NCBI RefSeq assembly: GCF_030144855.1
Contig: NC_082711.1
Coordinates: 104,098,001-104,162,000 of the forward strand
DNA from: Hypanus sabinus
Taxonomy: Eukaryota
Length of the DNA stretch: 64,000 nt
Direction: 5' to 3'
Shown: piece by piece, positions 1 through 64,000 of the stretch
Numbering within the stretch: position 1 is the first letter of the stretch
How the letters are laid out: every line of letters starts with the position of its first letter
Position numbers and translations under genes: made by a program
Notes under the pieces: generated by a model
The model's input: only the letters and a program-made list of their open reading frames with translations
What the model was told of the DNA's origin: nothing
The model's database searches: none

Positions 1-201
1 AAAGCTTCTTCTCCACCACCATCAGATTTCTAAATGGACAATGAACCCATGCGCTCTGTCTCGCTAGTTTGCTCTCGTTTTCCACTGTTCGTTGAATTTT
101 ATATATATTCTTTATTGTTAATTATAGTTTTCTTATCATGTACTGCTGCCACAAAACAACAAATGTTATGATGTATGCCAGTGATATTGAACCTGATTCT
201 G
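1..201 (+). mobile_element. 3' end of a non-LTR retrotransposon (Rex1/L2-like) with a (GATTCT)n tail
   Basis: AT-rich 3' UTR ends in gattctgattct; it resembles the 3' parts of the elements at 31600-31872 and 59800-60120. Confidence 0.5.
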
Positions 202-457
202 ATTCTTTTCTAATTGTTCATGTTTGTACCACACACCTCCCCGTGTGCTGTTTCTACAGGCTCGGGGCCACAGGGTCACCCTGCACGGCCACTGGCCTCA
301 TCTCCAGGGATGCAGTGGGTGTGTTGCCCCAGCCCTGCACTGTCGTAGCCCCACTACACTGGGATCCTGAGCCCAAATCTGGACACATGCAGACAGTGGG
401 AACACGCAGGATCTGCCCTCACACATTCACCCAGACCCCTCCACAGGTTTTACTCAC

Positions 458-778
458 CGTACACCTTAAGTTGGATACGCTCTCTGCGTTCATCTCCTGA
501 ATCTCCTGCTGTGACGATGACCTCATATTCATCAGCATCCTCTTTCCTCAGATCATGGATTTCCAGGCTGAAGTTTCCGGAATGAAGAGTTATTCGGTTG
601 TTGTAACTGCTATTAAAGTATTTAATTGATCCTTCTGAGTATTGTGCTATCATTGTTCTGGGTGATGACTTTATCCACTCAACCTCGTAAACGTCCTGTC
701 TGACTGGGATCGAAGGAAACAAGGAAACCGAGTGTCCCAGGACTCCATTCACAATGGCAGGGGAAGCTCCAGTCCTGG
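458..778 (-). CDS. Gene A exon 2: N-terminal IgV domain of a CD2/SLAM-family-like receptor
   Basis: Polypyrimidine acceptor ctcttgtctcctcag|CC at 779/778 and donor TACG|gtgagt at 458/457; 321 nt, phase 1-1. Translation (A)RTGASPAIVNGVLGHSVSLFPSIPVRQDVYEVEWIK...NNRITLHSGNFSLEIHDLRKEDADEYEVIV...IQLKVY has the C-strand W, a DxxxY motif and no Cys. Confidence 0.9.
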
Positions 779-1109
779 CTGAGGAGACAAGAGGAGGCAG
801 TCAGAATGTGAGCTCAGCGACTGGAGGAGGAATCAGAGCTTGCAGGATCACAGACACGGGGCAGGCCATGTGGCCCATTGTCTGGCTACTGGCCCATGAG
901 TGATCTGCCCCACAGTTCCTCCATCACACAGTGAGCTCATGGGGGGAACAGAGTGAAGATTCTCTGCAGCCAGGCCTGAGAAATGAAGTCAGGGACGCAG
1001 AGAGATGGCAAAGGAACTCGGTCAAGTGAATGGTATCGGTGGAGAAGGTAAAAACATTTGGGGAGTTTGAACAAAAAAGGAATCGAGCAACACTCTTACA
1101 GTTCAGGCC

Positions 1110-1325
1110 AGTGGAGTTCACAGTTCAACTCTGGCATCCTGTGTAAGCAAGTTTGTCCGTTCTTACCGTGAGTGTGTGTGTCTCCTCCCACTGTCCAAAG
1201 ACATACCTGTTAGCAGGTCAATTGCTCATTGTAAATTGTCCTTTGGTTAAACTCGGGATAACTAGTTGGGTAGCTCGTCTGGCCGTAAGGACCTGTTCCA
1301 AGCCATATCTCTAAGCCAATAAATA
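1110..1325 (+). mobile_element. SINE-like fragment
   Basis: The segment ctcccactgtccaaagacatacc...ggtcaattg...tgtaaattgtcc resembles fish/shark tRNA-derived SINE cores and ends in aataaataaa. Recognised from memory, not aligned. Confidence 0.4.
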
Positions 1326-1794
1326 AATTATATTGGTAAATGGGAGGGTGTGAGCCATGTGGAGGAAGAGATTTCTAAAAATGATGAAAGACATTAACGA
1401 AGAGGTGGAGAATCGAATACGAGAGCCTGAGGTTGGTATCTTTGAAATAGAGATGGACATTAGAAATGGTTTAAAGCAGGGATGAGGTTGCCCATTTCAT
1501 GTCAGTCGTAATGTAGGCCTGGGTACAATTAATGAAATTAAATACATACACAAAGTGGTCATTCAGTAATCTGTAATTTTAACAGGGAAAATTACGAACA
1601 TCTCATTTCTGTACTGTATAAAAGGAGGAACTTTTTACTGCTCATTCGGAGTCCAGGACATCCTGATTGTTAGATGGACTCCCCATGATGTATTTTGTAA
1701 ATAAAGTGGGTATGATCATAGTCTTCTTGGAGTCTACATTTATTTGTCTGTTCAAGATGGTTGGTTTAGGCAACAGTAGGAATTAAAAGTACTA

Positions 1795-2520
1795 GAAAGA
1801 CTGTAGACACGGGAAATCCAAATCAACACAGACAAAATGCTGGATGGACTCGTCAGCTCAGGCAGCATCTGTGCAAGTTAATAAATAGTCAATGTTTTGG
1901 GCCAAGACACTGTTTCAGGACTGAGAGGGAAGGAGGAAAATTCCAGAATAAAAAAATATGAGGGGAGGGGAAAGAGGAGAACTGGAAGGTGATAGGTGAA
2001 GCCAGATGGTTGTGGAAGGTCAAGTGCTGGAGAAGAAAGAATCTGACAGGGAAGGAGAGTGGACCAATGGAGAAAGGGGAAGAGAAGGTGACCCAGGGGA
2101 AGTAATGGGATGGTGACCAAAGGTCAGACTGGGGAATGGGGGAGAGCAAATTGCTTACCAGAAAGAGAAATCAATATTCATGCTGTCAGGTTGGAGGGTA
2201 CCCAGACGGAATACAAGGTGTTGCTCCTCCACCCTGAGGGTGGCCTCATCTTGGCAGAAGAGGAAGCCATGTATCAACAAGTCCAAACAGGGATGGGAAT
2301 CGGATTAAAATGTTTGGGCTCAGGGAAGTCCCACTTGTGGCTACTGTGCAGAGGTGCTCAATGGAGGGGTCTCCCAATATACGATGGGTCTCACCAATGT
2401 CGAGCAGACCGGCCTAATGGTAGGGTCCATTGAACCCCAGCTCTAGAGACTGTTGAGTGTCAAATCCCAGATATCAGCAGTTTCTGAAATACTCAAACCA
2501 CCCCATCTAACACCAACAAT
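1795..2520 (-). mobile_element. Penelope-like element 3' fragment
   Basis: Reverse strand carries the GIY-YIG C-terminal remnant (EEQHLIF..G.LQP..MNI type), a CT-rich tail and a degenerate terminal motif; same family as 19450-19920. Confidence 0.65.
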
Positions 2521-2889
2521 CATTCCACGGTCACATTTCTTCCCCATTCTGCTGTTTGGTCTGAACAACAACTGAACCACTTGACCATGTCTGCATGCTT
2601 TTAAGCATTGAGTTGCTGCCTCCTGATTGGCTGATCAGATATTTGCATGAGTGATCTGGTGTACAGGTTCACACAATAACGTAGCCACATTAAAGAGCGT
2701 GCACGTGGAAATAGTGGGAAACACTACTAAATATGACTTGCCCAGAATTTCAGAACTCTTTCAGAAAGGTTCTATACAGAATGTTCATCAACTAAGTCAG
2801 ACTGCCTGGAACTGCAGATAATTCTGTGTATCTGAGAAACAAAAGTGAATAAACCTTTACAACTTTAATTTATGGAGTATTGTAGGGAC

Positions 2890-3360
2890 ATTGTTTCTGT
2901 CCCAGACTATCCACAGTCATATCAGTGTGAAGTTCTTTAAAGACATTGTTCACGCCCCAGACTATATCCAGTCATATCTGTGACCGAGATGAGGACACCA
3001 AACTTAATATTTTCAATTTTGCCAATGATGACAAATGAATTAAGATTTAGAGTTGTATTGTGAGTGCAAAGGCGTATTAAGACGATAGACAGGTTGTGTG
3101 GGTGAACAAGAGCATGACAGATTGAGTACAATGCTGAAAAACATGAAGTTATCCTCGATAGAAAAGACTAAATTACTAAGTTTAGGAAATGTTTTTCAAA
3201 GGAAATGGATCCCCTTTGTACATATCATGGGGAATCAATGTTCAGATACAGGAAGCACTTTGGAAGGCATAATCACAAAAAATTCTGCAGAGCTAGAAAT
3301 TAGAGTGTGGAGGGTGATGAGGAAGGGTAAGAGTCACTCCGGCATTGGAACTGAGGATTG
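2890..3360 (+). mobile_element. Degenerate CR1 LINE RT fragment
   Basis: aattttgccaatgatgacaaa is a remnant of KFADDTK; downstream sequence resembles the other CR1 copies in the window. Confidence 0.5.
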
Positions 3361-3609
3361 AACTGTTATGGACGTGAAGGTTACCACACCAAACCTTGCC
3401 CTCAAAGGCAACAGAGAATCTTTCTGCAGACGTCACCATTTCTCTCCATCCTTAAGGACAGCAGAAATGCAGTGAATGTCTGACAGGACATCTCCCACTG
3501 GGTTTGGGAGATGAAGCCACCTGGCTCCTGAGTTGACAAGGAGGACTAACCATACAGCTGTTACACTAGAAGTCAAGTCATGTTAATTCTATTTCTAGTC
3601 TGGTATCTA

Positions 3610-5184
3610 TCGTGTCTATTCAAAGTATTCACACTCACCCTTCTCCCCCCAGAAATTTTCATGCTTTATTGTTTTACAACATTGATTCACAGTGTTTTAA
3701 TTTGGCTTTTTTGACACTGATTGACAGAAAAAGACTTTCATTTCAAAGTGAAAACATATCTCTACAAAGTGATCTAAATTTATTACAGATATAAAACACA
3801 AAATAATTGATTGCATAATTACTCATGTCCCTTCAAATCACTATTTAGTAGATGCACATTTGGCAGCAATTCCAGCCTTGAGTCTGTGTGGATAGGTCTC
3901 TATCAGCTTGGCACATCTGGACACTACAATTTTTCCCCATTCTTCTCTACAAAACTGCTCAAGCTGTCAGATTGCAAGGGTATTGTGAGTGAACAGACCA
4001 TTCCAAGTCCAGCCACAAATTCTAACTTGTTTGAGGTTTGGGCTCTGATTTGGCCACTCAAGGACACTAACTTTGTTGTTTTTAAGCCATTCCCTGCGGT
4101 TCTGGCAGACTGCATCAGGTTTTCCTCCAGGATATCCTTGTGTTATGCTGGTTTCATTTTACCCCCTACCTTCACAGGCCTTCCAGAGTCTCTTGTAGTG
4201 AAGCATCCCCACAGCTTGATGCAGCCACCATCGTGCCTCATGTTAGGGATGGTGTGTCTTTGATTATGTTTGGTGTTTGGCTTATGCCAAATATAACATT
4301 CAGTCTGATGGCCAAAAAGCTCAATTTTGGTATTGTCAGATCGTAGAACCTTCTTCCAGTTGACTTCAGAATCTCCCACATGCCTTCTGGAAAATTCTAA
4401 CTGAGATTTCAGGTGAGGTTTTTTTTCCAACGGTGGCTTTCTCTTTGCCACACTTCCATAAAGCTGCAACTGTTGAAACACCCAGGCAACAGTTGTATGC
4501 AAACTCTCTCCCATTTCCACCACTGATGTTTGTAACTCCTCCAGAGTTGTCATAGGTCTCTTGGTGGACTCCCTCACTGGTCCCCTTCTTGCACGGTCAC
4601 TCAGTTTTTGAGGACGGTCTGCTCCAGGCGGATTTATAGCTGTACCATATTCTTTCCATTTCTTGATAATTGTCTTAACTGTACTCCAAGGGATATTCAG
4701 TGACGTGGGAATTTTCTTTACCCATCTCCGGACTTGTGCTTTTCAATAACCTTTTCTTGGAGTTGCTTGAAGGGTTCTTTTGTCTTCATGTTGCAGTTTT
4801 CACCAGGATACTGACTCACCAACAGTTGAACCTTCCAGATACATTTGTATTTTTCCCACAATGAATTGAAACACCTTGACTACACACAGGTGATGCATAT
4901 TTAACTAATTACGTGACTTCTCAATCCAATTGGCTGCACCCATGATGATTTAGTGTGTCATATTAAAGGGGGTGGGGTGAATATTTATACAATCAATTAT
5001 TATGTGTTTTATGTTGTAATTAATTCAGATCATTCTGTAGAGATCTGTTTTCACTTGGACAAAAAAGTGTATTTTTCCTTTGATCAGTGTCAATAAAGCC
5101 AAATTAAATTCTCTGTGATTCAATGTTGTAAAAGAATAAAACATGAAAACTTCCAAGGGAGTGAATACTTTTTACAGGTATCTG
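3610..5184 (-). mobile_element. Tc1/mariner DNA transposon with long TIRs and a disrupted transposase
   Basis: ORF 4143-4577 gives a Tc1 transposase (LYGSVAKRKP..., KKVLRSDNTKIELFG, GGCIKLWGCF). Inverted terminal repeats aaagtattcac (3620s) and gtgaatacttt (5161) extend inward as degenerate inverted sequence. Confidence 0.9.
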
Positions 5185-5954
5185 GTTAGCTCTGACTGGA
5201 TCGTTGGGACAATTGCCCCAGCTCACCATGTGCCAGGGTGGTGTACTGTTACACAGGGTGAATATTTGTGCTCCAGGTCTGAGCTGTTAGAGGCAGCTGC
5301 TCTGATAATTGTTCCTGATAGCAGGGCTTCAACCCTGGAGGAAGCAGGTTTTAACTGTACTGACAAGGAGAGGGACCATTCCAGTCCCTAGCACGGCCAA
5401 GTATTACAGCAAAACTGTGGGAGCTGATTGACTCCCTCAACTTAATGGACATCTGGAATGCACTCCAGTCCTTCACCCAGAGGTCTAGGGGAGGAGACTC
5501 AAGTCAACCATCTGAACTTTTTGCAAGTCTGCATCTCTCCTGGTGGACTCCATGTATCTGGTACCATGCGACGGTATGAGCAGAGGTCCTCACTGTGGAT
5601 ACGGGTGGCTCCACATTCCTGCACCTTAACAACTGACTGATAGAGGACGAGCAATTCCAGCAGAGATCCCCATCTTGAGGGAAGACTCACAGAAGCACGT
5701 GATGGGATTGACCAAGATGCAGGGCTCACAAATCAGGTTGAGAGAGATGTGCTCAACTTTGAACCCAGTCTGAGCTCTGCTTCGATTTGTCAAGGACCCG
5801 GCACTGCAGAAAGCAGACAAAGACAAGTAGGGTGGCTTGAAGGCAAGAATGCAGGATCACAGATCCGGAGCCGACATCACTCACTCTTCCACTCACTGGG
5901 CAATCGCAGCGTCACCGGTCCAAAGGGAACTGCTGGCTTGGTCTGCTCTCTTTG

Positions 5955-6125
5955 TGGAGGTGGGGAGTCGGAATGGGAGTGGAACTCCGCTCTCTTTATG
6001 AGGAGTCAGAATGGGGTGGGGAGTCAGAATGGGAGTGGAACTCTGCTTTCTTTATCGGGGGTTGTAATGGGGGTGGGGCTCTGCTCCCTTTATGGGGATT
6101 CGGAATTGGGGTAGGGCTCTCCTCT
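5955..6125. repeat. Short degenerate tandem repeat (ggagtcggaatgggagtggaactc-like)
   Basis: Several imperfect copies are visible. Confidence 0.5.
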
Positions 6126-6525
6126 CATTGGTTTCGTTGTGGGAAGATTCGGAGGGTTGTTCACTTCCTTTCAACAGCTCAAGGTGCAAACCCAGGAGTG
6201 TGACAGACTGACCATGAAGTTCCTGTTGTGGGATCTCCACTTGTGAGTCCCGGTGATGGGAAGATGTTCTTCCTGTGGTGCAAGGCAGTCATCATCCTGC
6301 TGTCTGAAAGGAGTCATTACCAATTTTAACAATCTCATTGTGTGGCTCCCTCCGTAACGCAGATCAGGGAATTGTTGTCCAGCTGTCCAATAGCCTGATT
6401 TCCCACTCACCTGGCTTCACCTATCAGTTTCTAGCTTGTACTCCTTCGCTTCCCTCCACCAAATCACTCTGACGTCTTCCCCCTTTCTGTCCAGTCCTGA
6501 TGACCAAGATCTCAGTTGGACAGCA

Positions 6526-6672
6526 ACCTGTTCACTGTTTACTGTCTAAATGTTCACTGTTTACTGTTTACCTGTACACTGTTTACTGTTTACCTGTTCA
6601 CTGTTTACTGTTTAAATGTTCACTGTTTACTGTTTATCTGTTCACTGTTCAGTGTTTACTGTTTAAACGTTC
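6526..6672. repeat. ~22-bp tandem repeat ctgttcactgtttactgtttac
   Basis: About 6 imperfect units containing 8 TGTTTAC heptamers. Confidence 0.85.
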
Positions 6673-6769
6673 ACAGCACAGGATCAAAGTAAGCTGGTCA
6701 GGTGGTTAACAAGCTCCCTAACAACTGAGGCCTTTACCAGAATTATTGTGCTCAGTTCTGGTCACCGAC

Positions 6770-7182
6770 AGTACGGTGCAAAACTCTTTGGCACCCAAGA
6801 TTTTTATATGATTTTAAATGGTTTGGCTCCACACAGCCCTGATTTCAACATCATGGAGACTGTCTGGGCTTACCTGGAGAGACAGAAGCAAGCGAGACAC
6901 CAGAGTCTGGGGGAGAACTGTGGCAAGTTCTCCAAGATACTTGGAACAACTAACCAGCCAATTTTCTTGTAAAACTGCACAACAGGGCAACTCAGAGAAA
7001 TGATGGAGTTTTAAAGGCAAAGGGTGGTCACAATAAATATTAATTTGATTTAGCTTTTCACTGTTTACTGCTCTGCATAGTAAAGTTTTGATATCTAGAA
7101 ATATTTCATTTCAATATTTTTAAAGTATCTGTTCTTTACAGATTTTTTTTACGTGTGCCTAAGACTTTTGCACAGTACTGTA
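6770..7182 (+). mobile_element. 3' fragment of a second Tc1-family transposon
   Basis: ORF 6748-6972 gives HSPDFNIMETVWAYLERQ (the Tc1 SPDLNxIE motif); terminus gacttttgcacagtactg followed by TA. Confidence 0.75.
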
Positions 7183-7184
7183 CC

Positions 7185-7640
7185 TTCAGGAACAATATCA
7201 ATAAGACTGAAAGGATACAGGGACAAATCACAAAGACTTTGCCAGGACTGAAGACATGAGTTATAGGAAAAGATCTAACAGGTTAGGACATTGTTTTCCT
7301 GGATTGCAGGAGGATGAGGGGAGGTTTGTTACAAAATTATGAGGACTATCGAGTAAACACAATCAGGCTTTTTCAAGTGAGTTGGGTGGGTGGAACTAGA
7401 GTTCATGGGTTAAGAGTGAAAGGTGAACATTGGGGGAGCTTCTTCACTCAGTGGGTGGTGAGGGTGTGGAACGGGCTGCCACAGGAAGTGGTGGATGTGT
7501 GTTCAATTTCAAAATTTAAGAGAAATTTGGGTAAGTACATGACTGGGAGGAGTATGGAGGGCTGTGGTCTGAGTTTTGGTTTAATGGACTAGCCAGAATC
7601 ACAGGTTAGCATGTTCTGGATGGGCTGAATGGTCTGTTTC
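7185..7640 (+). mobile_element. CR1 LINE 3' end
   Basis: ORF 7314-7592 gives the CR1 ORF2 C-terminus TRVHGLRVKGE...FFTQWVVRVWNGLPQEVV. Confidence 0.75.
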
Positions 7641-8355
7641 TAGGCTGAGGTGTTCCATGAGATTATGACTCTCTGAAATCCAAATAGACCAATTAAAACA
7701 TCCTGAAAAAATGTGATATCCCCTCCCTCTCTCTTTGGGAGGGAGCTGTCTCCCTCGTTTCTCAACACTGTAGGGATGGACAGGGAAGCAGGGGCTGGAG
7801 GCAAAGAGTTGGTGGGTCTGAGTGCCTCGAGCTTCTATGAAAGGCGAGGAGCATGTCAGGATGTGGTAAACACGGCATCAAACGGTGACTGGACAGGAAA
7901 TGGTTCGATGGTCACAGCAAGAGGACAGTAATACGTGCAGCAGAAAGAGGAATGTTATTTACCGTTCAAACAATAATATGAGAGAGGGAGGGAGACAGGG
8001 AAAGACAGAAGGACTTGCATAAAGCAACTGATAGATGTGTTGAAGGAAGAAAAGAAATAATGAAAGAGTTAAATGAGACCAAAAGAAAGACAAGGACATT
8101 GAGGGTGAAAGTGTGTCGGTAGACGGAGGTATAGAGAGAGAGACTAGGTGAGGGAGACTGAGATCAAGGAAGTTCAACAGAAGTTGAGGAAGGCAAAGTC
8201 TGATGGTGAAAATTAGGAACTGAACATGCTCCAATATCGTGTGTGAATCAGCAGATTGGGACGTGACCGTGATAAACAGCATTTTCACACACTGAAAACC
8301 TGCACACATCGAACTGTTCTGTAACCAGAGCTGAAACATTAAAATCTGACCTTAC

Positions 8356-8419
8356 CCAGAAAGATGGCAAATACAAAAGCAGAGTTCAGGCAGAGAACCC
8401 TTTTCAAGCAATTCCACAT
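8356..8419 (-). CDS. Gene A exon 1: signal-peptide exon
   Basis: ATG at 8419 gives MWNCLKRVLCLNSAFVFAIFL+G, then consensus donor CTGG|gtaagg at 8356/8355. Phase 1 joins in frame (G+CC=Ala) to exon 778-458. Confidence 0.82.
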
Positions 8420-8459
8420 CCTCAAGCTTGACTGGTGAGCTTGATGGCCGGGAGATTGT

Positions 8460-8582
8460 TCCAGAAGGAAGTAAGACCAGGAACAGATATATTATAATGA
8501 AGTGAGATGCACGTAATTGACAAAAACATCATACTGGCCCTCCCAGTTCCTTTCGCTTACTCAAGTTTTCCACTTTCCTGTT
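8460..8582 (-). promoter_or_regulatory. Candidate proximal promoter of gene A with ETS-type sites
   Basis: AGGAAGT at 8466-8472; on the - strand AAGGAACTG (~8544-8552) and CAGGAAAGTGGAAA (8567-8580), all just upstream of the ATG. Motif match only. Confidence 0.35.
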
Positions 8583-8781
8583 TTGAATATGTAGCACTTT
8601 CCTCACCAACAACAAATTCTACTTTGCTTTCAAGCATACTGACAAGGATGATTCCACTCTGCTTTGGAAAACCATTCACTATCAGCTCTCAGCAACAGAC
8701 CTCATTTCCGTGGGACATTTCCCCTTCGAGTGCTGGTTCATAGCCATTCCCAGCCTATTTCTAGCTTCTGTTCAAGAAAAG

Positions 8782-9710
8782 ACTGGACAGTCCAGGTGGA
8801 TCAATTGTTTCAGCTGCCCAAGCCTTACTGGACTCTCCAGGTAGATCAATTGTTTCAGCTGCCCAAGCCTTACTGGACTCTCCAGGTAGATCAATTGTTT
8901 CAGCTGCCCGAGACTTACTGGACTCTCCAGGTAGATCAATTGTTTCAGCTGCCCAAGCCTTACTGGACTCTCCAGGTGGATCAATTGTTTCAGCTGCCCG
9001 AGACTTACTGGACTCTCCAGGTGGATCAATTGTTTCAGCTGCCCGAGACTTACTGGACTCTCCAGGTGGATCAATTGTTTCAGCTGCCCGAGACTTACTG
9101 GACTCTCCAGGTGGATCAATTGTTTCAGCTGCCCGAGACTTACTGGACTCTCCAGGTGGATCAATTGTTTCAGCTGCCCGAGACTTACTGGACTCTCCAG
9201 GTAGATCAATTGTTTCAGCTGCCCGAGCCTTACTGGACTCTCCAGGTGGATCAATTGTTTCAGCTGCCCGAGACTTACTGGACTCTCCAGGTGGATCAAT
9301 TGTTTCAGCTGCCCGAGCCTTACTGGACTCTCCAGGTGGATCAATTGTTTCAGCTGCCCGAGACTTACTGGACTCTCCAGGTGGATCAATTGTTTCAGCT
9401 GCCCGAGACTTACTGGACTCTCCAGGTGGATCAATTGTTTCAGCTGCCCAAACCTTACTGGACTCTCCAGGTAGATCAATTGTTTCAGCTGTCTGAGCCT
9501 CACTGGACAGTCCAGGTTGATCAATCATTTCATGTGCTCTCGCCTCACTGGACTATCCAGGTGGATTTGTTGTTTCAGCTGCCCGAGACTTACTGGACTC
9601 TCCAGGTGGATCAATTGTTTCAGCTGCCCAAACCTTACTGGACTCTCCAGGTAGATCAATTGTTTCAGCTGTCTGAGCCTCACTGGACCGTCCAGGTGGA
9701 TCAATTCTTT
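8782..9710. repeat. 45-bp minisatellite (VNTR), ~20.6 copies
   Basis: Unit actggactctccaggtggatcaattgtttcagctgcccgagactt; unit starts at 8782 and 9682 are 900 bp apart (20 x 45). Confidence 0.97.
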
Positions 9711-9872
9711 CCAGCATGCAGGCCAGAAGAAACTACAGTCTAACCAAGCAAAGGGGAAGCAGAAAAACCAGTTCTGTTTGTTTCTCCCCATTTTGTGAAC
9801 TCTGAACTGATTCTTGACTCTGGGACAATCTGGTCAGAGCTATAAACCTGAGACCATTCTCAGAGGAGTAGC

Positions 9873-10401
9873 TGTTATGTAAAATACCATACCTACCAAA
9901 GAAGCAATCTGTCATCTCATTAGACTCTGTCTGGGTTCCCTCATTTAACAGGTTTGAACGAGTAAAGGCACAAATACACAAGGATGGGGAGGCCAGAAAC
10001 ATGAAACACTATTGGTTGTAGTCCTCTACAACGACCAGTAAGAAAGTGACTCAGGTAGGTCAGGTGACCTTGAGCCAATGGGATGGAGATCCAATGATTC
10101 ATCTGATGAGGAACAATATAAGAATCAGGAGCTCCAAATACGGAGGGGGGGAGGGGGGGAGGGGGGGGTGATAACTCTCCAGCAACCGGAGACAAACCTT
10201 TGCGGATAAGGAGGACCCCATGGACACGTGGAGATCGGGACCGTGAGGAATGCCTGGCCAGTGTAGACTCCTTTCCCGGATAATACCTTTCCTCTTCATT
10301 GACTGTTCATGGAGGGTCAGGGATTCTAGTAGGAAGCACACAGGTAGATAGTTTGTGAACACACTTGCTTGTCTGTTGAAACAATAAAAGTTATTTATTA
10401 G
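9873..10401 (+). mobile_element. Left part of the 5' LTR of the retrovirus-like element (start uncertain: 9873 or 10169)
   Basis: TGTTATG at 9873; CCAAT boxes at ~10075 and ~10091; TATA-like aatataa at ~10115; AATAAA at 10383. The LTR resumes at 14053 after a Gypsy insertion. Confidence 0.55.
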
Positions 10402-13400
10402 TGTAAAGGGGGATTCTTCTTTTTTCTTTGTTACTGTGTATGTAATCAAAATGGCTTCTTTGTTTTGTTAAAAGCAGGAATGCTTCTTTGTTGCGAGAGA
10501 GTGCTGGAAGCTTGTTTGGGTTAAAATTTACTGATAACGAGAATTGTATTCCTTTGTAAACCAATTGGGATTAATGTTGTTCTTTCTTCTGAGTCTGTAA
10601 GCTATTGTTGGCCGGCTTTTGGGGAGATCGGCGCGAGGGGGTGAGAGAGAGGATGCGATGCTGTAAGCCGGGCGAGGAATGGACCCCAAGCGGGTTTCTG
10701 AGGCCAGGAGGTACTCCGAGGAGAGGGGATGAAGATAGATGTGCTTGGTTGACCACTTCGGATGGTCCTAAGCTGCGAGTTGAGGAGTTCGGAGGGGATC
10801 GAATGGTGGCCAGAAGACTTCAGTAATTGAGCTCCAATGGTTGTGCACGAAGTGGTTTGGACTTTGATAAGTTTGGCGCCTTTTCTTTATTTTTTTCTTC
10901 ATATATACTGTATTGTTATTAATCACTTAGTTATAGTAACCTTTATAAATTGTACTCATTTAATCACATATGGTGTACTGTCTGTTTTTGGGCGAGGCGG
11001 GGACATCACACAGCATCCACACCAGCTGATTACCCAGTTTGGCGGAGCCGAAGGCTGCTCCCCCTAGACGAGAACAAGCTGAGCGAGCCTGAGGCGACCC
11101 AGGGGGTTACATTGTGGGGGCTCGTCCGGGATTGATTTCTATGGAAGCTGTGTGATCACCCTCTTTAGATTATGCCTGCGGCGAAGAGCTGGTATGCCTT
11201 GGTGGGTGTGCGATTGCTGGTTATCACTGCATGTGTGTTGGGTGAGTGGCAGTGCTTGGCTGAGGGAAAGCGACAGGGATTGGTTGAAAGTTTGAGTAGT
11301 CAGGCAGATGACGTTGTTAGAACTGTCGGGCGCAATTACCTTGAAGTGACAGCTGCCAGTTCTGGGAAAGTGCGGGAAAATGTGTGTGGTTTGACTGGAA
11401 GTCAAATGTCGCAGCTGGGGGGCTTATCGTATCCGTGGCAGGAGATTGGTCGAAAGTTTTTAGGGTATCCCTTTTGGCTAGGGGGGGCAGATAAATTGCT
11501 TGCTTGGTGTGATCTGTCAAGGGGATCAGTTGTTCCGTTGATCCGAGAGGTGTTGGGAAACTTAGAGGAGGCCCAGTGGGGGAACGGCTTGGGGTCTCTG
11601 GGAGAGCACATTCCCAGCAATGTACCAAGGAACTCCTGAAAGGAACAGACCCTATTCCTGAAGGCTTAGTGGAACCAAGCACACAGGTATTGTTACGGAT
11701 GGATGGAAGTCAAGTTAAAGCCATCTTCGGCACCGGGGCGCCGGTTAAGTTGCTGTACAGTTCGTTTTATAACCGTTATTATAAGCATTTACCCTTGACG
11801 ACATTGAGGGCACTGGCAATTTGGGGTACCAGTGCCAGTGATTATCCAGACGACGGTTGTTGGTCAGTGAAAATGGAGTTCTTAGAGGCAAATGTGGAGG
11901 TGACTGAGGTTCATGAATTGTTAATGCTGATGTGTCTGGACACTGTTGAGACAGGCAGCGTTTCGGTTCTGGAGAGAACCAATATCCTACTGGTGTGCTT
12001 GGGGGCCTGCCCGGAGGAGGCGGGTGAGCGCTGTTTGGAGGCATTGTCGATGCACCCAGAGTTTCGAGCTGCTTTTGCGGACGTGTGTAGCAGCATTGGG
12101 CCGATACCGAATTCAAACAAGAGCCGGTGGTGGTACGGACTGGGGTAGGTATCTGAGGGTGAGACCCTCTTAGTGGATGCTGCAAAATACCACGAGGGAG
12201 GGGAGTTGACAGCTGAAGACATCTCGGAGAGAGAGAAGTTGTGGCGACTGGCCCCTGAAGCCGTGGAAGATGTAGGCAGCATGTGTGTGGATTATATTGC
12301 GCTGAAGAGGTGCACTGTCAGTGACCAGAATATGGCCCTGAGGGCCGGAGAGGCGATGGCCTGTCTGAGTGGTGTGAAGTGGTTTAAGGTGCTGGATCTG
12401 AGGAGTGGATGTTGCCAGATCCCGATGAGTGGGGCCAACAAGGAGAAGACAGCTGTTATAAATTCCCTAGGAGTCTTCTGGTCCGAAAACTTGCCACAGG
12501 GCATATCTGGAGCCCCTGCAACCTTCCTGCGGGGCAGGTGGAAGACCATAGGGGATGTGGAGGCGTTTGGAGTTTTGGTGTATGTGGATGATCTCTTGGT
12601 ATTTGGATTTGCCTCAGGAGAATATGAAGTGAGGTCATTGCAGGAGTGGCTGAGAACTACAGAGTTAAAGTGTTTTCTGGACACATGCCAGGGCTGGTGA
12701 AGGTCGCAGCTCGTGAGTGACTGTCTCTACAGAATCAAGTTTGAAATGAAGATAGAGAGACTGGAGAAAGTTGATCTGGAAGAAGTCATGAGGAAGAAAA
12801 AGCTGAAGAGAAGTGCCGTGAATACTGAACAGGAGGCTGAAGAGACTGCAGGAGCACTGCAGTCCATGTGTTTCCATTTGGAGAAGATCAAACAGCAGCT
12901 ACCGATCGCAGAAATGAGGAAGAATACAGATTCGATGGATGACGTGCTGGATGTGTGGTACATGCTGCCTTTTGCTGACTTTCCCTCGATTGTGGAAGAG
13001 ACCTTTGGCCCTTCTCTCACTGAGTCAGGTCTAGTGGGGAGGGTTAGCTGTTTGCAGTGTGGGGCATGAGTGAGAGTTTGAGAGAGGAGTTGGTAGTGGG
13101 CCCAAGGTATCCTCAGTTGTGTCCTAGCCTGAAGGGTTTAGCTGAGGGGGTACGGAGGTCTCAGAAGGGTTAGGGAACTCCCAGATAGTTGGCCTATGTA
13201 GCGCCTGAGGAACAGGGCATGAGGTTTACTGTGTGGGGGAGGAGATGTCACTGTTTGTGCTTAGGTTACGGTGTGTTGGCAGGAAAGGTGGCGAGTTATC
13301 GAATAGTCATGAGGACATGACTTTTATTTGATGGGGGGAGATATAAAGGGGATTTCTTCTTTTTTCTTTGTTACTGTGCATGTAATCAAAATGGCTTCTT

Positions 13401-14052
13401 TGTTTTGTTAAAAGCAGGAATGCTTCTTTGTTGTGAGAGAGTGCTGGAAGCTTGTTTGGGTTAAAATTTACTGATAACGAGAATTGTATTCCTTTGTAAA
13501 CCAATTGGGATTAATGTTGTTCTTTCTTCTGAGTCTGTAAGCTATTGTTGGCAGGCTTTTGGGGAGATTGGCGCAAGGGGTTGAGAGAGTGGATGCAATG
13601 CTGTAAGCTGGGCGAGGAACGGACCCCAAGCGGGGGGTCCGAGGCCAGGAGGTACTCCGAGGAGAGGGGATGAAGCTAGATGTGCTTGGTTGACCACTTC
13701 GGATGGTCCTAAGCTGCGAGTCGAGGAGTTCGGAGGGGATCGAATGGTGGCCAGAAGACTTCAGTAATTGAGCTCCAATGGTTGTGCACGAAGTGGTTTG
13801 GACTTTGATAAGTTTGGCGCCTTTTCTTTATTTTTTTCTTCATATATACTGTATCGCTATTAATCACTTAGTTATAGTAACCTTTATAAATTGTACTCAT
13901 TTAATCACATATGGTGTACTGTCTGTTTTTGGGCGAGGCGGGGACATCACACAGCATCCACACCAGCTGATTACCCAGTTTGGCGGGGCTGAAGGCTGCT
14001 CCCCCGAGACAGAAACGAGCTGAGCGAGCCTGAGGGGACCCAGGGGGTTACA
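10402..14052 (+). mobile_element. Non-autonomous Gypsy LTR retrotransposon with two ~710-bp LTRs
   Basis: LTRs 10402-11111 and 13342-14052 are highly similar; PBS at 11115; PPT atggggggaga before 13342. Degenerate gag, PR ([15 protein letters not shown]) and RT ([23 protein letters not shown]); no integrase seen. Confidence 0.92.
11115..11132 (+). promoter_or_regulatory. Primer-binding site, tRNA-Pro
   Basis: TGGGGGCTCGTCCGGGAT, 3 nt after the LTR end; identical to the classical tRNA-Pro PBS. Confidence 0.9.
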
Positions 14053-14114
14053 TCACTAAATACAGATTCTCTGTGCCTTACTAATCTTTATTACAAGGGG
14101 TGATTCTTGTAACA
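14053..14114 (+). mobile_element. Right end (U5) of the split 5' LTR of the retrovirus-like element
   Basis: Ends in tgtaaca, immediately followed by a PBS. Confidence 0.7.
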
Positions 14115-14118
14115 GAAT

Positions 14119-14136
14119 TGGCATCCCTGGGTGGGC
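14119..14136 (+). promoter_or_regulatory. Primer-binding site, tRNA-Asn
   Basis: TGGCATCCCTGGGTGGGC matches the complement of the vertebrate tRNA-Asn 3' end (TGGCGTCCCTGGGTGGGC) at 17/18. Confidence 0.85.
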
Positions 14137-14399
14137 TTGAGGATAAACCACTTTGTTCAGTGAGACACTCGAGTTCAATCACGTAGGTGATGAACAGAGA
14201 GATTTGGGGCTGGGTGGTTGGCAGTTACTAACCCAGGATGAAGAATTCAGGAAATTCTGCATGTCCACAGGACTTCGATAGTTTTGATTGGAGAGGATCC
14301 TTCAGAAATATGTGTTGGGAAGTGGTCACAATTTGAGAAGTCTGCCAGTCACTCTGGGTGTGAAGGGAGAACTGCTGGGGATGCCCTGTGGAAAATCGC

Positions 14400-16040
14400 C
14401 CAAGGAAAGTTTAAACAGTTACAAAACCAGTAGCTTTGGCTTTTTATTGAGGATTTGATAGAATTACAACAAAAAGATCAGGCAGAACAGCACAGATCAG
14501 AAACGGGAAATAAATGTCTGCATAAAGCAGAAGCCGAGCGAGAGGGGTTACAACAGGAAATTCTAGAATATCAGTGTAAAGTAGAAGCCGAGTGAGATAG
14601 TTTAGAAGGAAGACACAAAGGTCTCCAAAAGGAGGTCAAAACCTTTAGAGAAATGGTTACTGATTTACAGTGTCAGAGAGGTATAGACTTGATACATATG
14701 AACCAGTTTCAGCTGAAGTGTGAGAAATTACTTACAGAAAAATGTAAACTAGAGGAAGCAGCTGAACTAGCGAGGGATGAAGTGGAAGAATTAAGGAAAC
14801 AGTGCAGAGATTTAAAGACGGCGATGAATGTAGTTCAGAAATCAGCACAGGAAAGACAGAGTAACACTGGCCACCTTGCAAAGTGTTTAAAGCAGATTCA
14901 AAAGCTGCAGGACCAATTTGCTGCACAGCGAGGAATAAAATGTGCTTTTGGATCTGAATTTTGGTGAATATGGAGATATTAATTGACATGATTCAGCAGA
15001 TGAAGCTGCTAGATACAGTTACGATAATTACCAGGAACCATTTCCCGAGGAACTCCCAGGGACTCCCTACCAACGGAATCCAGTGCTACCGTCTACATGA
15101 TGAGCACCCCTAGTTACTATCAGAGAGGAGTAAGCAAATCAAAATCAGAATATAACACACACCACACCGTTTGGGGTACAGCAGCTTCGAGATATTGCTA
15201 AGGACATCGGGATATGTGTGCTCGGAGACGACCCTCGAGAGCTTTTCCAAGCAACTAGACATTAGAGAATAATTCATAGCCTCAACGATTCTGAGGAAAG
15301 AAGACTGTTTATAATGTGTTTACACCAAAATATACCATCAGCAGTTCCAGATATACAACGACACGATGGGGGAACAAGTGAGGATCTGATGAACGCAATA
15401 GTGACTGTTATGGGAGTTAACAGAGGGGACCTGGTAGGCGTGCTAACCAGATCTGATCAGAGGAGAGGTGAACATCCCACTGCATTTGCATCCCGTTTAC
15501 GGACAGTGTTCCAAGGGGTTTATGGGACAACATTAGAGCGGGACCATTTAGGACCAGAGACCTCAAACAGGTGGCTGAGGACACTGGTGTCTCACTGTAC
15601 TGATAAATCTAAAGAGGCATTGGAAATGTTTGATCCTTCTGAACCCACACGTACTGAGGCATGGGTACTGAGGAAAATGAGGGGAAAGGAGATACAAAGA
15701 CCAGCTCAACCCTTTAATGAGAAAGAGATGCCTGTTAAAAGTCCTGCATACATGATGCTCGGAGAATTGAGGGTAGGGGACCCACCCCAAGGATATCCCT
15801 GCCACGTTATCAAGGGGAGGGAAGGGCAGAGAAATGGAACAGGGCCAGTAACAGGGAGAACTGTAGGTGGAGTAGTTAAACGCTAAAACTCTGGTCAAGA
15901 GGGACACATTAAGAGAGAATGTCCAAACCTGAGACGAGAAAGAACAGAGCAATGCTGTTTCCCTTGGAGGGGTAACATAGATGGAGCCCACAAAATAACA
16001 TGGTGGAGACACCACTGTCCAGGGAATTGTACCCTGAGCC
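14400..16040 (+). pseudogene. gag: gag of the retrovirus-like element (coiled-coil N-terminus, capsid-like region, decayed zinc knuckle)
   Basis: ORFs 14653-14967 (coiled-coil) and 15314-15886; *NSGQEGHIKRECP at ~15883-15925 is a decayed CCHC knuckle. Confidence 0.7.
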
Positions 16041-16069
16041 TCAATGATGGTGTCAGGCCTCACCAATGT

Positions 16070-19000
16070 GGGTTTGTGACACAAGGTTGGATGAAACTGG
16101 AAGACCTCTAGTGAGTGGTAGGGTCGGAGGATGCCCCGTTACCTCTTTATCGGACACTGGAGGATCCCAAACCACCATCAGAACCACTAATATCAATAAC
16201 GTAAATTGGGAAATACAAGGTCAATTGCCCTAAGTGGATTCACAGGACATTCACAAGTGGGACATGTCAGTGTACTGTTGGAGGTAAGGATAGGAGACAT
16301 CGCATTGGAGCATTCAGTAGTGTTGGTGGAATTACCCAGTGAGCAGGAACATGTACTGGGGTGTGAATACATGGCCAAAGTGGGGCTTTGTTTTGACCCA
16401 GTTCAGTGTATGATTTGGCAGATGCCAACTGCCATGAATAACATAACCACATGCAGATCCCAGTAGGAGAATATCAGGATAGAATATGCACAATGGGTGA
16501 AATGTGGATAAAACTGGAGATGAGCAATGATCAGAAGGTGCAGCAAATTATTGCAGAGAACTCAGGGGCATTTGCAAGAAACAAGCATGACTGTGGAAAG
16601 ATGTCTGGCAGTGTGTGCATTCAAGGTCCTGACCTCAAAACACAGAAGCAATATGGGTTTCCCAAAAGAGGAAGATGTGGGTAAGGTAATCAGCTTTGGT
16701 ACACAAGGGGTACTGAGGTCAATAGCCTCCACTAATAACTCATCCATACGGCCAGTGAGGAAACCAGATGGTAGTTGGAGGTTGACAATCGACTATTGAG
16801 AGCTGAATAAAGTAACTCTGTTAACCGCCCCAACTGTAGCAACTAACCCGGAGACAGTGGTCAAACCAATGAAAGAGCACAATGGTTCACAGTTTTTGAC
16901 ATCAATAATGGATTTTAGTCTATCCACTCAAACAAAAGTTTGCATTTACCTTTCAGAGACAGCAGTGTACATGGACTGCCCTACCACAGGGGTTCCATAA
17001 TTCCCCATCTGTTTTTCACTTGAGCCTAGGGGAAAAATTAAAATGATTTTCAAAGCCCAAGTGCTTGGTACAATATGTAGATGATATACTTCTGCAGTCT
17101 GAAACCAAGCAGGAACATTATCAGCTACTGACAGGACTGTTACAATTCTCACTTGCTTTGGGATTTAAGGAAAACCCTAAAGAAGCACAGGTGATGAAAC
17201 AAGAAGTTAGTTACTTGGGAATAGTCTTGACAGCCAGAAAAAGAGAAATTGATAAGGAAAGAGCAGAATAAGTTATGAAACTACCTATTCCCTGAGACCT
17301 GAAAGGGTTGTGGTTATTTCCACTCAAACAGCTCCTTTAGTGGAGTCACTGAAAAACAATGTGGTTGGGAATGGGAACCGGGTCACACCCAGGCCATCAC
17401 AGCTCTGAAGCAAGCATTGGGCACTGCGCCTGCTTTAAAAACCCAAATCCAAATGAAATATTCTCATGGGAGTTGTCTACAACTAATACCACTCTCTCAG
17501 CAGTTCAATTACAGGAAACACATGGGAAGTTAAGACCAGCAGCATATGCATCACACATGCTCTCACTAGTAGAACAGGGGAATCCTGTATGTGAAATACA
17601 CTTGTTAGAAGTTTTCTGGACAGTACGATATTTTGCCTACATTGTGGGACTTAATCCACTTACAATATTGACAGAACACACCCCCATACAATTACTGTAC
17701 GGTGGAAGGATTGAAGATGGTTCAGTAAGAAAAACAGAATTGCTAGGTGGACATTGCTGCTGCAAGAAAGAAATATTAATGTAAAGCGAGTACGCTCTAG
17801 CTGAAAGTTAGCCGGTAACCTGGTGTACCAAGCAAGTGAACATGAGTGTCAGGTTATGATAGCAAATGATCCCATGGGGCCATTTGTATCAACACAAAAA
17901 GGAGGGGGTGGAAGCAGATCAGGGAAAGTAATGGCAGAACAAAGACACAAAGGAAAAAGAAAAATCCTATTTTAAATTTTTTGTAGATGGCCCCTCATCA
18001 GTACAGGATGGTGAGAGGAGAACCTATGTAGAGGATGAACATGGACAGGAAAGGTATAGTATAGCTATAAAGTTACCCAAAACCATGAGTACACAGGCAG
18101 CAGATTTAGCCGCTGTGGCATATGTGGTTAGCCCCCAGAATGTTTTCCGCCAGGATCAGTCATACACTCTGACAGTGTGTGCATTTGTTACAGCCTTACA
18201 GAAAATCTGACTGCAGGATCATTTGTTTCAGCTGACAGAAAGCCCCTCCCATCTGCTGCTCTGTTGCAGTATATATTTGAGGAGACAAAGGGAAAAGAGT
18301 ATGGAGTCATAAAGGTGAAGTCCCACTGTAAATGATCTCCTGAGGAGAACAGAAAAGCGGACAAATTAGCGAAGCAAAGTGCTTTATTTGGGCAGGAATG
18401 GCAGCCACAGGTTGGAGAGATTGGGAGGCAGAAGGAACAACAGATTGCAGTTGTGGATTTAACTGAGGAACAGAAGAAAGATAAAGGATTAAATAAATAG
18501 ATAGAAGGGGCACAGTCTGAAATATACAAAGAGCACAAGGGAGTGTTTGTCAAAGATAGAGTCGTCCTTCATGAAGGAAAGTTTCTGGTTCCAGAGAGAG
18601 GAAGAAACCAGATGATTCATTGGTACCATGATCTATAGGGACACCAACACCCTGGAAAAGATGAAGGAAGTGGACTGGTGGCCTAAGATGAAGGATGAGG
18701 TAGAGCATTATATCAAAAATTGCTTGAATTGTGCACAATATAATCCTGGTAGAAATGTAAAGGAAGGAGCCCTTCGACACACCAGACCAGTGGAAGGGCC
18801 TTGGACTAATTTGCAGATAGATTACGTTAGTTCCTTACCACCCACCCCAGCAGGGTACAAATATGTTCTGGTTGTAATAGATACCTTTACAATGTGGGTG
18901 GAAGCTTTCCCAGTAAAGACAAACACAGGAAAGGCCACTGCAACAATCTTATTGGAAAGGATATTCACTCGCTGGGGACCACCCCAGAATATCGAATCAG

Positions 19001-19445
19001 ATCAAGGCACACATTTACGTCCCACATAATGCAAGATGTGATGGCACTTTTAGGGATCAAGCAGAGGTTTCATATATCTTATAGACCTCAGTCTAGTGGA
19101 ATTGTGGAAACGATGAATCAAACACTAAAAAATATGATTGCAAAAATGGTGCAACAACATGAACAACATGGCAGGTAGTTTTGCCTTATGTTCTGTTGAT
19201 AATATGAAATACAGTGGCATCATCAACAGGTTACACCCCTTATAAACTCATGACTGGAAGGGACATGAGAGGATTAGAGGAGCTGTTATGGTTAGATTTG
19301 TCAGAACCCAAGATTGATGGATTGTGTCAGAAAAGTGGGTACAACAGTTGGTAGAGAGAGTGAAAGAGATCAATTATGTGGCAGCCCACCAAACAGGAAA
19401 GAAGTAACAGAGTAAAGCCTACTTTGAGTGAAAAGTCAATCCCAT
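16070..19445 (+). pseudogene. pol: pol of a retrovirus-like element: PR, RT, tether RNase H, second RNase H, integrase
   Basis: PR SDTGGSQTTI (16150); RT RPVRKPDGSWRLTIDY, LPQGFHNSPSVF (16981), QYVDDILL; tether LRPAAYASHMLS (ORF 17359-17784); second RH FVDG..STQAADL..HSDS..KVKSH..ENRKADKLAK (17978-18385); IN GPWTNLQIDY..IDTFT..SDQGTH..QSSGIVE. Many stops and frameshifts. Confidence 0.88.
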
Positions 19446-19449
19446 TCAG

Positions 19450-19920
19450 ATTCCCATTCCCATTCAGTTATGTCCATACGTGGCCTCCTCTACTGCCATG
19501 ATGAGGCCAAACTCAGGTTGGAGGAGCCGCACCTCATATACCATCTAGGTAGTCTCCAGCCCCATGACATGAACATTGAATTCTCCAACTTCTGGTAATG
19601 CCCTCCCTCTCCCTTCCCCCATTCCAACTGCCGATCACCTCCCTCATGATTCTGCCTTTTTCTACTACCCACAGTGCTTTCCCCTTACATTCCTTCTTCA
19701 CCTTTCTTGCCTATCTTCTCCCTGCTTCCCCTCCCCCTCCCCTTGATCTTTCCTCTTATTGCCTTCTCCTTCCCCCCTCCCCTTCCTTCTTCAGTCCTGA
19801 CGAAGGGTCTCGGCCCGAAACGTTGATTGCTCGTTTCCACAGATGCTGCCCGACCTGCTGAGTTCCTCCATTGTGTTGTACGTGTTGCTTTGACCCCAGC
19901 ATCTGCAGTGTACTTTGTGT
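19450..19920 (+). mobile_element. Penelope-like element 3' fragment
   Basis: Remnant EE.HLIY.LGSLQP..MNIEFSNF* followed by a CT-rich tract and the terminal repeat with a hammerhead core. Confidence 0.75.
19792..19829 (+). ncRNA. Minimal type I hammerhead ribozyme motif
   Basis: CAGTC-CTGACGA-A-GGGTC-TC-GGCCC-GAAAC-GTT-GATTG: core boxes intact, stems I and II can pair, palindromic ACGT stem III. Confidence 0.7.
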
Positions 19921-20342
19921 TTATGACTCAGCAGAGACCTCTAGTGACTGAAGTGATAACTGTAATGAGGAGATCGGTCAGAGACTTGGCAAAACTTGTC
20001 CCTTTAAAAACGAAGAGAATGAAAGCACGCGAGTCTGATGATGGAGGGTATTAAACGAAACAGGAGGCTTGTCATCAAATACCAGATCTGGAAAATAGTT
20101 GATAAGTGGTTCAGGGAATTTCCACATCCTGAAAAAGCATGTGGAACAGACCTGGGCTGAACTAAAACGAATTAAGAATATGCAGAAATTGCATCTGTAT
20201 GATGGCATTTAAATTGTAGCCACCATGTGAACAAGCCAGAAAATAAACCTAATGACACAGCGGGTGGAGGGTGGTGTAGGAGACTACAGCTGGTTGGGAT
20301 GCTATTAAGACCTGGTTGGAACGACAATCGCCAATTCAGGCT

Positions 20343-23300
20343 TGTTGTGATGTGAGTATTATTAAAAGTAAGTTAATACAAATCGTGAAGCTGCTGGTGA
20401 CAAGAGGTTGGTTCCGGGATTGTCGGGGTTTTACTTCCGGTATGCATTGTATGTGGTTCCATCACCCATGCCGCACGAGGTACCTGGAAGCCCCGTATTG
20501 TAAATATCATTTGCCGTCCCAGATAAAGATCTTCTTTTGGCCATAAAATTGTCGAGTGGTCCTTTACCACATTTTTTTGGCGACGAGGTGAACTGGTTTT
20601 GTGAACGTGATGGCCCGTTTCGAACAGCAGCTGTGAGCAGACGAGGAGCCTCGCGTTCCGGTGGCTACGTTCAGGTCTATCGATGAATTTGTGGAGTGAA
20701 AAGAGGACTGGCTGGAGTACAAGGAAAGGTTGGGACACTTTTTCTGTGCTAATGGAATTACTGAGGAGGCTAAGAAGCACACTATTCTCCTGAGTGTGTG
20801 TGGGGTAAAGACTTACAAGCTGATAAAGAACTTAGCCACACCACGGAAACCGGGAGAAATTCCATATGATGAACTGGTCAAGCTCATGGGGAACCACCAG
20901 AATCCTTCGGTGACACTCCAACAGTGTAAGTTTCATAGACATTTCAGGAAGCCGGGTCAGTCTGTGGACAATTTTGTGGCCGAGCTTCGGCAGCTGTCGG
21001 AGCATTGTGATTTCAGAGCCGTGTTGGATGACATGCTCCGTGATAGATTAGTATGCGGCATTAATAATGACATTGTATGATGCCACTTGCTGGGGGAACC
21101 CACCGATGACTTTCAAGAAAGGCCTAGTGTTTGCCCAAGGCATGGAGATGGCTGCTAATAAGGATATGCAGAAAGGACATGGGGGGGTGTCGCAGTCGGT
21201 GGCAGTGTTTTCGGTGTGGAGGGACACACTATGCAAATGTTTGCAAATTCAAAGACACTGTCTGCCATGCTTGTGGCAAGAAGGGACATTTAGCTAAAAA
21301 GTGCAGGAGCATAAAGGGTGAGGTTAAGCCTGGGCAGGGGAAAGCTCAGCAGACTCAGGCAGCCACACACCACCTAGGAGAAGCAGACGAGGAGGCAGCG
21401 TGTGCCCACAACATGTTTGGAGTGGAAACGGATGAGCAACCACCTGAACCACATGGTGCCACAGTTACCGTCAGGGCATTAAGTCTGAGTCAACTACCTA
21501 TACCTGAGGCACTTGCTACTACATATGTGCCTCCAGAGACTGTGTTTTCATTGGAGAGGCTGTCAGAGACACCTGTAAAGGTGACCCAGATCAAGCAGTG
21601 GACAGGAGGGACCCAGTCCTGTGCGAAGTCAAGACTTTCCTTTTACAAGGTTGGCCCAGAGTAGTGGAAGCAGAGGAACTGAGGCCTTATGACAAACGTG
21701 ACAGAACCGAGTCTGCAGGATGGCTGTATTATTTGGGAGGCAAGGGTCATCATGCCTCCCCCTGGCTGTTCACAGATTGTGGAGGAAATTCATGAGACTC
21801 ACCCAGGGGTGTCTCGGATGAAAAGCCTTGCAAGATCCTACGTCTGGTGGCCAAGAATGGATCAGGTTCTGGAGAACAAGGTAAACTCATGCACACAATG
21901 TCAGACCAATCAGAACATGGCACCACCAGCTCCTTTGCACCCATGGGAGTGGCCAGACTACCCCTGGTCTAGGCTACATTTGGACTTTGCTGGCCCCTTT
22001 ATGGGGCAGATGTTTCTTGTAATGGTAGATGCACACTCCAAATGAATAGAAGCTCACATGATGAGCAACATCACAAACCCCTCAACCACAGACAAACTCA
22101 GGCAAGTGTTTGCAGTCCACGGGTTGCCTGACTCTCTGGTCACTGATAATGGCCCGTCGTTCACCACTGAGCTGTTCAGTGAGTTCATGCAGCAAAATGG
22201 CATTCGTCACATTCGGACGGCCCCTTTCCACCCAGCCTCAAATGGTTTGGCTGAGCGGGCTGTTCAGACAGTGAAGGAAGGCCTGAAGCGGATGACAGAG
22301 GACACTCAGCTTTCATGTTTCCTGTTTAAATACTGCCTCACACCGCAGACTACGACTGCACGCACTCCAGCAGAGATACTCAAGATTGGACCTGCTGCGC
22401 CCAGACACGAAGGCAAAAGTGGAGAGAAAGCAGAAAAAGCAGAAGGAGGAACATGATCAAAATACGTGAGAGAGAGACAGTTAAAACCAGATGACAATGT
22501 CCATGTGAGAAACTTCAGCAGTAGCAATAATCAGCAATGACCACCTGGGGTTATTCTTAAGCAGAGTGGTCCAGTCTCCTACGTTGATAAACTGACTGAT
22601 GGACGTGTTTTCCACAGACATCAGGACCACGTGCACCTGCGTCATGATACAGGCTCAGAGGTAGACAGTTCCACGGAGTTTCCCATGGTGAGACAGACTA
22701 CTATGGGAACAGGTCCACCAGTGACTTTGCCGGAGAGAGAGAGAGAGAGAGAGAGACACTGGGAGAGGGATAGGGGTCCCCTGAAGAGGATGGACATTCT
22801 CACACGGGCACACAGACCCCTCTCATGTCCCCAACTCCAGATTCACCCAAAACATCCTCACCAGCGGTGCCTGCTGGGTCACTGGGGGTAGTGCGCAGAT
22901 CACAGCGCACTCGCAAACCTCCCGACAGACTGAATGTTTGACTGGACAGTTTTTGTTGTGTTTGACTGAATGTTGAATCTGCCACGTTTTTCAGGTGTTT
23001 TGTATTGGTAAAATGTTGCTGAGACTCCAGTATAAGTTTCACGGGTATTCAAGATAATGACATCACTGTTTTTATTTCCCAGTTCTTTTCCATTTGGGGA
23101 ATGTTGGAGTTTAAATCGGGAGAAGTGTTGTAATGTGAGCATTATAAAAATAAGCTATTACTAATGAGGATAATGGTAATGTAGCAATACTCCCGCTAGG
23201 GGAAGCTGTTTGTAAAGAGAGGCTGGTTCCGGGGTTGGGGGATTTTACTTCCGTTTTCTTGTCCGGTGTGCATGTGTATAGCTTCTCCGCCATGCAGTAC

Positions 23301-23411
23301 GGTTCAGTGAAAGCCTCTGTATGTAAATATCGATTTTGCCGTCCCAGATAAAGTTGTCCCTTTGGGCATGAAGTTGTCGAGTGGTCCTTTTTCAAATTAG
23401 AAGTTACCACA
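20343..23411 (+). mobile_element. Internally deleted Gypsy (Mag/K02A2.6-like) LTR element, gag plus integrase only
   Basis: Diverged LTRs 20343-20571 and 23126-23411; PPT cgggagaag; gag FFCANGI..LRDRLVCG with two Zn knuckles; IN H2C2 (HETHPG..C.QC) and core (LHLDFAGP, VTDNG, SNGLAER). Confidence 0.88.
20578..20588 (+). promoter_or_regulatory. Primer-binding site, tRNA-Ser(GCU)-type
   Basis: TGGCGACGAGG, 6 nt after the LTR end. Confidence 0.7.
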
Positions 23412-23419
23412 GTCACCTC

Positions 23420-25030
23420 CTCCAAGCCCCAGAGACCTCCCTGACTCTTAACCCCACGCCAACCCCATTAGACCTCTCTCTAATCCCAATCCAACCCCCA
23501 TCTCTGTAGCAGTCCCAGACTCGACAGATTCCCCCTGTACCTGTTACAGCCTCCAGACCCTATATTACTCTATGCCTTTTACTCCCTCCAACCCTTATAG
23601 ACCTCTGTCTCAGTAACTCCCTCCAACCTCTATAGAACTCCCTTTGACAGTCTCCAGACCATACAGACCTCTTTGTCTCAATAACACAGCTCGAAACCCT
23701 TTTGACCTCCCTCTCTGTAACACGCCTCCAATCCCTATAGACTTTCCTGGCTCTGTGACAGTCTCCAGACCAGAGAGATCTCCCTGTCTCTGTAAACCCA
23801 ATAGAACCCTTCAGACCCCCTCTCTGTAACCCCAGTCTAATCCCTATAGGTGACCCTGTCCCTGTAACAGTCACCAATCTCTGCTGATCCCCTCTCTCTG
23901 TAAACCCCTGCAACCTCTACAGACATCCCAGTCTCAGTTACAGTTTCCAGATCCTATAGACCTACATATCTCCATAACTATCTTCAGTCCTTTAGACCTC
24001 CCTGTCTCTGTAACCCCCACCATACATATAGGTCTCCCTATCTCTGTAACCTCCTCCAACTCTCATACAATCCCCTGCCACTGTATCCCATCGAACTACT
24101 CCAGACCTCCCTGTCTCTATATCCCCCTCAAATGCCTACACACCTCCCTGTGTCTGTAATCCCCTCCAACACCAATAGACCTCGCTTTCACTGTAACACC
24201 CTCCAACCTCTATCCCTGTAACAGTCGCCAACCCTCAAGTGACAGTCTGCAGAACTGATGGGCCTCCATCTCTATAAACCCCCCCTACCCCCTATGGACC
24301 CCCCTGTCTCTGTAACAGTCACCCAATTGTGATAGACCTTTCTCTATCTGTAAACCAACTCCCTCTCTCTCTGTAACCACCTGCAACATCTATAGACCTC
24401 CCTATCCCTGTAACAGTCTCCAGACCCTATAGTCCACCCTCCCTGTAACACCCTCCAACACATATACACCTCCCAGTCTCCATAACCCCCTCCAAAACCT
24501 TCAGACCTCCCTGACTCCGTAATCCCTACAACCCATATAGACCTCCCTGTCTCTGTAACACCCTCCGGATCCCTGGAGACCTCCCTGCCTTTGTAACAGT
24601 CTACAGCCCCTGGAGACCTTCATGGCTCAGTAACCCACTCCAACCCCTATAAACCTCCTGTGCCTGTAAACCCTTCCAACCCCTACAGACCTTATCACCT
24701 CTGTAACCCGCTCCATCCCCTATAGACCTCCCTGCCTCTGTAACAGTCTACAGCCCCTGGAGACCTTCATGTCTCAGTAACCCACTCCAACCCCTATAAA
24801 CCTCCTGTGCCTGTAAACCCTTCCAACCCCTACAGACCTTATCACCTCTGTAACCCGCTCCATCCCCTATAGACCTCCCTGCCTCTGTAACAGTCTACAG
24901 CCCCTGGAGACCTTCATGTCTCAGTAACCCACTCCAACCCCTATAAACCTCCTGTGCCTGTAAACCCTTCCAACCCCTACAGACCTTATCGCCTCTGTAA
25001 CCCGCTCCATCCCCTATAGACCTCCCTGTC
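23420..25030. repeat. C-rich satellite (~35-bp degenerate units) with a 147-bp higher-order repeat
   Basis: Recurrent tagacctccctgtctctgtaac; anchor ctacagcccctggagacc recurs at 24601, 24748 and 24895. Confidence 0.9.
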
Positions 25031-26420
25031 TCTGTAACAGGCTCCAAACTGGTGAACTCTCCTCCTCGGGAAATGGGGTTTCAATGAAGGGTTTAAGGAA
25101 TGCAGAGACGGACAGTCTTCCTCATCGTACTCCAGATCACTGCTCAGGCTCGTGTCGGGGAGCTCGGATCCCCTGGTTAACTGGAGAACCAGGTAACCTG
25201 GATGAGTGTTTCCCTCTCCCGGTGGAGGTAGTGCCGCCTCGACTTGTTACCTCCTCCCAATGGGACAGGATCCGGCAGGCATGGGGTGGCCAACTGGAAC
25301 CTCGAACTGGGTCAGTTTAGTTGTTCAGTTGGCATGATTTTGTAAGGTCTACAGGACGGTGGGCAGTGTCTTGGGCCATTTTTACCCATTTTCTTGACAT
25401 GCTTTAGTCAATGTATATCTTTGCATCCCGTTCATTCATTCCACCAGCCCAGGGGTGGGGTAGATCTATGTGTCGCTACAAGGTCCTCTAGAGTGGGCCA
25501 CACGGGAGGTGTAATTTTACACACAGCTTGGACAGGGACCTGTCGGTTCACGTCTCCCACACCAGCCTGATTGTCTGCTGTATCTGCTGTCACGTTGCCC
25601 TGTGTTACGGGATCCGGGTACCAGTGTGTGTGTCGCACTTGATTATTGCTAAACTATTTGGCAGCTGCACTGCCTGTAGCAGGTTCACCATCAAACTAGT
25701 GTGTTGTGTGGGCTTCCCAGATGAAGTAATAAATCCCCTATTTTTCCACAGGGTCCCGAAGTCATGTACTACCCCAAAGGCAAAACAAGAGTCAATATAG
25801 ATATTGATGGTCTTCCCGGTGGCGAAGGTACAGGTCCGGGTTAACACACAGGACTCACCTGCCTCAGAGGATGTGCCGAGGGGGAGGGCTGATGTTACTA
25901 TCTCCTCTACATTCAGCCAACCATGGGGTTCATCAGGACCAGGGAGAGGCATTAAAGGGGAAGATTTAGGGCTGTTGCTGTGTGAAAAGAGAGGTTCGGT
26001 TTACATAACAACATCACGTCTTAGCCGGTTCGGCGAGTTACGGTCAAATGCTGTTGCTGCTGAGTTGAGGAGCGGCAGCACTGAGTGGGGAGTGAGAACG
26101 GTGCAGCCATGATCTAAGACCAGTGGCGTGGCCTTTCCCACCATAATGATGGTGGCGGCCACGGAACGGAGGCAGGTAGGCATGCTGCAGACCTCAGGGG
26201 GCAGAAGGGTCGAATAGTTGGCTACAGACCACCAAAGTCCACCATGTTCTTGGGACACAACAACACTAGTAAAACCCTCCTTTTCATTGACAAAATGCAG
26301 GAAGGGCTTATTATAGTTTGGTAACCCTAGTGCAGGAGCCTGTGTCAGAGCTTGTGTCAGGCCGGTGAAGGACTTTTCCATTTCCTCTGTCCCGTGGATG
26401 ATTTTGAGCGCAGTTTGTAT
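25028..26420 (-). mobile_element. Class I (epsilon-like) endogenous retrovirus pol remnant
   Basis: ORF 26001-26519 gives the tether (QAPALGLPNYNKPF, MPTCLRSVAA); ORF 25605-25952 gives RNase H (INIYIDS..FGVVHDFGTLWKNRGFITSSGKP..IIKCDTH); integrase traces at 25330-25500. Confidence 0.8.
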
Positions 26421-29250
26421 CAAAGCCTTTTTATCAAATGGGACCTTTTCAGAATGGCACTGAGGGCAATCTGTTGGATGAGGACATAGCCGCCCGGGCC
26501 AGAATCCCTCGGGAACCACTCACCTGCCCCTTGGAGGCCCGGGGCCTGGACGGTAGGCTGCTGGCTTGGGTAACCCACCGCAGATCACCCTTAACACTAA
26601 TCCTGTCCGGTAACCACCAAGAGAAGGTTAGATTCGATCTAATCCACTCGCCTCGAGCCCCGGTGGTACTAGGATACCCACAATCCCCAGTTCGACTGGA
26701 CTGCCGGGAGGATAGCCAGGTGGAGTTGGGCATGCCCCGCCCACTGTCTACGGTCGGCCCCACCTCCCAGGGAGGCTCCGGCGACCCCACTGGTCTCCGA
26801 AGTATTTGACCTCTCCAGGGTACCTGCTGAATACCACGACCTGGGACAGGTGTTCAGCAAACAACGAGCACTTGCCCTGCCTCCGTACCGCCCTTATGAC
26901 TATGCCATCGACCTTCTCCCTGGGCCCCACCACCCACCAGTTGCCCCTATAATTTATCGCGGCCAAAGAGGGAGGCCATGGAGAATTACCTGAGCGAGTC
27001 CCTCGCAGCGGGCCTCATCAGGCCCTCTTCCTCCCCTGTGGCCGCGGGGTTCTTCTTTGTGGAAAAGAAAGATGGATCGCTTCGAAACTACATCGATTAT
27101 CGAGGCTTGAACAATATAACCATTAGGATCAAATACCCACTACCTCTCATTAGTTCAGCCTTCGACCCGCTACACGGAATGACCATCTTTTCCTAGCTGG
27201 ACCTACGGAATGTCTACCACCCCGTTAGGATACGGGAAGGGGATGAGTGGAAGAGAGCCTTTAACACCCCTCTGGGCCATTTTGAATATCTTATAATGCT
27301 GTTTGGCCTTACTAATGCTCCCGCCGTTTTCCAGGCCTTCATCAATGATGTGTTTAGGGACTTCATTAGCTATTTTGTGTTCATCTATCTAGACGACATC
27401 CTGATCTTTACCCGCAGCCTGCAAGAACATGTTGGCCATGTCCATAGAGTCCTTCAGAGGCTGTGGGAAAACCAACTGTTTCTGAAGGCGGAGAAATGTG
27501 AGTTTCATGTCCCTTCGGTCAGTTTCCTAGCATACATCATCGAAGATGGGCAGGTGAGAGCGGGCCCCGAGGAGATCCATGCGGTGGAGGAATGGCCTAG
27601 GCCCACGACCCATAAGCAACTCCAGCGGTTCCTGAGGTAAGTGAACTTCTACCGCTGTTTTATCAGGGACTTCTGTCGGGTGGCAGCCCCCCTCACCCAG
27701 CTTACCTCACCCTCCACACCCTTTTCTTGGGACACCGAAGTGGAAGCTGCATTCACTAACTTAAAGAGACGCTTTACCACCGCCCCCATCCTGATCCATC
27801 CGGACCCATCCCGACAATTCATCGTGAAGGTGGACACTTCAGATTCCGGGGTAGGAGCAGTCCTGTCCCAACGGTCAGGTACGGACGAAAGGGTTCACCC
27901 CGTGCTTTCTTTTCCCACCGATTGTCCCCCATGGAACGGAATTATGACGTGGGAAATTGAGAGTTATTGGTGGTCAAACTGGCGCTGGAAGAGTGAAGGC
28001 ACTGGCTGGAGAGGGCAGAGCATCCATTCGTCGTCTGGACAGATCACAAAAACCTGGGGTATATTCAGACCGCTAAGCACCTGAACTCCCGCCAGGCCTG
28101 TTGGGCATTAATCTTTTGGCGATTCAAGTTTACCATCACTTACCGCCCAGGGTCCAAGAACGGAGAGCCGGGCACGCTCTCCCGCCAATATGATTCCAGG
28201 GAGGACACCTCCAGTCCAGAAACGACCATGCCACCCCCCCACCTCCATCCTGCGTGGTGGACTCCCTCACCTGGGAGATCGAGTCCGTGGTAAAGGAAGC
28301 CCAACGGGATGACCCAGACCAGGTAAGGGACCCAGCAACTGCATCTTTGTACCCAAACACATCCAATCTCATGTCTTCCAGTGGGGGCATGTGTCTCGAA
28401 TTGCCTGCCACCCCGGAAGTAACCGAACCTTGACACTCCTGAGAAGACATTTTTGGTGGCCCTCCATGGAGGCAGACACTCGCTCGTACGTCGCGGCACG
28501 TCCTGGGGGAAGGCCTCTCATCGACAGCCTGCGGGATTGCTTTACCCCCTGCCTGATCCTGGCCGCCCATGGTCGCACATCACCCTGGACTTCGTCACAG
28601 GTCTTCCCAAATCCCGCGGAAATACGACCATTCTCACCGTGGTAGACAGGTTTTTGAAGGCTGTGCATTTTGTGGGCCTACCTAAACTCCCCACTGCCCA
28701 AGGGACCGCTGACCTCCTTGTCCGCTATGTTCTCCGTCTCCACGGAATCCCCACCAACATCATCTCAGACCGAGATCCCCAGTTTGTCTCCAAGGTGTGG
28801 AGAGCATTCTGCCAAGCATTGGGTGCATCAGTCAGCCTATCATCCAGCTCACACCCCCAGACAAATGGACAGACGGAGCAGATTAACCAGGACCTGGAAA
28901 CAACTTTGCATTGCGTGACCGAAAACAACCCAGCCACCTGAACGACCAATTCCCATGAGTCGAGTACACCCACAACTCCCTCGTGGAAAGTCCCCATTCG
29001 AGTGCTCACTGGGAGCACAAGAAGCACAAGAAGCAGAGATTGCAGTACCATCCGTCCGCGATCATATCGACTGGTGCTGCAGGAGAGACGTGCAGCCCTA
29101 GCCGATCACTACAAGGACACAGCCGACTGACACCGGACCCCGGATCTTGACTCAGCCTGGTCCCAGTTCTACACTCGCTACGGAGATCCTGCCTCTGCGT
29201 CAGAGTCCTGCACTTGGGTTCGTTTTTCTGACACATCCGTGTCGCACACT
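26420..29250 (+). mobile_element. Sushi/Tf2-type Gypsy pol (PR-RT-RH-IN), disrupted
   Basis: [83 protein letters not shown]; LTR-like end at ~29250. Confidence 0.9.
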
Positions 29251-29269
29251 GAGGTAACCTCCATTGCTT

Positions 29270-30990
29270 CATTGGGAAAGAATTACACAGATTCACCACT
29301 CTTTGGAAAAGTAGTTCCTCCTCATCTTTATCCTAAATCTACTCCCCCAAACCTTGTGGCTATGCCCGCTAGTTCTAGTCTCACCAACCAGCGGAAATAA
29401 CTTTTTTGCCTCTAACTTAATCTATCCCTTTCATAATTTTATATATTTCAATAAGATTTCCTCTCATTCTACTGACTCCCAGGTGACTCAATCTCTTCTC
29501 ATCGTCTAACCTCTCATGTCTGGAATCAACCTGGTGAACCTCCTCTGCACCACCTCCAAAGCCAGTATATCCTTCCTCAAGTAATGAGACCAGAACTGCA
29601 CACAGTACTCCAGATGCAGCCTCACCAGTACCCTGTACAGTTGCAGCATAACCTCCCTGCCCTTAAATTCAATCCCTCTAGCAATGAAGGCCGACACCCC
29701 ATTTGCCTTCTTGATGGCCTTTTGCACCTGCAAACCAACCTTTAGTGATTCATGCACAAGTACTCCCAAGACCCTCTGCACAGCAGCATGCTGGAAATTT
29801 TTTACCATTTAAATATTAATTTGTTTTTCCTTTTTTCCTTCCAAACTGGATGACCTCACATTTTACCAACATTGTACTCCATCTGCCAGACCCTTTCCCA
29901 ATCATTTAACATATCTATATCTTTCTGCAGACTCTCCAAATCCTCTGCACATTTTGCTTTTCCACTGAACTTAGTATCATCAGTAAACTTAGTTACACTG
30001 CTCTTGCTCCCCTCCGCCAGATCGCAAATGTGTATCGTGAACAATTCTGCGCCCAGAACCAACCCCTGCAGTACACAATCGCCACTGATTTCCAACCAGA
30101 GAAACACCCATGTATACCAACTCTCTGCTTTCTATTGGTTAACCAATTCTTTGTCTACGCTAATATGTCACCCCCAACTCTATGCATCATTATCTTACAG
30201 ATAAGTCTTTTATGCAGCACTTTATCGAACGCCTTCTGGAAATCCATGAAAATAATGCCCATCTGTTCCCCTCTATACACTGTGCTCATTATATTCTCAA
30301 AGAATTCCAGAAAGTTGGTCAAACATGACCTGCCTTTGCTGAATCCATGCTGAGTCTGCCTGATTGATCCATTTCTTTCCAGATGCCTTGCTATTTAATC
30401 TTTAATGATAGTTTAAAGCATTTTCACAACTACAGATGTTAAACTAATTGGTCTATAGGTATCTGCCTTTTGCACACATACTTTTTGAACAGTGATGTGA
30501 CATTTGCCATCTTCCAATCTGCCTGGACCTGCCCAGAGTCTAGAGAATTTTGGTAAAACGTCACCAAAGCTTCTATAACTTATATAATTTTTTCTATAAT
30601 TATCTTCCATAATTTCTGCTATTTCTCTCAGTATCCTGGGATGCATTCTATCAGGATCAGGGGATTTATCCATCTTCAGGCCCTTTAGTGATAGCTATTG
30701 TATCCATTGTATTATAGCTATTGTACCTCCCATAGCATCCTGAAGATCTCTCTTTGGTATGTCAGACGAGTCCTCCACCATAAAAACTGACACAAAATGG
30801 TCATTCAAAGCCTCTACCATTTCCTCATTGCCCAATATCAATTCCTCTTTCTCATCATCCAAGGGACCTATGTTCACTTTAACCACACTTTTCCACTTTA
30901 TATAATTATAAGAACTTCTACTATCCTTTTTTATAGTCTGTGCTAGTTAATCTCATAATCTACCTTCCTTTTCTTTATTGCTCACTTAGT
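29270..30990 (-). mobile_element. CR1 LINE, 5'-truncated
   Basis: DKSPDPDRMHPR, YRPISLTS, KFTDDTK, RLHLEYCVQFWS, QRRFTRLIP in minus-strand ORFs. Confidence 0.88.
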
Positions 30991-31039
30991 GGATCTTTGT
31001 TGCTTTTTAAAGTTTCCCAATTCCAGTTTCCCGTGACTC

Positions 31040-31872
31040 TTGTTGACTTTGTATGCGTGACAAACCGGCATACAGAGAGGAGTAGAGAGGCTTGTCACGT
31101 GGTGAGAGAACAGCCTGAGTCTTCATGTAGACAAGACAAAAGAGGTGATCGTGGACTTCAGGAAGGTGTCTGTTGACCACTCTCCATTGCACATCAGGGA
31201 CTCTGCTGTGGAGACAGTGAAGAACACAAAGTTCCCTGGTGCACTCAGAACAGACAATCTAATCTGTACCTGTTACTCCTCCTCATTGGTCAAGAAGTCA
31301 CAGCATCGTCTATACTTTCTGAGGAGACTGAGGCATACAAGGCTCCCTGCCCGCATTCTAACAACTTTCTACAGGAGCACCATTGAAAGTGTCCTGTCTG
31401 GCTGCATCATCGTGTGATATCGAAGCCACAAGGCATAGGACCGCAGTCCCTACAGAGGACAGTAAAAGCCACCACGAGGTTCAGTAGGGTCTCCCTCCCC
31501 TCGTTTCTCACAGTTACTGTGAGCACTGTATATGAAGAGCCCAAAGTTTTGATGAAGATCCATTCCACCCATCCCAAACTCACCACCACCATCAGGACTA
31601 GGACTGCCAGACTGAGTAACAGCTTCTTCCCCCAGACTCTGAGACAGATGACTCCTCTGTCAGCACCGAGGTCTCATCACTTGGATAGGGAACAGCTTAC
31701 CTGTGCTGAACACCACATGGGCTCTGAATTACATTTTATTATTTGTGGGAATAACGTGATGTTTTATGTGTTGTGTGTGGTCTACGTCTTGTGGGTGTGT
31801 CACACTGCAGAAGGAACGTTGTTTCATTTGGCTGTAAATAAAAAGTGGGATGAGAATAAACTTGAACTTGAG
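31040..31872 (+). mobile_element. Rex1/Babar- or L2-type LINE 3' part
   Basis: MIVDFRK...RLYFLRRLR...ILTTFYRSTIESVLSGCIIV; tail aacttgaacttga. Confidence 0.75.
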
Positions 31873-31874
31873 TA

Positions 31875-32090
31875 AGTGATGGGCAGATAATGGAGGCATC
31901 CGGCACCAGAGGGCATAGGTTTAATCAGAGGAGTAGGGGATTTGAGGGGATCTCGGGAAAGCAAGTTTGCAACCTGAAACATAGTTCTCTCACAGTATTT
32001 AAAAAGTATCTGGTGAGCACTCGAATAGTCAGGCACAGAGGCTACAGAGCAAGTGTTGGTGAATGGGTTTGGTACAGATGGTACTCATAT
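31875..32090 (+). mobile_element. Degenerate CR1 3' end
   Basis: TRGHRF remnant in ORF 31890-32192. Confidence 0.45.
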
Positions 32091-32160
32091 AACACCCATG
32101 TATTTGCGACATCAGATGTAGGACACGGATCACATCCATGGAGGATAGATGTCTCCTGGT

Positions 32161-32253
32161 TCACAACGGGTGGATCATTTGAGGGGACCTAGGAGACTTG
32201 ATGGTGTCATACATGGTGGGAGAAATCTCTATCGTCTCCTCTTGTCTGTGAAC
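32161..32253 (-). CDS. Gene B terminal exon with ITSM
   Basis: Acceptor tgtgctttctctccag|G at 32254/32253. The phase-0 frame reads VHRQEETIEISPTMYDTIKSPRSPQMIHPL*; TMYDTI fits TxYxxI/V; phase matches exon 53923-53836. Confidence 0.75.
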   Translation of the reverse strand, partial: VHRQEETIEISPTMYDTIKSPRSPQMIHPL

Positions 32254-32584
32254 CTGGAGAGAAAGCACAGAATTCAGAGACAGGAGATGCAATCGTGGAT
32301 ACGGTAAATGTAGGTGGGAAGACACAAGACCATTTTCTCAATCTGTAAATTCTGCAGATACCCTCCTGCCTCAGCACTACATACCCCTCCACCAACATAT
32401 TATGCACACATTTTGCCTCAAAGCCATCAGTTTTGTGATCAGAACCATTGACATACAACATGAAAAGTCCCCATCACCAACCCCTATGGAACACCACTAG
32501 TCACTGGCAGACAAACAGACCAGGTCCCCTTTATTCCCACTCTTTGTCTCCTGCCAGTCAGCCAATCTTCTGTCCATACTCAAG

Positions 32585-33125
32585 AAAATCTGTAAATGCT
32601 GGAAATCCAAGCAACACACACAAATTACTGGAGGAAGTCAAATGGCCAGGCAGCATCTATGTTATAGTCTCCGACTGTGACCCTTCATCAGGACTGGAAT
32701 AAAAGATGAGAAAGAAGGTGGGAGAGTTGGGGAGGAAGAAGTACAATGTGGTAAGTGATAGGTGAAACCCGGAGAGGGGAGGAGTGAAATAGAGAGCTGG
32801 GAAGTGGATTGGTGAAAGAAATAAAGGGCTGGAGAAGGGGAAACTTGATAGGAGAGACTGGAAGACTGTGGAAGAAAGGATGGGGAGGAGCATCAGAGGG
32901 CAGGTAAGGAGATAAAGTTAGAGAGGGAATTGTGAAAGGGGGAGGCAAGTAACAAAAGTTAGAGAAATTGATTGTCATGCCATCAAGTTGGAGGCTACCC
33001 AGACAGAATATAAGGTGTTGCTCCTCCAACCTGAGTGTGGCCTCAGTGTGGAAACAGAGGGTCCATGAACTGGCATCTCAGAATGGAAATGGGAAGTAGA
33101 AATGACATGGGTGGCCACCGGAAGA
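32585..33125 (-). mobile_element. Penelope-like element 3' fragment
   Basis: ORF 32688-33029 gives MEEQHLIFCLGSLQLDGMTINFSNF; degenerate ctgatga-agggtc core at ~32670-32692. Confidence 0.75.
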
Positions 33126-33289
33126 TCTCTCTTTTCTCTCGGCCAGCTCTCTCTCATTCCTCTGTCATACCCATTGTCCTACTGTACTACTAATAAACTT
33201 CACTTTAGTTTCTCCTTCTCAAATCGTGGGAGGAATCTATCAAATCATCATCACTGTTTACCTTAAGTTCCCTTATGAAATCTGATCAA

Positions 33290-34059
33290 ATGCCAGCGAC
33301 TGGGTGTGATGGAACAGTGTACTCAAATGACTGGGTGTGTGAGTGACAGTCTACCCAGTTAAGGGGTATGTGGGGGGACAGTGTACCCCAGTGACTGAGT
33401 GTGTATGTCTGTGGGAGGGAGGGGGTGTTCTGTGCACCCCAGTGACTGGGTGCATGGGTGGTCAGTGTACCCCACTCTCCCCACCGTTGACTGGATGTGT
33501 GGGGAAGACAGCTTATCCTGGTGACTAGGTGCCTTGGGGGATGGTGTGTCCCAGTGACTGGGTGTGTGAGTGACAGTGTACCCAGATAAGGGGTGTGTAG
33601 GGGGACAGCATACCCCGGTGACTGGCTGTGAGTGTGGGGAGGGGGGAACAGTATACCCCAGTGACTGGGTGTGTGAGTGACAGTGCAACCCCAGTGACTT
33701 GGTGTGCGGGGCAGTGTACCCCAGTGATTGGGTGTGTATGTGGACAGTGTACCCCAGTGACTGTGTGTGCAGAGGAGAGTGTACTCCCGTGAATGGGTGT
33801 GGGGGCTGTATCCCAGTGACTCTGTGTGTGTGCGTTGGGGAGGGAGAGTGGTGTACCCCATTGTCTGTGTGTGGGAGGGAATGTACCCCTGTAACTGTGT
33901 ATTGTGAAGGGAGGTGGTGTGCCCCAGTGACTGGGTGTGGGGGGAGAATGTACCCTGGTGACTAGGTGTGTGCGTGTGAAGAGGGACAGTGTACCCCAGT
34001 GACTGTGTGTGTGCGTCGCGGGACAGTCTTCCCCAGTGACTGGGTGCCTGGGGGGACGG
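33290..34059. repeat. G-rich satellite (ccccagtgactgggtgtgtggggggacagtgta-like units)
   Basis: About 20 degenerate ~33-40-bp units. Confidence 0.9.
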
Positions 34060-34440
34060 TGTGACCCTATGAAACACTCTGGTTCTGTCGACTGTGTAAG
34101 TCTAGGGAAGAAAATCTCCTGCCTCACCAAACATGGGAGATAGAAACACAAGCCCCTCAGAACCCCGTTTGTGTGGATGTTGCGTGAATGCGTTATCCTG
34201 TTACAAATGACCACAAAATAACAGACAGTACACCACATACAATTAAACAATTTAGCTTTATAATTCTTAATTTAACTACAGGGTTAATAAAAACAGCAAG
34301 CTCATAAAGGGCCCATTTTAACAAAACAGTCTAATGTGCACAAGTTGGAGCTCACAGTTTCCCCTTCTTCGATCCTCCTTCGATCTCCCCAGGCTTCGTC
34401 AACTCCTGGCCCCACTCCATGTTCATTCCTATAACCTCTC
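34060..34440. mobile_element. LTR-like segment, left part of an LTR split by L1
   Basis: Starts TG; shares aaagggccc...gtctaat.tgcaca.gttggagctca with 59140-59200; probably resumes at 51693-51886. Confidence 0.5.
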
Positions 34441-36382
34441 TTTCTCAATCTTTATTATTAAGTTTCAAATAGATAAACATAATAATGATAATGATACAAA
34501 GAGATTACATTAATAACGGTTAACATATACAGAAACAGACTCTGAGTAACATATGTAATCTAAGCCTCCCAATCTCTTAAGAACCGAACATGAAAAAGAC
34601 TCAAAACTATTTTATACAGAAAAAAAGTCCCGCTAAACTGAAAAAAATAAAAACAAAACAAAACAAAAGCTGGGCTATCGTGTTTCATAGGTTAAAATCA
34701 TGATTTGTCATTAACTCCGCTCCTCTATACACAAACAAAAAGTTATTGAGAAGGATTCGGAAAAGGTCAGCTTACATCAAATGAAAATGTTGAATAAATG
34801 GCCTCCAAGTTTCTTTCAAATTTAACCGAAGGGTCGATAGTGCCACTCCTGATTTTTTTCTAAGTTTAAACATGTTATAGTTCGGGAAAACGATTGAAAT
34901 GTTGTAGGGGGTTTAGAATCTTTCCATTTAAATAAAATGGATCTTCTGGTTATTAATGTAACAAATTTAATCGAAAGGCAAGCTGAAGGGGATAATTGAC
35001 TAGAGTCCATCACTGGTAATCCAAAAATTGCAGTGATAGGATGAGGTTGTAGATCAATACACAAAACTGCTGAAATAATATCAAAAATGGCTTTCCAATA
35101 TTTTTCCAAAAGAGGACAAGACCAGAACATATGTGTCAAGGAGGCTACCTCAGACTTACTTTGTACGTCTGTCACAGACAGGATTTATTTGGCAATAAAA
35201 ACAAGATAACTTACCCTTGGACATATGGGCACAATGAACCACTTTAAACCGTATCAAAGCATGTCTAGCACACGTTGAAGAAGTGTTAACTAGTTGGAGA
35301 AATTTCTCCCATTTCTCTGTGGATAAAGATACCTGAAGTTCTCTTTCCAATTCATTCTTAATTTTATCAGATGTACCTAGATGTATTTTCATAATCAGAT
35401 CATAAATAATTGCTATTAAACTCTTCTGATAAGGGTTTAAACCTAAAAAATTTCTGTAATTTCAGTTCGATGTGATATCGGAAAAGTAGGTAAAATGAAA
35501 TTCAGGGAGTTTCTAATCTGTAAATATCTGGAAAAAATGTGATCTAGGCAAATTATATTTATTAGACAACTGTTCAAAAGATATAAGACAGTTATCCATG
35601 AATAAATCACGAAAACATATTATTCCCTTCGTTTACCATAAAAGAAAAGCTTGATCAGTTCTGAATGGTCGGAAGAATAAATTAGATATAATAGGACTTG
35701 ATAAGATAAATTTATTCAATCCAAAAAATTTACAAAATTGAAACCACATTCGTATTATATGTTTAGTTATTGAATTAGTCATTAGTTTATTCAGTTTAGT
35801 AAGTGCAAAGGGAAGTGAGGCCCCTAAAATAGAAGCCAATAAGAACACTTGTACAGACTCACACTCGAGGTTCACCCATTGTGCACATTGAATTTCATCC
35901 AGATCTTGTGTCCAGAACATTATATATCAAGTATTAAGAGCCCAATAATAGAATCTTAAATTTGGCATTGCCAAACTGCCATCCTTTTTTAATTTCTGTA
36001 AATATTTCTTACTTAACCTAGGATTTTTTTTATTCTGACATACATATAAAGAAATTTTAGAATCAATAGTATCAAAAAAGGATTTAGAAATGAAGATTGG
36101 TACCACCTGAAATAGATACAGAAATTCAGGTAAAATAATCATCTTAATACCATTAATTCTACCAATCAATGATAAGGACAAAGGGGGGCCATTTAGTAAG
36201 CAATTGTTTAACATGAGCAATTAAGGGAAAAAAGTTAACTTTAAATAGATCCTTATGTTTCTTAGTAATTTTAACACCCAAATAAGTAAAATAATCAGTA
36301 ACCAGTCTAAGTGATAATTGTCTATGGACTGGAACTTGCATATTTAATGGGAAAAGCTCATCTTATTAAGATTCAATTTATA

Positions 36383-39300
36383 GGAGGGCATCGCATTATG
36401 ACATAGGATCAAGACGTTGGAAATCCAGCTCCCTTGTAAAAAGTAATGAAATAGGGTTTAAATGAAGAAGAGTTAACAAATACCTACTAGAAACTATTTA
36501 TAAGCAACTCAGGATTATTTTTAGATATGGCTCCTAAACCGAAACAGAAGAAGGCTACTACTTCGAAGACTGTGCAAATCGGCGGGGAAAAAGACCTAAC
36601 TGTCTTGGCGAAGCCTCATACTCAAGTTGGATCTCCTCCCAGTGAGGGGCATGACACTTCTGATGATGCAGGACAGGAAGTTACAGCAATGTCAGCGATC
36701 TCTAAGAAGAAATGGCAAGAACAATGCATGCGCGAAGAAACAAGTAAGCATGAATAGATATTAACAAAACTACAAATCCCAACTATGGCTGAAAGTGAAT
36801 CGGAAGTGGAGTCAGACTCTTTGGGAAACACAGATGAAGAAGAAGAGGAAAAGAAGGAGGAGATTAAAGGAGACATAAGAGATATCCTGATATATATGAT
36901 GAATGAATTAAAAGCTATAAGAACAGATATAAGAAGGATGCAGATTACACTCAATAACGTGGTGGAAAAACAAAAGAAGATGGATAATAAAGTTAAAGAG
37001 ATGGAAGTAAAAATGGAAGAAAACACCGAAAGAATAGATAAGATAGAAGACAATAATCTTGCCTGGACAATAGAAAGAAAACGGATGTTGGAAAAAATAA
37101 ATGCGCTTGAAAACTCTAGTAGACAAAATAATATTAAAATTGTTGGTCTTATGGAAGGTACAGAGGGAGAAAATCCAATAAAATACTTTCAAGAATGGAT
37201 TCTGAAGATTTTGGAAATGAAAGAAGGAAGCCAAGTATTTGAAATTGAAGGAGCACACAGAGCTTTAAGACCAAAACCTCAACAAGATCAAAATCCAAGA
37301 TCAATTTTGATAAAATGCTTAAGGTACCAAGATAAAGAAATTATCTTGAAGGCAGCTACTCAAGGTGCTAAAAAGAGAAATGGGCCATTGATGATAGAAG
37401 GGAAAAGAGTTTTTTTTATCCAGACATAAGTTACGATCTTCTGAAGAGGCGGAAGGAATTTAATCCAGTGAAAAAATGTTTATAGGAAAAGGGCTATAAA
37501 TTTTTATTGAGCTACCCAGCATAATTCATAATTTTCCTGGATAATGAAGAAAGAAGATTTTTCGTTGACTACTGGAAAGTGGAGAAATTTGTACAAGAAC
37601 TACCTGATAATCACGAGGAGTAAAGAATTATAGAAATGAAGTGGACTAAAGATGAAGACTGAAATAAGGTTGGACTTGACGGACATTTATAAGGGAAAAA
37701 AGTTTGAGGAGTATTAATTGGGAGTAGAGACATTAATTATTTTCTTTTTTTTCCTTCACTAATATATTTTATTTTTTTTGCGGGGGAGCTGGAGGAGCTC
37801 CTGATTGATGGCTGCGAGTTTCACGTGTACAATCATGGTGATTGCCATGTCCCGTAAAATGGGGGGGTAATGTTGTGTTCTTTTTATTCGCAACATTAGT
37901 GGGGGAGGGTATTTTGTTTTTTTTTCTTATATATTAGTTACCTTTCTTCTATTTTTCTTCTTTTTTGCCTGGATGGTTGGGCAGAGACTCATAGCAACAT
38001 GGAGAATTTTAAAGAGTTCCCAAGGTATTATGAATGATTAATTTACCTAATTTTTTAAGTTTTAAAGTTAATGGACTTAATGGACCTGTGAAAAGAAAAA
38101 GAGTTTGAACATATATTAAAAAAATGAAAGGAGATATAGCTTTTCTACAAGAAACACATTTAACAGAAACAGAATATAAGAAATTAAAGAGAGATTGGGT
38201 TGGAAATGTCATTGCAGCTTCATTTAATTCAAAATCGAGAGGAGTTGCAATTTTGGTTAATAAAACTTTACCAATTAAAATACAAAATGTAGTAATTGGT
38301 TCTGTGGGGAGATATGTGATTATACATTGTCAAATTTTTTCAGAATTATGGACTGTTATGAACATTTATGCACCAAATGAAAATGATGCAAAATTCATAC
38401 AAGAAGTTTTTTTGAACTTGGCTGATGCACATGATAAAATATTAATAGGTGGAGACTTTAATTTTTGTTTAGATCCATTTTCGGATCGGTCAACTAAAGT
38501 TGCTACAAAATCAAAGGTAATAAAACTAACTTTATCATTAATGAAAGATTTAAACCTGATTGATGTATGGAGAAAAATTAATCCAAGAGAAGGAGATTAT
38601 TCATTTTATTCAAATAGACATAAAACTTACTCAAGGATTGATTTTTTTATTGTCAAAAAATATTCAGGATAGAGTGAAAAGTGGGGAATATAAAGCAAGA
38701 ATACTGTCAGATCATTCCCCTTTGATAATGACAATGATAATGATGGATAAGGAGGAATGGATCTATAGATGGAGATTTAATTCAATTTTATTAAAATGTC
38801 AAGATTTTTGTGATTTTATGAAAAAACAGATTCAATTTTTTTGATACAAATTTACATTCTGTTGATAAAATTGTATTATGGGATGCGATGAAAGCATACT
38901 TAAGGGGTCAGATTACAAGTTATACATCTAAAATTATGAAGGAATACATGGCAGAAATAGATCAATTGGAGAAAGATATCATAAAGTTAGAAAAAGAGTC
39001 TCAAAGATATATGACAGAAGAAAAATGAAGACAATTTGTTAATAAAAAATTACAGTATAATACACTCCAGACATCGTACAGAAAAATTAAGTATGCGAAC
39101 TAAACAGAAATATTATGAATTAGGTGAAAGATCACATAAGATTCTTGCTTGGCAGCTGAAAACAGAACAGGCTTCTAAAACAATAAATGCAATTTGAACA
39201 AGTGTAAATAAGGTTACTTATAAACCTTTAGAAATTAATGAAACTTTAAAAAAAATTATGGTGAACTATATCAATCAGAATCACAAAATAAGATTGCTGA

Positions 39301-42039
39301 GATAGATAAATTTTTATCACAAATAACCCTTCCAAAATTAAATTTGGAAGAACAGAAAGGATTAGATATGCCCTTTACATTAAAAGAGGCCGAAGAAGCT
39401 TTAGGATCACTTCAGTGTAATAAATCCCCAAGAGAAGATGGTTTTCCTCCTGAATTTTATAAAAAAAATTAAAGATTTATTAATTCCTCCTTTTATGGAA
39501 TTAATATATCAAGTGGAAAGAATGCATAAACTCCCACAATCTTTTTTAACAGTGATCATAACTGTATTGCCAAAAAAGACAGAGATTCTTTAAAACCAAC
39601 ATCATATAGGTCTATTTCTTTGTTGAATACAGATTATAAAATAATAGCAAACATTTTATCTAATAGAATATCTAAATATTTACCAAAATTAATACATAGG
39701 GATCAAATAGGTTTTATTAAAAATAATCAATGGATAATATAACCCAGTTACCTAGTATAATTCATTTGGCACAAAAAAGAAAGGAAATGAGTGTGGCAGT
39801 TGCTTTGGATGCAGAGAAAGCATTTGATAGATTGGAATGGGGTTTTTTATTTAAGGCATTGGAAAAATATGAGTAAGGAAAATCTTTTATACAATGGATT
39901 AAAACCTTAAATACTAATCCTCAAGCTAAAGTAGTTACAAATGGTCAGATTTCAACACAATTTTGCTTAACGAGGTCAACTAGAAAGGTTGCCCATTATC
40001 ACCTACTTTATTTGTATTGGCAATAGAACCATTAGCTGAATTAATTAGAACAGATTCAGACATCTCAGGGGCTTTAGAATTAATCAAGAAGAATATGAGA
40101 TTAATTTATTTGCTGCTGATGATTTGATTTATTTAACAAACCCATTGCAATCTTTGCAAAGATTATCTTTTAGATTGGAAGAATATGGGAAAGTATCAGG
40201 GTATAAAGTAAATTGGGATAAAAGTGACATTTTACCCCTTACCGAAGGAAATTATAATCAATGTCAATTAGTAACTCAATTTCGATGGTCAATAAATGGG
40301 ATAAAATATTTAGGTATTAGAGTTGATAATGATGTAAAAAATTTATATAAACAAAATTATTTGCCGTTATTAAAAAAAAATAAAAGAGGATCTTGATAAA
40401 TGGATGATGTTACCAATAACATTAATAGGTAGAGTTAATGCTGTAAAAATGAATATATTTCCTAGATTGCAATATTTATTCCAAACTTTACCAATACAAT
40501 TACCTCAGAAGTTTTTTTCAAGAACTGAATAAATATGTAAGGAAATTTCTTTGGAAAGGAAAGATATCAAGAATATCATTGGAAAAATTGACATGTAAAT
40601 TTGATTTAGGAATGTTACAACTTCCAAACTTTAATGAATTGTTATAAAGCAAATCAACTTAGATATATTGCGTCTTTTTTTGATGAAGAGAAACCGGCAT
40701 GGATTAGAATAGAATTAGATAAGATAGGAGAAAACATACCAGAAGATTTTATACATAAATGGGAATCCAAATGGATATGGGAAAAAAAAGGATCTCCTAT
40801 ATTAAGACACTTGATTGATTTATGGAATAAGGTAAATATGGACGATGAGATAAAGAAATCTTTATTAGCAAAAAGAACTTTAATTCAAAATAGGCTTATT
40901 CCTTTTACAATGGATAATAAACTTTTACATAATTGGTTCCAAAAAGGGATTAAATAAATAGGTGATTGTTTTGAAGGAGGTATATTGATGTCATTTGATC
41001 AATTAAAAAATAAATATAAAATATCAAACAACACTCTTTTCTGTTATTTTCAATTAAAGGCTTATTTACAAGAAAAGCTGGGTCAAACAATGTTGATGCC
41101 AAAACCTAGTGAAATAGAAATATTAATTCAAAAAGGAAAAATTAAAAAAATTACATCTTGTATGTACAATTTGATTCAAAATCAGACAATTAAATCAGGA
41201 ATTCATAAATCAAGACAAAAATGGGAATCTGATTTGAATATTAAAATTGATGGAAAAAGCTGGTCAAGATTATGTTCTGATAGTATGATAAATACAATAA
41301 ATGTTCAACTTATATTAGTACAATATAATTTTTTACATCAATTATATATGACACCACAGAAAATAAATATATTAAATTCAAATATGTCTGACCAATGTTT
41401 TCGATGTAATCAAGAAATTTGTACTTTTTTACATTCTACTTGGTCTTGTTTTAAAATTCAATCATTTTGGATAAATCTAAGACTTTTATTGGAACAAATT
41501 ACTGGAGTACAACTCCCACATAGTCTAATATTATTTTTATTAGGAGACATTGAAGGGACAATACCAAAACTTAATTTGATTAAGTATCAGAAAAAAATTA
41601 TTAAAATAGCATAGGCAGTAGCCAAAAGAGTTATCGCAATTACTTGGAAATCTGATTTATATTTAACTATGGATTGTTGGAATAATGAAATATGTAGTTG
41701 TATTCAACTTAAAAAAATTACATACAATCTAAGAAATGAATATGATATATTTTTGAAAATTTGGCTTCCATACCTAAACAAGATAGGATTAAATAGGTCC
41801 TTTGAAGATAAAATGATAAAGTAATTGAGGAAAGTAAAAATAAATATTAAAATTATTTTGAACTCCGTGGAGCATGTGGAGATCCTTCGATATCCAGGCA
41901 ATCTTTCTCTTCTTTCTTTCTTTTTTTTTCTTTCTTTAGACAAGGGTTGGGGGGGAGGGTTAATATTATTTTTCTCTTTCTTACTATTTTATCATTACAT
42001 TTATTCTTTGTAATTTTCTGAAAATTTAATAAATAAAAA
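36383..42039 (+). mobile_element. Full-length L1-clade LINE with a 15-bp TSD; ORFs disrupted
   Basis: TSD AAGATTCAATTTATA at 36368-36382 and 42040-42054; ORF1 (coiled coil, RQNNIKIVGL, HRALRPKP); ORF2 EN (FLQETHL, NIYAPN, GGDFN, YSRIDFF), RT and C-terminal CFRC..H..WSC; tail aataaataaaaaa. Confidence 0.95.
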
Positions 42040-44465
42040 AAGATTCAATTTATAACCTGAAAAACTACAAAACTGAGCAAGTAGTGATATTATTGCAGGG
42101 ATGGATTTCTCTGGGTTAGAGATATGGAGTAACAGATCATCTGCATATAGTGTTACCTTATGTGCCCCATTCCCACAAATATACCAAATATATTGGGTAA
42201 ATCACAAAGAGCGAATTCCAAGGGCTCCAAGGCAATATCAACTAGTAAAGGACTTAAAGGACAGCCCTGTCGAGTACCTTGAAAAAGCCTGAAAAAGGCA
42301 AATCTCTGATTATTGGTAAATACAGAAGCCAAAGGTGTATGATATATCAATTTAATCCAAGATATGAATTTTGGGCTAAAATTAAATTTCTCAAGCATGT
42401 ATTCCCATTCAACTCTATCAAACGCCTTCTCCGCTTCAAGCAAAATAACACATTCTGGAGTTTTAGGTGAAGAAGTATATATAATATTCATTAACCTTCT
42501 AACATTAAAATGATTTTAATCAATTCTGTCTGGTCATCAGAGACAATTTGTGGCAATACATTTTCCAATCAATTTGCCAATATTTTGGAAAAGATTTTGG
42601 AGTCCACATTCAACCAGGATATAGGTCTATATGATGCACATTCAGTGGGGTCTTTATCTTTTTAAGGAATTAAAGAAATAGTTTCTTCATAAAAGGATTG
42701 TGGTAATTTACCTACAAATAAAGCATCCTAAAGATTCCAAAAAGAAAGTAGATTTGAAAAACATTTTTAAAATTCTACTGTTTACCCATCCAAACCAAGT
42801 ACTTTACCAGAATTTATCAAAGAAATTGCTTTCTTTATTTCTTCGTCCATGATGGGTGCATCTAATGCTAAAGGTTCATTAAGTGGTAGTTTTGGAATAT
42901 TCAATTTCCTTAAAAGTTCATGCATTATGGTAGAATCATCAGGAAATTCTGATTGGTATAAAGAGGTATAGAATTCTTGAAAAGATTTATTAATTTTGTC
43001 ATGATCAACTGCCAAAATACCATCCCATTTATGAACATTAATAATCTGACATTTAGCTGAAGCAACTTTCAATTGGTTGTCTAGTAATTTACCTGATTTA
43101 TCACCATATACTTAAAAATGACACCTAGTTTTCAGTAATTGATTTTCAGTCGGGGATGTTAATAACAAACTGTGTTGCATCTGAAGTTCAACTCTCTTTT
43201 TATAAAGCTGCGGATTAGGAGGAGCAGAATATTTTTTATCAATTTCTTTAATCTTATCAACCAATGTACATATTTTATTATTAATTTGTTTCGTCAATCC
43301 AGCAGAATATGAAATAATTTGCCCATGGATGTATACTTTAAAGGTATCCTATAATATACCACTTGAAATCTCTTCTGTAAAGTTAGTTGAAAAGAAAAAG
43401 GCAATCTGTTGTTTAATAAAGTTAACAAAGTTTATGTCCAGAAGCAGAGTAGAATTGAACCGCCATTGTCTAGCGCTAAAAGTTACATCAGTTAATTTGA
43501 TTGATAGTTTCAAGGGCGCGTGATCGGAAACTGTGATTGCATCTTACTCACAGGCAGTAACAGATGGAACTAATTGAGAGTCGATAAAAAAGTATTCAAT
43601 TCTAGAGTAATTATGATATACATGAGAAAAGAATGAAAACTCTTTTTTGTTATGATTTAAAAACATCCAAATTTCTAAAATTCCGGAGTCAACTAAAAAC
43701 AAATTAATAAAAATAGTGAATTTGTTTGGAAGTACCTGATTACATGCAGACCTGTCCATCGAGAGATTCAGGCAACAGTGAAAATCTCCGCTCATTATCA
43801 ACGTATATTTATTTAGATTAGGAAGAGATGCAAATAGATCTTTAAAGAATTCAAGATAGTCAACATTTGGTGCACAGATATTAACCATAACACCTTTTTG
43901 GTTATAAAATAAACCAATAATTAATAGAAATCTACCATTCAGGTCTGAAATTCTTTCATAGTGAACAAATGCAATCGAGGAGTCTATAAAAATAGAAACC
44001 CTTTTCCCCTTAGCCTGTGAGTTGGAGTGAAATTGTTGATCTTTCCAAAACCTAAAAAAACACTGTTAATCCTCCTTCCTCACATGAGTTTCCTGGGCAA
44101 AGATCATCTGAGCATTTAATCTATGAAAAACTTGAAAAATCTTCTTCTATTTAATCGGATGATTCAAATGATTCATATTCCATTAGACAAAGTTAATAAT
44201 ATTATCCATTTTATTAGAAAAAAACATATGTTAGATAAAGGGTTAACCTTACTGCATAGGAAGCTCATCAGTCAGGAAGAGGGGAAAAGGTTTAAAGGGG
44301 AACCGGATGTTACGACAATTCAGACACATTTGCAGTTTGAGATCAGCCCAGATTGAAAAAACTAAACTAAAAATAGCCCCACGTTTACAAAACATTTTGA
44401 AAGGTGAGATCTTGAAAAGTGAAACAGAATACAATCTTATTAATATTTCAGGGGGAAAAAATCAA

Positions 44466-46320
44466 TCACCAAATCTCAAGAAAGAGATTAGAAAAGCTAA
44501 AAGAAGATACGAGGTTGGTTTGGCAAACAAGGTGAAAGTAAATCCGAAAGGTTTCTACAGTTATATTAAAAGCAAGAGGATAGTGAGGGATAAAATTGGC
44601 CCCTTAGAGAATCAGAGTGGTCAGCTATGTGTGGAGCCAAGGGAGATAGGAGAGATTTTGAATGATTTCTTCTCTTCGGTATTCACTAAGGAGAAGGATG
44701 TTGAATTGTGTAAGGTGTGGGAAACAAGTAAGGAAGTTATGGAACCTATGACAATTAAAGAGGTGGAAGTACTGGTGCTTTTAAGAAATTTAAAAGTGGA
44801 TAAATCTCCGGGTCCTGACAGGATATTCCCCAGGACCTTGAGGGAAGTTTGTGTAGAAATAGCAGGAGCTCTGACGGAGATCTTTAAGATGTCATTAGAT
44901 ACGGGGATTGTGCCGGAGGATTGGCGTATTGCTCTTGTGGTTCCATTGTTTAAAAAGGGTTCTAGAAGTAAGCCTAGCAATTATAGACCTGTCAGTTTGA
45001 CATCAGTGGTGGGTAAATTAATGGAAAGTATTCTTAGAGATAGTATTAATAATTATCTGGATAGACAGGATCTGATTAGGAGTAGCCAGCATGGATTTGT
45101 GCGTGGAAGGTCATGTTTGACAAACCTTATTAAATTTTTTGAAGAAGTTACGAGGAATGTTGACGAGGGTAAGGCAGTGGATGTAGTCTAAATGGACTTC
45201 AGCAAGGCCTTTGACAAAGTTCCACATGGAAGGTTAGTTAAGAAGGTTCAGTCGTTAGGTATTAATGCTGGAGTAATAAAATGGATTCAACACTGGCTAG
45301 ATGGGAGATGCCAGAGAGTAGTAGTGGATAATTGTTTATCGGGATGGAGGCCAGTGACTAGCAGGGTGCCTCAGGGATCTGTTTTGGGCCCAATGTTGTT
45401 TGTAATATACATAAATGATCTGGATGATGAGGTGGTAAATTGGATTAGTAAATATGCCGATGATACTAAGGTGGGAGGTGTTGTGGATAATGAGGTGGGT
45501 TTTCAAAGCTTGCAGGGAGATTTATGCCGGTTAGAAGAATGGGCTGAACGTTGCCAGATGGAGTTTAATGCTGAGAAGTGTGAGGTTCTACATTTTGGCA
45601 GGAATAATTCAAATAGAACATACAGGGTAAATGGTAGGGCATTGAGGAATGCAGAGGAACAGAGAGATCTAGGAATAACAGTGCATAGTTCCCTGAAGGT
45701 GGAGTCTCATGTAGATAGGGTGGTGAAGAAGGCTTTTGGAATGCTGGCCTTTATAAATCAAAGCATTGAGTACAGAAGTTGGGATGTTCTGGTCACCAAA
45801 TTATAGGAAAGATATCAATAAATAAGAGAGAGTGCAGAGACGATTTACTAGGATGTTACCTGGGTTTCAGCACTTAAGTTACAGAGAAAGGTTGAACAAG
45901 TTAGGTCTCTATTCATTGGAGCATAGAAGGTTGAGGGGGGATTTGATCGAGGTATTTAAAATTTTGAGAGGGATAGATAGAGTTGACGTGAATAGGCTGT
46001 TTCCATTGAGAGTAGGGGAGATTCAAACAAGAGGACATGGTTTGAGAGTTAGGGGGCAGAAGTTTAAGGGAAACACGAGGGGGTATTTCTTTACTCAGAG
46101 AGTGATAGCTGTGTGGAATGAGCTTCCTGTAGAAGTAGTAGAGGCCAGTTCAGTTGTGTCATTTAAGGTAAAATTGGATAGGTATATGGACAGGAAAGGA
46201 GTGGAGGGTTATGGGCTGAGTGCGGGTAGGTGGGACTAGGTGAGATTAAGAGTTCGGCACGGACTAGGAGGGCTGAGATGGCCTGTTTCCGTGCTGTGAT
46301 TGCTATATGGTTATATGGTT
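44466..46320 (+). mobile_element. 5'-truncated CR1 LINE
   Basis: KSPGPD, NYRPVSLTS, QHGF..GRSCLTNL, MDFSKAFD, VPQGSVLGP, YADDTK; (TATGGT)n tail; candidate TSD AAATCAA at 44459-44465 and 46321-46327. Confidence 0.93.
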
Positions 46321-46884
46321 AAATCAAATTCTTAATTATTTTCAAAAACAAACAATTGAAAATAATAAAATAAAATAATAAAGGAAAAAAGAGGAACTTT
46401 AACATAGAAGCATGATAAACATCCATACTCCAAAACAGAGTACGAGTGTTATCAAACCAAGGGCAAAAATCCTCAAACTTCAGAAAGTCCAGATCTATGA
46501 ACTGGTTATCAACTTATAAACCAAATGATTACAGACACAAAGAGACAGTAAATTTATTGACAGCTGAGATCAAACATTGATCCTCAAGGAATTGATAAGC
46601 TTCTTCCATGGATTTAAACCATTTACGTGATTTATCAGGCAGAACAACCCTTATACGAGCTGGAAATAGCAGAGCTGGTTGAAACTTTCTTTGATAAAGC
46701 TCAGATATCATCGGTTTAAAAAGCGATCTTTCTCGCATTACCTCAGGACAGTGGTCTTCAACCAGATGAAACTTGAGGTCTCCATGTTCAATAACCCCTT
46801 TCCGATGGGCAATTTGAATTAAATGCTCCTCGATATGCACATAGTAGAATCAGAGTATAACAGGTTGAGGCTTCAACTCTTTAG

Positions 46885-49800
46885 ACAATAGGTGCAGGTC
46901 TAGGCCATTTGGCCCTTCGAGCCAGCACCGCCATTCACTGTGATCATGGCTGATCATACACAATCAGAACCCCATTCCTGCCTTCTCCCCATATCCCTTG
47001 ACTCCATTTTCTTTAAGAGATCTATCTAACTTTTTCTTGAAATCATCCAGAGAATTGGCCTCCACTGCCTTCTAAGGCAGAGCATTCCATAGATCCACAA
47101 CTCTCTGGGTGAAAAAGTTTTTCCTCAACTCTGTTCTAAGTGGCCTACCCCTTATTCTTAAACTGTGGCCTCTGGTTCTGGACTCCACCAACATCGGGAA
47201 CATGTTTACTGTCTCTAGAGTGCCCAATCCCTTAATAATCATATATGTTTCAATCAGATCCCCACTCATCCTTCTAAATTCCAGTGTATACAAGCCCAGT
47301 CGCTCCAATCTTTCAACATATGACGGTCCCGCCATTCTGGGAATTAACATTGTGAACCTGTGCTGCACTCCCTCAATAGCAAGAATGTCCTTCCTCAAAT
47401 TTGGAGACCAAAACTGCACACAATACTCCAGGTGTGGTTTCACCAGGGCCCTGTACAACTGCAGAAGGACCTCTTTGCTCCTATACTCAACTGCCCTTGT
47501 TATGAAGGCCAACATGCCATTAGATTTCTTCACTGCCTGCTGTACCTGCAGTGACTGATGAACAAGGACACCTAGATCTCGTTGTACTTCCCCTTTTCCT
47601 AACTTGACACCATTCAGATAGTAATCTGCCTCCTGTTCTTGCTACCAAAGTGGATAACCTCACATTTTTCCACATTAAACTGCATCTGCCATGCATCTGC
47701 CCACTCACCCAACCTGTCCAAGTCACCCTGCATTCTCCTAACATCCTCCTCATATTTCACACTGCCACCCAGCTTTGTGTCATCTGCAAATTTGATACTG
47801 TTACTTGTAATCCCTTCATCTAAATCATTAATGTATATTGTAAATAGCTGCAGTTTCAGCACGGAGCTATGTGGTACCCCCACTAGTCACTGCCTGCCAT
47901 TCTGAAAAGGACCCGTTAATCCCTACTCTTAGTTTCCTATCTGCCAACCAATTTTCTATCCATGTTAGTACCCTGCCCCCAATACCATGTGCCTTAATGT
48001 TGCCCACTAGTCTCCTACATGGGAACTTATCAAAGGCTTTCTGAAAATCCAGGTACACTAAATTTACTGGCTCTCCCTTGTCCATAGTTACATCCTCAAA
48101 AATTTCCAGAAGATTAGTCAAGCATGATTTCCCCTTTGTAAATCCATGCTGACTCAGACCAATCCTGTTACTGCTATCCAAATGTGCCACTATTTCATCT
48201 TTTATAATTGACTCCAGCATCTTCCTCAGTACTGATGTCAGGCTAACTGGTGTATAATTCCCTGTTTTCTCTCTCCCTCCTTTCTTAAAAAGTGGGATAA
48301 CATTAGCTACCCTTCAATCCTCAGGAACTGATCCTGAATCTATAGAACATTAGAAAATGATTACCAATGCGTCCACGATTTCTAGAGCCACCTCCTTAAG
48401 TACATTGGGATGCAGACCATCAGGCCCTAGGGATTTATCAGTCTTCAGTCCCATGAGTCTACCCAACACCATTCTCTGCCTAATGTGAATTTCCTTCAGT
48501 TCCTCCATTACTCTAGGTCCTCTGGCCACTATTACATCTGTGAGATTGTCTGTGTCTTCCCTAGTGAAGGCAGATCCAAAGTATCAGTTCAACTTGTCTG
48601 CCATTTCCTTATTCCCCTAATAAATTCACCTGTTTCTGCCTTCAAGGGCCCAACTTTGGTCTTAACTAATTTTTTCCTCTTCACATACCTAAAGAAGCTC
48701 TTACTATCCTCCTTTATATTCTTGACTAGCTTACCTTCATACCTTACCTTTTCTCCCCGTATTACCTCTTTAGTAATCTTCTGTTGCTCTTTAAAAGTTT
48801 CCAAATCCTCTGGCTTCTAGTTCATCTTTGTTATGTTATTCTTCTCTTTTATTTTTATACTGTCCTTGACTTCCCTTGTCAGCCACGGTCGCCCCCTACC
48901 CCCCTTAGAATCTTTCTTCCTCTTTGGAATGAACTGATCCTGCACCTTCTGAATTATTCCCAGAAATACCTGCCATTGTTGTTCCACTGTCATCCCTGCT
49001 AGGGTATCCTTCCAGTCTACTTCGGTTAGTTCCTCCCTCATGGCTCCATAATCCCCTTTGTTCAACTGTAATACTGACACTTCTGATTTTCCCTTCTCCC
49101 TCTCAAATTGTAGATCAAAACTTATCATATTATGGTCACTACCTCCTAATGGCTCCTTTACCTCGAGTTCCCTTATCAAATCCAGTTCATTACAAAATTC
49201 TAAATCCAGAGTTGCCTTCTCCCTGGTAGGCTCCAGTACAAGCTGCTCTAAGAATCCATCTCGGAGGCACTCCACAAACTCCCTTTCTTGGGGTCCAGTA
49301 CCAACCTGATTTTCCCAGTTTACCTGCATGTTGAAATCCCCCATTACAGCCATAGCATTACCTTTGCGACATGTTGATTTTAGCTCTTGATTCAACTTGC
49401 ACCCTATATCCAGGTTACTATTTGGGGCCTGTAGATAACTCCCATTAGGGTTGTTTTGCCCTTACAATTTCTCAGTTCTATCCATACTGGCTCTACATCT
49501 CCTGATTCTATGTCACCCCTTGCAAGGGACTGAATATCATTCCTCACCAACAGAGCCACCCCACCCCCTCTGCTCACCTGTCTGTCCTTTTGATAGGATG
49601 TATATCAAAAGAATATCCATTTCCCAGCCCTGGTCCTCTTGCAGCCATGTCTCTGTTATTCCTACAACATCATACTTGCCAACTTCCAACTGAGCCTCAA
49701 GCTCATCCACTTTATTTCTTATACTTCATGCATTCATATATAATACTTTTAATCCATTACTCCCCTCACTTCTCACATTGATGCCTATTGCACTTGGCCA

Positions 49801-51044
49801 TACTCTCCGATCCCTTCCTGAGCTTTTTGCCCCGTTAATTCTGTTGTCTTTCTTATCTTTTCTTATTCTCTCTTTCCCTCTAACTCCATCCTTATGTTTC
49901 CAGTTTGTCTCCTCCCTCGCACTTATTAGTTTAAACATACCCATGTAGCAGTGACAAACCTGCTTGCCAGAATGCTGGTCCCCCTCCTGTTAAGATGCAA
50001 CCCGTCCCTTTTGTACAATTCATCCTTACCCCAGAACAGATCCCAGTGGTCTAAGAATCTAAAACCCTGCTTGCTGCACCAGCTCCTCAGCCACACGTTG
50101 AGATCCCATATCTCCCTGTTCCTGCCCTCACCAGCACGAGGAACTGGAAGCAAACCGGAGAATACCACACTGGAGGTCCTGCTTTTCAGCCCTCTGCCAA
50201 GTTCTCTGAAGTCACACTGCAGAATTTCTTTCCTCTTCTTCCCGACATCACTTCTGCCGACATGCACTACCATTTCCGGCTGTTCACCTTCACCCTTGAG
50301 GATGCCCTGCAATCGGTCCGTGATGTCCTGGATCCTGGCTTCATGGAGGCAACACACCAACCTTAAATCCTGCCTGTTGCCACAGAAACCCCTTTCTGTA
50401 CCTCTCACTATGGAGTCCCCTACTACCACAGCTCTGCCTGATGTCTGTCTCTTCGGCTTTGCTTCAGCGCCAATTTTTGACTCGCAGACCTGTCCACCTT
50501 TCAGACTGGCAGTGTCTTCTGTCTCGACAGCTTCCAAGAGGGTGGACGTGTTTTCAAGAGGCACATCTCCCGGAGTCTTCTGTACTTCAAGAATCTATCC
50601 CTTCCTCATCGTCAACCCCCTTCTCTCTTCCAGTATCTTCAGTGTAACGATCTCACTGTAGGTCCTGTCCAGAAATCTCTCATTTTCACGGATGAACCTG
50701 AGGTCATCCAGTTGCCTCTCCAGTGCCCCAACACAGTCCTTCAGGAGATGAACCTGGACACACGTTTCACAGCTGTAGCAACCGGAGGCACCATCAGTGT
50801 CGCTGACCTCCCACATCAGGCAAGCATCACACTGAATCAGATTACCTGTCATCTCTTCACCACCTCTCACCCTCTCCAACTGTGGCGTAGTCTCCTCACT
50901 CAGCCTCCTCGCTGAAGATTCTCGAGCCAAAGACTCATACTTTTCTCACAAGGCACTTCCCTCGACAAGGCCGCTCCCCGAGTCAAAGCCTCAAAGCTCC
51001 ACTCCTTTACTGGCCCATTCACACACTGCCCACTTTCCACTGCT
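46885..51044 (-). mobile_element. Near full-length CR1 LINE with zinc-finger/esterase ORF1
   Basis: ORF1 C..C...C..C (50595-50930) and SGNH-type VVGDSIVRG..VHVG..DGLHLN (49926-50564); ORF2 EN (MGDFN, SDHN) and RT (DFQKAFD, FADDTK); candidate TSD TTTAG at 46880-46884 and 51045-51049. Confidence 0.93.
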
Positions 51045-51692
51045 TTTAGGAGGTTTTGGTCTTAAAGCACGGTGGACACGATCAAGTATAAGAGTAGTAG
51101 AGAGAGCTTCAGAGCCAAACACAACCACTGAAAATTGAGAAAAGAATTTAGTAAGGTCACCACTCTCAATGTCTTCATGGAGTCCTATTATTCACAGGTT
51201 CTGTCTACGAGTGCGACTTTCCAGGTCAATAATCTTGAGTTTATACTGTTCCAGTGTTTGAGTGGTCAAAGTTAATTTCTTTTCCAATCTGCCCTCTCTC
51301 TGTCTTCCAGCTTCATCGAATTCAGAAATTTGCCGCTGTTGTTTTTCACTCTCCGGCTTAAGTGCTTCCAGTCTACTTTCGATCTCCTTTAACAATACTT
51401 CCAAAGTAGAAATTTTTTTATTGAATTTATCATCCAGGAGCTTTGACATAGCTTCCAAATTGAGTTGAGTCTGTTTAGGCTGTTTAGAATCTCCTTCTCT
51501 CCTTCCAGTTCCATTACCGGCCTCCTTGCCTTTGGCTGATGCCTTTTGCCCTCTGGTATTCATTTCCAGCGATTAAAAAATCAAAGTTCAGGCACATAAA
51601 AGTGTTATAAACACTTTAATATAGGTGGTGAAAGGGTGGTTAAAAAGATTGAGAAATGAACGCAGCAAAGCCAAAATATGACTTCCTCCATC

Positions 51693-51886
51693 TAGTGCCC
51701 CAAGAGAACTCCCCTACAACCTCTCCTCTCTGGCATCTTCTCTATTCATCTCCCACCAAACAAAAGACTCTCACTTGTCAGGCACACAACACAAAAAACA
51801 CACTCCCTTCGTTGCACGGTTCACATTCCAAAGCACCCATAACCATATCTCATATCTCTAACCATAACCTAAACACTGCTTCTACA
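51693..51886. mobile_element. Probable right part of the LTR-like segment begun at 34060
   Basis: Lies between the L1 5' end and the resumed satellite; ends in CA; no TSD found. Confidence 0.35.
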
Positions 51887-53470
51887 GTTAATGGGTGTGT
51901 GGACAGTGTACACAGTTAATCAGTGTGTCAGGGACATTGTTCCCAGTGACTGTATGTGCAGACATTGTACCCCAGTAAATGGGTGTGAGGGAAGGGGTTA
52001 GTGTACCCCAGTCTTGGGGATGTGTGGGGTGGACAGTGCAAACCTGGTGACTGGGTGTGGGGCGGGGACATTGAACCCCCTGGTGACCTGTTGTAGGGGC
52101 ACAGTGCACCGCAGTCACTGTATGTGGGGGGATGTTACGTACCCCGTAACCGGTTAAAAAGAACCACCAGAAATAGATACATGTGGAGTCTGAGCCTTCC
52201 ATTATTAACTCTATTTTATTAATAACTACATGAATAAAGTAATATAAAACAGGATAAGGTGAACAGATTATCAGAGTATATGCATATATAAGTGAGTAAA
52301 TAAAGTTCCCAAGCTTCCCAGCTCAGGTGTTTGGGTGAAACTGTCTTACGGTGGTACAGTGAGTAATCAGCTCAGTTCTGGAATTTGATTTGAGTAGAGT
52401 TAGAGAGAGAGAGAGAGAGAGAGTTGGTTTGTCTTCCCAAGGCCGATGCCGATGCCGATCCTCCACATCGTCCTCCCTCTCCCGAAACTTATTTAAAGTC
52501 ACCAATTTGGACCACAGAAAGAGGAATGCCGGTTTTCCACAGTGAGCTGTCAACCCAGGCCAGGGTTAACCACACCGATAGCTCCCCACTGATCACTCCT
52601 TTGTCCACACTGTGAGCAAAAACCCCATCTTTGTCGTGGGCACACACTCACCAGCGTCCTCCTTGCCTCTGGTGTCATGTGTCTCCTGTGTGTCTGATTA
52701 AAAAGTCAACTGACCTTGCATATATCTCACAAGTGTGGAACACGAGCTGTCCATCATATAGCTCCTCCTTCCAGTTTCCAAGGCAACTCACATACTTTCT
52801 CGCTCTCCCTGCTGCTGAAATAGCACACCAACTGTTCAGTCCCCCTCTCTCTCTTTTAAAGGAACAGTCCATTTTAGAATAATCCTTTAGATCTCGTCAC
52901 AGGGGACAGTGTATGCCCCGGCACTAGGTGTGTGTGTATTGGGGACAGTGAACCCCAATCACTGGGTGTGTGGTAAGGGGGGATTGACAATGTATCTCCA
53001 GTGACCAGGTGTGCAGGGGGAATGGTGTACCCCAGTGCGGGGGGGGCGGTGAACCCCCTGGTGATCAGGTGTGTGGGGGGGTGACAGTGTACCCCAGTGA
53101 CCGGATGCGTGGACAAGTATACCAAGTTAATGGGTGTGTAGGGAGACAGCATACCCAAGTGACTGTGCATGCAGACACAGTACCCCAGTGACTGAACAAT
53201 TGGGGAGAGAACAGTGTACCCCAGTGACTGTGTGTGGGGGGGGGGAGGTGTTCAGTGTACCCCAGTGGCTGGGTGTGTGTGCCAGTGTGGGGGGCACAGT
53301 GTACCCTCCCGGTGACCGGGTGTGTGGATTGGACATTGTACGTCCCCATGGCCAGTGTGGGGTTCGGACAGTGTACCCCAGTGACCGGGTGTGTGGGGAC
53401 AGTGTACCCCAGTGACCAGGTGTGTGGGGACAGTGTACCCCAGTGACCGGGTTTGTGGGGACAGTGTACC
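51887..53470. repeat. Continuation of the G-rich satellite at 33290-34059
   Basis: Same ccagtgactgggtgtgtggggacagtgtacc units, interrupted by the solo LTR at 52133-52901. Confidence 0.9.
52133..52901 (-). mobile_element. Solo LTR with a 5-bp TSD
   Basis: TGTTACG...GTCACA flanked by GGGGA at 52128-52132 and 52902-52906; its start matches the reverse complement of the LTR end at 61142. Confidence 0.85.
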
Positions 53471-53835
53471 CCTGTATATGAGTGGAAATAGAATCTTGCT
53501 GCTTTGATTGAACCAATATGAAGGTCACTGTTCAGTTTGAGGGGCAATCTCTTTGTTTATTGCCCGGTGCCTTTGCTTATGTTGCTCAGCTCTGTGGAAT
53601 CTTTGACAGAACTGTAAGGACGCTCAGCTTTGGCTCTCGATGAGTCTGTGATTGTCCTTTGTGCCAGAACATCCAGTGGTCTGTCAGGGTGGTGAGGATG
53701 GTCTGAGGAGATTACACTAGTACCCTGACCCGAGGTAATGTGGCTGTCCTCCAGACTGTGAGAATGGTCCCAGGGTATTGAAGAGTTCAGTCTGCAGTTC
53801 CACTCCCCTCACTGGGGTAATACATCCCCTCTTAC

Positions 53836-53923
53836 CATCTCATTTCCTTTGAGAGGCTGCCGGTTGCTGCCGAACTCTTTGTTGCCTGAAATTCTGCGCA
53901 AATTGAGCTGTTGGGAAGTGGGT
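53836..53923 (-). CDS. Gene B cytoplasmic exon
   Basis: Acceptor cctcttcctctgctccacag|A and donor ATG|gtaaga; 88 nt; phase 2 in and phase 0 out reads PTSQQLNLRRISGNKEFGSNRQPLKGNEM with no stop. Confidence 0.75.
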
Positions 53924-54318
53924 CTGTGGAGCAGAGGAAGAGGCAATGAGAACCTGCCCCCACCCCAATGCTTCCTTCATAACCCAATAACTGTCACCCC
54001 TCCACACCACCTCCACTGCTAAGCCCCCATCTCTCCTGAATCCCTCCCTCAACTCTCCTTTCCATCCCACCCACAATGCAGGATTTCCTGCTCCCTCCAA
54101 CCTCCTTATTCCTTCCTCCAACCATCCACCTCCTCCCCCTCCCACCTGCACCCCAATTTCTGTCACCCACACACTCTGACACCAACTACATCCCTTCTCC
54201 CACCTTTTGTCCCGATACATGAGGGTCAGGATGTGAGCCACCTGCCTATACCCCTGTCCTGCTCCCCCTGCCCGGACTTGGCTGGACCTCCGGTCCTAAG
54301 GGTAGGACTGTTGCGTAC

Positions 54319-54451
54319 TTGCCTGCAGACCCTCTCTCTCCTGTTGCACTCCTTCTGAGGGTGAAATATAGCGAGAAAATAAGTCCCACAATGACACCAA
54401 CGATGTTGATGCTTGCACTGAGTGCAGAGATGCTCTTTAGAAAATTGTCAC
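54319..54451 (-). CDS. Gene B transmembrane exon
   Basis: Acceptor ttttctcctctcctggtgtag|G (phase 1); DNFLKS-ISALSASINIVGVIVGLIFSLYFTL-RRSATGERGSAG; donor CAA|gtacgc (phase 2), with an alternative CAG|gcaagt 4 nt upstream. Confidence 0.82.
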
Positions 54452-54564
54452 CTACACCAGGAGAGGAGAAAAGCTTCTGTGAATAACTCCGTCCTCTCAC
54501 TTCCAATGGTGGGAGATCGATGGATCGATTCCATCCTCCTCCAATTGAAGAAAAAAACCATTCA

Positions 54565-55060
54565 CCCCAGTGCTGATTCCTACCACCCACACATCACTCC
54601 TCTCCACTCGGTTACTCCTCGTCACAACACACATCACTCCTCTTCATTATCCCTCATCACTCCCCTCACCTCCATTACCCCTCATCACTCCTCACGTCAC
54701 TCTTATCCATTATCCCACATCACTCCCTTCTCCTCCATTACCCCTCATCACTCCTCACATCACTCCTCTCCATTATCCCTCATCACTCCCCTTACCTCCA
54801 TTACCCCTAATCACTCTTCACATCACTGAAGCTCCCCTGTATTACCGCTCATTACTCATCACATCACTCCCCTCCCCTCCATTATCCCTCACTCCTATCC
54901 CCTTCATTACCCCTCATTACTCCTCACATCACTGAACCTCTCCTCCATTACCACACATTACTCCTCACACCACTCCCCTCATCACTCCTTACTGCCCTCC
55001 CCACACTCAGCCACATTCTACCTCTCCATACATCAGTAACCCATCTCCTTGCTCACCCAC
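54565..55060. repeat. Low-complexity tandem repeat (catcactcctc/ccattatccc)
   Basis: Repeated short CT-rich units. Confidence 0.85.
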
Positions 55061-55138
55061 TATTAAAGTGTTTCTTCTGTTAAAATCAGCTCCTGTGTCA
55101 ATCATGTGCACTGGTATTCACTGTATGTCCATAAGGAA

Positions 55139-55164
55139 ACACACACACACACACACACACACAC
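55139..55164. repeat. (AC)13 microsatellite
   Basis: Read directly. Confidence 0.95.
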
Positions 55165-55189
55165 ATTCCCTTGACTCCGCGAGGCTGTA

Positions 55190-56100
55190 ACACAATGGGT
55201 TTGGACTGGGTATACCACACAGTTCCTTCTCTCTGTTCAATATCTGATCCAGAATGGGCTTTTCTCAAAAACAGCTCTCAACACTGGGTGAATGGACAAG
55301 GTTTTGGAAAACTCTGTCCAATTCTCTCCTTGTAGGTTCCCACTAGCCTCCTCACCATAGGAGTATTTATTCCCAAAAGAACTGAAGCTTCACCCTTCCC
55401 GACCAAGTCCAGAGAAACCAACACTGGCCAATGAGGACCTCAGCTACTCCCACATCGGCCTCTGAAAACTCCAGCAATGACCAGTGACCATCGTACGGGT
55501 AGTCATCAGTACTAAGGCCCCAGATCCCGAGTGCCTCAATTGTGAATGAGTCAAATCCTATTTGTAGAAGGATCTGTACAGCAGAGTAACCTGAGGACTG
55601 TGTCAAGTATGGCTCTAGCATGAATACTCTCGATCCATAGGAATACACTGGAACTTGGCCCCACTAAGCCTTCGGGAATAGGGTCTTTCATTTTATCGTT
55701 CTCCTTGATAGGAACATGTCCCCTCAACCCCTGAGACACCAGGCTATTCCCTCACTGGGTCTCTCCAAAGTTATTCGATTCTGCCTGAGGGAGTGGGGGG
55801 AGTGTCACGTCTGTTGAGACATTTTGAGGTTTCAATCTGTGACTGTGGGCCCTTCACCACTCACCCATCCTTAATTGATTCACATCAGCCCCTTTACACC
55901 ACAAGCAAAGCACCTTTCTCTCTCGCTGAAAAATATAGGCAGAGAATTTCTCCCCTTTCTCCTGGAACCCATTGCTAAACCCCGTCATAAGCTCCACTAG
56001 GCTTCCTGTCATGTCAGAAACACTTTCTAGTGCTTGCAGGTAGCCACAGAAGTAGCAAAGGAGATTTGAGGACATCACCACTTCAGCAGCTGGGAGGATT
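55190..56100 (-). mobile_element. Gypsy gag/PR remnant related to the element at 10402-14052
   Basis: [18 protein letters not shown] (ORF 55551-55739); FSNGFQEKGEKFSAYIF (ORF 55854-56081). Confidence 0.7.
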
Positions 56101-56129
56101 CGCCATCTTGCAGTGCATGGAGTAGTCGC

Positions 56130-57790
56130 ATTCTTAGCGGCTCCTTTTTTTTAATATACTTTATATCCCACTGACAAATCCTTTTTAGCTTTGATGATTT
56201 ATTAGTTTTACTGAAGGATTTATGATCTAATTACAATGGCTGATAAAAGTCGTTTTGGCTTTGAACTGAGGAGCGGCAAGACTTTTCCTGAAATGGAACA
56301 AATGGGAACAAACTAAGAAGGCGGAGGAACCTGTTACTTTAGCAGAAATGTTTTCTTCAATACAAGACATGAAGTCAGAATTTGGGTCACTTAATATCAA
56401 GATTGATAAACCGACCAGCTCAAATTGGAAGCTTGAATAAGCAATCTCTATGGTTCAAGATTCTCTGAAAAATCTGGACTGTCAACTTCAAATACTTCAG
56501 CAGACTACAACCCGAAATGAAAATGAGCATGATCGATTCAAGCAAACTATTAAAGATCAAGGAATGAAGATATCTTTGATGGAAAAGAAAATCACTGAAA
56601 TAGAACTATCTAAAATGTAGAAAAAAAATGGTTGATTTAGATAGTAGATAGTTGGAGGAACTTGTGTATTCAGGGACTGCCTGAAAATACAGAAGCTGGC
56701 GATCTGATAAAATTTTTCTCAGATATGTTGTACTCACTTTTTAGTGAGACCCTGGAAGCTAGCCCTTTAATTGACTCAGTCCATAGAATTCCATTTTCTC
56801 GGCGTTCACCTGAATTACATCCTCAACCAATTGTGCTTTCTCTGCATTATTATACAATCAAGGAAGCCATACTTTGAGAAGCCAGAAAAAAATGAAAGTT
56901 CATCTTTAAATCAACAGAAATTCGTATAGTAGAAGATTATCCTCCTGAAATCTTTGCCGAAAGAAGGAAATACCGAGAAGTTATGAGTGAAATGTATAAA
57001 TTAGATTTATACCCCTCCCTTCACAACCCAGCAAGGCTGATAATTCATTCTGAAAAGTCTCAGTCATTAAGAATCTATTCTCATCAGGAGGTATGGGAGT
57101 ACATTAAAAATCTTAAAGTTAAGCTTACTGAATAAAATTTTAAAATTAACCCGATTACTCAATAGGTAATTCTGAAGTATTTTGTTGCATGAGATGTTTA
57201 TGGATTTTCTGAGTTAAGTCTATTCTATACTTTTTTTAGTCTTTGGTATGGGATGTGGCTGACTAAACTTTGTTTTACTTATTAATATTTACTATATACA
57301 TAACTGTTCTATAGGGAACTTTTATAGTATTATAATCTAATGGTCTGTACAGGACCAGTCGTGTATTAATCTTTTTATTTCTTTTATTTGTTTTAATACT
57401 AACATAGTTTTAGGTTTCTTATATATATATATGCTCTTTTTTTTCAAGAGAAAGAACTCTGTCTGTAATATTATTTGCTCGGATTTATTCTTTTTTGACT
57501 GTGATTAAGATACTTCAGTTGATATTAAGATGGCCGTTGCCATTTTTTTTATTACTCTTAGACATAACATGGTAGTAGTTGAACTTTGTGCTTTTTATTA
57601 TGGCCATTTTATGTGGAATTTTTGCTTTAATTTAATATGTGGCTGCAAGATGGAGAATATGGTCAAGGGTTATTAGTTTAGCATGTGGCCAGCCTATTGG
57701 TCACTGGATTTCTTATCTTTTTAGAGGGGAGAGGGAACTATTAGATTAGGTTTTTTTCTTGATTGGGCAGTTCTTTTGATGGATTTTTTT
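56130..57790 (+). mobile_element. L1 5' part (degenerate ORF1), truncated
   Basis: CIQGLPENTEAGDL..IDSVHRI..PQPIVL (ORF 56662-56877), followed by an AT-rich inter-ORF-like region. Confidence 0.7.
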
Positions 57791-57799
57791 TCATTCAGC

Positions 57800-58250
57800 A
57801 GCCGGGGGAGTCTTTTCACATTATCAGGGCACTGCCACTCACCCAGCAGCTGAGATGTCTCAAGTCTCATATTCGTCCTCCCCTTTGGGTGGGCTTCACT
57901 CCCGAGAATATTCTCAGCCTACGATAACTTTGACTCTCCAGCAGAGCACTTTGCTATTTATCCACCAGCGATGTAACTGCTGATACCAACACCAAATTTT
58001 CACCCGTCACCGGAGGACTATTAGACCTTCCACATTAGACAACTCCTTCCCATCATTTCGCAGAAATTAAAACAACTTGCCTTTAGAGTCTTCATCTTCT
58101 GCTATGGAATACTCTGCTTCCAATTGAGCACCATTGCCTACACTTCCCTCTTCACTGAAAATATGGATGTTCCATGGCCCCGCCTCTCCAGGGAACCCAA
58201 TAGTACCGGGCAGACCCACTCCAGTCACGTCATTGCAAGTCTGAACTAAA
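57800..58250 (-). mobile_element. Gypsy gag 5' remnant (probably the upstream part of 55190-56100)
   Basis: The minus strand contains gggtgagtggcagtgc, also seen in gag at ~11200. Confidence 0.45.
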
Positions 58251-58283
58251 ATGACATCTTTGCCAGCCTTCTGATCAAACTGA

Positions 58284-58500
58284 TTTCCTTAATACTTTAA
58301 CAGTGATCATACATGATTGTAGCTTTCCCTAATACTGTAACAGTGATCATACATGATCGTAGCTTTCCCTAATACTGTAACAGTGATCATGCATGATCAT
58401 AGCTTTCCCTAATACTGTAACAGTGATCATACATGATTGTAGCTTTCCCTAATACTGTAACAGTGATCATACATGATCGTAGCTTTCCCTAATACTTTAA
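58284..58500. repeat. 40-bp tandem repeat, ~5.4 copies, each with a near-palindrome
   Basis: agctttccctaatact recurs at 58321, 58361, 58401, 58441 and 58481. Confidence 0.95.
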
Positions 58501-58692
58501 TGGTACTTAAAATCCTAATCAACAATTCAACTAGGCTGTGGATATCCACCCCACCCAGAACACAAGCCTTAGTTATAAGTAATTTCTTTGATTCACACCA
58601 ATGCTTAATCCCTGCCTTGTCCATAACCACATATCTTCATCACTTTCCTGGATAACACACGCCTAAACACAAACCCACTTAATCAATTCTTA

Positions 58693-58777
58693 CCACAAAA
58701 AAGAAAAAAACTGCAAATGCTGGAAGTCCAAGCAACACACACAAAATGCTGGAGGAAATCAGCATTTTGTGTGTGTT
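58693..58777. mobile_element. Miniature Penelope-terminus insertion with a hairpin and flanking direct repeat
   Basis: 18-bp inverted repeat 58734-58751/58760-58777; flanked by TTAATCAATTCTTA at 58679-58692 and 58776-58789. Confidence 0.7.
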
Positions 58778-58859
58778 AATCAATTCTTAGAGCAACCACA
58801 CAGTATTCAACTAATTCAATCTAATACAATACCACCAAATTGGAACCCTTTTTCAGTGG

Positions 58860-59420
58860 GCATCTCTAGAGTCACAGCTCATTAAACTCTCGCTAACAGC
58901 TGCCGGACTAAGCGGTGGGAAAACGCCACATGTCTAGGGTCGATATGACTTCAGTCCCGTCAAACCTGAGAAGTTGGGATCTCTGTCCCACCCAAACCCC
59001 AATTTCTGTGAAGACTGTGTAATTACTGCTCCCATGTAATCAACAGGCAGCAAGAAATAACAAGACTGTACACTGCATACAATAATAAAGAAAGTATATT
59101 ATAAAGAAAGTAAAGTTTAACCAAACAGTTAGGAAATAAAATTTAAAAAGGGCCCAGCATAATTAGACCGTCTAATCTGCACAGGTTGGAGCTCAAACCT
59201 TCTGATGCATTGACAGTCCTGACTCATTTTCACTGATCACCACTAGAATTCCTCCTCTTGGGCTCCATCAGATTTTGCATTCCCATCAGATCAAATCCTA
59301 TAGCCAGTTCTCTGGAACTTCTTTCTGTATCTTCCACCAAAAAAAGATCTTGACCCACCTCAGTGTCCCCCACAAAACCTTTACCCTGGCATTCTCTCGA
59401 ACCTTCTCCTAGTTTCACCA
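58860..59420. mobile_element. LTR-like fragment of the same family as 34060-34440
   Basis: Shared motifs noted above; boundaries unclear. Confidence 0.4.
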
Positions 59421-59549
59421 TCCTGATTGGAAGACACAATATACCTAAGCATCCCTTATCTTTAACAGGAATCAAATACAACCAACAGAACACATTACTT
59501 CTACAAAAAACCATTAGAAGAAATACCCTAGAATATTAGGAGTAAATTT

Positions 59550-60120
59550 TTTACTGGGGGTACACTAGTGGGCATCATTTAAAGTGAGAGGGGATAATTT
59601 TAAATGAGATGTGAGAAGAAAGTTCTTTTGCTCTCTTTTAAAAATGTAACACAGGGAGTACTGAATGCCTAAAATTAGCAGCCTTGAGTGGTGATAGAGG
59701 CAGTTACGTCAAGGACTTTTATAAGATATTTAGATCGGCACATGAATATGAGGAAATCAGAAGGATACAGACATTGTGTAGGCAGATGGGGTTAGTTTAT
59801 AGGTACAAGAGCCTCAGGACCCATCCCACCATGTTCAGGAATTTAATACCCCTCAACCACTAATTAGTCCCTCTGGTCTTGAACCGGGGGTACAGGGGGT
59901 GTGGCCAGTGTTGAAACAGAAACACTCATCTGGACTCACCCTACACTGAACCGTTCCCACAGTTCTGGACTCACTTTCAAGGACTTGTCATGTCCTGTTG
60001 TGATATTTATTGCTTAATTATTTATGATTACATTTGTATGCCACAATTTGTTGCCTTTTGCTCATTGATTGTTTGTCTTGTGCACAGGTTTCATTGATTC
60101 TATGGTGTTTCTTTGTATTT
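59550..60120 (+). mobile_element. Decayed CR1 and Rex1-like 3' ends
   Basis: CR1-like gggcatcattt..agtgagagggga...; Rex1-like caggaccc..accatgttcagg...gaatgcc-type 3' sequence. Confidence 0.45.
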
Positions 60121-60232
60121 ACTGAAAACTGAAAATGAATTAAGAAAGATATTGGATGATGCCAGGGTGGTGTTCAAGGACGGCATTGGAAAACTCAAAC
60201 GTATCAAGGGTAAAAGAACACTAAATGACAAT

Positions 60233-60815
60233 TGTTATGTGTGCTGAACAAACCAGATGGGAATGGGGTTCAGAGCTACCCCCCCCCCCGAAAATAGGCT
60301 GCTGATGAGAGAGAGATGAAGAACAGAGATAGAGGCATCTGTTACAGATAAGAGGGAGAGAGAGAAGATTGCTTTATGTATTATGGCTTCTTCACTGATT
60401 ATTTACCTTCTGCTACAAGGACACTTCTTTGCTCATTAACATTCTTGCTGAGACAGCAGGGAGTGGACTAGTTTGATGGACATGGTCACGTGGAGTTGAT
60501 GGATGGCTGATACCCTGTCAATGGGGATAAAAGACCGATCTGGAGAGACACCCTTAGATACACCAGTGGACACTGAAAGAGTGTTGTGCACCCACAGGAA
60601 GGTGGGGGTTTGGAGGATCGGTTCAGGAGAATCGGTCTGAAGCACGGTGAAGGAAAGCAGACTGGTAGGGACTTGTGTGTGTGTCCACCCTTGCCTGGGT
60701 GACGAGTCCATCACTAAAGAATGGTCTAGCTTGGAATGGAAGGGTCATAATCGGTGACCCCAATGGTACAACTGAACAAGAAGACGATGGAAGGTTTGCC
60801 TACTGCAGCTGCTCA

Positions 60816-60861
<46 letters not shown>

Positions 60862-61142
60862 ACTGCAAAGCAACAACTACCTCAGCATGAACTGAACTGA
60901 ACTCTATATTTTCCTATGACAATTCATTTACCCCTAGACTTTGATAAACCTTCTTTTTATTGTTGATCATTATTCCTACACTTCTGTTTTTTATTATTGC
61001 TAACCTGTTTTATATGTATATTGGCATTTTTGAACTGTATTGTTTAGTTTACTAATAAACACCTCTAGTTACAGTACCAGCAGACCCAAACGTATCATTC
61101 TATTTCTACTGGCTTGTTAACCCAGTTAAGGGATACGTAACA
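60233..61142 (+). mobile_element. LTR (TG...CA, 910 bp) followed by a tRNA-Pro PBS but no internal genes
   Basis: TGTTATG...CGTAACA; internal (CT)n at 60823-60856; AATAAA at ~61054. Confidence 0.75.
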
Positions 61143-61145
61143 AAT

Positions 61146-61163
61146 TGGGGGCTCGTCCGGGAT
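61146..61163 (+). promoter_or_regulatory. Primer-binding site, tRNA-Pro
   Basis: TGGGGGCTCGTCCGGGAT, 3 nt after the LTR end. Confidence 0.88.
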
Positions 61164-63039
61164 TTGATTAAGAAATTGGAGTTTTGCTGCCTTCTACCGT
61201 CTATGTGAGATGATCGGCTATTAAGGACTTTGAGACTTTTTTTATCGTGTCCATGATCTGCTCTTATCAAATTACAGTATTGCTTTGCACTGTTGTAACT
61301 ATATGTTATAATTATTTGTTAGTTAGTCTTGGTCTGTCGTGAGTTTTTGTGATATCATGCTGGAGGAACATTGTATCATTTCTTAATGCATGCATTACTA
61401 AATGGCAATAAACGAGGACTGAGTGTCCTCATAATCTATAAAAAAGCTAAATCTAAAAAAGGTATTTTATTTTAGCAGTTTTTCTGCAAACACAGTGTGT
61501 TTGGTTAGTTAAGCTTCATACATTAGTGTTTTTGTTTCCACTGAGATAAGGGACCATTTGCTCAACTTAGGAATGTTATGTCAGCCAGTTGAGTTGTCTT
61601 TGCAACTTGTTGTATCAGTCTGTTCAGTGGGATGCCATGAAACATTTGAGAGAGCTGGGTGGGATCAGACTTCTGAGGAACAGTGGGCTGGTTTTGGTTG
61701 GCAGATGTTGGAAGAAGGAGGTGCAGAAAGGAACACAGAAGAAGACACTCACAGAATCCAGCCTAAAGGGGAGACCCTTCTGCAAGAATGTGCTGATGAA
61801 TGGCATAGAGGGGGAGTTAGCCAGATTGTTCATAACACTGAGTGCTTTGTGCAGGTGAATGGCATAGAAGAGGAGTTAGCCAGTTCATTCATAACTTTTC
61901 TTGAGGGAAGATCGAACTGTGGCTGGTGACATGGGTTCAGCACTGTGAGTAAAGTGATACACCCAACTACTTTAGGAACGAGCTCCAACGTTTATGTGCA
62001 CTTTTAGATGGGTTGAACTGTAATGGGCTCTTTTATCTTTTCATCTCTTCTGAAGTGTTTGTTAAAGTTGAAATATCTGTAAATATACTTGCACTGTAAG
62101 TTTATGCCAGTGTAAGGTCTGTTATTTCCTGATGAACAACACCTTGGTGTGGAGCAGTGTTAATACAACATTCATCTCAAATCTGCATTCCCTCAGCATT
62201 CCAACTTTCCTTTTTGGTTAAACCCGAATCATACCAACCAGAAAGGCGTGTTGCTTATTGAAGGTGGCCTTCTCACCATTACCAAATGTGGCAGTTGGCC
62301 AGAGTTAGCTAATGAGCCGAGTTGGTTACGAGCCTCACTGAGAGGGTTATCCACACCTTCCAGTGAAACTTTCTCGTGATGTCTCATCATATGGTACAGG
62401 TTCAGCCATATCACATGCTATGCGTGATATGGCTGAAAGCCCCATAGGCTTTGCATCACCCTCCCTTACTGCTGCAGATAAAAAAAATTGGCACAGATTG
62501 ACAGAAAGGGCTTGAATCTGACTTGGAGTGTAAAACATTTCAACCAGTACTTGCATAGGATGGAGTTTACCCTCATTACTGTTCCTCAACCACTGGTGTC
62601 CATTTTCAATCCACAGACGGGTGTTCCACTAACAGCAGCTGCACAAATGGAGAGATGGACCTGTTTTGTGGAGCCCAAGAGACATGATGACAAGATCAAA
62701 TTCAAGAGGACAACTAATCATGGAAATGCTGATAGATTGTCCCGTTTACCTTCAGAAAGGAACTACCTGCAAAATTTACGGAAGAGGACACTCCTTTTGA
62801 CATATTCTCCTGCATGCAAATCGAAGATCTCCCTATTACGGCAAAGATGATCGAAGGGTAAACCAGAAGGGTCTCTATGCTGCCTCTGTTCTATGTGCCC
62901 ACCCAAAGTGCCTGGAGTGTACTGCTGAAATTCCAGTTGCCCCATTTTTACCAGCACCGGGATAAACTTACCCTTGATGGAATTTTCCTTATGTGGGGCT
63001 TGAGAGTTTTTGTACCATCCAAGCAGACAGCTAAGGTAA

Positions 63040-63262
63040 ACCTGAGGAAATCTGCAGATGCTGGAAATTGAAGCAACACACACAAAATGCCGGTGGAACA
63101 CAACAGACCAGGCAGCATCTATAGGAAGAAACACTGTCGACATTTCGGGCCAAGACACTTCATCAGGAACGAAGGGTCTCGGCCCAAAACGTCGTTAGTG
63201 CATCTTCCTATAGACGCTGCCTAGCCTGCTGCGTTCTACCAGCATTTTGTGTGTGTTGCAAG
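63040..63262. mobile_element. Inverted pair of Penelope termini
   Basis: Left half on the - strand (ctgatga..gaaatgtcg) and right half on the + strand (gaagggtctcggcccaaaacgtcg...cagcattttgtgtgtgttgc), joined at ~63168. Confidence 0.75.
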
Positions 63263-63539
63263 ACAGCTAAAGTGTTGGAGGACCTACATGCTGGTCATCT
63301 AGATGTGGTTAAAGTGAAAGTGTTGGTTGTAAGATTTGTCTGGTAGCCTGCAATAGATTAGCAGATCAAGCAACTTGCCATGCACTGTTCAGGATGCCAG
63401 CTCATCCAGAAGATGCCAAGTGTGGTGCCTCTCCATCCCCGGGAATGCCCTGCATTGCTCTGGCAGAGTGATCCCCTTGTCAGGAAAGACTTTACCTTGC
63501 AAGAGTAAAAAATCCTCCGCAGTGACTGACTTTTTAGAC

Positions 63540-64000
63540 TGTTACATACCTCGTGGATATCTTGTGACTGTCAAAATTGTGTATCTTGTGAGCATGATAT
63601 AATTGTCTTGTGATGATGGGGCGATGTAATTTTCCCGCCAGTGTGAGGTCACAATAATGTAATTTTCCCATTAGTGTGAGGTCACGTGATGGCATGTTCA
63701 AACAGGTATATAAGGGGAAACCCTTGTTGTCACACAATTAGCTAATTAGTTAGTTTGCTAGTTAGTTAGTTCGTTAGTTAGTTTTGCTATGTATTTGTCT
63801 CAGGACACAGTTTTCATTTTAAAGTGGAGTTTTACTTTCTATTTTAAGGTGCAAATGTTGTTATCAGCAGATTCGACAATCGCTGCCAGTTTTTGTTTGT
63901 TGCACCTTTGTTTTACCTTTACAGTCTAGCATTGAAGAGTGAAGTCCTTACCAATGTATAGGAACCTGAAGGATTGAGTAAAGTTGGTTTTGTTCAGTGG
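63540..64000 (+). mobile_element. LTR-like sequence running off the window
   Basis: Starts TGTTACA; TATA-like gtatataag at ~63706; (ttag)n; internal 60-bp-scale duplication. Confidence 0.45.

Follow-up and report, generated by a model that had tools for sequence, protein, structure and literature searches.

Snakehead retrovirus (SnRV) has been described together with the clade Huo and class III ERVs (Xu et al. 2018, PMC6001957), and SnRV-related ERVs are on record in a cartilaginous fish as CmiERV lineage I of the elephant shark (Han 2015, PMC4422223). Lokiretroviruses were found in none of six chondrichthyan genomes; their Env had no significant similarity to the Env of canonical retroviruses and four scenarios for its origin were left (Wang and Han 2021, PMC7947760). 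The Env of foamy viruses is F-like (Fernandez et al. 2024, PMC11468914). Captured env genes of chondrichthyans have been sought with a screen that, as its main text describes it, requires similarity to syncytins, an ISD and a CX6-7C motif (bioRxiv 10.64898/2026.05.06.723177).

Here we present a multi-copy retrovirus family of a stingray, starting from one copy in 64,000 nucleotides of the Hypanus sabinus genome (contig NC_082711.1, positions 104,098,001 to 104,162,000, forward strand; "the window" is this whole stretch). The copy in the window is a dead, broken provirus of that family and otherwise ordinary. The family very probably represents a deep-branching group of canonical retroviruses whose RT has its nearest relatives in frog and coelacanth ERVs, SnRV being the nearest named virus, and whose env is homologous to loki Env with a predicted paramyxo/pneumovirus F fold. 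A new finding is an intact env of the family that, judging from its sequence, is likely a host gene kept by domestication.

A broken provirus and its family

From 14119 to 19445 the window holds, in order, a tRNA-Asn PBS, a coiled-coil Gag, RT, tether, RNase H and integrase. The features are as follows.

9717..10401, + strand: first part (U3/R side) of the 5′ LTR; 79-84% match to the paired LTRs of copy L027, and 9723-10402 matches the 3′ LTR of L045
10402..14052, + strand: nested Gypsy-type LTR element, not viral, splitting the 5′ LTR; its own LTRs at 10404-11112 and 13344-14053, K2P 3.9%
14053..14114, + strand: final 62 bases of the 5′ LTR, ending ..TAACA; 84-93% match to the 3′ LTR ends of L027, L028, L029, L031, L032 and L037
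14119..14136, + strand: PBS for tRNA-Asn(GTT); 17/18 bases correspond to the 3′ end of the tRNA-Asn encoded in this genome, added CCA counted
14261..16047, + strand: gag, broken by stops and frameshifts, ending in TGA; N-terminal coiled coil at ~14400-14950
between the coiled coil and the CCHC knuckle, + strand: capsid-like middle of gag, assigned from position alone
~15880-15925, + strand: degenerate CCHC knuckle of gag; CX2CX4HX4C is intact in 8/11 other family copies showing the motif
16045..16047, + strand: in-frame TGA at the gag/pol junction; TGA there in 16/20 copies covering the site
16048..16433, + strand: protease, broken, DTG motif at 16153; tblastn E 2e-7 to the intact relative P0001
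16640..17340, + strand: reverse transcriptase, frameshifted; Pfam RVT_1 E 5e-8 on the window piece; tblastn 16704-17292, ~50% identity to P0001
17366..17786, + strand: tether (degenerate Ty3/Gypsy-type RNase H); Pfam RT_RNaseH E 1e-9 (17353-17781), RT_RNaseH_2 E 2e-8
17980..18383, + strand: second RNase H, broken, FVDG motif at 17980; 18159-18383 aligns to an intact relative, E 2e-10
18582..19445, + strand: integrase (H2C2, DDE core), C-terminal GPY module cut off; Pfam Integrase_H2C2 E 4e-9, rve E 2e-10
19446..19892, no strand assigned: later repeat insertion truncating the provirus; 64% inverted match to window 1819-2304

The preliminary description had already recognized the Asn PBS, the long coiled-coil region of Gag, the retroviral-type RT motif and the succession of tether, second RNase H and integrase, all of which are present where it placed them. 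The RT motifs of the window copy are PVRKPDGSWRLTIDY and LPQGFHNSP..YVDD; the Gypsy motif offered for comparison at 27300 reads MLFGLTNAP and had been misquoted as MPFGL.NAP. That description placed the element at 14053..19445. The end holds, being a cut inside the integrase, but the true start lies at about 9717 because the 5′ LTR is split by the nested Gypsy element. This element is missing from the duplicate L023, whose sequence runs uninterrupted across the insertion site, and the nested insertion is therefore later than the provirus. The repeat at the other end, which may be LINE-like, is also present in the duplicate L024; L021-L023 instead run on into an env region. Within the window the copy has neither env nor 3′ LTR.

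Profile searches of single window pieces were partly negative: Pfam gave no capsid match to gag, only generic coiled-coil families below cut-off for the Gag N-terminal piece, and no match for the second RNase H piece alone (17932-18207). The family copy L035 matches Pfam RNase_H at E 2e-17, and a GPY motif follows the integrase core in other family copies.

Taken across its copies, the family has an LTR (TG..CA, about 850 bp, with a 4-bp target duplication that is exact in L035 and L040 and has one mismatch in L027), a tRNA-Asn PBS, gag with coiled coil and CCHC, and an in-frame TGA, followed by PR-RT-tether-RH-IN with GPY, env, a polypurine tract and the second LTR. The TGA is likely a read-through junction, by which Pol would be produced, and tRNA-Asn would prime reverse transcription. 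An identical env deletion junction occurs in 6/20 RT-selected copies, including 3/4 of the near-duplicates of the window copy. Such env-deleted derivatives may have multiplied within the genome, and reinfection was likely not involved. The window copy would belong with them and would afterwards have been duplicated, split and truncated.

Position of the family among retroviruses

In an RT tree of 88 rows, whose labelled references do not include fish/shark foamy-like ERVs, Odin, class II viruses or the elephant-shark CmiERV-I, the element clade (100/100) joins frog and coelacanth ERVs (97/85) inside the canonical retroviruses (100/99), and loki forms a separate clade (100/99). Support for its place on the canonical side of the loki/Gypsy split is 100/99 for RT and 100/100 when the tether is added. 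RT identities of copy L033 are 54% to frog, 54% to coelacanth, 49% to SnRV, 39% to WDSV, 37-38% to loki, 37% to MuLV, 35% to FFV and 30% to Gypsy. A branch uniting element and SnRV is weakly supported, with 88/67 in the 88-row tree, and is not rejected as a clade (p=0.33); LG+G4 trees give no firm sister branch. These results support the deep class III-like lineage in an elasmobranch host that had been proposed as one possibility.

AU tests, on trees from which 22-23 redundant or long-branch rows had been dropped, reject RT groupings of the element with loki (p=0.0009), foamy viruses (p=0.007, six foamy rows), class I (p=0.0003) and Gypsy (p=2e-5). Thus the RT nests neither in Gypsy nor in class I, the two placements that the preliminary description had named as fatal to its reading. 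Ty3/Gypsy (Metaviridae) is further ruled out by the two RH domains, and a class I ERV (gamma/epsilon) by an HH probability below 2% to gamma Env. ERV4 lacks a Gag zinc finger and a GPF/Y motif and has a 5-bp target duplication (Chong et al. 2014); the CCHC, the GPY and the 4-bp duplication of the family rule it out.

Membership in the lokiretroviruses, the first of the earlier proposals, is extremely unlikely. The element shares with them the tether plus RH and a coiled-coil Gag N-terminus resembling the "smc" region or Bik-1 Gag; its env is homologous to loki Env, its RH-IN stretch scores highest against loki (258 bits, with 170 for foamy), and grouping of its IN with loki is not rejected (p=0.06). 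However, the combination of tether and second RNase H is undiagnostic since it is common to all retroviruses, and a coiled-coil-like stretch together with a CCHC knuckle is found in SnRV Gag as well. RT+tether rejects the grouping with loki (p=0.0005) as RT does. The LPQG motif, formerly read as pointing to loki, argues against it: seven loki rows in the supplement of PMC7947760 read PFGY.N, whereas the element and SnRV both read LPQGFH. The screen that defined the lokiretroviruses was positive in 0/6 chondrichthyan genomes (PMC7947760). An exact search for the loki RT motif gave 0 matches in viral contigs and 0 in the element's own genome; decayed copies escape such a pattern, and the result is no proof of absence.

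The spuma-like placement fares little better, and it is very unlikely that the family belongs to the fish/shark foamy-like lineage (FLERV, clade Tu). An Asn PBS is known in NviFLERV-1 and the galago foamy virus, foamy Env is F-like (PMC11468914), shark and frog FLERVs form one cluster, and the top sequence match in the PDB is a foamy PR-RT (134 bits, MLV 90). The PDB matches include no SnRV-type RT, and in direct comparison SnRV scores 210 bits against 135 for foamy. Grouping with mammalian foamy viruses is what the RT test rejects at p=0.007. Spumaretrovirinae have a Gag without a CCHC knuckle and express Pol separately from Gag, whereas the element has the knuckle and an in-frame gag-pol stop. 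By eye, the FLERV rows in the alignment of the loki paper are less similar to the element than the SnRV row. Asn PBS and coiled-coil Gag were dropped as diagnostic markers because foamy-like viruses and SnRV have them too.

The other domains of Pol are less uniform. Lokiretroviruses are characterized by an RH that groups with foamy RH and by an IN of the loki/CGIN1 type. In the RH tree the element falls on the SnRV/gamma/epsilon side (93/94), and AU rejects neither element+loki nor element+SnRV (p=0.08 each). The integrase is at odds with RT, grouping with loki, Gypsy and frog/coelacanth IN (96/88, tree without CGIN1), and element+SnRV is rejected for it (p=0.004).

The family env and an intact copy

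Looking in fuller copies for an env with a Mononegavirales-like fusion protein had been suggested at the outset, and sister copies do carry an env resembling F. In L041, L045 and L060 this env is flanked by IN and the family LTR, and in L043 and L046 it follows IN directly; it encodes a furin site (RXKR-type), a fusion peptide, a coiled coil and a TM. By sequence comparison the family env is homologous to loki Env: HH gives 97.3% (E 2e-11, 279 columns), and 94.8% for the beta-rich part alone, with controls below 1% (reversed) and below 2% (gamma Env), and single-sequence phmmer finds loki Env at E 7e-7 and 2e-9 among 242 reference ORFs. Identity is ~20%. SnRV Env follows with HH 85-87% over 198-284 columns.

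For the product, modelling also predicts a fold resembling that of RSV-type virus fusion proteins. For two env models, both of low confidence (pLDDT 52 and 46; TM-scores 0.13-0.39), the top PDB matches listed by Foldseek are all paramyxo/pneumovirus F, with best E of 7e-6 and 7e-9. VIA comparison aligns 266 residues with hPIV3 F (Z 9.2, rmsd 8.2), 233 with NDV F (Z 8.7, rmsd 4.5) and 202 with foamy Env (Z 8.3, rmsd 4.7). The structural matches also include the Env of WDSV, WEHV-1 and feline foamy virus. In a wide VIA search with model 1 the top 50 matches were only generic helical hairpins, with Z of at most 9.3, and included no F protein. Pfam PF00523 does not match the family env and weakly matches both loki Envs, and a sequence search of env against the PDB gave nothing significant. 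Cell entry would proceed through a furin-cleaved trimeric F-type protein, of which the N-terminal 220 residues may be the receptor-binding part.

The disagreement between RT and the 3′ half could mean that the family is a recombinant, in which a class III gag-RT acquired IN, env or both from loki as a 3′ module in an ancient fish, as opposed to having kept an ancestral F-type env. The env stands closer to its loki counterpart (97%) than to that of SnRV (85-87%), the frog/coelacanth relatives are sister to loki in the IN tree (98/92) while element+SnRV IN is rejected, and 16/16 named env homologs among 19 matches are elasmobranch. The frog/coelacanth relatives (P0001-P0007), whose env could not be read, are absent from these 19 matches. 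Against recombination, identity to loki Env is only about 20%, and the IN group includes Gypsy IN too, which is compatible with an ancestral state. The alignment of SnRV Env and the structural matches to WDSV, WEHV-1 and foamy Env point to an old fold in common. We regard the recombinant origin as rather unlikely. Quite possibly, though we propose it tentatively, the lineage instead retains the entry protein that retroviruses had ancestrally. This would be an F-type Env that loki, SnRV and foamy viruses inherited too and that the gamma and beta lineages later exchanged for another, and stingrays would have domesticated such an env as a syncytin analogue of another protein class in a live-bearing ray.

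The candidate for such domestication is an intact 745-codon env of the family at G000:C28, adjoining a decayed pol remnant with 24-45% identity to intact relatives. Its product is 96% identical to a protein in a second stingray genus, the full 745 aa being present in both with 29 differences. Over 629 codons there are 22 synonymous and 19 non-synonymous changes (dN/dS 0.34, p=5e-4), whereas five broken paralogs have dN/dS of 0.79-1.11; a 2.9-kb contig of run X1 that spans most of the ORF without gaps served the substitution counts only. The identity across genera and the dN/dS of about 0.34, compared with 0.8-1.1 in broken paralogs, make a domesticated F-type env likely. It could merely be a proviral ORF that survived by luck, since the orthologs are only about 2-4% apart, a neutral ORF escapes a stop after 50 substitutions in 14% of simulations, only 41 listed differences were scored and the locus sits in a duplicated cluster. 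This we consider unlikely given the difference in dN/dS from the paralogs and the persistence of the env length in two genera while the adjoining pol decayed.

Comparison with known systems

The ray lineage supplies the link in Env similarity from loki to canonical retroviruses that was missing in Wang and Han 2021. A retrovirus on the canonical side whose Env aligns to both loki and SnRV Env favors a common ancestor with an F-type Env, or else an ancient transfer of env from one group to the other, and the question of Env origin becomes testable by an env tree. It follows as well that an F-like env alone is no ground for calling an element loki.

Among named viruses SnRV has the most similar RT (49%), a coiled-coil-like Gag N-terminus with CCHC, an in-frame gag-pol stop (also found in loki L063) and an Env alignable over 198-284 columns. 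It differs in its IN, which groups elsewhere (element+SnRV p=0.004), and in an Env ORF of >1000 aa compared with 745 in the family env at C28. For CmiERV-I, four short DNA motifs had no match in the supplement of Han 2015 (PMC4422223). The nearest RT overall (51-54%) belongs to the frog/coelacanth ERV Pol annotated "NYNRIN-like" (P0001-P0007), which has the same domain order and groups with the element at 84-97% bootstrap.

Lokiretroviruses resemble the family in tether plus RH, coiled-coil N-terminus, an IN in the same broad group and an F-type Env with an RXKR-type site and detectable sequence homology. Unlike them, the element has an RT outside the loki clade (LPQGFH, not PFGY.N), and the family Env carries about 220 additional residues at its N terminus and is not matched by PF00523. 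Foamy viruses share the F-type fusion core (VIA Z 8.3 with a low-confidence model), the coiled-coil Gag and, in some members, the Asn PBS; they differ in RT, for which grouping is rejected, in the CCHC and in-frame gag-pol junction of the element, and in an Env of weak sequence similarity (HH 1-37%).

Finally, the C28 gene resembles captured env genes such as syncytins, percomORF and the chondrichthyan syncytin-like Env in being an intact env next to a decayed pol, conserved across related hosts. Being F-type, it would likely fail the syncytin-like screen as the main text of that preprint describes it, a text that makes no mention of Hypanus, Hemitrygon, stingray, paramyxo, loki or snakehead (bioRxiv 10.64898/2026.05.06.723177). 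With its intact reading frame under selection in two genera of stingrays, this env is a natural candidate for a co-opted fusogen of a class that screens based on syncytins would likely overlook.

Structure and copies of the stingray provirus

The broken provirus had initially been placed at 14053..19445, with an Asn PBS, a coiled-coil Gag, a retroviral-type RT motif, a tether, a second RNase H (RH) and an integrase (IN). All of these features are present in the sequence as stated and the end at 19445 holds; the start does not, since the 5′ LTR begins near 9717.

Features of the window provirus
from near 9717, + strand: 5′ LTR, interrupted by a nested Gypsy element
10402-14052: nested Gypsy element inside the 5′ LTR, absent from duplicate L023
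14119, + strand: PBS, 17 of 18 bases matching tRNA-Asn(GTT) genes of the same genome
19445, within integrase: 3′ end of the element, with a later insertion there

The broken gag has a coiled coil at its N-terminus and a degenerate CCHC knuckle, followed 3′ by protease, RT (motifs PVRKPDGSWRLTIDY, LPQGFHNSP and YVDD), a tether matching Pfam RT_RNaseH, the second RH and IN. No env or 3′ LTR remains within the window. The provirus with its flanks (7128-23149) has four segmental duplicates (L021-L024, 91-94% identity) carrying different later insertions, so that the order of events can be read: the Gypsy insertion into the 5′ LTR postdates the segmental duplication.

The window also holds a tandem array of ~90/45-bp units immediately upstream of the 5′ LTR (8782-9711), another of 37-bp units (23400-25060) and two more Gypsy-type elements (20343-23398, with LTRs ~73% alike, and 26918-28929). 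A minus-strand fragment at 25626-26384 matches MuLV tether-RH (134 bits) and is probably a class I ERV piece.

The fuller copies that the preliminary description proposed to seek do exist in the genome, some with paired LTRs and env. DNA searches returned 343 RT and 232 env candidates, 40 of each being scored, and 20 RT-selected and 20 env-selected copies were retrieved for study. Gag ends with an in-frame TGA in 16 of the 20 copies covering the site, and Pol is therefore likely made by read-through. Of 11 other copies in which the CCHC knuckle could be seen, 8 have it intact, and the family integrase has a GPY motif. Six of the RT-selected copies share one common env deletion junction, five have other internal deletions, three retain more env and six are uninformative. 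Because three of the four near-duplicates of the window copy carry the common deletion, this copy probably lost env by deletion before its truncation.

K2P divergence between paired LTRs, which are ~850 bp long and near-complete in the three copies dated, is 1.8, 2.4 and 12%; the 4-bp target duplication is exact in two of these copies and has one mismatch in the third. LTR ages may mislead, since copy L027 (G000:C27:169376213-169386212) has LTRs only 1.8% apart, yet a heavily decayed coding interior; its RT branch length is 0.29, against 0.03-0.05 in L033, L035 and L039. This mismatch may come from gene conversion between the LTRs or from trans-mobilisation. About ten env-bearing matches with near-equal scores, spaced ~100-350 kb apart at G000:C25:11.6-13.4 Mb, form another duplicated block.

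Placement of the polymerase

Reference viruses were retrieved via short motifs. They comprise L061, taken as snakehead retrovirus (SnRV) because its RT reads as the SnRV row in the lokiretrovirus paper's alignment, the lokiretrovirus (loki) types L062-L064 together with their named fish, lamprey and frog relatives, and foamy, epsilon, gamma and delta viruses; fish and shark foamy-like ERVs, labelled Odin, class II viruses, CmiERV-I and CGIN1 are not among them. Cartilaginous-fish foamy ERVs may bear on the placement.

In the RT tree (88 rows) the element is a 100/100 clade. It joins Pol proteins of frog and coelacanth ERVs (97/85), with SnRV next outward (88/67). It lies within canonical retroviruses (100/99), and loki forms a separate 100/99 clade. 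On a 66-row subset, AU tests rejected grouping of the element with loki (p=0.0009), foamy (p=0.007), class I (p=0.0003) and Gypsy (p=2e-5). RT plus tether again rejected loki (p=0.0005) and neither rejected nor secured the SnRV grouping (p=0.33). The initial lokiretrovirus or spuma label is not supported; the deep class III-like lineage offered beside it agrees with the RT position.

The RH tree puts the element on the SnRV/gamma/epsilon side (93/94), the AU test rejecting neither this nor the alternative. IN differs from RT: the element's IN falls into a 96/88 group that also holds those of loki, Gypsy and the frog and coelacanth ERVs, and the AU test rejects a union with SnRV (p=0.004). Overall, the element belongs to the deep canonical retroviruses (class III grade), and its family carries an env of predicted F type that is related to the loki one.

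The env of the family

The env with a Mononegavirales-like fusion protein that was to be looked for is absent from the window and was found, as judged from predicted structures, in sister copies. In copies such as L032, L037 and L056, a basic cleavage site precedes a fusion-peptide-like GLLEL(V/L)GAGYAS; heptads come next, then a beta region with cysteines, a stretch rich in Trp and a TM segment. A search of 1.84 billion representatives yielded 19 matching proteins, all 16 named ones being from sharks or a sawfish. Their profile matched loki Env at 97.3% (E 2e-11, 279 columns, 21% identity), SnRV Env at 87%, WDSV at 16%, foamy at 1% and gamma at <1%. A second alignment gave 96.8, 85, 8, 37 and 2%, respectively, and its beta-rich part alone 94.8% for loki; reversed controls stayed <1%. 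PMC7947760 reports that loki Env has no significant similarity to the Env of retroviruses. A 67-aa stretch of P0189, a sawfish TRP-channel gene model, is 52% identical to the family env and would be either an ERV fragment taken up as an exon or an artefact of annotation.

Two AlphaFold models of env have low confidence (pLDDT 52 and 46; <50 for residues 1-229). With both, paramyxo/pneumovirus fusion protein (F) accounted for all top Foldseek matches listed from the PDB (best E 7e-6 and 7e-9). For residues ~225-540 the VIA Z score was 9.2 with hPIV3 F and 8.3 with foamy Env; TM-scores were low, a wide VIA search with model 1 returned helical hairpins only, and Pfam PF00523 had no match on the family env. 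Since viral-model matches include WDSV, WEHV-1 and feline foamy Env, an F-type fold is no loki marker. The match of the F-like env model to the BFVD models of WDSV Env (E 1e-4) and WEHV-1 Env (E 1e-3) suggests that fish epsilonretrovirus Env may also be F-type.

An intact env gene on C28

The search with the env profile led to P0198, which is annotated from the stingray Hypanus sabinus and is 745 aa long.

G000:C28:118004210-118006423, (-) strand: C28 env gene (L118), 745 codons, no stop, identical to P0198

The gene encodes a signal peptide, an RRRR furin site and a TM, and decayed proviral env is ~45% identical to it. What remains upstream, at a distance of ~700 bp, is only a decayed RH-IN remnant. 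In a second stingray genus, the 745-aa P0210 of Hemitrygon akajei clusters with P0198 (29 differences, 96% identical). Against a contig of another organism, the 41 differences listed across 629 codons, a few near contig ends being left out, comprise 22 synonymous and 19 non-synonymous changes, with dN/dS ~0.34 (p=5e-4). At least six duplicated paralogs lie at G000:C28:117.66-118.40 Mb (L119-L123 and others); the five scored are all frameshifted, have dN/dS of 0.79-1.11 and are evolving neutrally. By its sequence, the C28 env gene is likely a domesticated F-type env, the newest part of the finding.

No published account of this gene, or of an SnRV-related shark or ray ERV with an F-type env, turned up in our literature search, which lay mostly outside subscription journals. 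Further sources include PMC9040795, PMC6001957, PMC4299795, PMC5512871, PMC11468914, PMC12440569, PMC12583693 and the bioRxiv preprints 10.64898/2026.05.06.723177, 2023.10.17.562709, 2024.03.25.586437, 2021.11.23.469661, 2023.10.26.564294 and 2024.03.17.585361. According to PMC7947760, loki was detected in 0 of 6 chondrichthyan genomes, and PMC4422223 already describes an SnRV-clustering CmiERV lineage I. SnRV and the loki reference L063 have the same in-frame gag-pol stop layout as the stingray family.

Follow-up and report, generated by a model that had tools for sequence, protein, structure and literature searches.

The three minus-strand exons that lie between positions 32161 and 54451 of the window (64,000 nt of the Hypanus sabinus genome) are the 3' end of an annotated CD2/SLAM-family gene (one V domain, three to four C2 domains, and a TM segment), the cytoplasmic tail of which is probably in decay. 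The terminal ITSM-bearing exon (exon 3) is unannotated; the TM exon (exon 1) and exon 2 were already annotated.

Results

We joined the three exons (Table 1) into a single open frame, which yields a TM segment followed by a 72-aa tail containing TMYDTI. The boundaries, the absence of stops, and the peptide given in an earlier note on this DNA were reproduced, and its phases (1>2, 2>0, 0>stop) are true when the GT donor of the TM exon is used. That note had described the tail as hidden, which holds for exon 3, absent from the RefSeq models, but not for the TM exon and exon 2, both of which RefSeq includes in isoforms X1 and X3 and, in the frame of a GC donor, in X2. It overlooked this RefSeq coverage, the GC donor 4 nt upstream, and a frameshift in exon 2. 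Exons 1 and 2 were 100% identical to XP_059828667 and XP_059828665; in XP_059828667 (P0005) they correspond to residues 416 to 459 and 460 to 488, respectively. Exon 1 is homologous to the TM exon of Pristis, and a tblastn search of the whole window recovered no further copy of either the TM exon or exon 2.

The locus corresponds to the 3' end of the Hypanus sabinus RefSeq gene "HEPACAM family member 2-like" (XP_059828665/666/667), the product of which has one cysteine-less V domain, three to four C2 domains, and a TM segment. In Pfam, the locus protein (P0152) matched V-set (E = 5e-10), four Ig_3/I-set domains, and Receptor_2B4 (PF11465; 22.8 bits; cut-off, 21); its V domain contains no Cys. 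P0161, a paralog with a V domain 93% identical to that of the locus gene, matched the SLAMF6 structure 2if7 over both domains (E = 4e-8), as well as CD2, CD58, SLAMF5, and CD48, although for the C2 domain alone the generic Ig proteins DCC and NCAM scored similarly to the CD2/SLAM structures. Close relatives carry the NCBI names "CD48 antigen-like" and "SLAM family member 8-like." The domain and structure matches indicate that the stingray gene is a CD2/SLAM-family member with an Ig-like ectodomain, in line with the SLAM-family receptor of a cartilaginous fish that had been proposed before the species was known to be Hypanus sabinus.

Neither an Ig-motif regex nor tblastn with the family's V and C2 domains found Ig exons in 54452 to 64000, as previously noted, and the ORFs of that stretch are either pieces of transposable elements or lack a Pfam match; the Ig exons of the gene lie past the right edge of the window. 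The tandem clustering of CD2/SLAM genes was found both in the window, where a relative (gene B) lies on the same strand, and on the chromosome, which also carries P0161 and P0162. A predicted protein from Hemitrygon akajei (P0158; 604 aa) has the same V plus four C2 plus TM architecture and the same tail, and shares a 90%-identity cluster with P0152.

For comparison, we used the canonical batoid "SLAM family member 5-like" set: the Hemitrygon XP isoform X3 (P0160), P0161 and P0162 from Hypanus, P0163 from Pristis, and P0010 from Mobula. These proteins and P0159 each have two ITSMs and a tail of the form ..NRQPPEGNEM/VHSQEE..TVYDTV. Exon 3 matched the C terminus of P0160 at 23 of 30 residues, and its DNA with flanks aligned with exon 3 of Pristis and Rhinoraja (E = 7e-13 for the skate exon). 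The spliced tail matched Mobula P0010 with an E value of 1.6e-12 in the local family set. The window is colinear with Pristis from the TM exon to 53111, and the ancestral intron minisatellite is split around an insert, for which reasons exon 3 appears to be native, that is, the gene's own ancestral terminal ITSM exon. The claim that it carries a genuine ITSM is thus upheld by homology to P0160 and by the skate and sawfish alignments. By itself, the motif could be a chance match: TxYxx[IV] occurs 26 times when the window is translated in six frames, and by our own estimate from counts, ∼0.3 to 0.4 would be expected among candidate phase-0 terminal exons. The homology is far beyond chance. Exon 3 is undisrupted and retains T, Y, and I in its ITSM, and both the exon-2 donor (ATG/GTAAGA) and the exon-3 acceptor are strong and intact.

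All five models of this type of tail that we recovered from RefSeq (three Hypanus isoforms and two Hemitrygon models) lack exon 3, and hence TMYDTI, which is in frame with the GT donor only. Word-indexed protein searches (lengths, 85 to 868 aa) returned no transcript-derived ORFs (Logan, TSA), only NCBI models; exact look-ups found nothing on record for P0005 and P0157 and only the genome record for P0152.

The TM exon ends in a tandem donor with the context GCAG/GCAA/GTACGC. The GC junction is crossed by isoform X2 (P0157), by the Hemitrygon models P0155 and P0158, and by P0163 and P0028, and the GT junction by X1 and X3. CAG/GCAAGT in Pristis and Rhinoraja is likewise spliced at GC. The canonical TM-exon donor of the family is GC, conserved across skate, sawfish, and stingray. 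Read by eye against the standard 5' splice-site consensus, the GC site matched at 8 of 9 positions versus 6 of 9 for the GT site.

Relative to the canonical paralogs, which read DPSPCTIYSEVQ..NRQPPEGNEM over exon 2, this exon carries a net gain of 2 nt, such that the ancestral reading lies in the GC frame for its first half and in the GT frame for its second. Because of this shift, exon 3 is out of frame after the canonical GC-AG splice. ITSM1, TIYSEV in the paralogs, reads SICAEF in the GC frame of the locus gene, with a Cys codon where the Tyr was lost. Both the frameshift and the Tyr-to-Cys change are common to the Hypanus gene and the Hemitrygon models P0155 and P0158. The GC-frame tail has no tyrosine, ending in ..KEMRW by read-through of the exon-2 donor or in ..WFTDKRRR if exon 3 is spliced on. 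The coding sequence ends by read-through in all five recovered models, as VRGDVLPQ and a stop in the GT frame and as W and TAA (53834-53832) in the GC frame. The AATAAA downstream is a derived hexamer in the stingray; the sawfish has AATCAA at this position.

Intron 1, which is rich in G, aligns colinearly with that of the sawfish (mean column identity, 81%). We dropped this conservation as a sign of function, as intron 2 shows the same level of conservation in its 5' part (80%), which points to slow divergence. The intron between exons 2 and 3 measures 21,582 nt, versus ∼240 nt in the skate and ∼850 nt in the sawfish for the ancestral type. Its minisatellite now lies in two parts (53.5 to 51.9 kb and 34.1 to 33.3 kb), and the DNA between them did not align colinearly with the intron of either the sawfish or the skate. 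The LINE RT, EN, and esterase-type ORF fragments in this intron agree with its earlier description as filled with transposons. Long introns are usual among the paralogs; the P0161 gene spans 86 kb.

Table 1 Features of the locus and of its tandem relative in the window (a slash marks a splice junction)
Feature	Positions	Strand	Remarks
TM/juxtamembrane exon (exon 1)	54319..54451	-	Phase-1 entry; starts AG/GTGAC at 54451; ends at 54323 (GC donor) or at 54319 (GT donor, then GTACGC)
GYNNGY tandem donor GCAAGT	54317..54322	-	GC 54322-54321, ancestral, phase 1; GT 54318-54317, used in earlier note, phase 2
Intron 1	53924..54318	-	395 nt after GT donor, 399 nt after GC donor
Cytoplasmic exon 2	53836..53923	-	88 nt; acceptor ctccacag/ACCC at 53923; donor GAGATG/gtaaga at 53836
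ITSM1 relic SICAEF	53906-53889	-	Cys codon 53900-53898
Exon-2 donor read-through	53809..53835	-	Serves as CDS end in every RefSeq isoform of the gene
AATAAA, candidate premature poly(A) signal	53556..53561	-	275 nt below exon-2 donor
Proximal block, 31-nt minisatellite of ancestral intron 2	52900..53475	-	TRF; blastn with Pristis and Rhinoraja intron 2
Further minisatellite block	51885-52131		TRF; blastn with Pristis and Rhinoraja intron 2
LINE-rich inserted DNA	34068..51884	.	Inside former intron 2
Esterase-type ORF	49929-50594	-	Pfam Lipase_GDSL_2
EN fragment	48820-49461	-	Pfam Exo_endo_phos
RT fragment	44247-45803	+	Pfam RVT_1
EN fragment	38109-38669	+	Pfam Exo_endo_phos
Distal block, same minisatellite	33290..34067	-	∼1 kb above exon 3; TRF, blastn
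Terminal coding exon 3 with ITSM2	32161..32253	-	Acceptor ctctccag/GTT at 32253; TGA 32163-32161
TMYDTI (ITSM2)	32217-32200	-	Within exon 3
Gene B leader	8419-8348	-	Tandem relative
Gene B V exon	782-453	-	Tandem relative

Discussion

In the reading that we favor, the ancestral tail would have consisted of the TM exon (GC donor, phase 1), exon 2 with ITSM1 (TIYxEV), and exon 3 with ITSM2 (TxYDTV) and the stop, with a short intron between exons 2 and 3. Four changes would have eroded it: ITSM1 became SICAEF, exon 2 became longer by a net 2 nt, ∼20 kb of LINE-rich sequence was inserted into the intron minisatellite, and AATAAA arose below the exon-2 donor. Since the GC splice leads to a tyrosine-free tail, we infer that most transcripts encode a non-ITSM receptor, capable of adhesion or ligand binding only. 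The GT four bases on would bring exon 3 and the distal half of exon 2 back into frame, and a single-ITSM protein would come only from transcripts combining this minor donor with the 21.6-kb splice. Such an isoform may possibly have a working signaling tail, but it is probably minor or absent. Of the earlier proposal of a signaling SLAM receptor, the ITSM-bearing exon stands as genuine; against the proposal, that exon is out of frame by the canonical splice, the Tyr of ITSM1 is lost, and no RefSeq model joins exon 3. It is important to note that the RefSeq XP models are predictions, so that ab initio completion might account for their read-through ends, and the mRNAs actually made may include exon 3. 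We also counted against decay the strong, intact exon-2 donor and exon-3 acceptor, the undisrupted exon 3, and the use of the GT donor, the one that frames exon 3, in two of the three Hypanus isoforms.

An alternative is a functional single-ITSM SLAM-type receptor, which we regard as possible though doubtful. Here the GT donor, the shifted exon 2 frame, and removal of the 21.6-kb intron would add VHRQEETIEISPTMYDTIKSPRSPQMIHPL, and a putative phospho-TMYDTI would recruit SAP/EAT-2-type adaptors or SHP phosphatases. The splice signals at all three junctions are usable and the frame is open, the GT donor is present in RefSeq X1 and X3, exon 3 is an intact family ITSM exon with T, Y, and I kept, paralogs splice introns of tens of kilobases, and the shift of +4 at the donor and that of +2 within exon 2 sum to 6 nt, which is in frame. 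However, this compensation has a roughly 1-in-2 chance of being coincidence, because the built-in GT would "rescue" any -1/+2 frameshift, and residues 1 to 19 of the tail would be novel, out-of-frame sequence. Exon 3 is joined in none of the five recovered models from two species, the conserved site across skate, sawfish, and stingray is the GC with its better consensus match (8/9 versus 6/9), and alternative use of GYNNGY donors is mostly noise (PMC4267661). We consider it unlikely that the tandem donor is a regulated frame switch, with GC giving a silent tyrosine-free receptor and GT plus the 21.6-kb splice giving a single-ITSM signaling receptor with the same V plus four C2 ectodomain. In that case the +2-nt shift in Hypanus and Hemitrygon would have been retained because signaling capacity then depended on 5' splice-site choice, and a single gene would then provide what paired signaling and nonsignaling receptors provide elsewhere in the CD2/SLAM family.

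Variation among isoforms in the number of near-identical C2 repeats, together with the frameshift and the lost tyrosine, might instead suggest that the gene as a whole is either a pseudogene that is still transcribed or an artifact of gene modeling, in which three to four near-identical C2 exons were merged from tandem duplicates, the tail is broken, exon 3 is debris, and no functional product is made. We hold this to be improbable: the ectodomain ORF is intact, and the same architecture and tail are predicted in Hemitrygon akajei (P0158), which argues for retention since the genera split. It is very improbable that exon 3 was never part of the gene and is a lone remnant of a lost neighboring paralog or arrived by unequal crossing-over. 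The genes do lie in a tandem array (gene B), and minisatellites favor unequal exchange, but the TM exon and exon 2 have no second copy in the window, and the two minisatellite halves lie on either side of the insert, correctly ordered and oriented.

The reading favored here corrects a tempting over-reading: the ITSM exon is genuine, but the surrounding gene is already annotated and the tail is eroding. It would offer a clean, datable case of signaling loss in a receptor of the expanding batoid SLAM/CD2 clusters, in which the steps of loss (the Tyr-to-Cys change, the frameshift, the LINE-swollen intron, and the new poly(A) hexamer) can be seen. It also documents a GC-AG intron that is conserved in skates, sawfish, and stingrays and has a built-in GT that can reframe the tail. 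If the minor isoform is regulated, the locus would represent a compact, splice-controlled on/off switch of receptor signaling; otherwise, it reflects ordinary gene-family turnover and a small annotation gap of one unannotated relic exon.

Comparison with known systems

The locus gene resembles the canonical batoid genes in its cysteine-less V domain (79 to 93% identity among the stingray and Mobula proteins, 43% to Pristis), the same C2 type, and the same plan of a TM exon with GC donor, exon 2, and exon 3. Exon 3 was 64 to 77% identical to that of three dasyatid paralogs and, over shorter alignments, 52 to 67% identical to that of Pristis and Mobula; it ends in PRSPQMIHPL, compared to PRSPQMTHPL in P0160. 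Unlike the canonical genes, the locus gene has three to four C2 repeats rather than one, a different TM type, a destroyed ITSM1, a net +2-nt exon 2, an exon 3 outside the annotated products, and a last intron of 21.6 kb versus 0.24 to 0.85 kb in skate and sawfish.

Like other GYNNGY tandem 5' splice sites (PMC4267661), GCAAGT presents two GY sites 4 nt apart, the choice between which shifts the frame, and both stingray sites are used in predicted isoforms. It departs from the usual case in that the upstream one of the two, a GC donor, has been conserved among batoids, and in that the downstream GT, owing to the +2-nt shift that exon 2 later acquired, brings back an ancestral frame where shifts of this kind ordinarily disrupt it.

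Mammalian SLAM receptors (SLAMF1 and SLAMF3 to SLAMF7) carry the ITSM TxYxxV/I/L (PMC3958483), a consensus that TMYDTI fits. The stingray gene shares with them a CD2/SLAM-type V-C2 ectodomain, a type I TM, and a tandem cluster, but its ITSM is reached only via a minor donor and an unannotated splice; the likeness is at the family level. The ectodomain of Ly9/SLAMF3 is V-C2-V-C2, compared to V plus four C2 in the stingray. CD48, CD58, SLAMF8, and SLAMF9 are tail-less or ITSM-less CD2/SLAM members, and the predicted GC-frame product, a CD2/SLAM ectodomain with a short tyrosine-free tail, resembles them. Unlike in these four receptors, the loss in the stingray appears recent, with its relic still visible in the Tyr-to-Cys change, the frameshift, and the intact but stranded ITSM exon.

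Gene identity and exon structure

With the V domain of the neighboring gene as query, an exhaustive phmmer search collected 150 family proteins. A local BLAST of the tail proposed in the earlier note against these proteins showed that P0005 (XP_059828667, "HEPACAM family member 2-like isoform X3 [Hypanus sabinus]") was identical over exons 1 and 2 (residues 416-489 of 496). The other isoforms are X1 (P0152; 591 aa) and X2 (P0157; 582 aa). The protein consists of a leader, a V domain, three or four near-identical C2 domains, a TM segment, and a tail. The earlier assignment to the SLAM family was right: Pfam identified V-set, Receptor_2B4, and four Ig_3 domains in the locus protein, and for its close paralog P0161 structure matches were obtained to SLAMF6 (over both domains), CD2, CD58, SLAMF5, and CD48. 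The CDS spans ∼48 kb, and the Ig exons therefore lie beyond position 64000, in agreement with their absence from the window, where, as in the earlier reading, none were found for this gene.

Reading the minus strand, joining the exons, and rechecking the coordinates bore out all three proposed exons. Their joined frame gives DNFLKSISALSASINIVGVIVGLIFSLYFTL... and then a 72-aa tail. Exons 2 and 3 are separated by an intron of 21,582 nt that is indeed full of transposon fragments, among them pieces of LINE reverse-transcriptase, endonuclease, and esterase-type ORFs. The tail had been described as hidden; exon 3 is absent from the RefSeq models (joined in 0 of the 5 examined), but exons 1 and 2 were already annotated in P0005. 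The ITSM consensus is TxYxxV/I/L (PMC3958483). Translated in six frames, the window contains TxYxx[IV] 26 times, and we estimate from such counts a chance expectation of ∼0.3 to 0.4 among plausible phase-0 terminal exons. The motif by itself is weak evidence.

Features of the CD2/SLAM-family locus and its sawfish (L001) and skate (L002) counterparts
Feature	Sequence	Coordinates	Strand	Details
Exon 1	window	54451-54319	-	acceptor ...ctggtgtag/GTGAC, donor GCAA/GTACGC
GC-AG donor after TM exon	window	54317-54322
GC-AG donor after TM exon	L001	34648-34655
GC-AG donor after TM exon	L002	14197-14204
TM-exon donor read-through	window	54246-54318	-	GKY[AP]T...SPGRGSR.GV, stop
Exon 2	window	53923-53836	-	acceptor ctccacag/ACCC, donor GAGATG/gtaaga
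AATAAA	window	53556-53561	gene strand	275 nt below exon-2 donor
31-nt minisatellite, just below exon 2	window	53475-52900 and 52131-51885
31-nt minisatellite, ∼1 kb above exon 3	window	34067-33290
31-nt minisatellite	L001	35556-35910
Exon 3	window	32253-32161	-	acceptor ctttctctccag/GTT, stop TGA
TMYDTI	window	32217-32200	-	in tail
RT_RNaseH fragment, LTR-type retroelement	window	62482-62847	+	Pfam E value 3.6e-6; intron upstream of TM exon
Nested 37/110/147-bp tandem repeats	window	24368-25047		147-bp unit, 3.2 copies, 98% matches; intergenic, between exon 3 and next gene
45-bp tandem repeat	window	8782-9711		20.7 copies, 92% matches, several frames open; ∼360 nt upstream of neighbor's leader exon
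Leader of neighboring gene, MWNCLKRVLCLNSAFVFAIFL	window	8419-8348	-
V exon of neighboring CD2/SLAM-like gene, cysteine-less	window	782-453	-	same strand as gene studied

The neighboring V exon shares 89 to 92% identity with the V repeats of protein P0001, and its identity to the V domain of the gene under study is 90%; the remainder of this neighboring gene extends left of the window.

Origin of exon 3 and its intron

Paralogs with complete tails are present in Hemitrygon (P0160), Hypanus (P0161 and P0162, on the same chromosome as the gene studied), Pristis (P0163), and Mobula (P0010 and P0159). These tails read ...EGSRPE-DPSPCTIYSEVQAINRTATNRQPPEGNEM-VHSQEETMEITPTVYDTVKAPRSPQMTHPL and carry two ITSMs. 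Of the 30 C-terminal residues of P0160, exon 3 shares 23, and its stop falls at the same position. We compared the window with the sawfish and skate gene DNA, and it aligned with both over exon 3, over the polypyrimidine/AG stretch flanking this exon, and into the first part of the 3' UTR (blastn E value of 7e-13 against skate exon 3). Further, positions 54375-53111 match sawfish colinearly from the TM exon to ∼0.7 kb into intron 2, with intron 1 and exon 2 included.

A 31-nt minisatellite (unit, GGACAGTGTACCCCAGTGACCGGGTGTGTGG) fills the remainder of the sawfish intron 2, and one or two units are found in skate. In the window it lies on both sides of the LINE-rich DNA, which therefore lies within one ancestral intron; the counterpart intron is ∼850 nt in sawfish and ∼240 nt in skate. 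The window contains neither another TM exon nor another exon 2. Exon 3 is the original last exon of this gene; the split ancestral intron and the lack of a further TM exon or exon 2 make it very unlikely to be debris of another gene. The minisatellite is an old resident of the family's last intron across batoids, expanded and split here by the LINE-rich insert, and two long minus-strand ORFs (33289-34101 and 53068-53556) are spurious translations of it.

Splice donors and the reading frame

The sawfish and skate TM exons terminate in CAG/GCAAGT and are spliced at GC, with proteins reading ..RSA-D-TVP.. and ..VPA-D-PGP.. across the junction. The same CAG/GCAAGT is present in the window, and the canonical donor is therefore GC at 54322-54321 (exon end 54323, phase 1). 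This comparison shows GC to be the ancestral donor of the tandem pair. The SLAM-like genes of skate, sawfish, and stingray all retain and use this GC-AG intron downstream of the TM exon. The earlier reading spliced at a GT 4 nt past GC, within the same hexamer; this splice is open in frame, but the family's canonical donor was missed. Both donors occur in the predicted RefSeq isoforms, GT in X1 and X3 and GC in X2. GC is also the donor in the Hemitrygon akajei models P0158 (V plus four C2 domains, 604 aa) and P0155.

Via the GC donor, exon 2 reads DPLPNSSICAEFQATKSSAATGSLSKEMRW, the first half of which aligns with the family's DPSPCTIYSEVQAINRTA, with Tyr changed to Cys and Val to Phe in ITSM1. 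The second half is out of frame with the canonical donor, and the family's NRQPPEGNEM is seen only in the frame of the GT splice. Exon 2 is 88 nt versus 86 nt for the canonical dasyatid exon (a length derived from a 29-residue protein segment), a net shift of +2, and exon 3 in the canonical frame would read FTDKRRR and stop. Because the GT donor adds 4 nt to this +2, exon 3 and the distal half of exon 2 come back into frame. P0158 and P0155 share the shifted exon 2; thus, the shift is older than the split of Hypanus and Hemitrygon.

Expressed or lost ITSM tail

All five RefSeq models, from Hypanus and Hemitrygon, terminate by reading through the exon-2 donor, ending in VRGDVLPQ and a stop in the GT frame or W-TAA in the GC frame. 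The AATAAA below this donor, AATCAA in sawfish, is possibly a newly gained poly(A) signal. Protein searches over lengths of 85 to 868 aa returned only NCBI models, with no transcript-derived ORFs. Read-through of the TM-exon donor is as long in the window as in P0153, P0154, and P0156, gene models from Hypanus and Mobula that end in this way, which probably reflects slow divergence, but its product could be a short-tail isoform.

We lean toward a gene that mainly makes a tyrosine-free receptor and consider it rather unlikely that the single-ITSM isoform proposed earlier is made at a meaningful level. The exon-2 donor and exon-3 acceptor needed for that isoform are both strong, introns of tens of kilobases are ordinary in a family where genes reach such sizes (86 kb for that of P0161), and the RefSeq models lacking exon 3 are predictions. 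Exon 3 is also undamaged, retaining T, Y, and I, but this is not evidence of selection, because even introns show ∼80% identity in a comparison of stingray with sawfish. Against the isoform, the GC register matches 8 of 9 positions of the standard 5' splice-site consensus, by our reading, versus 6 of 9 for GT. Moreover, GT is built into every consensus GC donor, and about half of all frameshifts would therefore seem "rescued." The GCAAGT hexamer also speaks against the isoform, as it is a GYNNGY tandem donor; alternative 5' splice sites most often take this form, and its use is mostly noise (PMC4267661). The gene is already known, being annotated in RefSeq, and its "hidden" exon 3 is the family's ancestral ITSM exon, left stranded in a tail that is probably being lost.
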